A DNA stretch of 55,099 bases from the IMG/VR virus record IMGVR_UViG_3300005662_000026; one strand, 5' to 3'. The position numbers were made by a program, and so were the translations under genes. A model generated the notes under the pieces. It searched no databases. It worked only from the letters and a program-made list of their open reading frames with translations, and was not told the DNA's origin. The stretch comes from an uncultured virus (IMG/VR IMGVR_UViG_3300005662_000026) (lineage: Duplodnaviria; Heunggongvirae; Uroviricota; Caudoviricetes). This document shows, piece after piece, positions 1-55,099 of this stretch. The first letter of the stretch is position 1. Every line of letters starts with the position of its first letter.

Positions 1-1
1 A

Positions 2-3000
2 CTAGGTCCTATTAATCTTAATCCAAATCCATTAAGCCACTATGAATTAAACTATGGTTTTAACTTACCAGTTAAACAAGATGGTGGTGAATCTGATTAT
101 GAAGAACTAGAACTTACTGATGAAGAAATACAAGCATACAGAGATGGTGGTTATGTAGTAGAAGAAATACCTGAACAAGAAATAGGTGGTTATGTACAAC
201 ATGAACTAGTTAAAGCACAAACTGGTTTAGAACAAAATGATTCAGATGTATATACATATGCAGGAAGACCAGATTCTTACTATAAGAAAGATGATAAAGG
301 TCAATGGCTGATTAGTAATAAAGGAACAGGTAATAAGTTTATTCCTATTAAAGATCCAAAAGGTGATAGAGCAAAAATCTTAAATGCTGAAGCTAAAAAA
401 AATGTACCAATGACAGATAGTCCTTATGCATTAGCAGCTTCAAATTTTGCTAATGATAATGGTACAGATTCTAAACAAGCATATATTGATAAATATCAAA
501 AGTCACCTGAACTTGCAAAACAAAAAGTTGTAAAACAATTTAAGACAGATAAAGAACTTGCAAAAACAGCAGAATTTATAAATAGTGGAAAACTAGAAAA
601 TTCAACAAATACAGATCAACAATTAGATCCAAGACTTATGGGTCCCGTAGGTGATAATACAAGAACTACAGCAGGCTTTAATGGCCAACAAGCTTTTGAA
701 GGAGCCTTACGTTATAACTCACCAGAAAGTGTAGAAGAACGTAAAATACAAGCTGAGTGGGAAAAACAAAAATGGGATGAGTATGCAAAGAAGTCATTAT
801 ATGATAGAGTTTTAGATAGAACACAAGCCTTTGCTGCAAACCCCTTTGTATTAACTGGTAATGTTTTATCAGGTAAACAAGGTTTTATTCCAGGAATGGG
901 TAGAGGTTTATTAAATAAAGATAATCCTGAAGAATATGATAGATACCTCCAAGCTACTGGACAAGTAAAAGGTGAGGTTAGCTTAAGTGATATGCTTAAT
1001 TTTGCAAACCCTACTCACTGGGGAGCTAGTGCTGGAAATGAATTTAGTAAAGGTAATTATGGTCAAGGTGCAACGGAACTTGGTTTATCATTATTAGGTG
1101 TAGGTGCAGGTAGAGGTTTATTACAAGGTAGTAAAGCTCTTGCTCAAAGTTTAGGTAGAGGAGCTAAATATGTAGGTAAAGCAATGAATACAGCACCAAA
1201 ATTTTTACCTGGTGCAACATTAAACAATGCTATAAATGCAGGTTTTGCAGGTCATGGTTTAAATGAAATTGTTTCAGGTGATGTTGCTGAACCATGGAAG
1301 AAAGCAATGAAGAGTGGTAAAGGAATAGATTATGCAACTGCATTAGGTGAAAACGCCATGACTGCATTAGAACTTGCTCCATTAGTTGGACCTGCCGCAA
1401 AAGGTTTAATTGGAGGATTGAATGCAAGTAAAGAATCTATAATAGGTGCAAAAAATATTTTAGGTGATTATAGAAACATTGAGCAGTTAAGACTTGCTAA
1501 TCATTATAAAGATTTTAATACAGCAAGTAAAGCACATCCAACTATATTCAATGATAAAAAAGTATTTGATGCAACTAAAACTGAAGCAAAACAATTATTA
1601 AAAAAATATAAAAAAGACTTTACTGAAAACTTTGGAGCAGGTAAAGATGATGAAGTATTATTATATGGTGCTCATAATGATTTAAAAAATGCAGTTAAAA
1701 ATAAAAACTTTTTAGCAGAAGATGAATTTGCAAAATCAGCTGGATTAAAAAATGACTTAACAAATCAGGAAAAGTTTTTAGCAGATGCATATCAATTAGA
1801 ATACTCACCATACTTTAATAGAAATATACGTAATGGTAATCAAAAGTTTTCAGAATATTTAGCAGATGATTTTAACTCACTGATGAATAAAAATAAAACA
1901 GCTAGACCAGTACAAGTATCAAGAGTATCTGATTTTGATAGAAAAGTTAAAACATTAAGAAAGGGTACATCAGAACCAGAAATGGTACATTATAATGATC
2001 TAAAAGAAGGTGATGTTATTTATCCAGAACACAACTGGAGTACTACTACTGATTTAGAAAATAATGTTTGGGGAAGTGGTAATCCATCAGCAAAAACTGC
2101 ACGTATTAATATACCAGAAAATCAAGGTGTATTCAGACCTAATATGTATAAAGGTACCCAGTATGCTAATGAACAAGAACTTGTATTACCAAGTGGTTTA
2201 GGATATAAAGTTAGTGGTGTTAATCCTCAAGGTTTTACACATGAAAATCCTAGATTCATGTTTGATGCAGTTACTCCATCAGCAGGTACAAGCGGTACAT
2301 TAAATGCTGGTATATCACCAGATCTTATTAAGAATGCTGTGGGACCTAGAAATAGTGTTTTAGCAAGAATAGTTGATAATGCATATTTCTCACCTCCATT
2401 AAATAAAACAATGGATAGATTAAGTCCATTAAATTTAATACCGGGATATGGTTCTAAATTAACTGGTGCTACAATGCCATTAGGTAATGTTATTAATAGA
2501 AGTATTAAAAATGGTAATTTAGTAGAGGCTCCATCATTATTAAAACAAGCAAAAAATCTAGTTAAAACTACTGAGGCAAAACCATTAACTACACAGTTTA
2601 ATAATTTAAACTCTGATATTTATGCAGCTAAAGTAAGTGGTTTAAATCCTGGTTCAACAATTGGTGTAGGTCAACCATATAAACAAGGTTTTTTAGGTAG
2701 AACATTTGCAAAATCAAAAGCACAATATCCTGTTCAAAATAGAGTAGGTGAAAGTTTATCTCAAATACCATTAAGTGATCCAGGTGTATCATTACATAGA
2801 AGGTTACCTTTTTCTAAAAGATATGTACCTATTGATAAAGAAAAACTTATGAATAATAAGTTTCAATGGTCAACAACTGGTTCAGGTCTACAAAATCTAG
2901 GAGAAAAATTTGTTAAAAGTGCTCCTGTGTATGGAGCTTTAGGAGCTGGAGCTGCAGCATTAATGTACAATCCTTATGATTATATGTCTGAAGATGCTGC

Positions 3001-3271
3001 AAGAATGGTTAAAGAAGAAAACATACCATTAGAAACTTTAACAGATTTACCTACAAGAACTGATGCAACTAAACAAGGATTTAAAGATATGCAACAATCA
3101 CCATTAGAATTTATAAAAAATCCTGATCCATATGGTGTTAAGTTTTATGGTTCAATGTTAGGTTATAGTCAAGGTGGTAATGTTATAACTGAAGAATGGG
3201 AAGATGAACTGGATGATTATACAATTAACCTATTAAGAAAAGCAGGTTACGTTGTTGAAGAAATTGATTAA
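2..3271 (+). CDS. Large virion cargo protein with ADP-ribosyltransferase domain (5'-truncated; frame is open from the window edge, the track's Met at 410 is internal)
   Basis: Frame from nt 2 reads LGPINLNPNP...KKNVPM with no stop into the 953-aa ORF. Contains an R-S-E ART signature, xxxGG motifs, and a repeated L(T/D)xxxIxxxRxxGYVVEEI tag near both visible ends. Confidence 0.85.
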   Translation, partial: LGPINLNPNPLSHYELNYGFNLPVKQDGGESDYEELELTDEEIQAYRDGGYVVEEIPEQEIGGYVQHELVKAQTGLEQNDSDVYTYAGRPDSYYKKDDKGQWLISNKGTGNKFIPIKDPKGDRAKILNAEAKKNVPMTDSPYALAASNFANDNGTDSKQAYIDKYQKSPELAKQKVVKQFKTDKELAKTAEFINSGKLENSTNTDQQLDPRLMGPVGDNTRTTAGFNGQQAFEGALRYNSPESVEERKIQAEWEKQKWDEYAKKSLYDRVLDRTQAFAANPFVLTGNVLSGKQGFIPGMGRGLLNKDNPEEYDRYLQATGQVKGEVSLSDMLNFANPTHWGASAGNEFSKGNYGQGATELGLSLLGVGAGRGLLQGSKALAQSLGRGAKYVGKAMNTAPKFLPGATLNNAINAGFAGHGLNEIVSGDVAEPWKKAMKSGKGIDYATALGENAMTALELAPLVGPAAKGLIGGLNASKESIIGAKNILGDYRNIEQLRLANHYKDFNTASKAHPTIFNDKKVFDATKTEAKQLLKKYKKDFTENFGAGKDDEVLLYGAHNDLKNAVKNKNFLAEDEFAKSAGLKNDLTNQEKFLADAYQLEYSPYFNRNIRNGNQKFSEYLADDFNSLMNKNKTARPVQVSRVSDFDRKVKTLRKGTSEPEMVHYNDLKEGDVIYPEHNWSTTTDLENNVWGSGNPSAKTARINIPENQGVFRPNMYKGTQYANEQELVLPSGLGYKVSGVNPQGFTHENPRFMFDAVTPSAGTSGTLNAGISPDLIKNAVGPRNSVLARIVDNAYFSPPLNKTMDRLSPLNLIPGYGSKLTGATMPLGNVINRSIKNGNLVEAPSLLKQAKNLVKTTEAKPLTTQFNNLNSDIYAAKVSGLNPGSTIGVGQPYKQGFLGRTFAKSKAQYPVQNRVGESLSQIPLSDPGVSLHRRLPFSKRYVPIDKEKLMNNKFQWSTTGSGLQNLGEKFVKSAPVYGALGAGAAALMYNPYDYMSEDAARMVKEENIPLETLTDLPTRTDATKQGFKDMQQSPLEFIKNPDPYGVKFYGSMLGYSQGGNVITEEWEDELDDYTINLLRKAGYVVEEID
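1757..2270 (+). other. ADP-ribosyltransferase domain (VIP2/C3/T4 Alt-like, R-S-E clade) within the first CDS
   Basis: Y...N..R helix, VQVSR (catalytic R, ~1922), WSTTT (STS-like, ~2036), RINIP strand, YANEQELVLP (ExE, 2171-2179), in the canonical order and spacing. Confidence 0.8.
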
Positions 3272-3313
3272 ACTTTTAATGTTTATAGAGTAAATCAAAA
3301 TTTATTATATTTA
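3269..3313 (+). promoter_or_regulatory. Conserved promoter-like motif TAAAC-N7-GTTTA-N20-TATATTTA (copy 1)
   Basis: Identical architecture and spacing at 8267-8311; resembles the Bacteroidota sigma70 TTTG-N19-21-TAnnTTTG consensus with terminal G>A in both boxes. Confidence 0.6.
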
Positions 3314-3331
3314 ATATATATTACATATTAT

Positions 3332-5605
3332 ATGAAAAAGAAAGTAAGAGTATATAAACCAGGTGGTGAAGCTGCTCAACCTACTCAAGAAGAAATAGTT
3401 AATTATATTGCTCAAAGAATGTCATCTGATGACTTTGATGGTGATACTGATACATTAAAAGAAGAGTTAGCTCAAGCTGGTATTGATGAAGTTACAGCTG
3501 AACAATATATTGAATATGTTAATGAGAACTTAGGTTTATCAGACCAATCACAAACTGTTAATCCTGAAGATGCTGCTGCAATAGCTGCTGAAGAAGAACA
3601 AGCTGCATCAGATGAAGAACAAGCTTTACTTAATGAGCAAAATGCAGCAGAAGAGCAGGCAAGACAAGAACAGATGGCTGCAATGTATGATACTGGTATA
3701 GATACATCTGCTGATGAAGCTGCTGATGATGAAGCATTATATATGCAGTATGGTGGTTCTAAACCTAGTAAAAGAAGTTTTATTAACAAGTATACTAAAC
3801 TTGCTAAAAAACAAATGGGTGGAGATGCAACAAATCATACTCAAGGTCCAGATACAAAACCAGCAACTAACTTTTTATCTGCTGTAGCTAATACAGCTAA
3901 AGATGCAGTATTAAAACAAGAAGCTGAACAAGCATATAATTCTATCTATGGTGCACCACAAGTAGGAGCATTTCAAGATGGTGGTATAAATCCAGAACAA
4001 ATTGATACTGAAAGTCCATTAGATCATTGGACTAAGCAAAGTCAAGCTATGGGAGATATTTTTAAGAATAATCAGAATATTCAAAATGATATGCCTCATG
4101 GACAATTTGGTGGTTTTACAGATACTAATTCTGGTTTATATAGATTTATTGGTGGTGGAGATAATGAGTATATTGATGAACAATATCAAGATGCTGATTT
4201 AGATTACCCACAGTATGCAAAACATGGTGGTGCTTTACATAAATATCAAGAGGATGGTGAAACTACTGAAGACTGGAAAGCTAAGTATGATGAACTTGTA
4301 AAACAAAATGCAGCAGGAGAAGCACTAATTAATAGAAGTAGACCTTATGGTAGAAGTAATATTATAGGTGGTAATTTTGGAGGTGGTAATTTTCCTATAA
4401 CTAGAAATAGATATAACCAAGCAATTGGTAATCCGTATTATACAACTACTGGTGAGGAGTTACCTTATGGTACTGATATTAGTAAATTAACACCAACAAG
4501 TACTGTAACAAAAAAAGGTTTATTTGGTAGAGATAAAGAAATTACTGTAAACTTTAGAGACCCATCTGAGTATTTAAATGCACCTACTAATGTAACAGCT
4601 TCTAATTCTACAGCTGCTACACCTACAAATCAAGCAGGTACACCAAGTACACAAGTTACTAATCCAAGTATGTCTTATTATCCTGGACCACAAAATGATC
4701 AACGCTTTGCAAGACGTATGATGAATTCAGGTATACCTGTTATACAAGGTATTGGTTCTTATTTTGTTGATACAAAAAGTCCATCTGAGAAAGAATTATT
4801 TAATGATAAAGATGAAGTAGCAAGAGTAAAAAAAAGAATGTCAGACTTTATACCTATTGATAAATTATCACAAAAAACAGAGGCAACAAAAGCATATGGT
4901 GGACCTATTGACTATACTGAGTATGCTTATGGTGGGGATATATCTGTACCAGAATTATATAGAGCACAAGCAGGAGTAGAACAAAAACTAGATCCTAATG
5001 ATAATTCAGTTTTTGCTTTTAAACCTTTAAGTGATGCAGAGTTAGAAGAACAATCTCAATATGATCCTGCAGTACCAGAACAAGAACAACCAGAATTAAC
5101 TGATGCACAAAACTTTCTAAAATACCAACGTGATTTTAATCAAATGAATACATATGCTCAAAAAGCTAAAACTGCAGATGCTCCGGGTGTAGGTACAACT
5201 AGTAATCCAATATATCAAAAAGATATTTCACAAAAGTTTAAACCTAAATCTGAATGGAATGTTGATGGTCCAACTTTAGGAACAGGTATTGATTTAGCTG
5301 AAAATGCAATAGCAGGTACATTAGAAAAAGCTGCTGCTAATAAACAACAGAATCAATTAAATGAGTATTACAAGAATACTATTAATACATTTGGTACAAA
5401 TGACCAATATAATGTAGGTACTTATGGTGCTAATCTTGGTGATCTTAGATCAAATGATACTGGTTTTATGGGTGTTGTTAAATATGGTGGAGGTATTTAT
5501 GCTATGGGTGGAAACACTGAAGATGAAGGTGATGATATCCAATATATGACTGAAAAAGAAATTAAAGACTTCCTAGCTAATGGAGGTGAATTAGAATATT
5601 TATAA
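3332..5605 (+). CDS. Acidic, low-complexity virion cargo protein with many xxxGG motifs
   Basis: 757-aa ORF, E/D/Q/A-rich, no Cys seen, about 12 xxxGG motifs, located in the structural block. Confidence 0.75.
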   Translation: MKKKVRVYKPGGEAAQPTQEEIVNYIAQRMSSDDFDGDTDTLKEELAQAGIDEVTAEQYIEYVNENLGLSDQSQTVNPEDAAAIAAEEEQAASDEEQALLNEQNAAEEQARQEQMAAMYDTGIDTSADEAADDEALYMQYGGSKPSKRSFINKYTKLAKKQMGGDATNHTQGPDTKPATNFLSAVANTAKDAVLKQEAEQAYNSIYGAPQVGAFQDGGINPEQIDTESPLDHWTKQSQAMGDIFKNNQNIQNDMPHGQFGGFTDTNSGLYRFIGGGDNEYIDEQYQDADLDYPQYAKHGGALHKYQEDGETTEDWKAKYDELVKQNAAGEALINRSRPYGRSNIIGGNFGGGNFPITRNRYNQAIGNPYYTTTGEELPYGTDISKLTPTSTVTKKGLFGRDKEITVNFRDPSEYLNAPTNVTASNSTAATPTNQAGTPSTQVTNPSMSYYPGPQNDQRFARRMMNSGIPVIQGIGSYFVDTKSPSEKELFNDKDEVARVKKRMSDFIPIDKLSQKTEATKAYGGPIDYTEYAYGGDISVPELYRAQAGVEQKLDPNDNSVFAFKPLSDAELEEQSQYDPAVPEQEQPELTDAQNFLKYQRDFNQMNTYAQKAKTADAPGVGTTSNPIYQKDISQKFKPKSEWNVDGPTLGTGIDLAENAIAGTLEKAAANKQQNQLNEYYKNTINTFGTNDQYNVGTYGANLGDLRSNDTGFMGVVKYGGGIYAMGGNTEDEGDDIQYMTEKEIKDFLANGGELEYL

Positions 5606-5614
5606 TTTTGTATT

Positions 5615-8269
5615 ATGTACTTTAAAGTAAGAATAACTAAGGGATTACCACAAGCTAAAACAGGAGGTTTTACAGGTAACAATTTAAATAAGCAAGTTAT
5701 CAGTTTTGGTGGAGCTGATATGAATGCGGCATCAAGACATCTTGAGAATACTAGATACTTAAAAAAAGTACCAAGAGATGAGGCTAATTTAGAAGCTGAA
5801 GGTGGTGAAACTGCCTTTGGTGATATCAATGGTGATGGATTCACAGAGCACATGATTATCAGTGGTAAGAGACATCATGAAGGTGGTGTCCCATTAAACT
5901 TACCTGACGGTACATTTATCTTTAGTGATACTGCTTCTATGAAGATTACTGATTGTAATATTCTAAAAATGTTTGGTAAAAAATGTGGAACTAAAGGTTA
6001 TACTCCAGCTGAGTTAGCTAAACCATATGACTTAAATAAATATAGAAAAATATTAGAAGATCCTAACTCAGATAAAATAGATAAGAAATCTGCTGAGTTA
6101 ATGATTAAAAATATTAATCTTAAACTTGGTGCATTAGCATTAGCTCAAGAAGCTAAGAAAGGTTTCCCACAAGGTATACCTGAAGTAGCTAGACCATACA
6201 TGGAAGAGATGGGTATTAGAGAAGAAGACTTAATGCCACAAAAAGCTCAACCTGAAGCTCAAGTAAATCAACAAGCTATGCAAAATCCATATGAAGCTCA
6301 AGGAATGCAAATGCAATCTCCTGAAGAAGAAATGATGGAGCAAGGACCTGGTATGCAGAATCCTCAAGAAGAAATGATGGAGGCACCTATGGCTCAGTAC
6401 GGTATGTCAATGGGTGGATATGGAATGCCTTTCCATGATACACAATATAGAACAGGTGGTACATTAACTAGATACCAAAAGAAAGGTGAAGTTGATGAAG
6501 AAGAAGATGATGATAAAACTACAGTGTGTACAAAAAATGGATGTTTTAAAGTTAAAAAATATACAAAAGATGACTTACCTGCTGATGCAGTAGTTAGAGA
6601 TAGAATTACTGTTGATGCACAACCAGGGGATTTTATTAAACAAGAAAATGGCTCTTATTATAAAGTTACTAAAGCTTCATTAGTTGGTAATCCAACATCT
6701 GATTCTAAGTCAAGTAAGATGACAATTGAGGAGTTTAAAAAAGAGTCTCCTGAAAATGCTAAACTTATTGATGATGCAAATGCAATTATTAAAAGAGGTA
6801 TAGATAATAAAACTATTAAAACTGATGGTAAAGGTAATATTCAAATAACTAATCAGTGGAGTCCTACTGAATTAGAAAGAATACTTGTATCAAGAGCTTT
6901 AAATGTTTCTAATGCAGAAGGTAAAAAATTTGGTACAGATAAATATACTATAACAAGTCAACAGGCTACAGGTCCATACTCTAAATTAGTTAATGGTAAA
7001 ATAAAAGGTACAGGATCATTTGTTGCTGGTTTTACACCAGACTTATATGAAAGAAGATTTATATTTGAGCAGGCTAAAGGTTTAGGTTTATCTGATGAAG
7101 AAGCTTTAGCTGAAGTAGATAGAATTCAAAAAGATGATAAAACTAAAGCACAATTAAGAAGACAATTCTTAACTACTCTTGGTGTAAAAGATATACCTAA
7201 AGAAGATAAAGATTTATTATCAGAAGACTTTTACAAAAAACGTTATAGTGATGTAACAAGTGGTATTGAAAGTACATTAGCTGCATCTAATTATAGACCA
7301 GGTATTGGTAATGAGGGTTTATCAGGTCTTGAGCACTATGATGCATTTGGATTTAAACCAGGTTTTGATTATGAAACTGAAGCTAAAAAAGCAAATGATA
7401 AAGCTGATACAACATCTACAGATATTACAGATGAAGAAAGTGATTATCAACCACCATACAATGTTCCACCAGCTGCATGGAAACAAGATAAGTTAAACTT
7501 AGCTAATGCTGCTGTTGACTATTTAGGTAGAAAAAAATACTTACCATTTGCAATGCCTTATGCACCACAATTACAAAATATTATATATGCAGATCCAACA
7601 AAAGAATTAAGTAACTTACAAGGACAAACTTATACTAATAATAATGCATTGGCACAATTTCTAGGAGCTAATGAATTATCAGCAAGACAGTCAAGTAACT
7701 TTGGTCAAATGGCTGCACAAGCTGCAAATGTTATGAATAGATATAATGCAGGTAATGTTGATAGAACTAATGCTTTAACAGGACGTAATACAGATATTAT
7801 GAATGAAGCACAAAGATATAATCAAGGTTTAACTAAACAGTTATATGATCAAAATGTTGTAGCTAATCAAAACTATGATAATACTGAACGTGCATTTAGA
7901 CATAACTTAGTAGATGCAGAAAATACATTAACAACTAATAAATGGAAAACTGATGCATTAAATCAATTATATCCTCAGTATGCAGTTGATCCAAGAAGTG
8001 GTGGTAGAATGTATTTTACTCAAGGTAGAAAAGCAAGACCTACATCTGAAATGGATGATATTCAATATGCTGAAATGATTAATAATAAACATTTTGCACC
8101 TGAAGTTCAAGCACAATTAATTAAAGGTAGAAACTCAAGAGCTAGTCAAAATCAATTTGGAGTTGATCCAAACATAATGGGGCTTATGTACGGTAGTAAT
8201 AAAAAAGGTGGTTCTTTAGATGCAGCATATGTAATGGGTTCTAATGTATTCCCTTTCATGTTCTATTAA
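5615..8269 (+). CDS. Virion structural/cargo protein with N-terminal EAEGGE...G.RH..GGV...FIFSD domain
   Basis: 884-aa ORF; N-terminal motif resembles one I recall from crAss-like structural proteins; Q/M-rich linker and Q/N-rich helical C-terminus. Confidence 0.7.
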   Translation: MYFKVRITKGLPQAKTGGFTGNNLNKQVISFGGADMNAASRHLENTRYLKKVPRDEANLEAEGGETAFGDINGDGFTEHMIISGKRHHEGGVPLNLPDGTFIFSDTASMKITDCNILKMFGKKCGTKGYTPAELAKPYDLNKYRKILEDPNSDKIDKKSAELMIKNINLKLGALALAQEAKKGFPQGIPEVARPYMEEMGIREEDLMPQKAQPEAQVNQQAMQNPYEAQGMQMQSPEEEMMEQGPGMQNPQEEMMEAPMAQYGMSMGGYGMPFHDTQYRTGGTLTRYQKKGEVDEEEDDDKTTVCTKNGCFKVKKYTKDDLPADAVVRDRITVDAQPGDFIKQENGSYYKVTKASLVGNPTSDSKSSKMTIEEFKKESPENAKLIDDANAIIKRGIDNKTIKTDGKGNIQITNQWSPTELERILVSRALNVSNAEGKKFGTDKYTITSQQATGPYSKLVNGKIKGTGSFVAGFTPDLYERRFIFEQAKGLGLSDEEALAEVDRIQKDDKTKAQLRRQFLTTLGVKDIPKEDKDLLSEDFYKKRYSDVTSGIESTLAASNYRPGIGNEGLSGLEHYDAFGFKPGFDYETEAKKANDKADTTSTDITDEESDYQPPYNVPPAAWKQDKLNLANAAVDYLGRKKYLPFAMPYAPQLQNIIYADPTKELSNLQGQTYTNNNALAQFLGANELSARQSSNFGQMAAQAANVMNRYNAGNVDRTNALTGRNTDIMNEAQRYNQGLTKQLYDQNVVANQNYDNTERAFRHNLVDAENTLTTNKWKTDALNQLYPQYAVDPRSGGRMYFTQGRKARPTSEMDDIQYAEMINNKHFAPEVQAQLIKGRNSRASQNQFGVDPNIMGLMYGSNKKGGSLDAAYVMGSNVFPFMFY

Positions 8270-8311
8270 ACTTTTCAGGTTTAGTAAACTTATAAAATTT
8301 TAATATATTTA
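8267..8311 (+). promoter_or_regulatory. Conserved promoter-like motif TAAAC-N7-GTTTA-N20-TATATTTA (copy 2)
   Basis: TAAAC TTTTCAG GTTTA, exactly 20 nt, then TATATTTA, ending 23 nt before the ATG at 8335. Confidence 0.6.
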
Positions 8312-8334
8312 CAATATAGACAAACATTAATATT

Positions 8335-11300
8335 ATGGCAACTTATCTTCAAGGAGTTACAGATTATATACCTCAGTTTCAACCCTTTCAGCCTGATTTA
8401 AACTTTTATGCAAATGCATTGCAGACAAAGCAAACTCAGTATGATTCAAATTATAAAGCATTAAACAATGTGTACGGTCAGTATTTTTATGCTGATCTTA
8501 CACATGGTGATAACGTTAAGAAAAAAGATGAATTACTTAAAGCAATTGATTTTAATCTTAAACGTGTCTCAGGTTTAGATTTATCATTAGAACAAAATGT
8601 TGAGCAAGCTACTCAAGTATTCAAACCATTCTATCAAGATAAGCATCTTATGAAAGATATGGCTTGGACTAAAAATACAAATAGTGAAAGAAACTATGCA
8701 GCTGGTTTAAAAAATGCTAGAGATGAGAAACAGAGAGCACAATATTGGGATGCAGGTATAAGAGCCATTGATTATAAAACTGAAGAATTCAAGAATGCTT
8801 CACTTGATGAAACAATGAATATTGGTAATGTAAGTTATACTCCATATGTTAATGTAATGGAGAAAGCTCAAAAGATTGCTAAGGATGCTGGTTTATCTGT
8901 TGAGACTGTAAACATGAGTCCTGATGGTAAATGGATTGTTAAAAACAAAAATGGTGAACAATTAATTCCTCAGTTATCACATTTATTTGAAGCTACTCTT
9001 GGAGCAGATCCAGCAGTAATGGATGTATATAGTACTCAAGCATATGTAAACAGAAAAGACTATGCATATTCTAATGCTGCACAATTTGGTGGAGATCAAA
9101 ATGCAGCTGAGATGAAGTATCTTTCTGAAAGTTATAATATGCTTAAAGCAGAAAATGAAGCTAGACAAGCTGAATTAGAAAAAACTAATGCTGTATATAA
9201 TAAGAAAGCAAGTAAAGTAGAAAAGGCTGTTGCAGAAAATAAAGCAACACCGGATACTGCAAGTTATTTGGAAAGATTAAATGAGGCAAGAAACATTAAC
9301 TCTAAATTACTTAGTTCTACACAAGAACATGTTTCAGCATTATCAAATGATAATGGTACCGCTACTACATCTTCAGGATTTGAAAATCCATATGGTGATA
9401 TTGAATCACTAAGATGGAAAGTAGATAATGCAATGGCTTCTAAGTTAATGCAAAAAGATCTATATGAAGCAGCTAATGTGTTTGCATATAAAGATGCTAA
9501 ACAAGACATGACTGCTAATCCATATGCTGTACAAGCTGAAGCACATGCATATAGAATGCAAGAACAAGCTTTTGCTGCAGCAAATAGAGAAAAGCTATTT
9601 AAAATGAAAATAGCTAATGAAATGGATAAAGCTGCACCTGCTCAAGAAGGTTATGAATGGGATAAAGATCCTAATAGCCCAACATTTGGAAGAGCTATAC
9701 CAAAAGAAGATGGTGATGAATACTTTACAGAAACAACAGCAGAAGGTTCAAGTACTGATATAGTTAACTTAAGAGATGTATCATCTAGTCAAACTGATAG
9801 GTTTATTGATAAAAACGTTGTTCCATATTTAAAGAACATGTTAGTAACAATGCAAGACTTAAAAGGTGAGTTAGATCAAGATGATATGCAGACTATATTT
9901 GGTGATAAAAATATGACTATTGAAAAATTTAATTCTCAATTAAATTCAGACCCATATAAGTTTATAAAAGGTACACTAGGTATATCTAAGTTGAAAAAAA
10001 TTACATCAGGTTTCCAAAAAGTTATAGCTCAAAACTATAACGTAGGTAATGATGCATTTACTGAAGCAGGTAATAAAATGAAAGGTTATACAACTTCATT
10101 AGATGATTTCTACAGACATGCAAATGAATTAGAAAAATGGAAAACAGAATCTAGAGATATTGTACTTAAACATGTTGAAGAACGTGTAGATAATAACTTA
10201 AAAGGTTATGTTAGTAAGATGTTTGATGCTAATGGTAGACAACTTACTAAAGAAGAATTTGTTAAAAAGTATCCACAAGGAATGGAAATTGGCCCTTTTA
10301 ATAGAGGTGAGTGGATAAAAATTGGTGGTAAAGATGTATATGCAACTAGTAAAAACATTGATAAATTAATTACTCAAGCAGGTGAAAATGAATTAAATAA
10401 TGGAACATATACAGGTGAAAGTTTAATAGAATATAGAAATAGAGATAAAGATAATAATTGGTTATCCTTTACTAGGCAAACAACTGATAAATCTAAGTTA
10501 GAACCAGGTAAAGAATATTTTAAACTTGATGGTAAATACGTTGAAATTACACCATCAAATAGAAAATGGTTAGTTGAAAAAGCAGGCAAACAAAAATTAT
10601 TTAATCCATTTGGCCAATTACCTTATGTTGATACAGCTAAATCATCAGGTGCAATATATGATAAACTTAAAGAAGCTATTCATAATGGTTATACTACCGC
10701 ACCAATTAAAAATACACCTCCAGGTATTGAGGCAATAGGTGATGTAAAAGATTCAGGATTAACAAATCTTAGAAGACAATCAATTAAAGTATATACTAAT
10801 ATACCTGAGTCAAGAGGTGCTGCTAACTTTAATGAGATTAAAAGAAACATTAATGAAATTGGTTTTGATAATATTGATATTGCATATGAAGGCCCTACAA
10901 AGTCTTCAAAAACATTTAATAAAAATACAGGTAGAGCATTTATTCAAGCAATATTTGATGAAGCATCTAAACCTAAAAGTATATTAAATGGATTTAAAAT
11001 ATCTGCACAAGCAATAGCACAGAACAATGCAAATAAAGGTGCAATTATTATTTATCCAAATGCTGAATTCTTAAAGAAATATACTTATACAATTGACAGT
11101 GAAGGTAAAAAGAAAGGTGTAGGTTTAATAAGTGAAGATGAAGCAAACTATGTATTAAACAATGGTGTATCATTAGTAACTGATAAAAAGAATTGGAATA
11201 ACAGTTTATTTGAATCTACATATGTGACTCCACTTGAGGCAAGTGTTAACTACAGTAAAGAAGTAAAAATTCAAGACCCTAATGATATGTCAGGTATGAA

Positions 11301-11517
11301 CTTTATTACACTTAGTAAAGATGATATAATGGGTGGTTATAAATATGATTTTGGTTATAAAGTATGGGATCCAATAAATAAAGTATACTCTGCTGCTGTA
11401 GTGCCAGGTAGAGGTGTTACAAGTGGTGCTGAATTAGAACAAAGAAGACAACAAGCTTTTTCTTATTGGCAACAAACTTTAGAAATTAATAATGAAAACT
11501 TTCAAAGCAATCAGTAA
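8335..11517 (+). CDS. Large virion (internal/ejection) protein
   Basis: 1060-aa ORF, no Cys seen, helical N-terminal half (YIPQFQPFQPD start); stop overlaps the next ATG (TAATG). Confidence 0.7.
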   Translation: MATYLQGVTDYIPQFQPFQPDLNFYANALQTKQTQYDSNYKALNNVYGQYFYADLTHGDNVKKKDELLKAIDFNLKRVSGLDLSLEQNVEQATQVFKPFYQDKHLMKDMAWTKNTNSERNYAAGLKNARDEKQRAQYWDAGIRAIDYKTEEFKNASLDETMNIGNVSYTPYVNVMEKAQKIAKDAGLSVETVNMSPDGKWIVKNKNGEQLIPQLSHLFEATLGADPAVMDVYSTQAYVNRKDYAYSNAAQFGGDQNAAEMKYLSESYNMLKAENEARQAELEKTNAVYNKKASKVEKAVAENKATPDTASYLERLNEARNINSKLLSSTQEHVSALSNDNGTATTSSGFENPYGDIESLRWKVDNAMASKLMQKDLYEAANVFAYKDAKQDMTANPYAVQAEAHAYRMQEQAFAAANREKLFKMKIANEMDKAAPAQEGYEWDKDPNSPTFGRAIPKEDGDEYFTETTAEGSSTDIVNLRDVSSSQTDRFIDKNVVPYLKNMLVTMQDLKGELDQDDMQTIFGDKNMTIEKFNSQLNSDPYKFIKGTLGISKLKKITSGFQKVIAQNYNVGNDAFTEAGNKMKGYTTSLDDFYRHANELEKWKTESRDIVLKHVEERVDNNLKGYVSKMFDANGRQLTKEEFVKKYPQGMEIGPFNRGEWIKIGGKDVYATSKNIDKLITQAGENELNNGTYTGESLIEYRNRDKDNNWLSFTRQTTDKSKLEPGKEYFKLDGKYVEITPSNRKWLVEKAGKQKLFNPFGQLPYVDTAKSSGAIYDKLKEAIHNGYTTAPIKNTPPGIEAIGDVKDSGLTNLRRQSIKVYTNIPESRGAANFNEIKRNINEIGFDNIDIAYEGPTKSSKTFNKNTGRAFIQAIFDEASKPKSILNGFKISAQAIAQNNANKGAIIIYPNAEFLKKYTYTIDSEGKKKGVGLISEDEANYVLNNGVSLVTDKKNWNNSLFESTYVTPLEASVNYSKEVKIQDPNDMSGMNFITLSKDDIMGGYKYDFGYKVWDPINKVYSAAVVPGRGVTSGAELEQRRQQAFSYWQQTLEINNENFQSNQ

Positions 11518-14500
11518 TGGAAAATAATAGCTCACTAGATCCACTAGGACCAGAATTTGGTAAAGTAAATGCACCAGCAATTAACTCTAAAAGTATGTCT
11601 GCATTTGAAGGAGATTTATTAAGAGATAATAAAATTAATTTCCGTCCAGTCACACCACCATTAAGTTCAACACATCCTAATTATGAAATACAGGATAGTA
11701 TTACAGGGCATGCACCAAGTATACCAAGTAGTAAAAATCCAAGAAAAAATGTTTCTGTTAAAGAAATTAAAGATGCAATTGGTAAAAGCTTTGTCATGCA
11801 AGCAGATGCAACACATGATAAAAGTCAATATGCTAGAGTAAATGCTTATAATGCTGGACCATCCGGTAACTCTTTTTATAAAAGATATGCAGCATATGGT
11901 CAAAAGAAATTTGATGAAGTTGGTTTTTCTCCATTAAGAAATAATGAGGCAATGTTTAATGCCAATACAACTATAGGGGATGACTTTACAAGAATGATGA
12001 AAAACTCATTTGTACCATTATTTACTAGAGGTTTTGTATCTGGCCCAAAGAGTTTAATTAAAATGATGCAAGGTGACTTCAGTCCAGATACTGAAGATGC
12101 AAGAGCATATGAGAATGCAGCAGCTATTGGACAATCATCTAGAAAAGGTTTTGGTGCATTCTTTAATAATACTGCAATGAGTTTTTCTTATACAGCAGGT
12201 ATTATAAGTGAAGCTATTCTTGAAGAAGCTGCAGGTGCACTTCTTTCACCATTAACAGGAGGTGGTTCATTCTTTGCTGCAACTGCTAATAATGCAAGAA
12301 AAATAGGTAAACTTGGTAGTGCTACTGATTTAGCAATGGATGGATATAAAGCTGTTAATACTACACTTAAAGAAGCTAATAGTATTGATGGTGCTAGAAG
12401 AATGTGGCAAGCAGCTGAAAATATTGGTAAAAATAAAGCTTTTAAATTTTTAAATCCACTTGAGAATACATTTGATGCTGCAGTTGGAATTGGTAAAAAT
12501 GCTGATAACTTAACAGGATTAGCAAGACTTGCACAAGGTACAAGTAAAACAGCTGGTGGATTATTTAGAGATATTAGAAACATAAATATGGCTTTAGCTG
12601 AAGCACGCCTTGAAGGAGGTATGACTCAGAATAAAATATATGATTCAGCATATGATGCATTCTATAAAAAAAATAATAGAGCCCCTACAAATGAAGAGCA
12701 ATATGAAATAACTAAGCTTGCAAAAGAAGCCGGTATGAATACATTAATGTGGAATACCGCAATCATCATGGCTAGTAACAAAGTTGTTTTGCCTAATTTA
12801 TTAAAATCAGGTGTATCTAAAAGTGCAATGAAATCTAAGATTGATGATGTACTTGCTATGAAAGGTGGTAAAATTACTTTTCAAAAAGGTGTAGCTGAAG
12901 AAGGTAAAAAAGTTGCTAAAGGTACATTTGAATTTGTTGAAGACTCATTTAAAAATTCATTAAAAGGATTTAAAGCTGCTCCAATAAAAACAACTGCTAA
13001 GATAGCTGGAAGATACTTGAAAGCTAACTTAATGGAAGGTGTTCAAGAAAACTTACAGGAAACAATATCATATGCAAATGAAAACTATTATTTAAATGCA
13101 TATAAGAATAAAGAACTAGGAGCCCATTTATATAATAGAGCACAAAGTTCTTTAAGGTATGAAGGATTCACAAACCAGTTTAGTGCACAAGGTTTTGAAA
13201 CTTTTGCTTCTGGTGCTTTAATGGGGTTATTCTCCGGAGGTTTAGGAGCAGTAAAATCAGGTATAGACTTTGCCTACAATAAAACATTAAATAAAGAACA
13301 GTATAATAAATATAAAGAGTTAAGAAAAACTCATGGAGAATCTGTAGCAAAAAGACTAACAGACTTGTATGCAGATCCTAAAGAGTTCTTTAACTCAAGA
13401 ATATTTAATTATGGTGTACAAAATAATGCAGTAGCAGATAGTGAAGATGCTGATACTAAACTAGCAAAGGATATTAAAAGAGAAGCATTTGCATCTCAAG
13501 TATATACTGCACTAGATACAAATACTATTAACTACTTTAAAGACCACATTGCATCATTTAAAACTACAACTCCAGAAGAGTTTGAAGAAGCATTTGGATT
13601 TGAACAGGGTACAGGAGCTAAAGAACAGATGAGAATTGATTCTATATTAGATAATATAGAGACAATGCAAAAATCATATGACTATGCTAAAAACAGATTC
13701 CCTAATCCAGTTGATTCAAGTCAGTATGAACAAGGTACTCCAGAATATGAGAGTGCTGCTTTATTTGAAAGAGCATGGGATAATGGTGTTAAAAACTATG
13801 TATTTAATAATGATGCATTCATAGATACAACAAAAAGAATGTCATCTATTATTGGCAGCTTTATTGAAAATCCATCAATGCAAAACATGTCTCAAACAGA
13901 TGTGAACTTAATATTTAAACCTAACAATATTGCTAAGGAAAAAATATTACTTAAAAATGAAATTGCTGGTTTAAAAGAGTCTAATGACCCTACATTAAAG
14001 GACCAGATTAGAATTAAAGAAAACAAGTTAAATGCATTAGAAAAATTCTCTGATGCATACTTTAAACGTGATGCATATAAAAATAGAACTAATGCTAATG
14101 CTATATTAGAAGCTTATAAAAAAGAACAAGATATCAGTGAGTTATCTGAAGCTGAGAAAGAAGAAATATTAAACATTGCATTTGGTGAAAAAAATGCAGA
14201 GAATGATTATAAGAACAGAGCTGAATTAGAACTTGCATATAAAGATTTTTTAAAAGCCTCTAATGACATTGATGGTGCTTATATATTTGATACTGATGCA
14301 GATAAAGGGTTTGAAGAATTACTTGATTACTATAATCTAGATGCAGAGTCTAAACAATTAGTTACATATATTAATTTATTACATAGTCCTCAAGGATTCA
14401 TGGAACAGGTTGAGAAATCTCAAACTTGGATGAGTGATATGTATAATAACAGACATCAGTACTATACTGATATGGTTAATAAATACATGTCAGGTGTAGA

Positions 14501-17500
14501 GAATAATGAAGCATTAAATGCATTAGCAGATATGAATGTATTCATAGATTTAGATGCATTCCAAGCATACATGAATGATGATATCTTACCTGATGAATTT
14601 ATTGATGAAACTACTAAACAAGTAATACCAAAAGGTACTCAGAGATACAATGAGCTTTTAAATATTCTATTTATTAATAAAACAATAAAAGCTGAAGATG
14701 CAATTGCTCCATCTATGGACCAGAATCTACAGACTAAGCTTGATACTCTTGATGACCAAGAGCAAAAAGCAATAGAAGCATTACCTAAGATTGAATCAAT
14801 TACTACTGTTAAACGTGTTGTAGCTAAAGACAAACCTTTAACTCTAAAAGATATATACCAAGATATTGATGATAGTCAATATGTAGATGCTATATATGAA
14901 GGTAGTGATCAAAAGATTACATTGTATTTATCATTTGAAGGTACATTAAAATTAAATGATGCTTCAGGTGAAGTTGTTAATCATGAGACAGTTAAAGATA
15001 AGTTTTCTGAATATACTATTTATAAGAAATCTATGGTACCGGATCCTGAGTCTGTTAAAGATATTAAGGATAAGTATGATAATCTTAGAGAAGAGGCAGC
15101 AGAAAACTTTGCTCAGAAAAAAGCAAAAACAAAAGCTGATGTATATTCTAATTATACTCCAGTAGATGAGTTACCACAAGATTTATACAAAGAGTTACAA
15201 GAAACATTTCAACAAACTGATATTGCTATACAGGCTGATGAAGATGACACAAGTGATGAAGAGTTAATGGATTTATTTAAAGCATTTGTTAAAAATAATC
15301 CATTAGCTGAAGATGTTATTAATAATTATAACAACAAAAGTAAAGATGCTGCTGAGAAAGAAAAACTTGGTGAGATAGATGACTTTGATTTTATATTAAA
15401 TAATAAAAAATTAAACACTACTAATTACTCTACTACTGATATAAAAGAGTTTAAGAAACAGTTTGAAACATTAAGAGATAATACTGATAAGACAATTGAA
15501 AAGACTGTGTATCAGGATATTATAAATAAATTTGACAGACTTATATCAACAAGAGAAGTAAAATCTTTTACACCAGAAGTACAAGAAATAATTAAAACCA
15601 TTAAAAATGAATTAACTGCTAAACAAAACAAGATTGAAAAAATTACTGATCTTGGTTATAAGGTAAATGGTCAGTTACTTGAAAGAGTAACAAACTTTAT
15701 CCAGCAGTTTAAAACTGATAAGTACAAATATTCAGGTGAAAAAATAATTAATAAAGCATTTGAAAATACAATTGCTGCTGCTGGTTTAAAAGACACAACT
15801 ATTAATTCATTTATTAAAGAATTAAGAAAAGGATTACATGTTGATTCTACTAATAAAAACTATGGATATACTGATGATACTGAAAACATCATTAAAAAAC
15901 ATTTAAAAGATATACTTGATAAAGGACTTGATAAAACTTTATATAAAGATAAACAAGAACTATTAGATAGTATTCAAGCAGTAATAAGTGAAAATGCATA
16001 TGAAGCATCTAGAGTAGCAGGTAATTATGTTGATGAACAGTTAAGAAGAATATTTACTAAAGGTGAAGCTCCAGTATTTGATGAAAAGAAAATAACTAAA
16101 GAAGCTTATGATAAATTATTTGGGCCAACTAGTTTTATTAAAGAAATCAAACAGAAAGTTGACTCTGGTGAGTTATATACATTAGCCACTGGGCTTAAAG
16201 TATATGACGTAGATGCTAATGTAGCTGGTGAGATGGATTTATTACTTATTGATAAAGCAGGTAAATTACATATCATAGATTTTAAAACAGGTACAGAATC
16301 TAAGTGGAATGGATTTGTAGATAAATCAGATTTTGGTTTAAGTAAACTTGAGGATTATACTTTACAGCAATATACTTATGCTAGGTTATTGAAAAAAATG
16401 ACTGGCTTAGATGCTGATATAAACATATTCCCAATAGAAACTAAACTTGATCAGAATAATAAATTAATAACAGATGCTAATGATCCTACTAATAAAAAAT
16501 TAACAGGAACAGGTAAATGGTATTTTTCATTAGACCCTAATTTTTCTGATGCTAAAGCTAAGATAGATAAAGCAATTCCTATTGAAGCACCAGGTATTAA
16601 AGTTGCAACATCTATTAATCCAGTTTATAAGAAACAACTTAAAAATATTGGGTACCCAGATGAGTTAATTAACACTTTTACTAAAGAAGAAGCAGCTAAG
16701 TATACTAAGATTCCATACAGTGAATATGTTAAATTAAACAGTGTATCATCATTTGAACCTACTATAGACGCTACAGACATAGAAAGAAGAAGACAAGAAG
16801 ATTTACAAAATGGGGAGTTATTTTTAATGAATGATGGTACTTATGGAGGTAGTAGAAATGTCTCATTAAACTTTTATTCTGATGTACAAATAAAGGAAGG
16901 AAATCCTGAAGGAGATATTAGAACATGGGATTATAAAAACTATGATGGTACAGGTATTTTTGTTAATAAAAAATTAGGTATTGCATATATAGTACCTAAT
17001 AATACTTTTTCTAAAACACCACAAGTATTTAAGGTGTTTATGGATAGAAATACATTTAAATTTGACTTAAATAATCCAAGGTTAATTAATAGACCAAATA
17101 TTGAGACTTCTGCAAAAGCATACAATGTAAGTGCAGATAATTATTATAATGAAGTTTTAAATGCTGTAACTAAATATGATGCAGAATTAGCTGCTATAGA
17201 AAAAACTACTGAAAATAAATCAGTTGTTGAACCAGTACTAGATACTACAGAAATAGAAAAAAGAAGAAATAAAGCATATAGCAATATACGTTTTAATTAT
17301 TCAACTGATAGTGGTTACTATGGAGTGTACACTAATGCAAAAGGTGAAGAAGAAGTAGTAGAAGGCTGGAATCAAAATAAAGTTAAAGAAAAGCTTAAAG
17401 AAAAATATGATGCAGAATTATCTACTGTTGGTACTACAGATGCTAAAGCTGATATAGAAAGAAAGCCTGATGAATCTGTAAAAGATTTTATAGAAAGGTT

Positions 17501-18443
17501 ATTTTCTAATAACTATCTTATAGAAGTAGATGGAAAACAAATATTCAGTTTAACACAAGGAAGATGGGGAGTTGTCGTTAATATAGATGGTATACAAGTA
17601 CCATTTTATCAATCTACTTCTGGTACAGATACTAAAGTTAAAGGTCAGTGGTATCCGTTTTTTGGAGATCAAGGTAATTGGGTTATAAAAGGAAACAGTG
17701 TTGATTCTGAATCAGGATATGGATTTAAACAAATTAATGCTGTTCAAAATTTTCTTAATAAAAATATTACAGAAACAGATGCAATTGCTTTAAGCAGTAT
17801 TATATCTAAAGAAGTTCTTCAGAATCAAAGTTCTTTGAGAGTACTAGATGAATCTAAAATAAAAGGTAATGAAAAAATATCTTTAAATAAAGAAGCAACT
17901 GCAAAAAGATTAGCAAATGTAGCAGGTTACTCACTTGAAGAAGGCAGAAAAACTAAATCAGATTTAGAATTATTTAATTTAGCATCTAAAAAAATATTTA
18001 CAGAACTAGCTACTTTAGAAAATAATGTTACAGCTACAAAAGCATCTGAACTTAATCTTCAAAAAGGTGATACAGTAATTGTTAAAGAACCAATAATGGA
18101 TAAAGATAAGGTGTTTGCTGATACAGGTAGTACATTAACTGTTTTGAAATCTGATGAAAAATCAGTATCTTTTACATACGGAAATGATGAAAAAACATTA
18201 ACTTTACCTGAAATGGATAAACACGTTACAACAATGGGAATTGAGGAAGTAAAACAAGCAGAAAAAACACAAGAGGTTTTGGATGCAATTGATAAACAGA
18301 CAGTTACAGAAACAATTAATGCATTAACTGATTTTATTGGTGACAAAAAAGCAATTGAAAATGCTATTAATAAAGCTTCATCTAATGATGTAACAGCTGA
18401 AGAACTTACAAATGATTTACTTGAAGATTTATCTTGTAAATAA
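11517..18443 (+). CDS. Giant virion ejection protein with PD-(D/E)xK nuclease domain and C-terminal variable cassettes
   Basis: 2308 aa; G/A-rich hydrophobic segments in the N-terminal quarter; AGEMDLLLID...IIDFKT...YTLQQYTY nuclease motif at ~16180-16400; single Cys at the penultimate residue. Confidence 0.75.
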   Translation: MENNSSLDPLGPEFGKVNAPAINSKSMSAFEGDLLRDNKINFRPVTPPLSSTHPNYEIQDSITGHAPSIPSSKNPRKNVSVKEIKDAIGKSFVMQADATHDKSQYARVNAYNAGPSGNSFYKRYAAYGQKKFDEVGFSPLRNNEAMFNANTTIGDDFTRMMKNSFVPLFTRGFVSGPKSLIKMMQGDFSPDTEDARAYENAAAIGQSSRKGFGAFFNNTAMSFSYTAGIISEAILEEAAGALLSPLTGGGSFFAATANNARKIGKLGSATDLAMDGYKAVNTTLKEANSIDGARRMWQAAENIGKNKAFKFLNPLENTFDAAVGIGKNADNLTGLARLAQGTSKTAGGLFRDIRNINMALAEARLEGGMTQNKIYDSAYDAFYKKNNRAPTNEEQYEITKLAKEAGMNTLMWNTAIIMASNKVVLPNLLKSGVSKSAMKSKIDDVLAMKGGKITFQKGVAEEGKKVAKGTFEFVEDSFKNSLKGFKAAPIKTTAKIAGRYLKANLMEGVQENLQETISYANENYYLNAYKNKELGAHLYNRAQSSLRYEGFTNQFSAQGFETFASGALMGLFSGGLGAVKSGIDFAYNKTLNKEQYNKYKELRKTHGESVAKRLTDLYADPKEFFNSRIFNYGVQNNAVADSEDADTKLAKDIKREAFASQVYTALDTNTINYFKDHIASFKTTTPEEFEEAFGFEQGTGAKEQMRIDSILDNIETMQKSYDYAKNRFPNPVDSSQYEQGTPEYESAALFERAWDNGVKNYVFNNDAFIDTTKRMSSIIGSFIENPSMQNMSQTDVNLIFKPNNIAKEKILLKNEIAGLKESNDPTLKDQIRIKENKLNALEKFSDAYFKRDAYKNRTNANAILEAYKKEQDISELSEAEKEEILNIAFGEKNAENDYKNRAELELAYKDFLKASNDIDGAYIFDTDADKGFEELLDYYNLDAESKQLVTYINLLHSPQGFMEQVEKSQTWMSDMYNNRHQYYTDMVNKYMSGVENNEALNALADMNVFIDLDAFQAYMNDDILPDEFIDETTKQVIPKGTQRYNELLNILFINKTIKAEDAIAPSMDQNLQTKLDTLDDQEQKAIEALPKIESITTVKRVVAKDKPLTLKDIYQDIDDSQYVDAIYEGSDQKITLYLSFEGTLKLNDASGEVVNHETVKDKFSEYTIYKKSMVPDPESVKDIKDKYDNLREEAAENFAQKKAKTKADVYSNYTPVDELPQDLYKELQETFQQTDIAIQADEDDTSDEELMDLFKAFVKNNPLAEDVINNYNNKSKDAAEKEKLGEIDDFDFILNNKKLNTTNYSTTDIKEFKKQFETLRDNTDKTIEKTVYQDIINKFDRLISTREVKSFTPEVQEIIKTIKNELTAKQNKIEKITDLGYKVNGQLLERVTNFIQQFKTDKYKYSGEKIINKAFENTIAAAGLKDTTINSFIKELRKGLHVDSTNKNYGYTDDTENIIKKHLKDILDKGLDKTLYKDKQELLDSIQAVISENAYEASRVAGNYVDEQLRRIFTKGEAPVFDEKKITKEAYDKLFGPTSFIKEIKQKVDSGELYTLATGLKVYDVDANVAGEMDLLLIDKAGKLHIIDFKTGTESKWNGFVDKSDFGLSKLEDYTLQQYTYARLLKKMTGLDADINIFPIETKLDQNNKLITDANDPTNKKLTGTGKWYFSLDPNFSDAKAKIDKAIPIEAPGIKVATSINPVYKKQLKNIGYPDELINTFTKEEAAKYTKIPYSEYVKLNSVSSFEPTIDATDIERRRQEDLQNGELFLMNDGTYGGSRNVSLNFYSDVQIKEGNPEGDIRTWDYKNYDGTGIFVNKKLGIAYIVPNNTFSKTPQVFKVFMDRNTFKFDLNNPRLINRPNIETSAKAYNVSADNYYNEVLNAVTKYDAELAAIEKTTENKSVVEPVLDTTEIEKRRNKAYSNIRFNYSTDSGYYGVYTNAKGEEEVVEGWNQNKVKEKLKEKYDAELSTVGTTDAKADIERKPDESVKDFIERLFSNNYLIEVDGKQIFSLTQGRWGVVVNIDGIQVPFYQSTSGTDTKVKGQWYPFFGDQGNWVIKGNSVDSESGYGFKQINAVQNFLNKNITETDAIALSSIISKEVLQNQSSLRVLDESKIKGNEKISLNKEATAKRLANVAGYSLEEGRKTKSDLELFNLASKKIFTELATLENNVTATKASELNLQKGDTVIVKEPIMDKDKVFADTGSTLTVLKSDEKSVSFTYGNDEKTLTLPEMDKHVTTMGIEEVKQAEKTQEVLDAIDKQTVTETINALTDFIGDKKAIENAINKASSNDVTAEELTNDLLEDLSCK
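16767..18020 (+). repeat. Three intragenic cassettes bounded by (D/E)IE(R/K)R... and ...KYDAEL/ELAxxE repeats
   Basis: DIERRRQEDL(16776)...KYDAELAAIE(17172); EIEKRRNKA(17250)...KYDAELSTVG(17403); DAKADIERK(17439)...FTELATLE(17997). The 18-nt aaatatgatgcagaatta occurs exactly at 17172 and 17403. Confidence 0.75.
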
Positions 18444-18454
18444 AATTATTAAAT

Positions 18455-21400
18455 ATGAATATTACTTGTGCTTTAACAACAAAGCAAATAGAAAAGTTAT
18501 TTGCTAAAATTTATAGAGACTTATTTGACTCATTAAATAATAATCAAGAAATTAATGCAGTATCATATATGAATGATTTATTCAATACAATTGAATCTAA
18601 ATCAGATGTTGATACAGCTGCAAAATTTTTACAGAATGTACCATCATTAATGCATACTGCTATTGGTGATTATAGTTTAGCTAATCTAAATATTAATGAG
18701 GCAAGTATAAGACCTTTAATTGGTAAATTTTTAAATCCAGAAAATGGTTTACTTGAAACATTAAAATATTTTAGACCTGAGACAAGTGTTAAAGATTTAA
18801 AAAATGCCGTTATTGCACAAGGAGTAAATACAAATACACCATCATATTCTGAAGAAGAAACAGAAGGTGATACAGGTAGATATAAACCATCTAGTGCTTT
18901 TACATCTACTATGCAACAGTTTGTTTCTATTAACCCTAATAAAAAAGGTAAACTGTTTGTAGAAGAAATTGACCAAAACAGAGTAAGGATATATAATACC
19001 CTTGAGAAAATTAAATTAGAAATCAATGGTAAAACAAATAAAATTACTGGTCCAACTTATCAAGGTAGAACACTAAACCTTAAAGCAATACCTTTAAGTA
19101 AATTTGCAAATAAAGATAAAACTACAGCAGATTTATATGCAAAAGGTAATGCAATTTCTGCTAAAGGAATTGGACCAAATTTAACATCAGATATTATTGT
19201 TCTAGTAGTATCAGATCAACAAGGTAACATTATAAACTTTAGTAAGGATGGTGACATATTATCTAAAGAAGAAGGTGGTTTACCAGTATATCAATTCTTA
19301 AGAAATGCTACATATAATTCTCAGACTGATGAATATGAAGTTAAAGATATATATGGTATTGAAAGTAAGATACAGTCTGTAGAAGATATGCTTACAAATT
19401 ATGCTAGTAAGCTTGACATGACTCTTGATGAATTTAAAGCAGATTTAAAGGCTAAGGGTGAAAGTTATGATGAACTGTATAAAATGTTTTATGATGAGCA
19501 ACAAGCTCAATTCAAAGCTCTTTTTGATTTAAAAAATGAAATTCTAACTGATAAAAAGAATGAGAAGTTACTTGATATAATGAGTATCAGTAATGGTATT
19601 CCAGATTTTTATGATGCACGTAATTTAGAGTTATCAGAGTTTTTAGAATTATCAGATAAAATTGATATTAATTATAGCTTTACTACTGTTAAAGAAAAAA
19701 GAGATGGGTTTGAAGAAGGTACAACTGTAATCAATATTAATGGTCAGGAGTTTATGGTAGACAGAAAAAATATGCCTAAATATTTGATTGAAAAAATTGC
19801 TTCTGTATTATCTAATCCTACTATTAATGCATTTGAAAAGTATAACTTTTATGAACAGTTTTCAAATGATAAAATAAATAAGTCAAGAAAAAAACTATTT
19901 GTATCATATAATAAAGAAAGACAAGAACTTATTCTTGAGTATAAAACTGATGCAAAAAATCCTAAAAAATTCACAGTAGGTTTATCTAATCCAGCAAAAG
20001 CTAAAGAAATAATTATTCAGGCATTATCAAATGAGTCAGGTACTTATAATGCTAATATGAAGAATAATGCTGATCTATGGAATAATGTTGAGTTTACTGA
20101 TTATGTTGATGGTAAACTTGTAACTGGAGACTATAGAGAGTTTTTAAAACAAATTAATCCTAATATTATTTTTACACCAAATGCAGATACTAGTGCGTTT
20201 AACTCATACTTTGCATTTAGAGTAAATGAAAAATTATCTGCTGAGTTAAAAAAAGCTAAACAACAAGTACAAGAACAAACATTTACTGATCCTAGATCAG
20301 CTATAAGACAAGCTAAAGATGAATTAGTTGATAAGTTAAAACAAAACCCATCATTACCAGGTGTTATTGTAGGAAGTTTTAATGCAACAACTTTTAGTTT
20401 AACAGCAGGTGATAAATATATTAATGCAAGATTTGAAGAAGGTGTAAGTGTTAAAAATTTACCAAAAGATGATATTACAGTAAGTTTTATTGTAAGTGAT
20501 GTCATAGAAGATAATAAACTATTTAAAGATGTTATTTCTATATATGATTCTAAAGGTAAAAAAATAGGTCAAGTAGCTGAAACTGATTATGCTGCAGAAG
20601 AAAAACCAAGAACACCTGAGATAATAAAAGAAGAAGCAACTAAAGCTGATAATGAATACACTGAACCAAAAGGTACAGAAAGTCCAGCAGGTAAGACTAG
20701 ATTTTATGCAATGTTTAACAGGTCAGCTGAATTACCTAGTAATGTTACTAGAGAAGAAGTTGACGCAGCACAAGAATGGTGGAATAATTCTCCATTGTCC
20801 AAGTTCATTGAACTTGAGCACATGGCTAATATTGTTAACTCTGATGTTTATGCAAGATTCATTATAGCAGGTAAAAGATTACAAGATACTAAAATACAAT
20901 TAGATACTGCTACTGGTGGTTCTGCTGTAGATTTATATCATGAAGCTTGGCATGCATTTTCTCAGTTATACTTAACTAAAAAACAAAAGACTAAGTTATA
21001 TGCTGAGACAAGAAAAAGATTAAACAACTATGATCTTTCTCCACTTGAGGTAGAGGAAATAATAGCTGAAGAATATAGAACTTATGCTAAAGATCCTAAA
21101 GCTGTAGGTGATGCTCCTGTAAGAAATACTATATTCAGAAGAATATGGAACTTTATTAAAACATTATTTGGTAAGAGATCTACTCAAGAAGATTTATTTG
21201 AAAGACTATTCTTTGCAAGTAAGAACCCTAAACTTTTAAATAAGTACACACCACTTGTTGATAATGCAATGTTCAATGTCCTTAATAGAGATAGGGGTGT
21301 AATGGATGTTGAGTCAAATGAATTAGCTTTAAGTTTCCAGGACTCTATGACTGTATCAAGTCAAATTGATTCTGCTTTATCACAATTAATTGATGAAGTA

Positions 21401-24400
21401 TATAATGATAGAGTTGCTGCAGAAAAAGAAGGACTAATTACTAAAGCAACAAGAAGTGGTACAATAAAATTATTAACTGATGATACTAATAAAGCTGTAG
21501 CATACAATGTTATAAAAGGAAGATTTGAAGAAAAGTTAAACTATTTCAAAGCACAACTTGAAGCAGCAGATGAAGATGACTTTAATAAAGTAACATCATT
21601 AAAAGATAAAGTAAGAATACTTGAGGCAACTATTAAAAACTGGGGTGATGCTAAAACTGGTGTTATTAAATTCCATATTGATAATAGTACATTTGATTTA
21701 ATCAAGCAAAAGTATATTGAGATAGAATCTGATGATGAAGTATCTGAAGATGATGATAATAGTGCACCAGAGAATGCAGAAGAATCAGAAAAATTTTCTG
21801 ATAAAAAAGTAGGTGAAAAATCATTATTACAACTAGCTGAGAAAGAAACACTATATATATTAAAAAGTTTATTTAAACTTTCTGATAATAATAAACAAGT
21901 AATAGGTAAATTAGGTTTCCCTGAACTAGCAGATTTTAGTAAAACATGGAATATAGTTACTAAAGTTATTGGTGGTGAAAAGGATCCAGTTAAGATGTAT
22001 CAAAAACTTAATGCAGCTACAGTAGCTTTTCCTGAGTTAAAACAATTAGTAGCTAATAAGATACCGGATCCAACAAATATAAATGACCTTGAAGAGTTTA
22101 ATATTAAAGCTGCATTCTGGCAAGACTTTAAGAAAACTAAGTTAAAATATATTCAGTTAACAATTGATGACAGTGATGGTAATGGTTATTCATCTGAGGT
22201 TACCGATGCATCTATTGAGTTTAAAAATATTGTAGATAAGTTTAGTAGTAATTTTAAAGCTTCTCAAAAAACTAATTATATCAATAAGACTGCAGATAAT
22301 AAGTCTATACTAAACTTGGATAAACTTGTTGAGGACTTTGACCGTAAATCATTTAGTAGTGAGGTTGCTATACCTTTTGCTAATGCATTAGGTATAGGTT
22401 TACAAGATTTAGCTTTATTAAAAAGAGAGTTAAATAATAGACAAGAATATTATGGCTTACCATCTTTATTTAATATTGTTAAAGAATTACATAAAATAAG
22501 TAAAGATGAAAATGCAAGTACTGAACATAAAAACTTTGTAAAAAAGTTTAAATCAAATCCAGTTGGTGCATTATATGGTGATATACCTGCAGGAATTTAT
22601 AAAGAAACTACATCAGAAAAAAATATAATTAAAAGATTAGCTGAACTACAAAGTACATACGGTACTAATTACTCAAGCTTTAGTGTATTAAACCCAGAAA
22701 AGAATCTAGTTAATGAATTCATTGAAGATAATACAGTAAGTTTAGTTGTTGATGCTATTAATAATGTAACTAATGGTAAAGATCTATGGAATGGAGATAG
22801 TTACCAATACATGAGTTACCTTAATCCTAATATAAACTCATTTACATTAGAGTCACAAATCTTAAAAAATATTTTCTTTAATGATGGTGTAACACTTAAT
22901 GCTAGAAAAGGTGATTCTAAAATTGAATTATCAATGGTAGCAGGTACTCAAATTGTGAGTGATAATACAGGAGCTAATACAACTTCATTAGATGTTCAAA
23001 GTAAGTATATCCAAGAATTGAACATGATGTTAAAATCAGGTATCACTGAGTTTATGAGACATGCTTCTAAGTCATCTTCATTTGGTATGAAAGTATCAAA
23101 TGGTATTTCAGGTGGACTTAAAAAGAAAAAGAGTAACTTATATGTAGATATTGAAATGTTTGGACCTAATGGTAATGGATATGACTATGCCATTGATAAT
23201 ATATTTATTGGGTACATACAAGCTGAGTTAAAAAGAATCCAAACTTTTAAAGCTAATATAGACTTATTTAAAAACTATAAAGGTTACAATAGAAATGTTG
23301 GTACTAAAGAAAATCCTATATATGCAGGTGAAGTATTTACAGCATTTGATAAAATATTAAGTAAAGATACTAAAGATCAATTAATTGATGAAGTTAAAGA
23401 CGGTGATTTAAGAGATTACTTAAATAAAAATCCTCAAGTTAAAGCTATTATTGCTAATCAAATAACTGAATACTTTAATGGTCAGTCAATTAAAAACTAT
23501 GAAAAGTTTTCTGAGTCTCCATTTTATGACCCAGCTTTAATGAATAAGCTTAATGTATTTTCTACTTTAGAAGATTCAGATAAACATGAGTTACTTGTAA
23601 AAGCATATACAATGAATTCATGGATTCATAACTTTGAGACTGCTAACTTAATCTATGGTGATACAACACAGTATAATCATGCTAAACAAGAAATGCATAA
23701 GAGAAATACTGGTTCTACATCTGGTGGTAGAGGTTTTATGGATGATGTCTATACTCAAAACTTTTTACAGAGTGACCTTATTAAAAAGTCTTCTTATGGT
23801 TATAAGTTAGCTAAAGATTCAAACTTTGGTGAAAAATATAACAAGTTTAATTATACTAATACTTTTAATACTGCAATTATGCAGGATGTTGAAAGAGATT
23901 CAATATATATTAAAAATATTGAGAAAGCATTAAGAGATGACTATAAAAAATCAAAACTATCACAAGCTGAGATTGATTACAGATTAAAAAAAGAGTTAAA
24001 GAAATATACTAAAATGGAAGAAGGTGATGGTCAAGGTTTTATAACTATTGATGCATACCGTAATTTAAGATTAGCAGAAAATAATTGGGGAGCTGAACAA
24101 GAAAAGTTATTCCAAGATGTTATTAATGATAGACCAATTAAAGCTGAAAATGTAGTAAGATTCTTTCCAGTATATAAATTACAACACTTTGGTCATTTAG
24201 CTAATACAGCTTTACCTGTTAATGCAATGCATAAGTTTGCATTGATGCCATTAATTCCATCTGTGATAAAAGGTTCTGACTTAGAGTCATTACATCATCA
24301 GATGATGAAATCTAATATACAATATGCTACATTCCAAACTGGTTCTAAAGTAGGTAGTATTACTTCTGATGGTAAAGCTGATCAGATATATGATGATAAA

Positions 24401-27400
24401 GGTTTACAAAAGAAAATAAAATCAGATATTAAGTTTACACCTAATACTATATACTTATCATATCTTAAAAATGTTACATCTGTACCTACTAAGTACAAAG
24501 GTAAAACTGTATTCTCAACTCAGTTAAGAAAACTTATTCTTGAAGGTTTATATGAAAATGGAGAAATAGTAAATAAAGATTATGCTCCATATATTAAAGC
24601 ATATGAAGATGCTATTGCTAATTATACTGATTTACTTAAGAAAGAATTACTTGAAGAAATTGGATATGAGAAAGTTAATGGTAAATATGTAAGTGGTGAT
24701 ATTACTAAGTTCATGGATGTAGTTCAAAGAGAACTAGAAAGAAAAGAATTACCAGAACACTTAGTAAAATATATTCAGGTAGGTAAAGACAATAAAATAA
24801 CTAAAGACTTATCATTACACTTATTATCAGATGATATTGAGAAAATGCTTGTGGTTTTAGTTGAAAAAAGAATTGTTAAACAGAAAGTTAAAGGTGAGGC
24901 TTTAGTACAGGTAGCAAGTTCTATGTCTAATGGATTGTGGGATTCAGGTTTTAAATTTGATAAAGCAGAAACTAAAGACATAGAAAAATACTTAGGTAGT
25001 AATAACTTACCATTCTATCATCCTGAAGATATTAATCTTGATGATAAATATAACGGGTATACACAAGATAAACTTAAAGAAGCTCTTAAAAAATATACAG
25101 ATATACTAGCTGACCAAGCTAAATACTATACTGATACAAATAAGGAAAACTTAAGAGTTGAAATCAATTATTTAAATGATATAATTGCTGGTAAAACTCC
25201 AAAAGTAAAATCAGTTAGTGGTAAAACAGCTGCAATGAAAGTTGCTATTGCTTTACAAGGTGACTTTAATAATCTTTTAAAACTTAAAGACAATGACGGA
25301 GAAGTTATTGGTACAAGAGAAAGATTAAATGAGATGATTAAAGATGATAAGTGGTTGAATACAGGTAATAACCGTAAAGCTATCACTATGACAGCTGTAA
25401 GGATTCCGGTACAAGGATTAAACTCTATGGAGTTTATGGAAGTATATGAGTTCTTAGATCCATCTGCAGGTAATATTATTATACCCCCATCAGAGATTGT
25501 TGCTAAGTCAGGTGCGGATTATGACGTTGATAAGCTTACTACATTTATGCCTAATATAGATGCAAGAGGTCAATATGTTGAATCAGGTATGGATACTGAA
25601 ACATTAGATAGACTTATTGCTGCATCTAAAAAGAAAGGTGATAAAGCTGAAATGACAAGACTAATCAAGTTACAAAAAGCAGCTTTAGAAAATAAATTAA
25701 TTGATTCTATTAGAGGTATACTTGAGTTACCTAATAACTATGCTACATTAGTTAGACCTAATGATACATACCTGTTACAAGATATTGCGGATGAATTAGT
25801 TGATGACTCACCAGAGTATAAAGAGTTTAAAACAATTAGTCCAACAGATATATTTGAAGTAGGATATAACTTACACAAACATGAGGCAAACATGGTTGGT
25901 AAAGATGTATTAGGTATTATTGCTCTAGAGAATGCATTGCATCCATTATTTACATCATTAGGAGCTGCTTTACCTAAAACATATAAGCATCAAACATGGG
26001 ATGATAATAATAAAGTTTATAAAGAACTTGAGGATGTAGACTACAAAATGAGATTATTACTTGACCATAATAAAACTAAAGATGGTAGAATCTCATTATC
26101 AGGTATTAATAGTGTTGACGGTAAAGATAAGATTGCAGATTTATTTTCACACTTAATGAATGGTGCAGTTGACGTTGAGAAAGATGCATGGATATTCTTT
26201 ATTCAAGCTAATAAAGAAATTGTACCAGTATTACTTTCATTATTAAAAGCTGGTGTTCCTAAAAGAGAAGCTGTATACTTTGTGTCTCAACCATTAGTAA
26301 AAGAATATGCAAGACAACAAAGATTAGTTAAAAGTGCATATGCAGGTATTACAGAAAATGGAGTTGATAGTCCAAGTTTTATAAAATATAAAGCGTTACA
26401 AAATACATTAGCTCAAACTAGATTATCATCTGATACTAAACTTATTAAGGAAGCATCAAGATTAAAAATGTTTGAAGCTCTTAAAACAGCAACAGATAAA
26501 ATCACAGTTCAGTTTAGAAATGGTGATACTAAAGAAGGTTTACCTAAAAGTCTATTAGATGCAATTAATGCAGGACGTATTAAACAATCAGATATATTAT
26601 CTGTAAAATATACTGATCCTAAATATGTATTAGATGAAAATGGTAAACCTAAAGAAGATGCTTATGGTAATAAAAAAACAATACCATTATATACAGCAGT
26701 AAATAAAAATCACTTATTATCAAATGATAACTGGTATTATGTTACACAAGTAGCTACTGAAGGTATTAATCAGTTTACTGAAAATGAGTTATCTAAAAAT
26801 ATTAAGGATTATGATAAGTCTAGTCCTAATGCAATAGCTGCATTTTTACATTTCTTAGAATTTGAAAGAGAAATCAAAGGTATATCTAATTTAAAAAGAC
26901 AGGCTAACCCAGATACTAAAACATCAAAAACAATTCAAGAGATATTACAAAAAGTTGTATCACTAGAAGAAGCAGCTGACTCATCTAAAATAGAACCTGA
27001 ATTAGCTGAAAGATTATTAAAAGAATCTATATTAGGTACATTCTTTGACAAAGCTATTGTTAATGATGTTGTTGCTCCTTTATTTAATGTTACTAATAAT
27101 AAAACAGTATCTGATTTTATGTTAGATACAATAAAATCAAGAGGTGGTGATATTACATCTAAATTTGGACCAGGTAGAGATGGGGTACAAGCATTTATAT
27201 CTTCATATAAAAATGCTATTATAAACTATATTTATCAAAATAAATTATATGATGCAGTAAATAGTGAAGAAGGCTATCCAGGTATACCAGAATCATTTAA
27301 TAATCTTGATACAGAAGAATTTGTAGATAATTTTATGTTTACATTAAGTAAGCATAATAACCTAAAAGAAAGATTCCCAATATTAGAACAGTTAAGTGAT

Positions 27401-29500
27401 GTAACTATTAAAAATAAAAAGAAAGAAGGAAAGGAGGTTGTAACAGTAACTACTAAAACTATTACATTAAATAATAAGAGTGCTGTTAAAGGTGAATTAG
27501 CTGAAGCATACTATCAAAACTTAATAGATCTTGCTGATGATAATGTTATTAAAGTTAAAGACCCTGTAGAGAATCAAGTTATATCTGATACATTCAAAGT
27601 ATTACCACTTATGTCTATTTATCAAAATGGAGTTGGTAATACTAAGTATGGTTTAAGTTATGTACTTCCAGATGATGTATACTTCTCATTACTAGAACCA
27701 AGTTCAAGAGAGTTTTTAGAAAATAACTTAAATAATAAAACACTTACTGAGATTGCTAACTTATTATTTGCTAATGAGTTTGGCCAGAATAATTATTTAA
27801 AATCTAGTTATACCGGACCAAGAAAACAAAGCAGTAAAACAGATACTCAATATGACAGTGAAGAGAACTTACCATTAGGTAATGTAAGTGAGAATGAACA
27901 AACTATTACATTTGGTACTCAACCTTCTCAACAACAAACTGTTAGTACTAATGCATCTGAATATACTAATCATTCTGGTGGTGCTTATGGAGGTGATACT
28001 TTCTGGGACATGATAGGTAGAGAATTCGGTATCACTGATCAAAGACATTATAAAGATGCAGGTAATCCAAATTTATCTCAAAAACTTAGAAACGCAGGTG
28101 TTAAAGCTACAATTCTTACTAAAGAACAGATGGATAAAGCCCGTAATGAGGTAGAGAGATTGCTTGGAGAAAAATATCCAGATACATTACAAGGAAACTT
28201 ACAAGTAAGAAATTATTATCAAGTAGCTAATGCAGATGCTGTATTTGCTGTTGCTGAAATAAAACCTACTACAAAACCTGAAGTTATGGGTGGAACAAAT
28301 ACTGCTGTTCAATTAGGAATAAAAATGGGTAAACCAGTATATGTATTTGATTTAGATACAAAAAAATGGTATACACAAGATACAGAGTTTCTTAAAACTG
28401 GTTATGATAGTACTAAATATGAATGGAATTATAATGGTTGGAAAGAAATAAATACACCAACTCTTACTAAGAACTTTGCTGGTGTAGGTAGTAGAGATAT
28501 AGAAAATTATAATGTACAAAAAGATGGTAAATGGGTACCTAGAGCTCAATACAAAGGACCTGAAGTAGAAGCAGCTGCTAAACAAGCTATTAGAGATGTA
28601 TATACTAATACATTTAAAGCTACTCAACTATCTACTCAACCAGTAAGTGAAGTTAAAAAGAAAGAGATTTTTACAATTAATAAAGGTTTAGAGAAAAAAT
28701 CATTTAGAAATAAACCATTAAACTTTGTAGATAAAATTACAACTAATAAAGATGCTGTTGTTGCTATGAGTAATAATAGAACTACAGGAGTAATAAGCAT
28801 TGATGCAAAAGCAATGCAACAAAAATTTAATGATAAATCATGGACTAAACCAACTAAACAATTAGATGGAAGTTATGCAACACCTTTAGCTGAAAATGAG
28901 TTCAATACTGTTGATGAGTGGTTTACATTTGCTTTAATACATGAAGTTAAACATGATACTATCTTTAAACAAGAAGGTGAGACAACTGGTCAGTATGAAG
29001 ATAGAATAAATCAAGCAGCACTTGAAGATTTAAGAAAAAACTATAATGTTAAAGAAGTAAGTAAAAGTGAATCAGATATTACTGAAGAACCAGAGATAGA
29101 CAAAAATATGAAAGCATTCAATGCTGAAGTAGCAAAACTAGGTAGAATGCCTAAAGAGTTTATTGTTGGTCCAAGTAAATGGGTATTGAATAATATGAAC
29201 TTATATGATTTAGTTGATAAAACTACAGGTTCAATATTCATGAAAAACATGAATATGTTTACTGGTAAGATTGTAGAAGAAACTGCATTAGACACACCTG
29301 TTAATCAAAAACAATTATATAACTTTACAAAACAAGTTATAAATGGTGTTAAAGAATACAAATTAGATAACATATTAGCCCTTAAAGGTATTGATATTAA
29401 AGATGTATTTGGTGCAATAAATAAACTTACAACTGATCCTCAGTCAACTCAGCGTCAGTTAAACAATTTAATAAATAAAATACTTAAAGCAATATGTTAA
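18455..29500 (+). CDS. Virion-packaged crAss-like DNA-dependent RNA polymerase (single-chain, double-psi beta-barrel type) with zincin and SLOG accessory domains
   Basis: 3681 aa; RIPVQGLNSM followed by KSGADYDVDKL (DxDxD metal motif, ~25505-25537) as in crAss-like virion RNAPs; HEAWH at 20939; SLOG-like motifs at 27960-28620; HEVKH at 28940. Confidence 0.88.
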   Translation: MNITCALTTKQIEKLFAKIYRDLFDSLNNNQEINAVSYMNDLFNTIESKSDVDTAAKFLQNVPSLMHTAIGDYSLANLNINEASIRPLIGKFLNPENGLLETLKYFRPETSVKDLKNAVIAQGVNTNTPSYSEEETEGDTGRYKPSSAFTSTMQQFVSINPNKKGKLFVEEIDQNRVRIYNTLEKIKLEINGKTNKITGPTYQGRTLNLKAIPLSKFANKDKTTADLYAKGNAISAKGIGPNLTSDIIVLVVSDQQGNIINFSKDGDILSKEEGGLPVYQFLRNATYNSQTDEYEVKDIYGIESKIQSVEDMLTNYASKLDMTLDEFKADLKAKGESYDELYKMFYDEQQAQFKALFDLKNEILTDKKNEKLLDIMSISNGIPDFYDARNLELSEFLELSDKIDINYSFTTVKEKRDGFEEGTTVININGQEFMVDRKNMPKYLIEKIASVLSNPTINAFEKYNFYEQFSNDKINKSRKKLFVSYNKERQELILEYKTDAKNPKKFTVGLSNPAKAKEIIIQALSNESGTYNANMKNNADLWNNVEFTDYVDGKLVTGDYREFLKQINPNIIFTPNADTSAFNSYFAFRVNEKLSAELKKAKQQVQEQTFTDPRSAIRQAKDELVDKLKQNPSLPGVIVGSFNATTFSLTAGDKYINARFEEGVSVKNLPKDDITVSFIVSDVIEDNKLFKDVISIYDSKGKKIGQVAETDYAAEEKPRTPEIIKEEATKADNEYTEPKGTESPAGKTRFYAMFNRSAELPSNVTREEVDAAQEWWNNSPLSKFIELEHMANIVNSDVYARFIIAGKRLQDTKIQLDTATGGSAVDLYHEAWHAFSQLYLTKKQKTKLYAETRKRLNNYDLSPLEVEEIIAEEYRTYAKDPKAVGDAPVRNTIFRRIWNFIKTLFGKRSTQEDLFERLFFASKNPKLLNKYTPLVDNAMFNVLNRDRGVMDVESNELALSFQDSMTVSSQIDSALSQLIDEVYNDRVAAEKEGLITKATRSGTIKLLTDDTNKAVAYNVIKGRFEEKLNYFKAQLEAADEDDFNKVTSLKDKVRILEATIKNWGDAKTGVIKFHIDNSTFDLIKQKYIEIESDDEVSEDDDNSAPENAEESEKFSDKKVGEKSLLQLAEKETLYILKSLFKLSDNNKQVIGKLGFPELADFSKTWNIVTKVIGGEKDPVKMYQKLNAATVAFPELKQLVANKIPDPTNINDLEEFNIKAAFWQDFKKTKLKYIQLTIDDSDGNGYSSEVTDASIEFKNIVDKFSSNFKASQKTNYINKTADNKSILNLDKLVEDFDRKSFSSEVAIPFANALGIGLQDLALLKRELNNRQEYYGLPSLFNIVKELHKISKDENASTEHKNFVKKFKSNPVGALYGDIPAGIYKETTSEKNIIKRLAELQSTYGTNYSSFSVLNPEKNLVNEFIEDNTVSLVVDAINNVTNGKDLWNGDSYQYMSYLNPNINSFTLESQILKNIFFNDGVTLNARKGDSKIELSMVAGTQIVSDNTGANTTSLDVQSKYIQELNMMLKSGITEFMRHASKSSSFGMKVSNGISGGLKKKKSNLYVDIEMFGPNGNGYDYAIDNIFIGYIQAELKRIQTFKANIDLFKNYKGYNRNVGTKENPIYAGEVFTAFDKILSKDTKDQLIDEVKDGDLRDYLNKNPQVKAIIANQITEYFNGQSIKNYEKFSESPFYDPALMNKLNVFSTLEDSDKHELLVKAYTMNSWIHNFETANLIYGDTTQYNHAKQEMHKRNTGSTSGGRGFMDDVYTQNFLQSDLIKKSSYGYKLAKDSNFGEKYNKFNYTNTFNTAIMQDVERDSIYIKNIEKALRDDYKKSKLSQAEIDYRLKKELKKYTKMEEGDGQGFITIDAYRNLRLAENNWGAEQEKLFQDVINDRPIKAENVVRFFPVYKLQHFGHLANTALPVNAMHKFALMPLIPSVIKGSDLESLHHQMMKSNIQYATFQTGSKVGSITSDGKADQIYDDKGLQKKIKSDIKFTPNTIYLSYLKNVTSVPTKYKGKTVFSTQLRKLILEGLYENGEIVNKDYAPYIKAYEDAIANYTDLLKKELLEEIGYEKVNGKYVSGDITKFMDVVQRELERKELPEHLVKYIQVGKDNKITKDLSLHLLSDDIEKMLVVLVEKRIVKQKVKGEALVQVASSMSNGLWDSGFKFDKAETKDIEKYLGSNNLPFYHPEDINLDDKYNGYTQDKLKEALKKYTDILADQAKYYTDTNKENLRVEINYLNDIIAGKTPKVKSVSGKTAAMKVAIALQGDFNNLLKLKDNDGEVIGTRERLNEMIKDDKWLNTGNNRKAITMTAVRIPVQGLNSMEFMEVYEFLDPSAGNIIIPPSEIVAKSGADYDVDKLTTFMPNIDARGQYVESGMDTETLDRLIAASKKKGDKAEMTRLIKLQKAALENKLIDSIRGILELPNNYATLVRPNDTYLLQDIADELVDDSPEYKEFKTISPTDIFEVGYNLHKHEANMVGKDVLGIIALENALHPLFTSLGAALPKTYKHQTWDDNNKVYKELEDVDYKMRLLLDHNKTKDGRISLSGINSVDGKDKIADLFSHLMNGAVDVEKDAWIFFIQANKEIVPVLLSLLKAGVPKREAVYFVSQPLVKEYARQQRLVKSAYAGITENGVDSPSFIKYKALQNTLAQTRLSSDTKLIKEASRLKMFEALKTATDKITVQFRNGDTKEGLPKSLLDAINAGRIKQSDILSVKYTDPKYVLDENGKPKEDAYGNKKTIPLYTAVNKNHLLSNDNWYYVTQVATEGINQFTENELSKNIKDYDKSSPNAIAAFLHFLEFEREIKGISNLKRQANPDTKTSKTIQEILQKVVSLEEAADSSKIEPELAERLLKESILGTFFDKAIVNDVVAPLFNVTNNKTVSDFMLDTIKSRGGDITSKFGPGRDGVQAFISSYKNAIINYIYQNKLYDAVNSEEGYPGIPESFNNLDTEEFVDNFMFTLSKHNNLKERFPILEQLSDVTIKNKKKEGKEVVTVTTKTITLNNKSAVKGELAEAYYQNLIDLADDNVIKVKDPVENQVISDTFKVLPLMSIYQNGVGNTKYGLSYVLPDDVYFSLLEPSSREFLENNLNNKTLTEIANLLFANEFGQNNYLKSSYTGPRKQSSKTDTQYDSEENLPLGNVSENEQTITFGTQPSQQQTVSTNASEYTNHSGGAYGGDTFWDMIGREFGITDQRHYKDAGNPNLSQKLRNAGVKATILTKEQMDKARNEVERLLGEKYPDTLQGNLQVRNYYQVANADAVFAVAEIKPTTKPEVMGGTNTAVQLGIKMGKPVYVFDLDTKKWYTQDTEFLKTGYDSTKYEWNYNGWKEINTPTLTKNFAGVGSRDIENYNVQKDGKWVPRAQYKGPEVEAAAKQAIRDVYTNTFKATQLSTQPVSEVKKKEIFTINKGLEKKSFRNKPLNFVDKITTNKDAVVAMSNNRTTGVISIDAKAMQQKFNDKSWTKPTKQLDGSYATPLAENEFNTVDEWFTFALIHEVKHDTIFKQEGETTGQYEDRINQAALEDLRKNYNVKEVSKSESDITEEPEIDKNMKAFNAEVAKLGRMPKEFIVGPSKWVLNNMNLYDLVDKTTGSIFMKNMNMFTGKIVEETALDTPVNQKQLYNFTKQVINGVKEYKLDNILALKGIDIKDVFGAINKLTTDPQSTQRQLNNLINKILKAIC

Positions 29501-32500
29501 AGTGCCCAATTAAAACTAGTCAGGAGTATCAAGATATTCTTAAAGAAGCTAATGGCAATGAAGAAAGAGCAAAAGAGCTCTGGGTTGAAAGAGGTTTTGA
29601 GGATAATGATGATTTAAATGAGTATGATATAGCTGATAAAGATTCACAAGAAGACCCAGAAGACAGTAGAGAGGATAAGTTATCCTCTTTAGTGGATAAA
29701 ATGCGTTTATATGTGAGTAAAGAAATCAAAATGATTGAGGGTAAAAAGTTCAAGAAACAAGAAAAAGTACTTGAAGAAAAGAAAAAATTACTTGATACAT
29801 TAAAAGCATTAGATGGTGTGGATTCTATTAACATGTTTGTTAAAGAAGCATTTAACAAATCAAAAAATGCATCACTAGCTTTTGAAGCAATATTACAAAA
29901 AGCAAGTACTGCAGATAGAAAAGAATTACTAGTTGAACTTGCTGCTATAAATGATTTTGCTAATGGTTACTCAATACTAGATGAGATAAGTAAACAAGAT
30001 GTTTATAATTATTTCTCATCTGAAGTAGATGAAAAAGATTCTGATTCAAATAAAACTGCTCAGGAGATGCTAACATATGCAATAACTGTAAAAAACAATA
30101 TTAAAAAGAAATATGTACAAGTTGGTATACCTTTAATGGCAGAATGGTTATTAGAGTACCAAGCAGAAGGTATAGAAGATAGAATACAACCACATATTGA
30201 GTCACTTAAACAAAGGTTAGCTACAGAGACAAAAGAAAAAGAAAAACTTAGAATACAGGAAGAGATAAATGTATGGACAAATTTTTCACTAGATAAAAAA
30301 TCTTTAGTAGAAATATTAACTAGAGCTACTAAAGATGAAGGTGTTATTGATTTTTTAATTAGTCCATTAATATCATCTAATGATGAGTCACTAGGTTTAT
30401 TTGCAGTTGCTGTAAAGACTGAAATGGAAATGGCTAGATTAGATGACATTAAAATTAAAAATATAGCAAGTGCAGAATTTGAAAAATATAAAACTACTGT
30501 ACCCGCAAGTCAAAATAATCCAGGTAAATTCAATGAAGGTATTTATGAGTTTTTAACTTTTACTAAAACTAAAAGTGATGGTACTGAAGAGACAATTAAA
30601 AAAGTAGCATTTGTACAGAAGCATGATATGAATAAATTCAATGCTGCTAAAAAACAAATGTATGCTTCACTTGCAGGAATGTCAGATGCACAACAAACTA
30701 AAACAAAAAATGAGTGGTACAGAAAAAATACTGTAGCTAAGACACAAGAAGAGATTGATAAAATATTTGCATCAAAACAAAAATTAAAAAATAAAGGTAT
30801 ACTTAGTCAAAATGACTATGAAGCATGGGTTGAAAGTGTACAAGTAACTAGTAAAGATGGTACTGTATATTATAAAGGTGAATTAAGTGAGCCATCAATA
30901 GATTATATAAACTCAAATTGGGAAGCATTATATGATAAGAATGATAAACCAAAAAATGCTAAAGGTGAATACCATCAATATTTAGTTAATCAGTATTTTG
31001 AAGCACAAGAAAAATTACCAGAGACTCAACAAAGAGGTTATCTACTTCCATCAATATATAAAACTGATTTTGAATATGCACAAACTAAAGGGATGAAAGC
31101 TTTAGTTAAACATAAGTTTAAAAGTGCTACATCTATTACTGCAGAAGATGTTGATTTTGGTATTGGTAGTTTATCAGAAGAAGGTGTTAAATTTTTACCA
31201 GTAGATTTTACAACTGATATGCCAGCAGAAGATGTTAGTTTAGATTTAGTAAGATCAGTATTAATGTTTAGTGCTATGTCTAATAGATATGAAGCATTAA
31301 ATAGAATTGGTAATGAAATAAACTTATTTAAAACTATTATTGGTGAAAGAGAAGTAATTGCTAATACATCAACTGGTAAACCTATTAGAGATGCTTTTGC
31401 TAAAAAAATAGGCTTTGATGAGTTCTTAAGAAAGAATGGTGAGAGTTATTCTAAAAAACATGTTGATGCATTTATTGACATGGTTGTATATAATGAAATG
31501 CAAAAAGCAGAAGAATTATTTGGTTTTTCTGCAGCAAAAATTACTAATACAATTACTGGATTCTCAGCTGTTACAACAATTGCAGCTGATGTATTAAAAG
31601 GTGTTGCTAATAACTTACAAGGTAATATACAATTAATTATTGAAGCTAGCTCAGGTGAATTCTTTTCTTCAAAAAATTATTTTAAAGGTAAAAAAGAATT
31701 TGCTGCAGTAGTTCCAAATATATTAGCAGACTTTGGTAAGTCAACACCAGAATCATTAACTGGTAAGTTAATAGAGGAATATGATCCAATGCAAGGTAAC
31801 TTTAAAGATGAATATGGTAAAAATGTATCTCAGACTGCTGCTAGAAAGTTAATGAGATCTAATACATTATTCTTTAACCAGCATTGGGGTGAGTATGAAA
31901 TACAAGTATCTGCAATGTTTGCATTAATGGATGCTACAAAAGTAAAAGATAATGCAACAGGTGAAGAAATAACTTTACATGAAGCTTATAAAAAATATGG
32001 TACTGATGGTATATTTGATAATACTGACTTTACATCTAAGAAAAGATTTGGCTTTCAAAATAAACTACATGCATTAAGTAAAAGATTACATGGTGTATAT
32101 AATGATTTTGATAAAGCTACAGTACAAAGATTTTCATTAGGTAGATTAGCTTTAATGTATAAAAAACATTTAGTACCTGGTTATAAAAGAAGATTTAAAA
32201 AAGTATCTATGGATCAAGAACTTGGTAGTCCAACAGAAGGTTACTATAGAACTTTTGCTTCAACTATGCTAAGAGATATTAAAAATATGAAATTTAATGT
32301 TGTAAAAAACTGGTCAACATATTCTACATTTGAAAAAGCACAGATAACAAGAACATTAACTGAGTTGTCAATTATACTTACATTAGCTGGTCTTGCTGCT
32401 ATATTAGCTTATGCATTTAGTGGAGATGATCCTGATGATGAAGCAATAAGAAAATCTTATGCATATAATTTTATAATGTATGAGTTAGTTAGAATGCGTA

Positions 32501-32766
32501 GTGAAACAGCAAGTTATATAAATCCTGGAGATGCAATGCGTGTAATAAAATCACCATCTGCTGTAACAGGTACACTAGAAAGAATAGTACGTGTAATTGC
32601 TCAAATAATGCCATGGAATATAACTGAAGAGTATAAAAGAGATACTGGTATATGGGAAAAAGGAGATAATAAAGCTTGGGCTTATTTCTTAAAACTAATG
32701 GGTTATTCAGGAAATAACATTGCTCCAGAAGAAGCAGTTAAAGGATTTGAAAGTTTATTAAGATAA
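29494..32766 (+). CDS. Large virion ejection protein with C-terminal hydrophobic helix
   Basis: 1090 aa, overlaps the RNAP stop by 7 nt; helical; LSIILTLAGLAAILAYAF is a putative TM segment; single Cys at residue 4. Confidence 0.7.
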   Translation: MLKCPIKTSQEYQDILKEANGNEERAKELWVERGFEDNDDLNEYDIADKDSQEDPEDSREDKLSSLVDKMRLYVSKEIKMIEGKKFKKQEKVLEEKKKLLDTLKALDGVDSINMFVKEAFNKSKNASLAFEAILQKASTADRKELLVELAAINDFANGYSILDEISKQDVYNYFSSEVDEKDSDSNKTAQEMLTYAITVKNNIKKKYVQVGIPLMAEWLLEYQAEGIEDRIQPHIESLKQRLATETKEKEKLRIQEEINVWTNFSLDKKSLVEILTRATKDEGVIDFLISPLISSNDESLGLFAVAVKTEMEMARLDDIKIKNIASAEFEKYKTTVPASQNNPGKFNEGIYEFLTFTKTKSDGTEETIKKVAFVQKHDMNKFNAAKKQMYASLAGMSDAQQTKTKNEWYRKNTVAKTQEEIDKIFASKQKLKNKGILSQNDYEAWVESVQVTSKDGTVYYKGELSEPSIDYINSNWEALYDKNDKPKNAKGEYHQYLVNQYFEAQEKLPETQQRGYLLPSIYKTDFEYAQTKGMKALVKHKFKSATSITAEDVDFGIGSLSEEGVKFLPVDFTTDMPAEDVSLDLVRSVLMFSAMSNRYEALNRIGNEINLFKTIIGEREVIANTSTGKPIRDAFAKKIGFDEFLRKNGESYSKKHVDAFIDMVVYNEMQKAEELFGFSAAKITNTITGFSAVTTIAADVLKGVANNLQGNIQLIIEASSGEFFSSKNYFKGKKEFAAVVPNILADFGKSTPESLTGKLIEEYDPMQGNFKDEYGKNVSQTAARKLMRSNTLFFNQHWGEYEIQVSAMFALMDATKVKDNATGEEITLHEAYKKYGTDGIFDNTDFTSKKRFGFQNKLHALSKRLHGVYNDFDKATVQRFSLGRLALMYKKHLVPGYKRRFKKVSMDQELGSPTEGYYRTFASTMLRDIKNMKFNVVKNWSTYSTFEKAQITRTLTELSIILTLAGLAAILAYAFSGDDPDDEAIRKSYAYNFIMYELVRMRSETASYINPGDAMRVIKSPSAVTGTLERIVRVIAQIMPWNITEEYKRDTGIWEKGDNKAWAYFLKLMGYSGNNIAPEEAVKGFESLLR

Positions 32767-32772
32767 AATACA

Positions 32773-32907
32773 ATGGCAAAGAAAGTAACAGGAAGCGCAG
32801 TAGCTTCAGTAAAAGTATCTAGACCAGGTGTTCATGGTAAAACTAAAACATCTAAACTTAAAAGTTCAAAACTATATACAAAGAAATATAGAGGTCAAGG
32901 GAAGTAG
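32773..32907 (+). CDS. Small highly basic protein ending KKYRGQGK (missed by ORF track)
   Basis: 44 aa MAKKVTGSAV...KLYTKKYRGQGK, ATG 6 nt after the previous stop, no acidic residues; YRGQG C-terminus is a motif I recall from small phage proteins. Confidence 0.75.
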   Translation: MAKKVTGSAVASVKVSRPGVHGKTKTSKLKSSKLYTKKYRGQGK

Positions 32908-32950
32908 AAAAAAAAAGGGAGAACCGTAATTGGCTCTCCCTTATTTATTT
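32908..32950. terminator. Bidirectional rho-independent terminator between convergent gene blocks
   Basis: A-run, AAGGGAGA...TCTCCCTT stem (32915-32942), T-rich tail; lies exactly at the strand switch. Confidence 0.8.
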
Positions 32951-33100
32951 TAAATCTTTAATGTTTACATCTTCTAAATCTGTAATGTTTACTTTAAATA
33001 AACCTATAGGTTTACTTTTTGTATAACTTACAAGTGCATACTCTTTATATTCTGATACACTTTTAATGTAAACTGTCTTATTATTATATTTTGCTTTCAT
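32945..33100 (-). CDS. Hypothetical protein, 51 aa (missed by ORF track)
   Basis: MKAKYNNKTVYIKSVSEY...DVNIKDLK; ATG overlaps the upstream gene's TGA (ATGA); fills the gap to the terminator. Confidence 0.6.
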   Translation of the reverse strand: MKAKYNNKTVYIKSVSEYKEYALVSYTKSKPIGLFKVNITDLEDVNIKDLK

Positions 33101-33312
33101 TCTATTGACACATTATATTCTGAAAAATACTCACGTAACTTATTCCTTAACTCTTCAGCAACTTCTACTGCTTCTTCATTTTCACCATACTTAACAATGT
33201 TTCTAAGATGCTGATCCATATCCCATAGTATGAGTTTGAATTTATTACCATTAATAGCATTGCTTAAATCAAGTTCATCTTCAGGTAAGTTAAACTCTAG
33301 TATGGCTTTCAT
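33097..33312 (-). CDS. Hypothetical phage protein
   Basis: 71-aa ORF MKAILEFNLPED..., translationally coupled on both sides. Confidence 0.7.
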   Translation of the reverse strand: MKAILEFNLPEDELDLSNAINGNKFKLILWDMDQHLRNIVKYGENEEAVEVAEELRNKLREYFSEYNVSIE

Positions 33313-33710
33313 TACTTAATAAATTGTTTAAGATTTGGTTTAAAGTAACCTTCACCTTTAAGAATTTTACCATCCTCACGTAAAATAGGTTTACCATCTG
33401 GGCCCAATTTACTCATATTAGACCTGTGAATCTCATCAAACACATCTTCTATAATATGTTGCATTCCATGTTTCAATATGGTACCGCACAGAATATATAA
33501 CTGATCACCTAATGCATCAGCAATCTCAGTTAATCTTTCTTCAGTATATAGACCATCTTTTAATGATGCTTCTAAATACTCATCATTCTCTTCAGCCATT
33601 AACTTATGTCTTAACTGAACTTCTTCATGAGTAATCAATGCTGGCTCAGTACCATTTATTTGTTGAAATCCCTCATGGAAATCTTTTACAGATTGTAATT
33701 GCTTTTGCAT
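33312..33710 (-). CDS. MazG-like / PRA-PH family all-alpha NTP pyrophosphohydrolase
   Basis: EE..E, EIADALGDQLY, EIHRSNMSK, REDGKILKG motifs. Start moved to MQKQ (33710) because the longer track call runs through a terminator. Confidence 0.85.
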   Translation of the reverse strand: MQKQLQSVKDFHEGFQQINGTEPALITHEEVQLRHKLMAEENDEYLEASLKDGLYTEERLTEIADALGDQLYILCGTILKHGMQHIIEDVFDEIHRSNMSKLGPDGKPILREDGKILKGEGYFKPNLKQFIK

Positions 33711-33733
33711 AATTTTTATTTTAGACAAAGGTA

Positions 33734-33762
33734 AAAAAAAGGGACACATTTCTGCATCCCTT
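33734..33762 (-). terminator. Rho-independent terminator, immediately followed by a TACCTTTG (-7-like) box at 33726-33733
   Basis: AAGGGA...TCCCTT stem with a U-tract on the minus strand, downstream of the 33807 gene. Confidence 0.55.
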
Positions 33763-33806
33763 GATTGATATATTTGTTTAACTATACTCCCTTGGAGCAA
33801 GTGCTT

Positions 33807-35051
33807 TTATAGGAAGAATTCACCTCCCAAATCATTTTTTGGTTCATCATCAAAGTTAAAGTCAAAGTCATCAACTACCTTAGTTTCAGTAGGTTTAACC
33901 TCTTCTGCTTTTTCCTCATTAGGTATTCTAATAAGAATATCATCCAAAGATAACTTTTCTGGTTCAACTTTAGGTTCTTCTTCAATAAAAGTTACTCTAG
34001 CAAGATACGCATCATCAGGTTCACCATCAATTGTAATATCATCAAATATCACTGGTTCTTCAAAAACATCATCATTAGGTTCTACTGTTCTTATTTTATC
34101 CTGAGTTTCAACAACAGGTGCCTCAAATGTATTACCTGCAGGATCTTCATAAATAATTACTTCATCTTCAACCCATGTTGTTTCTGGTTCTATTTCAAAC
34201 TCATCTTCTAAAGATATTGATGGTTCTTCTGTAAACTCAGCTATTTGATTTAACAAGTTTGTCTGATTCTCAGGTTGTCCATAATTTAATAATAATGGAT
34301 CCACAATAACATCTTCTTCAACATCAGTATAGTTCACCAAGTCAAATTCCATAGCAATAAACCAATGTAATCTTCTTTGATCATCCATCCAGTCTTTAGG
34401 ATGTGCTTTCTTCAATGCATAAGTAACATGGTTATAGAATGCCCATAATGAATTAAAGTCACAGTTATAATCATAACTTGGCTTTTCCATTTGATTCTTA
34501 ACTACAGATATTTGCTCATTAGTAAGTATTTCATACTCAGCATATAAGATACCTAATAACTCAGCTTGCTTTCTTTCAGTTAACATGATCTTTTTCATCT
34601 TGTCTTTATCTGATACAATCTGATCAAAGTACTCATCTGCATTACTGATCTGTTCAATAATAGTTTTAATAGTATCAGTATCTGCACTACCTAAGTGTTT
34701 TCTACTATAAGCACCCATATCACCGGCAACTACACCATTCATACATATGAATACATAACCACCAATAGCACATTTAAACCTCATTTGTTTATTGTAACTA
34801 TTAGACCAGGCAAACATCATACCTACTTCAGGATCTTTAGTATAGTTAAGGTAATATATACCTTGAGCAATTGACCCATCTGAGTTTGCTCTATATTTCT
34901 CATCTGCAACAGTGAACCCGTGTAGAGCTAATTGCTCTAACGTGTTACTAATTACAAATTCATGTGATATTACAGTATATGTATCAGCATGATTAGGTAA
35001 TGGAATAGTTCCTAAATATTCTCTTGTACAATTTTGTGTTCTCACTCCCAT
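33807..35051 (-). CDS. DUF932/DUF945-like protein with long acidic C-terminal tail
   Basis: Y..ISH, NSYN....F...IG..VFICMNG, SLWAFYN..T motifs; the last ~170 aa are D/E-rich. Confidence 0.65.
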   Translation of the reverse strand: MGVRTQNCTREYLGTIPLPNHADTYTVISHEFVISNTLEQLALHGFTVADEKYRANSDGSIAQGIYYLNYTKDPEVGMMFAWSNSYNKQMRFKCAIGGYVFICMNGVVAGDMGAYSRKHLGSADTDTIKTIIEQISNADEYFDQIVSDKDKMKKIMLTERKQAELLGILYAEYEILTNEQISVVKNQMEKPSYDYNCDFNSLWAFYNHVTYALKKAHPKDWMDDQRRLHWFIAMEFDLVNYTDVEEDVIVDPLLLNYGQPENQTNLLNQIAEFTEEPSISLEDEFEIEPETTWVEDEVIIYEDPAGNTFEAPVVETQDKIRTVEPNDDVFEEPVIFDDITIDGEPDDAYLARVTFIEEEPKVEPEKLSLDDILIRIPNEEKAEEVKPTETKVVDDFDFNFDDEPKNDLGGEFFL

Positions 35052-35052
35052 T

Positions 35053-37047
35053 TTAAAATAAACTTAATTGATTAATAACCGGTTCTAACTGTCTCACCTC
35101 TTTGTATATCTTCTCCAGATAATACTTAGGGTTAATTTTATACTCAGCAAAAGGCTTCTCTACATAATTGATAAATGGAGTCTGCATCCACTTACCGCTT
35201 TCAATTTGTATTTGTCTACCATCTGAGTTATTCTTTTTAACTATCTTACTGCCACTTTCTGATATATAATATCTTATAGTATGTTGTAATTGTGTTGAAC
35301 TATAATCACCATTGACTACCTTTTCTTCTACAAATTCCCAGTCACCTTTTATCTTAACTCCACCACAATAATCAAAGATATTTGTCTGAGTTAATAGATA
35401 TTCTTCTGGTGCTATACCATGTACAAAATAATAATAGATAGCTTTTGGGATAATTAAAAAGCTTTTGTTTTTGTGTAAGGCCAGATTATTAAACTCAAAT
35501 CTACCTTTGCATTTAGTTGCAGCAAAATAAAACTTACCATCTTCTTCTTTAAATAGATAATGTGGGTTTTCTTGCTTCACTTCATTATATTTATCTTCAT
35601 CAACAAGTTTGTAATCATGTATGGCTATGTAGTTATTTACATCACCTATAATCATTTTACTATATGTATCATGCTCTAGTTGAAGATTAGTTATCTTCTC
35701 CCATCTTTCACAGATATCCATATATCTATCTTGATACTCTCTTGGTATAATAGTTTCTAGACCATCTGTATTCTGCATCAAGGGCACAGCATTAGGAATC
35801 TCTTCAATGATCATCTCATACAACATGCATAAGCTCAACTGACCATTAATAGTAATCCTCATAGTAAACTCAGGATCATATAGAAAACTATTAGCATCAT
35901 TACTTAATCCATAAGTTGAATTAAGAATAATCTTATACACATAATTTCTTACATCTTTCTTGCTTATCTTTTTTCTTTCATCAAAGAACCATTCATATAG
36001 CTCACAAAATTCTACTTTAGGTAAATGTGCTGGGGCCCATTTATTTCTAATAGCAAGATTAGGATAATAACTTACAACATCTGATGTCATAATTATCATA
36101 TCTTCATTAGATTTATAAATACCACCTGTTCTAGCACCATGAATACCACCTAAACCAAAATCAGTCTTTACACCTTTATAGTTTATAGAATATTTGAAAC
36201 CACCTTTTGTGTGTTCTGGATATACAACAATCTCATTAAATTTTGCTAACAATTTCTGAAATGTAGCAGATTTAAAATTCACATACTCAAGTATAATATC
36301 TTTAACTTGAATACTATTTCTTTTAGTTCTTAACTGTCTCAGTTCATATTTCTTTATACCGGTACTTTCACTCAAGAAATGTAAGAATAACTCTTTACTA
36401 ATTCTTGGCTCAGATGCACTGAATAAAGGAATATTATACTCTTCAGTTAATGTTTTTCTCAATGCAATTTGATTCTTACTAAGCTGCATTATCTTCTTAG
36501 TAGACACAACATCATTAATACAATAACCAATTATCATATCTATCTGATCATATGTTGTGATTTCAGTAGTGTGATGTAGAGGCATGTCCTGGATACTATC
36601 CCAATCCATACTATACTGAATCCATTTTAAACTTGATCTTTTAGCAGGATTATCCCAATGATTTAATTTAAACACATCAATTTGTTTAATACTCATGGTT
36701 TTCTCATAAAAGTCAAGAAACTCACCGGATCCTTGTTTATTGATAACATATTGAGCTTTACCATATATCCATTCAGCAATCTCACATCCACTCATATAAG
36801 AAAGACTTTCAGCATTCTGAATGATATACTCACTTATCTGACCATCAAAGCCTAAACCATTAAAAGATACATGCCATTCACCATGTAATACATTTCTCTT
36901 CAAGAATTCAATATAGTCATCAAAGTCATTCTGTAAGTCATGTACTACAAATACTTTTGTATCATCTGACTTAACATCTTGAAACACAGCAATAAAGCAA
37001 TTGCTCAATGTTTCATAATCCATTACCCAATTCTGTTTCATAATCAT
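35053..37047 (-). CDS. polB: Family B DNA polymerase
   Basis: ExoI DYET, ExoII FNGLGFD, ExoIII YCINDV, motif A SDVVSYYPN, motif B KIILNSTYG, motif C NTDG. Confidence 0.93.
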   Translation of the reverse strand: MIMKQNWVMDYETLSNCFIAVFQDVKSDDTKVFVVHDLQNDFDDYIEFLKRNVLHGEWHVSFNGLGFDGQISEYIIQNAESLSYMSGCEIAEWIYGKAQYVINKQGSGEFLDFYEKTMSIKQIDVFKLNHWDNPAKRSSLKWIQYSMDWDSIQDMPLHHTTEITTYDQIDMIIGYCINDVVSTKKIMQLSKNQIALRKTLTEEYNIPLFSASEPRISKELFLHFLSESTGIKKYELRQLRTKRNSIQVKDIILEYVNFKSATFQKLLAKFNEIVVYPEHTKGGFKYSINYKGVKTDFGLGGIHGARTGGIYKSNEDMIIMTSDVVSYYPNLAIRNKWAPAHLPKVEFCELYEWFFDERKKISKKDVRNYVYKIILNSTYGLSNDANSFLYDPEFTMRITINGQLSLCMLYEMIIEEIPNAVPLMQNTDGLETIIPREYQDRYMDICERWEKITNLQLEHDTYSKMIIGDVNNYIAIHDYKLVDEDKYNEVKQENPHYLFKEEDGKFYFAATKCKGRFEFNNLALHKNKSFLIIPKAIYYYFVHGIAPEEYLLTQTNIFDYCGGVKIKGDWEFVEEKVVNGDYSSTQLQHTIRYYISESGSKIVKKNNSDGRQIQIESGKWMQTPFINYVEKPFAEYKINPKYYLEKIYKEVRQLEPVINQLSLF

Positions 37048-37078
37048 TATTCAGTTAAGCTGTTTCCCCTTTTTAGTT

Positions 37079-37117
37079 AAAAAAGCACAGAGCATCATTA
37101 GTGACACTCTGTGACTT
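37079..37117 (-). terminator. Putative rho-independent terminator
   Basis: CACAGAG(37086-92)/CTCTGTG(37107-13) stem with a U-tract on the minus strand. Confidence 0.5.
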
Positions 37118-37128
37118 TCCATCATAGT

Positions 37129-37515
37129 TTACTTTGCAGGTTTAACTTCTTGATTTAAAATAGGTTCAAAATCAAATTCTTCTGCATTGATACCTAAATA
37201 GATTACTAAATCTTTAATGTCTAGTTTATTATCTAAGTAGTACTCTTGAAATGTTTCACTTGATACTCTTTCTTCTTTTACATTTCTACCATTAGGTCTT
37301 AATGCTGCAGTACCCATTGGGTCACCATTATCATCTAACTTAGGTAACATGTGTAAAGTAGTCTTAGTAACTTTACCAATAATAACAAATAACCCAGATG
37401 TTACATCATAAATACACTCTACATAAGGTGAATCATTAGATACTGGAATTAATCTAAAAGTGTTGTGACCATTCCATTCTGAACTGATCAATGTCATTGT
37501 GTGTTGTCCTGTCAT
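37129..37515 (-). CDS. Hypothetical protein
   Basis: 128-aa ORF in a tightly packed operon. Confidence 0.7.
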   Translation of the reverse strand: MTGQHTMTLISSEWNGHNTFRLIPVSNDSPYVECIYDVTSGLFVIIGKVTKTTLHMLPKLDDNGDPMGTAALRPNGRNVKEERVSSETFQEYYLDNKLDIKDLVIYLGINAEEFDFEPILNQEVKPAK

Positions 37516-37518
37516 AAT

Positions 37519-38076
37519 TTATATTTTATTTTGTAGCTCATTTATAGTTACCATTAATATTTCTTTTTCCATGTCTGGTTTAGTACATAATTCCCCTACA
37601 CTTTTTAGTACTTCTTCATTTACTCCTAGCAACTCAGAGTAAATATTAAAATACTTTTCAGGAAACAAGAAACTATCCATATACATGTAATTACTACCAT
37701 TCTTATCAAAATGGTCTCTTATTTTGCGCTTTAAGGTTGTATTCATTTTGCTATACCTGCCGTTAATTAAGTGCATCCAATCTTCTGCTATATCAGAAAA
37801 ATCAAATGTATATAATACTTCATTGTCATTCAGTTTAACAAAATCACTCAGTCTATTATGTTTCAGTAATACATTCTTTTCAAAGTTAACATACTCTGCA
37901 TCTGTTCTTTCATGATACACAGCAACCAGTTTCATATCCTCGGGTATTACATAGTCATTCCAGCCAAAATAAGTTTGAACTGGAGTGACACTTTGACCCT
38001 TTTTAATACCTAAGAGCGGATAGACAAATATCTTAGATTTTTGAAAATAATTTCTATAAAGCGCATTAATACTCAT
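37519..38076 (-). CDS. Hypothetical protein
   Basis: 185-aa ORF in a tightly packed operon. Confidence 0.7.
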   Translation of the reverse strand: MSINALYRNYFQKSKIFVYPLLGIKKGQSVTPVQTYFGWNDYVIPEDMKLVAVYHERTDAEYVNFEKNVLLKHNRLSDFVKLNDNEVLYTFDFSDIAEDWMHLINGRYSKMNTTLKRKIRDHFDKNGSNYMYMDSFLFPEKYFNIYSELLGVNEEVLKSVGELCTKPDMEKEILMVTINELQNKI

Positions 38077-38082
38077 AACAGT

Positions 38083-39093
38083 TTACAATTTTACATTTTT
38101 TGTTGCTAAATCATATGGCAAAGTAAAATCTTTATTGTTATAATGATACTCAATCACATTAAGTATCTCTTTAAAGTCTTCTTCCCATACCTTTAATGTT
38201 TCACTAGATACTTGAAATGGATATATTAAATTATTTCTATCAATCACTATAAAAGTAATAACAATATTCCATTCAGCCCAGTCTGGTAAATCTTTAAGAT
38301 ATTTACCTAAACTCAATTGTTTATACATGACGGCCTGTATCCAATATTTGTAATATTGTACTGAGTCTGGGAAATCTTGAATAGCTTTACCAGTAGTTTT
38401 CAAGTCATTAATAAATAAGGTTTTAGTATTATAGTCCATGACTACATTATCTAATATACCTTTAAAGCCAAACTTATACTTACTTGACCTTAATTGTACA
38501 CCTTCTTCATTAAACACTTTAATTTTTTCATCTTTTTCTTTGTCCAGTTGCATTAAATCTCTTACAACTTCATGGTTTTTCAACAATTCAGCAGATTCTT
38601 TTGCTGTATCAAGTGTTGCCTGATCAACAATAGTCTTGTTTTGTTTTACTTTTAAAAACTCAAAGTACTGTGAATTCTGTTCAGTAACCATTTTTGCAAT
38701 TCTACTTTCATCAGTTTTAAGTGATTGATGCAAATTGATACCTGCTAATACACTAATAATTGTTTCTGGGAAATCAGCCAATGTTAAATCAGTATCAGGT
38801 TGTGATTGATAAACCTTAAATACTTCATCTACCAACAACTTATTGTTGTCTTTTGGTAGATTACTAGGTATTACAATAAATTCTTCATCAAATTTTTCTG
38901 GTTCAAGTATCAGACAATGTAGTACCTTACCAGCTACTAAATGTGCATCCACCATATCTTCTCTTTGATTTAAGATATAGTGCTTATAAAAAGCAGATGG
39001 TGAATATAATAATTTATTTATACTTGAGTAACTAAAATAAAAGTCACTTTTATAAAATTGTTCTAACTCTTCACTATAAGAAATAGCCATCAT
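38083..39093 (-). CDS. PD-(D/E)xK exonuclease (RecE/exonuclease VIII, DUF3799-like)
   Basis: FSYSSI...SP, GKVLHCLILEP, KGILD, INDLKTT, YWIQAVMY. Confidence 0.85.
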   Translation of the reverse strand: MMAISYSEELEQFYKSDFYFSYSSINKLLYSPSAFYKHYILNQREDMVDAHLVAGKVLHCLILEPEKFDEEFIVIPSNLPKDNNKLLVDEVFKVYQSQPDTDLTLADFPETIISVLAGINLHQSLKTDESRIAKMVTEQNSQYFEFLKVKQNKTIVDQATLDTAKESAELLKNHEVVRDLMQLDKEKDEKIKVFNEEGVQLRSSKYKFGFKGILDNVVMDYNTKTLFINDLKTTGKAIQDFPDSVQYYKYWIQAVMYKQLSLGKYLKDLPDWAEWNIVITFIVIDRNNLIYPFQVSSETLKVWEEDFKEILNVIEYHYNNKDFTLPYDLATKNVKL

Positions 39094-40372
39094 TATTTGT
39101 TTTAGGTTCTACAATAACATTATCAAAATCAATAACCACTTTAGTTATTATCTCTTCAACTGGTTCTACAACTTCTTCAGTAATAGTTTCTGTTTCTTCA
39201 ACAGTTGATTCTACTGCTTCTGTTTCTAAGTCAACTACTGTTTCATTAACTTCTTCTTCTTCAACAGGGGAAGGTACATAATCATCAACAAATGTTAATG
39301 TATAGTTTTCATTTAAACTTTGTAAGAAATTTTCAGATAAAGTAACAGTTTTTACTTTAAAAATCTGAGTATCACCGTTTCTTATTATGTCTCCCCCTAG
39401 ATGCTTTAGCAATATATCAAGGTTATCTTTTGTTAACTTACCATGCTTTTTAAGTCTAATAGTAATTTCATCAATATTTAAATGATAGTAACCACCTTTT
39501 ATTTCCATTAATGCCAATAAAGACTTGAAGTTAACATGATTTCTAGTTTTATTAGTCTGCATTTTATTAGCATAATTATAAAATAACAAACCTAAGTACA
39601 ATAAACTATCTTCAAAGTTTGAATTAGCCATAATCTCCATAGCTAATGTCCAGTTATCATTGTCAGAACTATTAAACATCTCACATAAACTCTCATACAT
39701 TTCTCCTTCAATAGGTAATGCATCTGAACCATTTATATATTTAAGTAAGTCAGATTCAGAATATACAGGAACAGTAGAATTAACTACAGCATCATATGTA
39801 TCTTTTTCCTTAATATAAACAAATGAACTAGAATTCATTTCAATACCAGATGTAATTGCATATGGTATATGTTTATATTCTAATACATTTTTACTATGAT
39901 AACTAAGACAAACATATTCATTTGTAACAAAATCAAGTGCTGTAGTAACTTTATCAAAGTAATAATCATCAATATGCTTTAATGCATGTGCTTGTGTAAA
40001 AAATTCTCTTATTACAGATGCATTTGCTTTATAATACCAATGATTTTCAGTCAACTTATGCATATTTTCTATAGATACAAATACTGCTGTTGCTGAATTC
40101 ATATCAATAGTTGACTTAATCTTATATTCTTTTGTAAGATTTTTAAGTTTAACTCTTGGTATACTAGTATATTTAGCTAGATATACTTTATCATTTAACT
40201 GTGGTTCATATCCTTGTTGTATATTAGGATAAGTTATACTAGATTTACCATAATCATTAAATTGACCTATTTTTGTATCAATTTCAACATCAAAACTTAA
40301 TAAATTTAAATCATGATTATCATAAAAATCTGTGTCACCTAATGATACATGAAATATTAATGTATTTTCCAT
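39074..40372 (-). CDS. Hypothetical protein with SSDxDN helical domain and acidic tail
   Basis: 432-aa ORF; shares a domain with 43863-44267. Confidence 0.7.
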   Translation of the reverse strand: MENTLIFHVSLGDTDFYDNHDLNLLSFDVEIDTKIGQFNDYGKSSITYPNIQQGYEPQLNDKVYLAKYTSIPRVKLKNLTKEYKIKSTIDMNSATAVFVSIENMHKLTENHWYYKANASVIREFFTQAHALKHIDDYYFDKVTTALDFVTNEYVCLSYHSKNVLEYKHIPYAITSGIEMNSSSFVYIKEKDTYDAVVNSTVPVYSESDLLKYINGSDALPIEGEMYESLCEMFNSSDNDNWTLAMEIMANSNFEDSLLYLGLLFYNYANKMQTNKTRNHVNFKSLLALMEIKGGYYHLNIDEITIRLKKHGKLTKDNLDILLKHLGGDIIRNGDTQIFKVKTVTLSENFLQSLNENYTLTFVDDYVPSPVEEEEVNETVVDLETEAVESTVEETETITEEVVEPVEEIITKVVIDFDNVIVEPKTNNDGYFL

Positions 40373-40384
40373 ATTAATTTTATT

Positions 40385-40410
40385 AAAAAAGCGGCTTTTT
40401 ACACCGCTTT
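40385..40410 (-). terminator. Rho-independent terminator after the MoxR ATPase gene
   Basis: AAAGCGG/CCGCTTT stem with a U-tract on the minus strand. Confidence 0.6.
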
Positions 40411-40425
40411 ATTATTAATTATTTA

Positions 40426-41178
40426 TTATTTAACTGCCATTTTAACTACAAGTGGATTCTGCATTAATCTAGCAAACTTAGGTTTATTACCAGCTAAAAT
40501 CTCTTTAACCATATAATATCTAAGATCATTAGTGAATGCATCACAGTCTGTAGTCAATTTAACCAAACGGTTAATCATTGTATCACTGATGCTGTGCTCA
40601 GATGCATACTTCAATGAATAGTTAATAATCCTTGTAGTAATAATACTACTGATGTCAGCTCTAAAATCATCTCCGTTACCTACAGCACCATTCAATGCTC
40701 CAACTACATATGCCTCATTAGTATTAGTCATAATATCTTGAGGAGAAATGATTTTATCCATTTTATTATTAATGAACATAGTAAACATACTAGAGAACTC
40801 AGCTCCAACAGAACCCTCACCAATCATTTGGATTAATGGTAACTGCTCTTCAAACTTCTCAATAGAACTAATAGCATTGAAGAAAGTAGTAATAGCTCTT
40901 GGATTAACTCTTTGAGTTACTACTTCTGGGTGCATCAACATAAAGTTAATACATCTACCATCAATACCAACTTGCTCTGCCCACTTAGCCCATACATTAA
41001 TATCAAACTTAACCTCAACTGAGATAAATCTAGTCTTTTGAGCAACATCTAATGCAGTTACATTATAGTCACCATTATCTGGATTAGAAGTCAATACAAT
41101 GTGCCAGTTCTTAGGTAATGCCCATGAAATATATTCTTGCTGATCAATTAATTCCATTGTTGCTTGCATAAAGCGGTG
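40426..41178 (-). CDS. MoxR-like AAA+ ATPase, exon 2
   Basis: Begins CAC CGC TTT ATG (HRFMQATMELID...IVLTSNP...KTRF), continuing Walker B LDDYTRAD of exon 1 in frame; spliced product is 391 aa. Confidence 0.88.
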   Translation of the reverse strand, partial: HRFMQATMELIDQQEYISWALPKNWHIVLTSNPDNGDYNVTALDVAQKTRFISVEVKFDINVWAKWAEQVGIDGRCINFMLMHPEVVTQRVNPRAITTFFNAISSIEKFEEQLPLIQMIGEGSVGAEFSSMFTMFINNKMDKIISPQDIMTNTNEAYVVGALNGAVGNGDDFRADISSIITTRIINYSLKYASEHSISDTMINRLVKLTTDCDAFTNDLRYYMVKEILAGNKPKFARLMQNPLVVKMAVK

Positions 41179-42225
41179 CATTATGTTATCTCATAGGCTC
41201 TTTATCCTATGATTCTGTAGTTTCTTTTAGATTATATCTACAGTTCAGACTATATCATCACATATTTCTATGTGTTCTGCGCTCTTGGTATTTTACTGCC
41301 TGTTCTAGGCTCCATATACTAGTCGTTGCACCTTCCTTACATCCCTGTAAGGCTTGGCTCAGGATTGTCCATCTCTGGAGTTTCCCTGAATTCACAGAAT
41401 TTATTGCGGACCAACCACTTTATGCTTTTTTCCATCTATAACCACCAGCAGTTAAGTCTTTAGATATTGCTCTATTAATATTAGAGATACTAAGTTCTTT
41501 ACTTGCTTGTTTTATAGACTCCCATTTTTTGATAAAAGTATTATCATTAGTATATTGTAATACTGGTTCTAACTTGTATTGTTTAGTCTTTAAAAGCACA
41601 TAAGGGGCTTTATAAAAGGACCAAACAAATCCTCCAGCAGAGGTTTGTTTTAAACTACACACTGCTTTTATACTGTTAATACTTTTAGCATTAATAGATT
41701 TAGCAGCAGCTGTAAAAGATTCAAAACTTTCTAAATATTCACCTTTTTCTAGTGAATACTTATGTACTGCTCTAAGATTATGAGGTTTTAAACCATTTGC
41801 ATAAGCTTTTTTCTTAGCATCACTTATTCTTTGTTTATAAATATCATCTCTAACTAGAGTTTGTGGATCTAGTATATGATTTATATAAGGAATAATTGTG
41901 TTAATATAATAAGCTTCTCTTTCAATTAAAATATCATCAGTGCATTCCTCTACAATATTAAAGTAAATTTCATCTTTACCATATTTATTATATAAGTTTT
42001 GCATTGTTCTATTATGATGTTTTAAATTTTTAAGAGACCACAAATGGTGTTTTAACCTATGACCAATATTACAAGAGCTACCAATGTACTCTTTATCATT
42101 AATTTTAATTTTATAGATTCCTATACACTTTAATGCTGTCTTAAGTGTTTCTGTGTTTAATTTTTCCATATCATAAAGATAATCAAATTATTCACACTAA
42201 CACAACTAGACTGCATATTTTGTTA
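41179..42225 (-). mobile_element. Group I self-splicing intron (IA-like) in the MoxR ATPase gene, 1047 nt, endonuclease ORF in loop L1
   Basis: Minus strand: P AAUUCAGGGAA, Q AAUCCUGAGCC, R GUGCAACGACUA, S GAUGAUAUAGUCU, P3 UUCUGUG/CGCAGAA. IGS GUCCGC pairs with exon end GCGGAU (U.G at the splice site); AAAGUGGUUG pairs with exon 2 CACCGCUUU (P10); terminal G. Confidence 0.92.
41420..42169 (-). CDS. Intron-encoded GIY-YIG homing endonuclease with two NUMOD1-like DNA-binding repeats
   Basis: GIYKIKINDKEYIGSS...RLKHH; V.(K/Q)Y......(F/W)ES...A....AGG(F/Y).W occurs twice. Confidence 0.9.
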   Translation of the reverse strand: MEKLNTETLKTALKCIGIYKIKINDKEYIGSSCNIGHRLKHHLWSLKNLKHHNRTMQNLYNKYGKDEIYFNIVEECTDDILIEREAYYINTIIPYINHILDPQTLVRDDIYKQRISDAKKKAYANGLKPHNLRAVHKYSLEKGEYLESFESFTAAAKSINAKSINSIKAVCSLKQTSAGGFVWSFYKAPYVLLKTKQYKLEPVLQYTNDNTFIKKWESIKQASKELSISNINRAISKDLTAGGYRWKKA

Positions 42226-42648
42226 ATCCGCACGTGTATAATCATCTAAGATTAAGAAACCACCTTCACCTTTACCTTGAATCCACTCAGGAGCAGCATG
42301 AGACATTCTGCTATTGCTAGTTGGTCTATACCTATTCTTGATATAAGTCTCCATTAAAGACTCTTGAACCCACTTAACAACACCATCTTCTCTTACCATC
42401 TCAAACTCTTTGAATGGAAACCCAATCAAATCACCTAACTCCTCAATTTGTGAAAGATTTAATTTAATAATATCCATACCCATCTCAGTTGCTAATTGCT
42501 TAACAGCTGAAGTCTTACCAAGACCTGCATCACCTTCTACGTTAATTGCAACAGGTACTTTACCTTCAGCTTGGATATATTGATTATTATTAACAATGTG
42601 TTTTAAAAACCCTTTTAACTCTTCTACATTTAATTGAACTTGACTCAT
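42226..42648 (-). CDS. MoxR-like AAA+ ATPase, exon 1
   Basis: Walker A GDAGLGKTS, DLIGFP, Walker B FLILDDYTRAD; the following TAA is the first intron triplet. Confidence 0.9.
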
Positions 42649-42667
42649 CTTTTTTAATTTTTTAAAT

Positions 42668-43870
42668 TTATAATTCTAACTTGATAACCTTACCTGGTAG
42701 GTCTGTATTCATATATGATTGTTCAGACAGCACCCATAAAATAGGAGCTTTAGGTTTAACGCTTGTATAGCATTCACCATCAGTAAAATACACCAAGCTA
42801 GTATATTTTCTTATATTTTCATTATAATATTCAAGGACGGGATCAAATTCAGTCCCACCTCTACCATATATCTTAATTTCATTTTTACCTTTATACGGCT
42901 CTATACTCTTAATAGCCGTATCACACTGAACTATTGTAATATCAACACCTTGTTTATAGATGTGATGTATCTCATTCATGAACTCATGTAATTCTTTATC
43001 ACATACAGAACCTGAAGTATCAATAGCCAACAACATATGTTGTTTCATTTTAATCTTTAGACCAGGATTTTCAGAATATCTTCTATTCTCTTTTCTCCTT
43101 ATCTTTTTAGTATACACTTTAGATGATACACCAGTAAATCTTCTGATATAACCTTTCCAATCAAACTTAGGTGGAGTGATTGCCTCCATTTCAAGTAAGC
43201 CCTCAATTTCTCCAGGAACATTACCTCTTTTCTTTTCAGTCATTTCCTTAGCATCATTGAGAATCTTATTCAATTGCTTCTCAATTAGCTTCTGTTCAGC
43301 CTCAGTTAAATCTTCAAAATCAGACCATGTTGGATGATCACTTGGCATACCGTCACCAGAGTCCATCTGATCACACAATTTGTCAAAGTTTTCATCACCA
43401 CTAGTTCCATCTTCACCACCTTTGTCTTTCTGTTCTTTAGCTTGTTGTAGTTTCTCATAATAATATCTACAACCAGCTTTTCTGTCTAAGTTTAAATCAG
43501 GATAATCATCTATATTGATACCACCTTCTGGGAGATAATCTGTATCAATATACTGATTGATCTCCATATCCATTGCAACATTAGCAAGCTTCTTATCACT
43601 AAACTTAAAATACATAGTCAAATGACCAAATGCAATATGCAAAAGCTCATGTTTAAGTAATCCAAGTTTGTGATCTTCACTTAATCCTGTCCAGAATTCT
43701 TCATTAATAGTAAGCTGATAATTAATATTATGTTTACTAACACCAGCAGTAGGAACTTTTTTATTATCCCATACTTTATTCAACATAATTAAAAAGAACC
43801 CATAATAAGGCTCCTTTAACATTAAGTCTTTACTGGTTTTTGCTAAACTATCTTCTCTAGTTTTAGTCAT
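42668..43870 (-). CDS. Metallopeptidase-like + VWA domain protein (DUF2201-like), MoxR partner
   Basis: HELLH (HExxH), NVAMDMEINQ, MIDAS IDTSGS, GGTEF, FTDG; directly upstream of the AAA gene. Confidence 0.88.
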   Translation of the reverse strand: MTKTREDSLAKTSKDLMLKEPYYGFFLIMLNKVWDNKKVPTAGVSKHNINYQLTINEEFWTGLSEDHKLGLLKHELLHIAFGHLTMYFKFSDKKLANVAMDMEINQYIDTDYLPEGGINIDDYPDLNLDRKAGCRYYYEKLQQAKEQKDKGGEDGTSGDENFDKLCDQMDSGDGMPSDHPTWSDFEDLTEAEQKLIEKQLNKILNDAKEMTEKKRGNVPGEIEGLLEMEAITPPKFDWKGYIRRFTGVSSKVYTKKIRRKENRRYSENPGLKIKMKQHMLLAIDTSGSVCDKELHEFMNEIHHIYKQGVDITIVQCDTAIKSIEPYKGKNEIKIYGRGGTEFDPVLEYYNENIRKYTSLVYFTDGECYTSVKPKAPILWVLSEQSYMNTDLPGKVIKLEL

Positions 43871-44267
43871 GTTTCAATGTTATTGAATAATTTAATTTAT
43901 CTGTAGGATAACCCCAATGACCCATAGTTTTTGTTAATTCTTCTACATGCCATTCTAAAAATGTATCAACTACAGATGGTTCTGCATTTATATTAAGTAA
44001 TGTACTTAGTATTCTATCCACAGAAGGTTTATACTCACTATGTATTGGATACTTTTTTACTATCTCATACATTTTAGGTACTTCTTTATTCCAATACTCA
44101 TTACCATTATTACTTGCTGCATATATTAATAACACCCAAGGTAATGATTCTTTTAAATCACAGTTATTAAGTATCTCATTAGCAACAGTATGATTATCTT
44201 TATCAGATGACTCATACATTTTAATAATATTTATATATTCTTCTTTTGTCAGTACTACTTTTTCCAT
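43863..44267 (-). CDS. Hypothetical protein, stand-alone SSDxDN helical domain
   Basis: 134 aa; aligns by eye with an internal domain of 39074-40372. Confidence 0.7.
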   Translation of the reverse strand: MEKVVLTKEEYINIIKMYESSDKDNHTVANEILNNCDLKESLPWVLLIYAASNNGNEYWNKEVPKMYEIVKKYPIHSEYKPSVDRILSTLLNINAEPSVVDTFLEWHVEELTKTMGHWGYPTDKLNYSITLKHD

Positions 44268-44273
44268 CAGTCT

Positions 44274-44609
44274 TTATAAATTTTTTGGATCAACACCTCT
44301 TACTTTTATCAAATACTGCTTGTATTGTTCTATAGTTATTGTACGTACACCTTCATACAGTTCACCTTTATCAAATATTTCTCTTACAGTTGCTAAAGAA
44401 TCAAATGTATTCATATATAATTCACCCATAAATGATGGCTCTCTGTTAAAAACAGATGGATCTATCAATAATTGAGTTTCTTTTACACCTTCACTATTCC
44501 TTACACAAATAAATTCTACTTGTAAACTTGGCTCATCAGGGTGGGCCTCATTTGTGAAAACCACTTTGATTTTCTCATTTTCTAGTTTAATTTCTTTTAC
44601 TTCTTCCAT
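44274..44609 (-). CDS. Hypothetical protein
   Basis: 111-aa ORF in operon. Confidence 0.65.
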   Translation of the reverse strand: MEEVKEIKLENEKIKVVFTNEAHPDEPSLQVEFICVRNSEGVKETQLLIDPSVFNREPSFMGELYMNTFDSLATVREIFDKGELYEGVRTITIEQYKQYLIKVRGVDPKNL

Positions 44610-44620
44610 TACTTTTTACT

Positions 44621-44911
44621 TTAATATTTTAACAATACATTTTTAATTATACTTACAGCACTTGCTCTATGAAGTAAAGCTTCAAGTCCTCTTAAATCAG
44701 TAATAGTTATACAATTTATATTAAGATTTAGAGTTTCACCAAGGTTATGAGATGCTGCTAATAACTTTACCATATAGTTATTATCAATACCATAATCTTT
44801 GCTTAAAAACAATGTCAAATTTGGATAAAAGGTATGTGTATACTGTTGATTTTCTATATCAGAACATACCCAGTCATTTTTTAATAAACATTCATGTGTT
44901 ATATTTTCCAT
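44621..44911 (-). CDS. Hypothetical protein
   Basis: 96-aa ORF coupled to the upstream stop. Confidence 0.65.
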   Translation of the reverse strand: MENITHECLLKNDWVCSDIENQQYTHTFYPNLTLFLSKDYGIDNNYMVKLLAASHNLGETLNLNINCITITDLRGLEALLHRASAVSIIKNVLLKY

Positions 44912-45258
44912 CAGTCTTCAATTTTTAAAGTTTTTATTGCCCATTCTTTAGGTTTACCACTGGCAATCATGTCAACCCATTCCTTTGCTGTAGGAATATA
45001 TCCATTACAATCTTCTTTTACATGTTGTTCACCAACATATCTTGTGTATACAGTTTTACCATCTGAGTTGACAAAAGACATTCCAAATATCTTTTCACAT
45101 TCAAATATACCTTCACTATGATGTCTAAACATTCTGTGTTTACTATGCCCAATCCATTTTTTAGTTTCATCAAACCAATTATGAATTGCAATATAATCAC
45201 TCCATTCTCCACCCCATTTTTTTATTGAGGATTTACAGTGTTCTAAAGGATGTGCCAT
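44911..45258 (-). CDS. His-rich conserved protein (DUF6915-like)
   Basis: MAHP..H..SS...WGG...DY..IH.WFDETK...HR..RHH.EGIF...VGEQHV.ED pattern. Confidence 0.7.
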   Translation of the reverse strand: MAHPLEHCKSSIKKWGGEWSDYIAIHNWFDETKKWIGHSKHRMFRHHSEGIFECEKIFGMSFVNSDGKTVYTRYVGEQHVKEDCNGYIPTAKEWVDMIASGKPKEWAIKTLKIED

Positions 45259-45650
45259 TATTTTTTATTTTTTTCAAATAGATTACCTTCATGCGTATAC
45301 TCTTCCTCATGAACAACTCTAACATTATTCTGAATTGAATAGGTACCTACCTCTACATCTATATGTATAGTACCCCAACCACCATCATCATTCCACCAAT
45401 CTTCAATATCATTAAGTAGTTGTTCAGAACAAAAGTCATCAACTAATGAATATAAACTGCTATTAAGTTTTTGTAAGTCATCACCTACCTGCCAATCTTC
45501 TAAATCTTCAAAAGTAATATTAGAATCTGTTGTACTTTGTATAGAATCAATACATCCGCTATCACCGCTTCCTTCATAATAGACTCTTACTTTTTTTATA
45601 CCAGCATTTACTAATCCAATTAGTATGCTCTCAATATTATTTTCAGCCAT
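45258..45650 (-). CDS. Acidic conserved protein (DUF6878-like)
   Basis: V.YEGSGDSG.I and DWWNDDGGWG.I motifs; coupled to the DUF6915-like gene. Confidence 0.65.
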   Translation of the reverse strand: MAENNIESILIGLVNAGIKKVRVYYEGSGDSGCIDSIQSTTDSNITFEDLEDWQVGDDLQKLNSSLYSLVDDFCSEQLLNDIEDWWNDDGGWGTIHIDVEVGTYSIQNNVRVVHEEEYTHEGNLFEKNKK

Positions 45651-45652
45651 AA

Positions 45653-46078
45653 TTATTTTATTTTATAGAATCTACCTAGTATGTTACCATTCAAGTATTC
45701 TTCTTTCTCAAGTACTTCATACATAAACTGGTGTTTAGTTTCTTGATAAGTAAGTTCCATTCCAGTATAACATATTCTAAGTATTTCTCTTTTAATTACT
45801 ATACCTGCTTTGTGAGCATCTTTAAGTATTTTATTACTACTGTAATATCTCATAAAGTCAGGTTTTAATTCCCTTGTGTATTTTTTTAATCTTTTATCAG
45901 TAGACATTGCTAATGCTTTCTTACCTAATGGTTTTTTAATATTGGCAAAGAAGTTCTTCTTACCAATATAAGCAACAGATTTACCATCTATAATAGCAGT
46001 CATAATGTAAATAAAGCCAACACCACCTTCAGGTATGTTACTCTCAGTAAATTCTTTACCTTTATATATCCAACTCAT
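45653..46078 (-). CDS. Stand-alone GIY-YIG nuclease (T4 endonuclease II/DenA-like)
   Basis: W.Y, GFIYIMT...YIGKK, YYSS, REIL..C, Y.E...QF...VL...YLNGNI. Confidence 0.7.
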   Translation of the reverse strand: MSWIYKGKEFTESNIPEGGVGFIYIMTAIIDGKSVAYIGKKNFFANIKKPLGKKALAMSTDKRLKKYTRELKPDFMRYYSSNKILKDAHKAGIVIKREILRICYTGMELTYQETKHQFMYEVLEKEEYLNGNILGRFYKIK

Positions 46079-46089
46079 ATCAATATGTA

Positions 46090-46338
46090 TTATGCGTTTC
46101 CTTTTGGTACAATAGTTATTGGATTCACAAATGTTTCTTCAACTTTAAAAATCTCACTTAACATTTTAATCACAGCATCTTGTTCATGAATTGGTGTATT
46201 ATCTCTTAATGCGTCTACTAATGAACCAATAGTTGATGCAATATGAACTGCAGTTACACCTTCTATCTTTACATTTTTATTAAACTCATAAGGTTTATCT
46301 TTTTCAAATTTAAACTTAATTGTTATTTTACCTTTCAT
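46090..46338 (-). CDS. Hypothetical protein
   Basis: 82-aa ORF overlapping the primase stop. Confidence 0.6.
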   Translation of the reverse strand: MKGKITIKFKFEKDKPYEFNKNVKIEGVTAVHIASTIGSLVDALRDNTPIHEQDAVIKMLSEIFKVEETFVNPITIVPKGNA

Positions 46339-47314
46339 GTATTGCTTGTTTTAATAGTGGAAATATCTCCTCTTTTACTTTTTGTATACCATGTACTTTA
46401 ATAGAATCAGATACATCTTTCTCCATGTTTAATATGATATAGTTAAGACCATATCTTTCTTTATACTTTTTCATAGAATTTATACCGGCTTCATCATTAT
46501 CAAATAGTATACATATGCTTTGATACTTTTCTTTTAGCTTATCAATACTTGACTCTTTTATCAATGTATTCTCACTATCTGGTGCAATACACTCAATATT
46601 ACTGAATCCAAGCTTGTTAAATGCCATAATATCCTTTAAAGATGAAGTAATAACAAGATACTTTTTAGTTAGTGTTAACTGTTCAGAACCCTGTATATAA
46701 TTACCTAGCTTAAGGAATTTTTTATTTTGATTTTTTGGCTGATAGATTTTATATAATGTACCATCATTTTTAAAATAACCATATAAGTTAAAACCATTTA
46801 TAGTTATCTCAGTAATTTTACCATCAGGTTCAGTACGTGATAGTTTATAATACTCTAATGGAGATACGTTATATGCATCTAGCATCTTTGAACCTATATG
46901 ATAATCACCCCAATACTTTTGATCAAAATTACTCCAATGTCTTATTGTGTAATCAGAAACCTTAAATGTATCATAATGCTTAATCTCAGGCATTTCATAT
47001 GTCTTATTATCTTTAAGATACTGCTTATAATCATCAATAACTCTGAATATAGCAAGTCTTCTATCAAGACTAAACATATTTTCTATCAGTGATACAGAAT
47101 CACCTTGAAGACCTGATGAAAAATCTTTATACTTATAAGTCATAGTATTAACATCTACGTAAATATACATAGATGGAGTTTTCTCAAGTTTAAATACAGA
47201 TCTTATCTTAATCTGTTGTCCATCTAATTTTTCAGTAAGATTTAAATAGTGTTCAAATATCCATGTGACTGGTACGTCACCTATTGAAACAGCATTACTT
47301 TTTGTAGAAATCAT
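46328..47314 (-). CDS. DNA primase (TOPRIM domain)
   Basis: EKTPS...YKDFSSG..GD N-terminal region; ITSSLKD, LFDNDEAG, KDVSD TOPRIM motifs. Confidence 0.85.
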   Translation of the reverse strand: MISTKSNAVSIGDVPVTWIFEHYLNLTEKLDGQQIKIRSVFKLEKTPSMYIYVDVNTMTYKYKDFSSGLQGDSVSLIENMFSLDRRLAIFRVIDDYKQYLKDNKTYEMPEIKHYDTFKVSDYTIRHWSNFDQKYWGDYHIGSKMLDAYNVSPLEYYKLSRTEPDGKITEITINGFNLYGYFKNDGTLYKIYQPKNQNKKFLKLGNYIQGSEQLTLTKKYLVITSSLKDIMAFNKLGFSNIECIAPDSENTLIKESSIDKLKEKYQSICILFDNDEAGINSMKKYKERYGLNYIILNMEKDVSDSIKVHGIQKVKEEIFPLLKQAIHER

Positions 47315-47330
47315 AATATATAACTTTAAT

Positions 47331-47362
47331 AAAAAAGGGAGCCTTTTTTCTGACTCCCTTTT
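47331..47362 (-). terminator. Rho-independent terminator
   Basis: AAAAGGGAG/CTCCCTTTT stem flanked by A/T runs. Confidence 0.7.
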
Positions 47363-47371
47363 AAACTATTG

Positions 47372-48058
47372 TTAGTCTAAATCAAAGTCAGTAGCTGCCT
47401 TGCTTGATACTGCAAAATCATCATCATCATTACCAAAAGCTTCTACTTTTTTAGCTTCTAGTTTTTTAAGATGTAAAGCTTCAGAATATAGTAATTGTTT
47501 ACCTGATCCAAGTTTAGCAAATGCAAACCCGTCTCTAGAAGATTTAGGCAAATATAAGTCATAATTTGTATAACCTGTTTTACCTTCATATTCTTTACCT
47601 GCAATACAGAAATCCATAAACTTATCTTTATATGGTGCTGTAGTATTAAATGCAGAGATAAAATCTTCTATAGTATCATGTTTGTTATCTTGTTCATCAA
47701 ACCAAGCTAACATATCTAATGTAGTACAAATAGATTTTAAGAATACTAAAATAGAGTTATCTCTATAGATTTTTACACCAGACTTAGTAGTACCATCAGC
47801 AAATGCATATTGACCTGCTTTTACTCTACCAATTTGACCAGCATAGTGACCTAAAGACTCATTGTCTTTATCAATCATAAAACCTTCAAACCCTTCAATA
47901 GGCTCAGTCTCAACATTCAAGATTATCTGTAATGCACCAGGAATAAACTTAAAATCTTCAGCTATAAGACTGTTAATTTTTAATTTATGATTACCTGGTG
48001 TGATTGTTTTAGGTAACCCATTACCACCTGCGTTTACATCTTTAGTTCCAATTGCCAT
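47372..48058 (-). CDS. Putative single-stranded DNA-binding protein
   Basis: Follows the Sak4-like ATPase; beta-rich; acidic/aromatic C-terminal tail DDDDF...DFDLD. Function is inferred. Confidence 0.55.
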   Translation of the reverse strand: MAIGTKDVNAGGNGLPKTITPGNHKLKINSLIAEDFKFIPGALQIILNVETEPIEGFEGFMIDKDNESLGHYAGQIGRVKAGQYAFADGTTKSGVKIYRDNSILVFLKSICTTLDMLAWFDEQDNKHDTIEDFISAFNTTAPYKDKFMDFCIAGKEYEGKTGYTNYDLYLPKSSRDGFAFAKLGSGKQLLYSEALHLKKLEAKKVEAFGNDDDDFAVSSKAATDFDLD

Positions 48059-48081
48059 GTTTTCTTATTTTTATTTATTAA

Positions 48082-48810
48082 TTATTTATATACTTCTTCC
48101 CAGTGAGTTACTACCTCACCCTTTTCATTAACTTCACTAATTACTACTTCTGCATTTCTTAAATGATCAGGTCTAGCACCACAAGTTGTTTCATCATTAG
48201 TTTTAAAACTTAATACAACCTTGTTACCTTTTCTAAACATGTAACCAATAGCATCAGCATTTGCACAAATCAAAGATTTAATCTTACCAGTTAAATCAAT
48301 ATTAGCAGCCATTACCATCTCACCTTTATCATCAACTTGTTTGTCTTTGATATGACCAGATAAAATAATGTGGTCAGCTAACTTATCAACATAGTTTAAT
48401 ACGTCAAAGAAAGCTTCTCTTATATACAAATAACCTGCACCATTTGGTAATGTAATTACACTGTCTCCATCATAATTTTTACCCATAGGTGTTGCTTTGT
48501 ACTTCTTTACAGCTAATGGCATAACCATTTCTTCTAATGCAGTTACAGTATCAATAGTGATAAACTTATAAGGTTTACCTGCTTCTTCTACTGCTTTACC
48601 AATTGCTAATAGTTCTTTCAAACTACTTGCTTTTACTTTTACTGCATCAACATAGTCAGTACCATTTTCCAAATCAATGATTAAATTACCATCTAAACCT
48701 GCAAAAGCTGTTGTTTTACCAGTCTTGGGTTTAGAGTAGATAACTAATCTTTTTGGATTCTGTCTTGTTGCACTTACCTTTTTAGTAGGCAATACTAATC
48801 CTTCACTCAT
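48082..48810 (-). CDS. AAA_24 / Sak4-like P-loop ATPase (recombinase)
   Basis: YSKPKTGKTT, IDLENG, ITIDTVT, ILSGH, ADAIGY. Confidence 0.82.
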   Translation of the reverse strand: MSEGLVLPTKKVSATRQNPKRLVIYSKPKTGKTTAFAGLDGNLIIDLENGTDYVDAVKVKASSLKELLAIGKAVEEAGKPYKFITIDTVTALEEMVMPLAVKKYKATPMGKNYDGDSVITLPNGAGYLYIREAFFDVLNYVDKLADHIILSGHIKDKQVDDKGEMVMAANIDLTGKIKSLICANADAIGYMFRKGNKVVLSFKTNDETTCGARPDHLRNAEVVISEVNEKGEVVTHWEEVYK

Positions 48811-48812
48811 TT

Positions 48813-49376
48813 TTACTTAATTAAATCATTTAACCATTTCTTATTACTTACTGGCTTCTGTAATAATATAGCAGCTAGATCTCTCACAGTTAAACTGCTT
48901 AAAGGAGCATCTAAATCTGGGTCCATTATTCCATCAAAGTCAGGAAATAATCCATCTGCTTCAGCCTTTGTAGTTTCAGTCTTCTTAGTTTCAGCCATTA
49001 CTTTTGTCAATTCTGATACAGGAATTAAATACCTCACATGACCTTTGTCATTAGGTTCAGTAGTTTCATATTCCTCATCATAGAATGGATTATATTTCCA
49101 TTTATACAATGTTCTTGTTGGGTCTTCAGACTCAAGAGTTATACTAGTAAACTCAGTATAAATATCTTTCTCTCTACATAATTCACTTTTGAAGAATCCC
49201 ATGTATAAATCATCTTTACCATATGGTCTATAAGCACACTTTGGTATATATAAAGGATCATTTACACCTAATGCTTTAAATACCGGGCTATGATATTTTA
49301 CCAAGTCTTCAGTCTTTTCTTTTCTGTTAAATCCACTAGTAACATTATTACTGTTGTCTTTTGTTGTTAACGCCAT
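48813..49376 (-). CDS. Hypothetical protein
   Basis: 187-aa ORF between the helicase and the ATPase. Confidence 0.7.
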   Translation of the reverse strand: MALTTKDNSNNVTSGFNRKEKTEDLVKYHSPVFKALGVNDPLYIPKCAYRPYGKDDLYMGFFKSELCREKDIYTEFTSITLESEDPTRTLYKWKYNPFYDEEYETTEPNDKGHVRYLIPVSELTKVMAETKKTETTKAEADGLFPDFDGIMDPDLDAPLSSLTVRDLAAILLQKPVSNKKWLNDLIK

Positions 49377-49383
49377 ATATTAA

Positions 49384-50391
49384 TTATTTGGTTTTAAGTT
49401 TTTTTTCTTGTTGAGCAGGAGTATTCATTTCTGATATACTCATCTTTTCAAATTCTGCCTTAAAGAAACTCATTCTTGTATCACCATTTCTACATTTAAG
49501 AAAGTGTAATACTAATACCCTATCATTATCTATGATATATCTATCAGGGCCATAGAATTTAATCTTTTGTTTAGCTGGTCTATTAATACCAACTACTGTA
49601 TCTGCATGCTGTAATAAAGCATCAGCACCAAAGATATCTGATTCTAATACATAATTTCCATATTTACCATCCTCTGCTCTTTCAGGATTATCAATATTTC
49701 TATTTAACTGACTCAATATGATAAAAGCTATTGGGTACATTCTTTTAAGCTCAGTGAATGCCTCACCAAGATTGTTTAACATTTCATTCTTATCTCTTTC
49801 AGTCTGTGCTTTTTTAACAAGTACTGAGTGATCCAGTGACATTAGTGTCTTCTTATACTTTCTAACACCATTCTCATCAACAGTAGAGTGATATGACATA
49901 TACTGATGAATAATACTCTTTAATTCATCTACAGTACATGGTTTTTCTACTACATCAATTGGATACTTGACTTTTTCTTTAGCATAATCATAGCATTTCT
50001 GTAAATCTTCTGGAGACAATGATCCATCAGCACTACATAAATATTTATATGACTTACCAATTATACTAGAATATTCTCTAATAGCAGAAGACCTAGCTAA
50101 CATCTCAAATTGAAACTGTAAAACTCTAAAGTCTTCAGCAGGGTTTAGTTTAAAAGATTCTCTTACTATTTGTTCTACAATCAATGTCTTACCACTTGCT
50201 GGTCTTCCACCAATTACAGTAATAGTATTCCATTCAATACCATCAGTAGTTGCATCATTAAACTTAGGCCATGGAGTTCTAAGACTTTTAATGTCTCCTA
50301 CCATTCTACCTTTTAAATAATGCAGTGACTCCTGAAAGCCTTCTTTCTGACTATTCCACCTGAGTTTTTCTTCTTTCTGTTTAAGAGACAT
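49384..50391 (-). CDS. dnaB: DnaB-like (SF4) replicative helicase, ATPase domain without the usual N-terminal domain
   Basis: GGRPASGKT, FQFEM, LDH, ILSQLNR, SDIFGADALLQHADTV, KCRNG. Confidence 0.88.
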   Translation of the reverse strand: MSLKQKEEKLRWNSQKEGFQESLHYLKGRMVGDIKSLRTPWPKFNDATTDGIEWNTITVIGGRPASGKTLIVEQIVRESFKLNPAEDFRVLQFQFEMLARSSAIREYSSIIGKSYKYLCSADGSLSPEDLQKCYDYAKEKVKYPIDVVEKPCTVDELKSIIHQYMSYHSTVDENGVRKYKKTLMSLDHSVLVKKAQTERDKNEMLNNLGEAFTELKRMYPIAFIILSQLNRNIDNPERAEDGKYGNYVLESDIFGADALLQHADTVVGINRPAKQKIKFYGPDRYIIDNDRVLVLHFLKCRNGDTRMSFFKAEFEKMSISEMNTPAQQEKKLKTK

Positions 50392-50392
50392 A

Positions 50393-50566
50393 CTAAATAA
50401 CTTTTACTTTAACTCTATTAAAACTTGCATGCATAATGCTGATTATAACTTCTATGATAATAAAGTTTATCATACTTATATTAGTTATAAAAGCATTAGT
50501 AACAGTATAAGCAAATAGAGTTCCCACTATTGCAACAAGCAATAAGGATAACTTTGTTTTACGCAT
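50393..50566 (-). CDS. Small two-TM membrane protein, 57 aa (missed by ORF track)
   Basis: MRKTKLSLLLVAIVGTLFAYTVTNAFITNISMINFIIIEVIISIMHASFNRVKVKVI; exactly fills the gap between neighbours. Confidence 0.65.
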   Translation of the reverse strand: MRKTKLSLLLVAIVGTLFAYTVTNAFITNISMINFIIIEVIISIMHASFNRVKVKVI

Positions 50567-51157
50567 TTATACAACTTTTTCTTTAAAATGTGTTTGTGAC
50601 GGATCATCAGATCCATTTAAGAGCATATCACAGTAATTAGCTAACTCTGAGTCATATGTTTTATCTGACCCTTGCTTTCTAATAAAGTACTGTGATGTTC
50701 TCATATACTTAAATCCTGATGTTTCATACTCATCTACATATAGTCTTGTAGCATCTAACACAGTTTCCCAAGTATAATTATGAGATTCAAAAAACCACCT
50801 AAAATTATTCTCTAAATTCTTCTTATCTGACCTGGCATACTTACCACTTGGAAGCTTAAATTTAGGAAAAATATCTAAATAAGTCTCAATATTTTCCATA
50901 AAATTTTCACCCATTACTTTAGAATTAGTCTTTTTCTTACTAGTCTTAAAGAATGAATCAATTTCTTGTAGCAATAATACTGACTTACCTGATAAGTTCA
51001 TATCATATTCAAGCCAACTACTTGTCTGTAAGCGTTTTACCTCTAATGAGTCATTAACAAAATCATTGGTTTTAATCTTGTTTTTAATACAAAAAAGAAT
51101 ATAGAGCTGATTTGGACTTAAGTTATTTTTAATTAAAATATTAAATATTTCATCCAT
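50567..51157 (-). CDS. Putative replication initiator / helicase-loader-like protein
   Basis: 196 aa; HTH-like N-terminus, FP...PSG..R and YM...YFI C-terminal domain; position upstream of DnaB. Function is inferred. Confidence 0.5.
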   Translation of the reverse strand: MDEIFNILIKNNLSPNQLYILFCIKNKIKTNDFVNDSLEVKRLQTSSWLEYDMNLSGKSVLLLQEIDSFFKTSKKKTNSKVMGENFMENIETYLDIFPKFKLPSGKYARSDKKNLENNFRWFFESHNYTWETVLDATRLYVDEYETSGFKYMRTSQYFIRKQGSDKTYDSELANYCDMLLNGSDDPSQTHFKEKVV

Positions 51158-51160
51158 GTT

Positions 51161-51649
51161 TTACCATTTTATGTCAAAGTTATAACTCTTTTTTGTAACA
51201 TCAGATACATTGTTGAAAACATCTTTACAATCCCATTCTTTTAATGCTGAATAAGCAGCTGATGCAGGGTGAGAAGCAAAGAATTTATGGTTATTATCAT
51301 TAAGATAAACCACATTCTCCTCTGCTTTCTTACCTAAGAACACATAAGATAATCCAGGATTATATACACTCAAGTAGTCTAATAAATAAGCCATTAAAGG
51401 TTGCCATAAATCAAAATGAGAACCTGGTTTACCAATAGTACAAGTAAATGCACTATTAAGCATAAGAATACCCTGATTACTCCATCTTTTTAAATCAACA
51501 TCAGTTGATATTAACTTACCAGAGTAATAATCATCTTTATATACAGTTCTATTAACTGCATCAAGAATATATCTTAAACTAGGTAAAGCTTTATGTACTA
51601 AACTACAAGAGAATGATATACCATCAGCTTGATTAATTCCAGGATATGG
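51161..51649 (-). CDS. ung: Uracil-DNA glycosylase (family 1), exon 2
   Basis: Open frame PYPGINQADGISFS...LPSLRYI...WSNQGILMLN...FLGKKA...SHPAS; completes the GQD|PY motif; spliced product is 242 aa. Confidence 0.92.
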   Translation of the reverse strand, partial: PYPGINQADGISFSCSLVHKALPSLRYILDAVNRTVYKDDYYSGKLISTDVDLKRWSNQGILMLNSAFTCTIGKPGSHFDLWQPLMAYLLDYLSVYNPGLSYVFLGKKAEENVVYLNDNNHKFFASHPASAAYSALKEWDCKDVFNNVSDVTKKSYNFDIKW

Positions 51650-51810
51650 CTATCCCATTTTTCTCATGTTTCCATGAGGATCGGACTATATCATCACTTA
51701 TCTTTATCATAAGTGGAGGATGCTCTGGGCTCACCTTAGTGTCCCTAGTCTCTGAACCTTCCCTGATCTTCCCCAGGGCTCGGCTGCTGATTGGCATAGG
51801 CGGACTGCCC

Positions 51811-52470
51811 TTAGCTTTCCAGCAATTCTTCCTCTTTACCCAGGACCCATTTATATGCTAAACAATCTATTTTATAAGGTTCAATAATATCTAAAAACTT
51901 TTGACAATCATATGTACTTATTCTAATAATATTTGAATAAGTCATTCTTGCACAGTTTACATTCCATTTAGATTTAATTATATCAATAAGAAAATCAACG
52001 TCATCACCTAAAAAAGACTGAGTATTTAACTCAATATGTGGTGATCTTTTTTTTCTTCTTGAAATATTTCCATCATCCATGTACCAAATTGCTAATGCAA
52101 ATTCATCCATCATACATATATCATCTTTATTTATTTCTTTAATTGTGTTATAATAAAGACTTCTATATTCTGAAAAAATTGGATGCGTTTTACTTTTAAA
52201 ATGATAACTAGTGCATTCTCCTGTTTTATATCTACTTGACTTAGCAATTCTTTTATTAATTGCACCTGAAAGTAAATAATTTTCAAGAAAAGCATGTTTC
52301 CATTCTAAATAAGCTTTTTGTTTATGTCCATGACCAAAAGTCATTCTATAGTTTTTACTTTTTTCCTCTTTTTTAGGAATTGACCCATCTCCAAGTAGAG
52401 AACCTCTAATAAATTGTTGTAACACATTCAATTTACTAATTGGAATTTCAATATATTTTGTATTTTTCAT
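51811..52470 (-). CDS. Intron-encoded LAGLIDADG homing endonuclease (two-motif, LAGLIDADG_2-like)
   Basis: FIRGSLLGDGSI and ALAIWYMDDG motifs, IELNTQSF; ATG at 52470 (the track's start at 52476 is a TTG inside the promoter box). Confidence 0.9.
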   Translation of the reverse strand: MKNTKYIEIPISKLNVLQQFIRGSLLGDGSIPKKEEKSKNYRMTFGHGHKQKAYLEWKHAFLENYLLSGAINKRIAKSSRYKTGECTSYHFKSKTHPIFSEYRSLYYNTIKEINKDDICMMDEFALAIWYMDDGNISRRKKRSPHIELNTQSFLGDDVDFLIDIIKSKWNVNCARMTYSNIIRISTYDCQKFLDIIEPYKIDCLAYKWVLGKEEELLES

Positions 52471-52473
52471 ATA

Positions 52474-52505
52474 CAAATATATACTTTATTGTCCAATTAT
52501 GCAAA
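52474..52505 (-). promoter_or_regulatory. Bacteroidota sigma70-type promoter for the intron endonuclease
   Basis: TTTG-N20-TATATTTG, an exact match to the TTTG-N19-21-TAnnTTTG consensus, ending 3 nt before the ATG. Confidence 0.7.
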
Positions 52506-52519
52506 TTAATTGCCGTTTA

Positions 52520-52759
52520 ATCCTGCCCCACTATAACAACTTTTAAATCATCATAAGGTGTTTCCTCAAATGCTCTAAACAAGTATTTTAATGATGGTGT
52601 AAATCTTTTATCTTCCTGAGTATCTTTAATTAATGCCTGTAATATATTATCAAAGTCATTACTAAATATAAATCCCCTTAAAACTCTGGACCAACCAGAT
52701 TCAACTAGTTTTGCAGATAGCTTTTCTTTTATTTCATTTATGTTTATATTTGTTGTCAT
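52520..52759 (-). CDS. ung: Uracil-DNA glycosylase, exon 1
   Basis: MTTNIN...SGW...FRAFEETPYDDLKVVIVGQD; start placed at 52759. Confidence 0.9.
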
Positions 52760-52781
52760 ACTAATTTTATATATACCAATT

Positions 52782-53102
52782 ATGGCAATTAAAGTAAAAG
52801 AATTAAAGGATGATGCTTTATTAAGCATTGATGTAAACAAATCATTTTACCTGATGGCAAAAAATACTTTGTATTACTTATTTACTCAAATTCAAAGTGA
52901 GAACCCAGAAGGAGTAGAAAAAGCATTAGAAACAATCAAAGCTGGTGATTATTCTAAAATGAATGCAGTTGAGCAAGCTTTTTTTACAAATACTTTACTG
53001 GTTTCTGAAATTGAAAGAGTATCAATTGAGAAAAATCTTTTTGATGAAAAAGAAGTGTTAGAACCAACTGATGAAGGTTATGTTGAACCTACGCTAGGTT
53101 AA
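52782..53102 (+). CDS. Acidic hypothetical protein, the only + strand gene in the minus block
   Basis: MAIKVKELKDDA... 106 aa; occupies otherwise unused space between ung and the NinB-like gene; TATATTTG box at 52745-52752. Confidence 0.7.
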   Translation: MAIKVKELKDDALLSIDVNKSFYLMAKNTLYYLFTQIQSENPEGVEKALETIKAGDYSKMNAVEQAFFTNTLLVSEIERVSIEKNLFDEKEVLEPTDEGYVEPTLG

Positions 53103-53475
53103 TATTGTAATTTAATCCAATTTCAATACATGCTTGAACAGCTTGAGATAACTCATCACTTGAACATTCTGCAAATGATTTGCACATCTCAAGTTGTTTA
53201 CCTTCATCATTAACAACAAAGCATAAACCTGCCTGCTCTTTAACTAGCTTTTTCATTTCATCAAAAGTATAACCAGATTCTTTAGCCATTTCTCTGATAC
53301 AAGCATGTATCTTTGATATCTGTGCATAAGAACCTGCTTTACCTTGAATGCTTATAAACATTTCCAATTCTTCACCTTCTTTGATGCTTTCTACAAAGTT
53401 TTTGTATGCTACACCATCTTTATCTGACTTGTATGTCAGTTTTCCCTCTTTTTTAACAAATTTTGCGCTGAACAT
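53089..53475 (-). CDS. NinB/Orf-like (YbcN/DUF1367-like) recombination protein
   Basis: S.AQ...IHA.IREMA..SGYT.DEMK...K...S...S..E pattern. Confidence 0.55.
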   Translation of the reverse strand: MFSAKFVKKEGKLTYKSDKDGVAYKNFVESIKEGEELEMFISIQGKAGSYAQISKIHACIREMAKESGYTFDEMKKLVKEQAGLCFVVNDEGKQLEMCKSFAECSSDELSQAVQACIEIGLNYNINLA

Positions 53476-53501
53476 AATATTTAAATTTTATAGGTTTAAA
53501 C

Positions 53502-53759
53502 TTATAATGGTATTTTACTCCATTTTTTAAATAAATTAATTAACAGACTGACATCATCTATATCAGTCATAGCAACACCCCATGAGTGTTCATATACTTT
53601 CCACTGTTTATTTACAGTTGCATCACTTTCACATGAGATAAGAATCACATCATCATTGATTTCATAGCTGTAATAGTAATAATCATCTTTATTACCTGAT
53701 TCTTCTTTAGTAACAAGTACTTTAACAAAATCATTCTCAATTAATTCATCTTCTGTCAT
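53502..53759 (-). CDS. Hypothetical protein
   Basis: 85-aa ORF coupled to the upstream gene. Confidence 0.65.
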   Translation of the reverse strand: MTEDELIENDFVKVLVTKEESGNKDDYYYYSYEINDDVILISCESDATVNKQWKVYEHSWGVAMTDIDDVSLLINLFKKWSKIPL

Positions 53760-53950
53760 TTTTTGTCTTTTTTATTGTTTTCAAATAATTTTTCAAGGTA
53801 ATCTTCAGCCTCCATTGCTGTACTAAACAATATTATAAAGCCATCATTATCTTTTACATATTTCCAAAAACTAAATAAGCTTTTTTTAATCTGTACAAAA
53901 TACCCACCATATGAGTACTGTGACTTTACAATTCTAAATCTTTTTTCCAT
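53756..53950 (-). CDS. Hypothetical protein
   Basis: Probable start MEKRFRIV; FRIV...Y.VQ.K....W pattern. Confidence 0.6.
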   Translation of the reverse strand: MEKRFRIVKSQYSYGGYFVQIKKSLFSFWKYVKDNDGFIILFSTAMEAEDYLEKLFENNKKDKK

Positions 53951-53973
53951 AATATATCTACTGACCAAAGTGA

Positions 53974-54186
53974 TTAATCAAATTCTGGATTCTTATAAAA
54001 TCCATCTTTTACTTTTTGCTCTACATTCATTCTATGTAGCTTTCTGTGATTGTGTTTCTTAATAATCATACTGTTATTTTCAGGTACTTTTCTAATCATT
54101 CTTGCTCTTCTCATTTTACTAGCTTTATTTCTTACTGTTTTATTAGCCCATTTTAACATGAGTGTTGTCTTATAAATATCTTCCAT
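53974..54186 (-). CDS. Basic hypothetical protein
   Basis: 70-aa K/R-rich ORF. Confidence 0.55.
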   Translation of the reverse strand: MEDIYKTTLMLKWANKTVRNKASKMRRARMIRKVPENNSMIIKKHNHRKLHRMNVEQKVKDGFYKNPEFD

Positions 54187-54232
54187 AAATAATTTTAAGG
54201 CTAAAATAAGAATAATTACTTAATTTTGACGG

Positions 54233-54418
54233 TTATATTAAACCCCTTTTGTGTGCTATATATCTAGCATGTGCATCAGCTCTACTGTATTCAAAGTGTA
54301 AACCAATTGTAAACCACATAAATAAAAACCTTACTTGCACATAGTATTCAAAGTCTACATAATTAGCAACTACTCTTATCTTTTTACTGTACTTATACTC
54401 TGTTGGGTAATGCTTCAT
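54233..54418 (-). CDS. Hypothetical protein
   Basis: Probable start MKHYPTEY, 1 nt after the upstream stop; IRVV...YYVQVRFLFMW. Confidence 0.55.
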   Translation of the reverse strand: MKHYPTEYKYSKKIRVVANYVDFEYYVQVRFLFMWFTIGLHFEYSRADAHARYIAHKRGLI

Positions 54419-54419
54419 T

Positions 54420-54611
54420 TTATTCACAAATTGTAATGTATCTTGTTGATCCATCATATACATAATTATAGGTTTTACATTCACCTTTCCATGTCTCTGT
54501 TTTCATTGTATACTCCCATTGATCATTAGCCCAATGTTGATGCAAGTTATAACAGTCACATTTTTTCTTTTTACAACTAAACAATAAACCTAAAATAAAT
54601 AAATATCTCAT
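54420..54611 (-). CDS. Small putative lipoprotein
   Basis: MRYLFILGLLFS-C-KKKK: lipobox-like signal followed by a Lys-rich stretch; additional Cys residues. Confidence 0.6.
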   Translation of the reverse strand: MRYLFILGLLFSCKKKKCDCYNLHQHWANDQWEYTMKTETWKGECKTYNYVYDGSTRYITICE

Positions 54612-54769
54612 TTCTCATCAACTAGCATCTGTACCATAACTATATGTAATGTAACATCATCATCACATTTTTCACATCTATAATTAGCTCTAGATCTTAT
54701 GTACCAACCTGCATTACAACATACAGTTTTGATATCACTTGTTACTACTTTCTTGTTCTTCTTGCTCAT
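54608..54769 (-). CDS. Small zinc-ribbon-like protein, 53 aa (missed by ORF track)
   Basis: MSKKNKK...TVCCNA...YRCEKCDD; stop overlaps the next ATG (ATGA). Confidence 0.6.
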   Translation of the reverse strand: MSKKNKKVVTSDIKTVCCNAGWYIRSRANYRCEKCDDDVTLHIVMVQMLVDEK

Positions 54770-54878
54770 CTTGATGTTTTTTAGCTATATAGTCTGCTAA
54801 GTTGATATCTAATGGGATATCATCTACATGACCATACTGATTTATTAAATCAATATAGACTTCTTTTATTTTTCCCAT
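54735..54878 (-). CDS. Hypothetical protein, 47 aa (missed by ORF track)
   Basis: MGKIKEVYIDL...QESSNK; ATG 2 nt after the upstream stop. Confidence 0.5.
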   Translation of the reverse strand: MGKIKEVYIDLINQYGHVDDIPLDINLADYIAKKHQDEQEEQESSNK

Positions 54879-54880
54879 AA

Positions 54881-55099
54881 CTAGTTTAGTTTTTTAAGTA
54901 CGTAATCAAGTACAGTAGTGAATCCTGTGGGATTATAATAATCCGGTTCCCTTCTTCTTTTTACATAAGGATAAACATTATCACTTAGCCATTTTCTGTA
55001 ATTAGATTTAACTACTGCTTCTACTTTAGGATCACTTGTAATGGTTAGTACATGTAAGATTGACCCATGGTCTTTACAAAGTATTTTAGATATTTCAAT
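54881..55099 (-). CDS. 5'-truncated protein with a DnaA-domain-IV-like HTH motif
   Basis: Open frame IEISKILCKDHGSILH...LKKLN*; I...L.KDH.SILH resembles the DnaA C-terminal HTH (IG..F.RDHTTVLH). Confidence 0.45.
   Translation of the reverse strand: MEISKILCKDHGSILHVLTITSDPKVEAVVKSNYRKWLSDNVYPYVKRRREPDYYNPTGFTTVLDYVLKKLN

What the first reader, a model, noticed from the sequence alone, without database searches (positions are those of the whole stretch)
11517..32766. Terminal-cysteine 'daisy chain': the only Cys in three giant virion proteins sit at facing ends of neighbours
Seen (manual scan of the translations): the 2308-aa protein has one Cys (...DLSCK, codon 18435). The 3681-aa RNAP has two (MNITC..., 18467; ...KAIC-stop, 29495). 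The 1090-aa protein has one (MLKC..., 29503). That is 4 Cys in about 7,080 residues, each within 5 residues of a terminus, and only at termini that face the adjacent gene product; the outer two termini have none. Known: ejected virion proteins such as N4 vRNAP lack Cys. Inference: C-end(n) to N-end(n+1) disulfides, or shared metal sites, link the proteins head-to-tail into a roughly 800-kDa chain. This could fix stoichiometry, allow ordered threading through the tail, and release the proteins in the reducing cytoplasm. I know of no description of such a system.
Basis: partly seen in the sequence, partly recalled or inferred. Interest (0 to 1): 0.9.

Follow-up and report, generated by a model that had tools for sequence, protein, structure and literature searches.

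The report
Terminal cysteines chain crAss cargo proteins
Three giant proteins of this crAss-like phage, with its particle-borne RNA polymerase in the middle, have cysteines only at the ends that face the next protein, each inside a matched pair of end modules, which points to still untested disulfide links joining the proteins into one long thread.

Summary
The genes encode crAss-like virion cargo, the middle one homologous to phi14:2 RNA polymerase gp66. The rule holds across relatives: 219 distinct Cys|Cys junctions and one one-sided case, a frameshift. A C-terminal module that is a free protein in 21 relatives always has Cys at both ends; in 29 fused forms no Cys is left at the seam. End sequences come in matched types (56 of 56 classifiable hold-out junctions agree), and one pair was swapped as a unit; linkage confounds this. 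Gene overlap and His-based zinc sites were tested and do not explain it. A published cryo-EM structure shows this signature as a real disulfide in cyanophage A4 (gp27 Cys1715-gp26 Cys5, PMC12002296), so the idea has a one-junction precedent. No crAss bond has been shown, and no complex model was obtained. Release in the cytoplasm is doubtful, as each junction appears fused in some relative. The scan noted this pattern before on other crAss-like DNA.

The parts
11517..18443 (+). P1, 2308 aa, first chain member; gp67/gp47-like by position only; PD-(D/E)XK nuclease-like stretch at residues 1497-1628
   Evidence: 116 of 120 listed homologues have Cys in the last 10 residues, 0 of 120 in the first 10
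18327..18440 (+). P1 C-terminal tail (last ~38 aa, acidic) with the sole Cys, codon 18435
   Evidence: extent taken from the swapped tract between L095 and L097; mean net charge -3.9 before the Cys in 38 such junctions
18455..29500 (+). Virion RNA polymerase, 3681 aa, middle chain member; DYDVD motif at residue 2355; HExxH motifs at 829 and 3496; DprA/SLOG-like insert 3167-3315
   Evidence: profile match to phi14:2 gp66, probability 99.6, E 2.4e-24; motifs
18455..18739 (+). RNAP N-terminal module (residues 1-95): Cys5 (codon 18467) on a flexible arm before a helical domain
   Evidence: swapped tract; AlphaFold2 of residues 1-120, pLDDT 87.8, first helix 9-28
29084..29497 (+). RNAP C-terminal module (residues 3544-3681) ending in Cys3681 (codon 29495); a separate 240-780 aa protein carries it in many relatives
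   Evidence: AlphaFold2 pLDDT 92.2, last helix ends at the Cys
29494..32766 (+). P3, 1090 aa, last chain member; homologue of phi14:2 gp65 and crAss001 gp49
   Evidence: tblastn E 1e-34 and 2e-50
29494..29625 (+). P3 N-terminal tip (residues 1-44) with the sole Cys, codon 29503; start overlaps the RNAP stop by 7 bases
   Evidence: 120 of 120 listed homologues have Cys at position 3-6, 0 of 120 in the last 10; C4 invariant
8335..11517 (+). Cys-free 1060-aa probable cargo gene directly upstream; outside the chain, marks its start
   Evidence: its junction with P1 is none|none in every locus where it was seen

Best explanation
The three proteins are virion cargo that dock head to tail, P1 to RNAP to P3, through short matched end modules, and the one Cys on each side of a junction locks it as an inter-chain disulfide. 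The link stands in for a peptide bond, so separately encoded proteins behave as one polyprotein of about 7,080 residues. Shown: sequence pattern, pairing, gain and loss with gene fission and fusion, RNAP identity. From published work: relatives are virion proteins; the same signature is a disulfide in phage A4. Inferred: docking in the reducing cytoplasm during assembly, oxidation after lysis or in the periplasm, and a role in co-packaging the set and passing it through the tail in order while partly unfolded. Other Cys are purged so that no wrong bond forms.
For: 219 distinct Cys|Cys junctions against one one-sided case that is a frameshift. Free C-module proteins 21 of 21 with Cys at both ends; 0 of 29 fused forms with Cys in the last 800 aa before the tail. 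Chains of four or more linked proteins keep the rule (L006). phi14:2 has only these 4 Cys in gp67, gp66, gp65; crAss001 keeps them although gp47 is on the other strand. Tail type predicts tip type: Mantel r 0.78, null sd 0.019; 56 of 56 classifiable among 80 hold-out junctions. L095 and L097 are near-identical on both sides but differ in the last ~38 aa of P1 plus the first ~95 aa of RNAP. A4 gp27 (sole Cys 1715 of 1717) and gp26 (sole Cys 5) are disulfide-bonded in cryo-EM; 4 of 4 relatives fetched keep that pair.
Against: No bond, interface model or gel exists here for any crAss phage. Tail-tip matching is confounded by shared ancestry and physical linkage; in 15 junctions of distant named phages the types were mostly unassignable, and the one informative unlinked case (cr116_1) scored only 4.4 bits on the tail side. 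24 of 80 hold-out junctions could not be typed. Column covariation across the RNAP-P3 junction showed no signal. A4 gp26 shows no detectable homology to P3 (probability 3.4). Eleven gut, faecal or sewage phages tolerate internal Cys (55 in 65,598 aa) and mostly infect anaerobes (known hosts), where the oxidant is unclear. Two splits have an upstream terminal Cys with no partner: cr116_1 at an HNH insertion and IAS in an N-rich stretch.
Confidence: 0.72

Rival explanations
1. The disulfides form but only clamp the packed cargo inside the capsid, as in the A4 pre-ejectosome; the proteins separate before or during ejection and do not travel as one thread.
For: The A4 paper describes the bond as stabilising a helix inserted in a cleft of the packed ring. 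Nothing here tests ejection order.
Against: The junctions are apparently peptide bonds in some relatives, which suggests continuity is the conserved property; the A4 authors also propose a chain reaction on ejection.
Confidence: 0.13
2. The Cys bind a metal (zinc), two from one junction plus two from a symmetry-related junction, instead of forming a disulfide.
For: Works without an oxidant, which suits anaerobic hosts; several copies of each protein are thought to be packed.
Against: His lies within 6 residues of either Cys in only 5 of 219 junctions and a second Cys in none; the solved analogue is a disulfide. A four-chain site is not excluded.
Confidence: 0.07
3. The Cys pair in another topology: RNAP closes on itself or on its own copies, and P1 pairs with P3.
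For: The count of Cys allows it.
Against: The P1 tail and RNAP tip were swapped together; RNAP tail type follows the downstream gene across the RNAP tree; two-gene phages keep only the pair at the remaining gap; both termini are unmodelled in the gp66 crystal (weak).
Confidence: 0.03
4. The terminal Cys are tags for another chemistry (lipidation, thioester-driven ligation or splicing).
For: Cys close to a terminus is typical of such reactions (recalled).
Against: The N-side Cys is never residue 2 and ranges over 3-8; 0-9 residues follow the C-side Cys; no signal peptide precedes it in the sequences seen; Pfam gave no intein domain; tags need not come in facing pairs.
Confidence: 0.04
5. Chance or a by-product of gene overlap: an ATG overlapping the last codon forces TGY.
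For: At the RNAP-P3 junction the start does overlap the Cys codon (ATGTTAA).
Against: Only 32 of 139 junctions have that overlap; gaps run from -11 to +36; it cannot explain N-side Cys or genes on opposite strands.
Confidence: 0.01

Closest known systems
Cyanopodophage A4 (Anabaena phage A-4L, Saffermanviridae) pre-ejectosome, gp27 Cys1715-gp26 Cys5 disulfide (PMC12002296)
   Same: Adjacent ejection proteins, each with a sole Cys at the facing end, joined by a disulfide where the C-terminal helix of one inserts into the next.
   Different: One junction between two proteins, no virion RNA polymerase named, no detectable homology of gp26 to P3. Here two junctions, more in relatives, with several matched end types; the passages read do not note the sole-Cys signature or extend it to other phages.
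Crassvirales RNAP-associated cargo: phi14:2 gp67/gp66/gp65, crAss001 gp47/gp50/gp49
   Same: Homologous RNAP and P3, three-gene layout, same Cys pattern; virion location published.
   Different: Term searches of the gp66 preprint found no cysteine or disulfide; the disulfide passages shown from the crAss001 paper concern the tail. The window RNAP is larger, with inserted domains.
N4-like (Schitoviridae) virion RNA polymerase and ejection operon
   Same: Giant ejected proteins purged of Cys, linked to passage through the oxidising periplasm.
   Different: One polypeptide with a T7-type enzyme and no retained terminal Cys.
Docking domains of modular polyketide synthases and peptide synthetases (recalled, from no call)
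   Same: Short matched C- and N-terminal modules set the order of giant proteins that are fused or split among relatives.
   Different: Those are non-covalent and unrelated in context; no sequence or structure comparison was made.

Membership tests
crAss-like virion RNAP module (gp67/gp66/gp65) | Large protein homologous to phi14:2 gp66 with a DFDxD-type motif | tested here: met
   probability 99.6, E 2.4e-24; DYDVD at 2355, DFDVD in the family consensus
crAss-like virion RNAP module (gp67/gp66/gp65) | Downstream gp65/gp49 homologue | tested here: met
crAss-like virion RNAP module (gp67/gp66/gp65) | Upstream gp67/gp47 homologue | tested here: inconclusive
   a profile of the first 1000 aa of 30 P1 homologues hit only the Lbo-JY46 protein among 17 named phages; assigned by size and position
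crAss-like virion RNAP module (gp67/gp66/gp65) | Proteins are packed in the virion | not testable with these tools
   published for phi14:2 and crAss001
Order Crassvirales | Placement by capsid, terminase or portal markers | not tested
   those genes were not identified in the window and no whole genome is held
A4-type terminal disulfide between ejection proteins | Sole Cys at facing ends of successive cargo proteins | tested here: met
A4-type terminal disulfide between ejection proteins | Homology of the proteins to A4 gp27/gp26 | tested here: inconclusive
   P3 family against gp26: probability 3.4, E 0.013; gp27 was scored only against the P3 profile, no hit
A4-type terminal disulfide between ejection proteins | Observed S-S bond and helix-in-cleft interface | not testable with these tools
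   needs virion data; no complex model was obtained
Zinc site of Cys2His2 or CxxC type | Conserved His or second Cys near each terminal Cys | tested here: not met
   His in 5 of 219, second Cys in 0 of 219

The most novel reading that the evidence does not exclude
Crassvirales build a programmable injection thread: a set of mutually exclusive tail-tip modules, each locked by one disulfide, fixes the order and 1:1 ratio of two to five cargo proteins, lets phages split, fuse and exchange cargo genes freely, and makes each protein pull the next through the tail, so that the RNA polymerase arrives tethered to its partners.
Probability: 0.4. Interest if true: 0.9.

Novelty: new variant of a known kind. 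Interest (0 to 1): 0.78.

Why it matters
[quoted passage not shown] The pattern names four residues in cultured phages (phi14:2 gp67 C1797, gp66 C3 and C2179, gp65 C3) and turns the question into a non-reducing gel and a peptide map. It also suggests that gp66, so far studied alone and self-inhibited, is normally tied to two partners. The rule gives a quick way to read chain order and to spot wrong starts and frameshifts in these genomes, and matched covalent docking pairs could serve in protein assembly.

Tried and rejected
No model of a junction complex was obtained, so interface geometry and the Cys-Cys distance are untested. Sequence searches of the three proteins and of the RNAP profile against solved structures gave no match, not even gp66, which only profile-profile comparison reached. 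Fold searches of the two RNAP end modules gave no clear match (best E 0.14; best Z 5.7); this does not show new folds. Mutual information between the paired RNAP-P3 alignments (52 rows) gave no tail-tip enrichment, and its top pair lies in the gene overlap. Charge complementarity across junctions is weak (rho -0.17, p 0.048). Profiles of the optional junction modules found no relic in 29 fused RNAPs. No thiol-disulfide oxidoreductase turned up among the ORFs scanned; the rest of the genome was not available. Rfam: no match. Prokaryotic genome collection: one partial locus, not used. Gene-overlap artefact rejected. Polyvalent-protein literature search gave listings only, none read.
Full report
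Observation. The replication block of the same window has 1.06% Cys, so about 75 were expected; the placement of the four has a chance near 1e-11.

Identity. The 1090-aa protein (P3) matches phi14:2 gp65 and crAss001 gp49; 87 phage records hit, mostly crAss-like by name. A profile of 33 RNAP relatives aligns to phi14:2 gp66 over 989 columns at probability 99.6, with DYDVD at 2355. The 2308-aa protein (P1) is taken as gp67/gp47-like by size and position; homology to those was not detected. Published work places these proteins in virions and expects partial unfolding on exit.

Conservation. P3: 120 of 120 listed homologues (143 hits) have Cys at position 3-6, none in the last 10 residues, 15 other Cys in 135,686 residues. 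RNAP: of 120 listed (390 hits), 112 have Cys in the first 10 and 118 in the last 10 residues, 4 others in 433,851 (a few rows of that output were cut, the totals were not). Two of the 8 N-side misses have Cys at 12 behind an extra Met and six start 23-997 residues into their closest relative; one C-side miss is truncated and one diverges in its last residues. P1: of 120 listed (515 hits), 116 have Cys in the last 10 and none in the first 10; of 4 misses two look truncated, one has Cys 13 from the end, one is unexplained.

Junctions in context. In 133 viral loci (overlapping contigs included), 201 distinct plus-strand gene junctions gave 139 Cys|Cys, 61 none|none, all outside the chain, and 1 one-sided; that one is a frameshift in an A run behind an intact Cys-bearing start. 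In 68 further metagenome loci, 139 junctions not already in the Cys set gave 80 Cys|Cys, 0 one-sided and 59 none|none; two of the 59 lie inside an RNAP and are a frameshift and a single in-frame stop. These loci were found with the same queries and are relatives, not independent draws.

Fission and fusion. The last ~140 aa of the window RNAP form a module that always lies directly before a P3 with the window-type tip. Of 52 distinct carriers, 21 are free proteins of about 240-780 aa, all with exactly two Cys, one at each end; 29 are fused to RNAP with no Cys in the last 800 aa before the tail; 2 were incomplete. L006 shows three such junctions in a row downstream of the RNAP core. Among 17 named phages, 10 have three genes with the pattern, 2 appear to fuse P1 and RNAP and 5 RNAP and P3, judged by size, position and annotation; all keep Cys at the remaining gaps. 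Lbo-JY46 is the cleanest fused case, with two Cys in 4,300 aa. In gut phages with fusions internal Cys are common enough that loss at the seam cannot be read cleanly. In seven Steigviridae the first gene lies on the other strand, yet its last residues and the RNAP start keep their Cys. Exceptions: cr116_1, split by an HNH insertion, and IAS, split in an N-rich stretch, have a piece without N-terminal Cys.

Matched ends. Tail similarity tracks tip similarity (Mantel r 0.78, null maximum 0.07) and clusters map nearly one to one. Profiles from the first set typed 56 of 80 hold-out junctions on both sides with Cys masked; all 56 agreed. On a tree of 114 RNAP cores the downstream type changes about 20 times (rough labels, at least four wrong by eye; midpoint root), the window type occurs in at least five places, and the RNAP tail follows the downstream gene. 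L095 and L097 are 89-100% identical through most of RNAP but differ in the last ~38 aa of P1 and the first ~95 aa of RNAP, where L097 resembles the window; the RNAP part folds as a helical domain with Cys5 on an arm. Each junction seen within one genome uses a different type. All this fits cognate docking, but tail and tip are adjacent DNA and would travel together anyway; the unlinked test was weak and covariation gave nothing.

Chemistry. Overlap with the next ATG covers 32 of 139 cases. His or a second Cys is almost never near. Earlier notes of this scan pointed to cyanopodophage A4, and I checked it: the paper reports a disulfide between gp27 Cys1715 and gp26 Cys5, where the gp27 C-terminal helix inserts into gp26. 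These are the only Cys of both proteins, and 4 of 4 relatives fetched, out of 18 other records hit, keep the pair. So this signature has been seen once as a real bond, in proteins without detectable homology to P3.

Mechanism. Most likely the ends dock non-covalently during assembly and oxidise later, making a chain that replaces a polyprotein. Purging other Cys, as in N4-like ejection proteins, would prevent wrong bonds. Because the junctions appear fused in some relatives, reductive release is not required unless those polyproteins are cut, as the gp66 preprint supposes. Whether the chain is pulled through the tail or only clamps packed cargo is open.

Literature. Seen: PMC12002296 (passages, section 8), PMC10172136 (passages, section 10), PMC11445570 and PMC13434306 (passages), bioRxiv 10.1101/2020.03.07.982082 (passages). 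Ten searches listed no paper on terminal Cys or cargo disulfides in crAss-like phages. The library lacks most subscription papers; no supplements were read, and those of the A4 and crAss001 papers could bear on this. The docking-domain analogy is recalled.

Verdict. Real, order-wide as far as sampled, and cheap to test in cultured phages. It is a new variant of a link solved once in A4, extended to multi-junction chains with matched modules.

Noticed in passing
window 410-3271 (domain within 1700-2299): Cys-free 953-aa protein carries an ADP-ribosyltransferase domain (PF03496, E 1.2e-5, above the curated cut-off); probably a phage cargo acting on the bacterial host.
   Followed up: partly
window 5615-8269: The 884-aa protein has four internal Cys (114, 124, 305, 310), unlike its Cys-free neighbours; possibly two intra-chain disulfides.
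   Followed up: no
window 3267-3320 and 8265-8318: A 54-base AT-rich intergenic sequence recurs (74% identical) before the 757-aa and 1060-aa genes; possible phage promoter.
   Followed up: no
P0121-P0240: RNAP homologues range from 2,964 to 5,105 aa and carry varying inserted domains (PF13532, PF08719, PF18760, PF12694, PF13604 and others), mostly in the variable C-terminal part by inference.
   Followed up: no
L094, L095, L097: P1 is mosaic: L094 and L097 share the N-terminal half at 93-100% while L095 is window-like there, showing frequent recombination within the cargo genes.
   Followed up: partly
L001, L003, L008, L009, L011, L013, L014, L017, L150, L152, L153: Gut, faecal and sewage phages have about 0.84 internal Cys per 1000 aa in these proteins against about 0.01 in the window's RNAP and P1 relatives; purging may be relaxed in anaerobic hosts.
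   Followed up: partly
L153:4170-21314: cr113_1 reads through TAG, and its RNAP-P3 junction resembles the window's (tip 21 bits to the same type).
   Followed up: partly
window 41420-42169, 45653-46078, 51811-52476: Homing-type endonucleases (two GIY-YIG, one LAGLIDADG); the first separates two pieces of what may be one AAA ATPase gene, suggesting an intron that Rfam did not detect.
   Followed up: no
L122:339-980, L129:510-1145: A ~212-aa Cys-bearing gene just before the 1,000-aa cargo gene starts with the same first residues as that gene; possible mobile endonuclease that copied the start.
   Followed up: no
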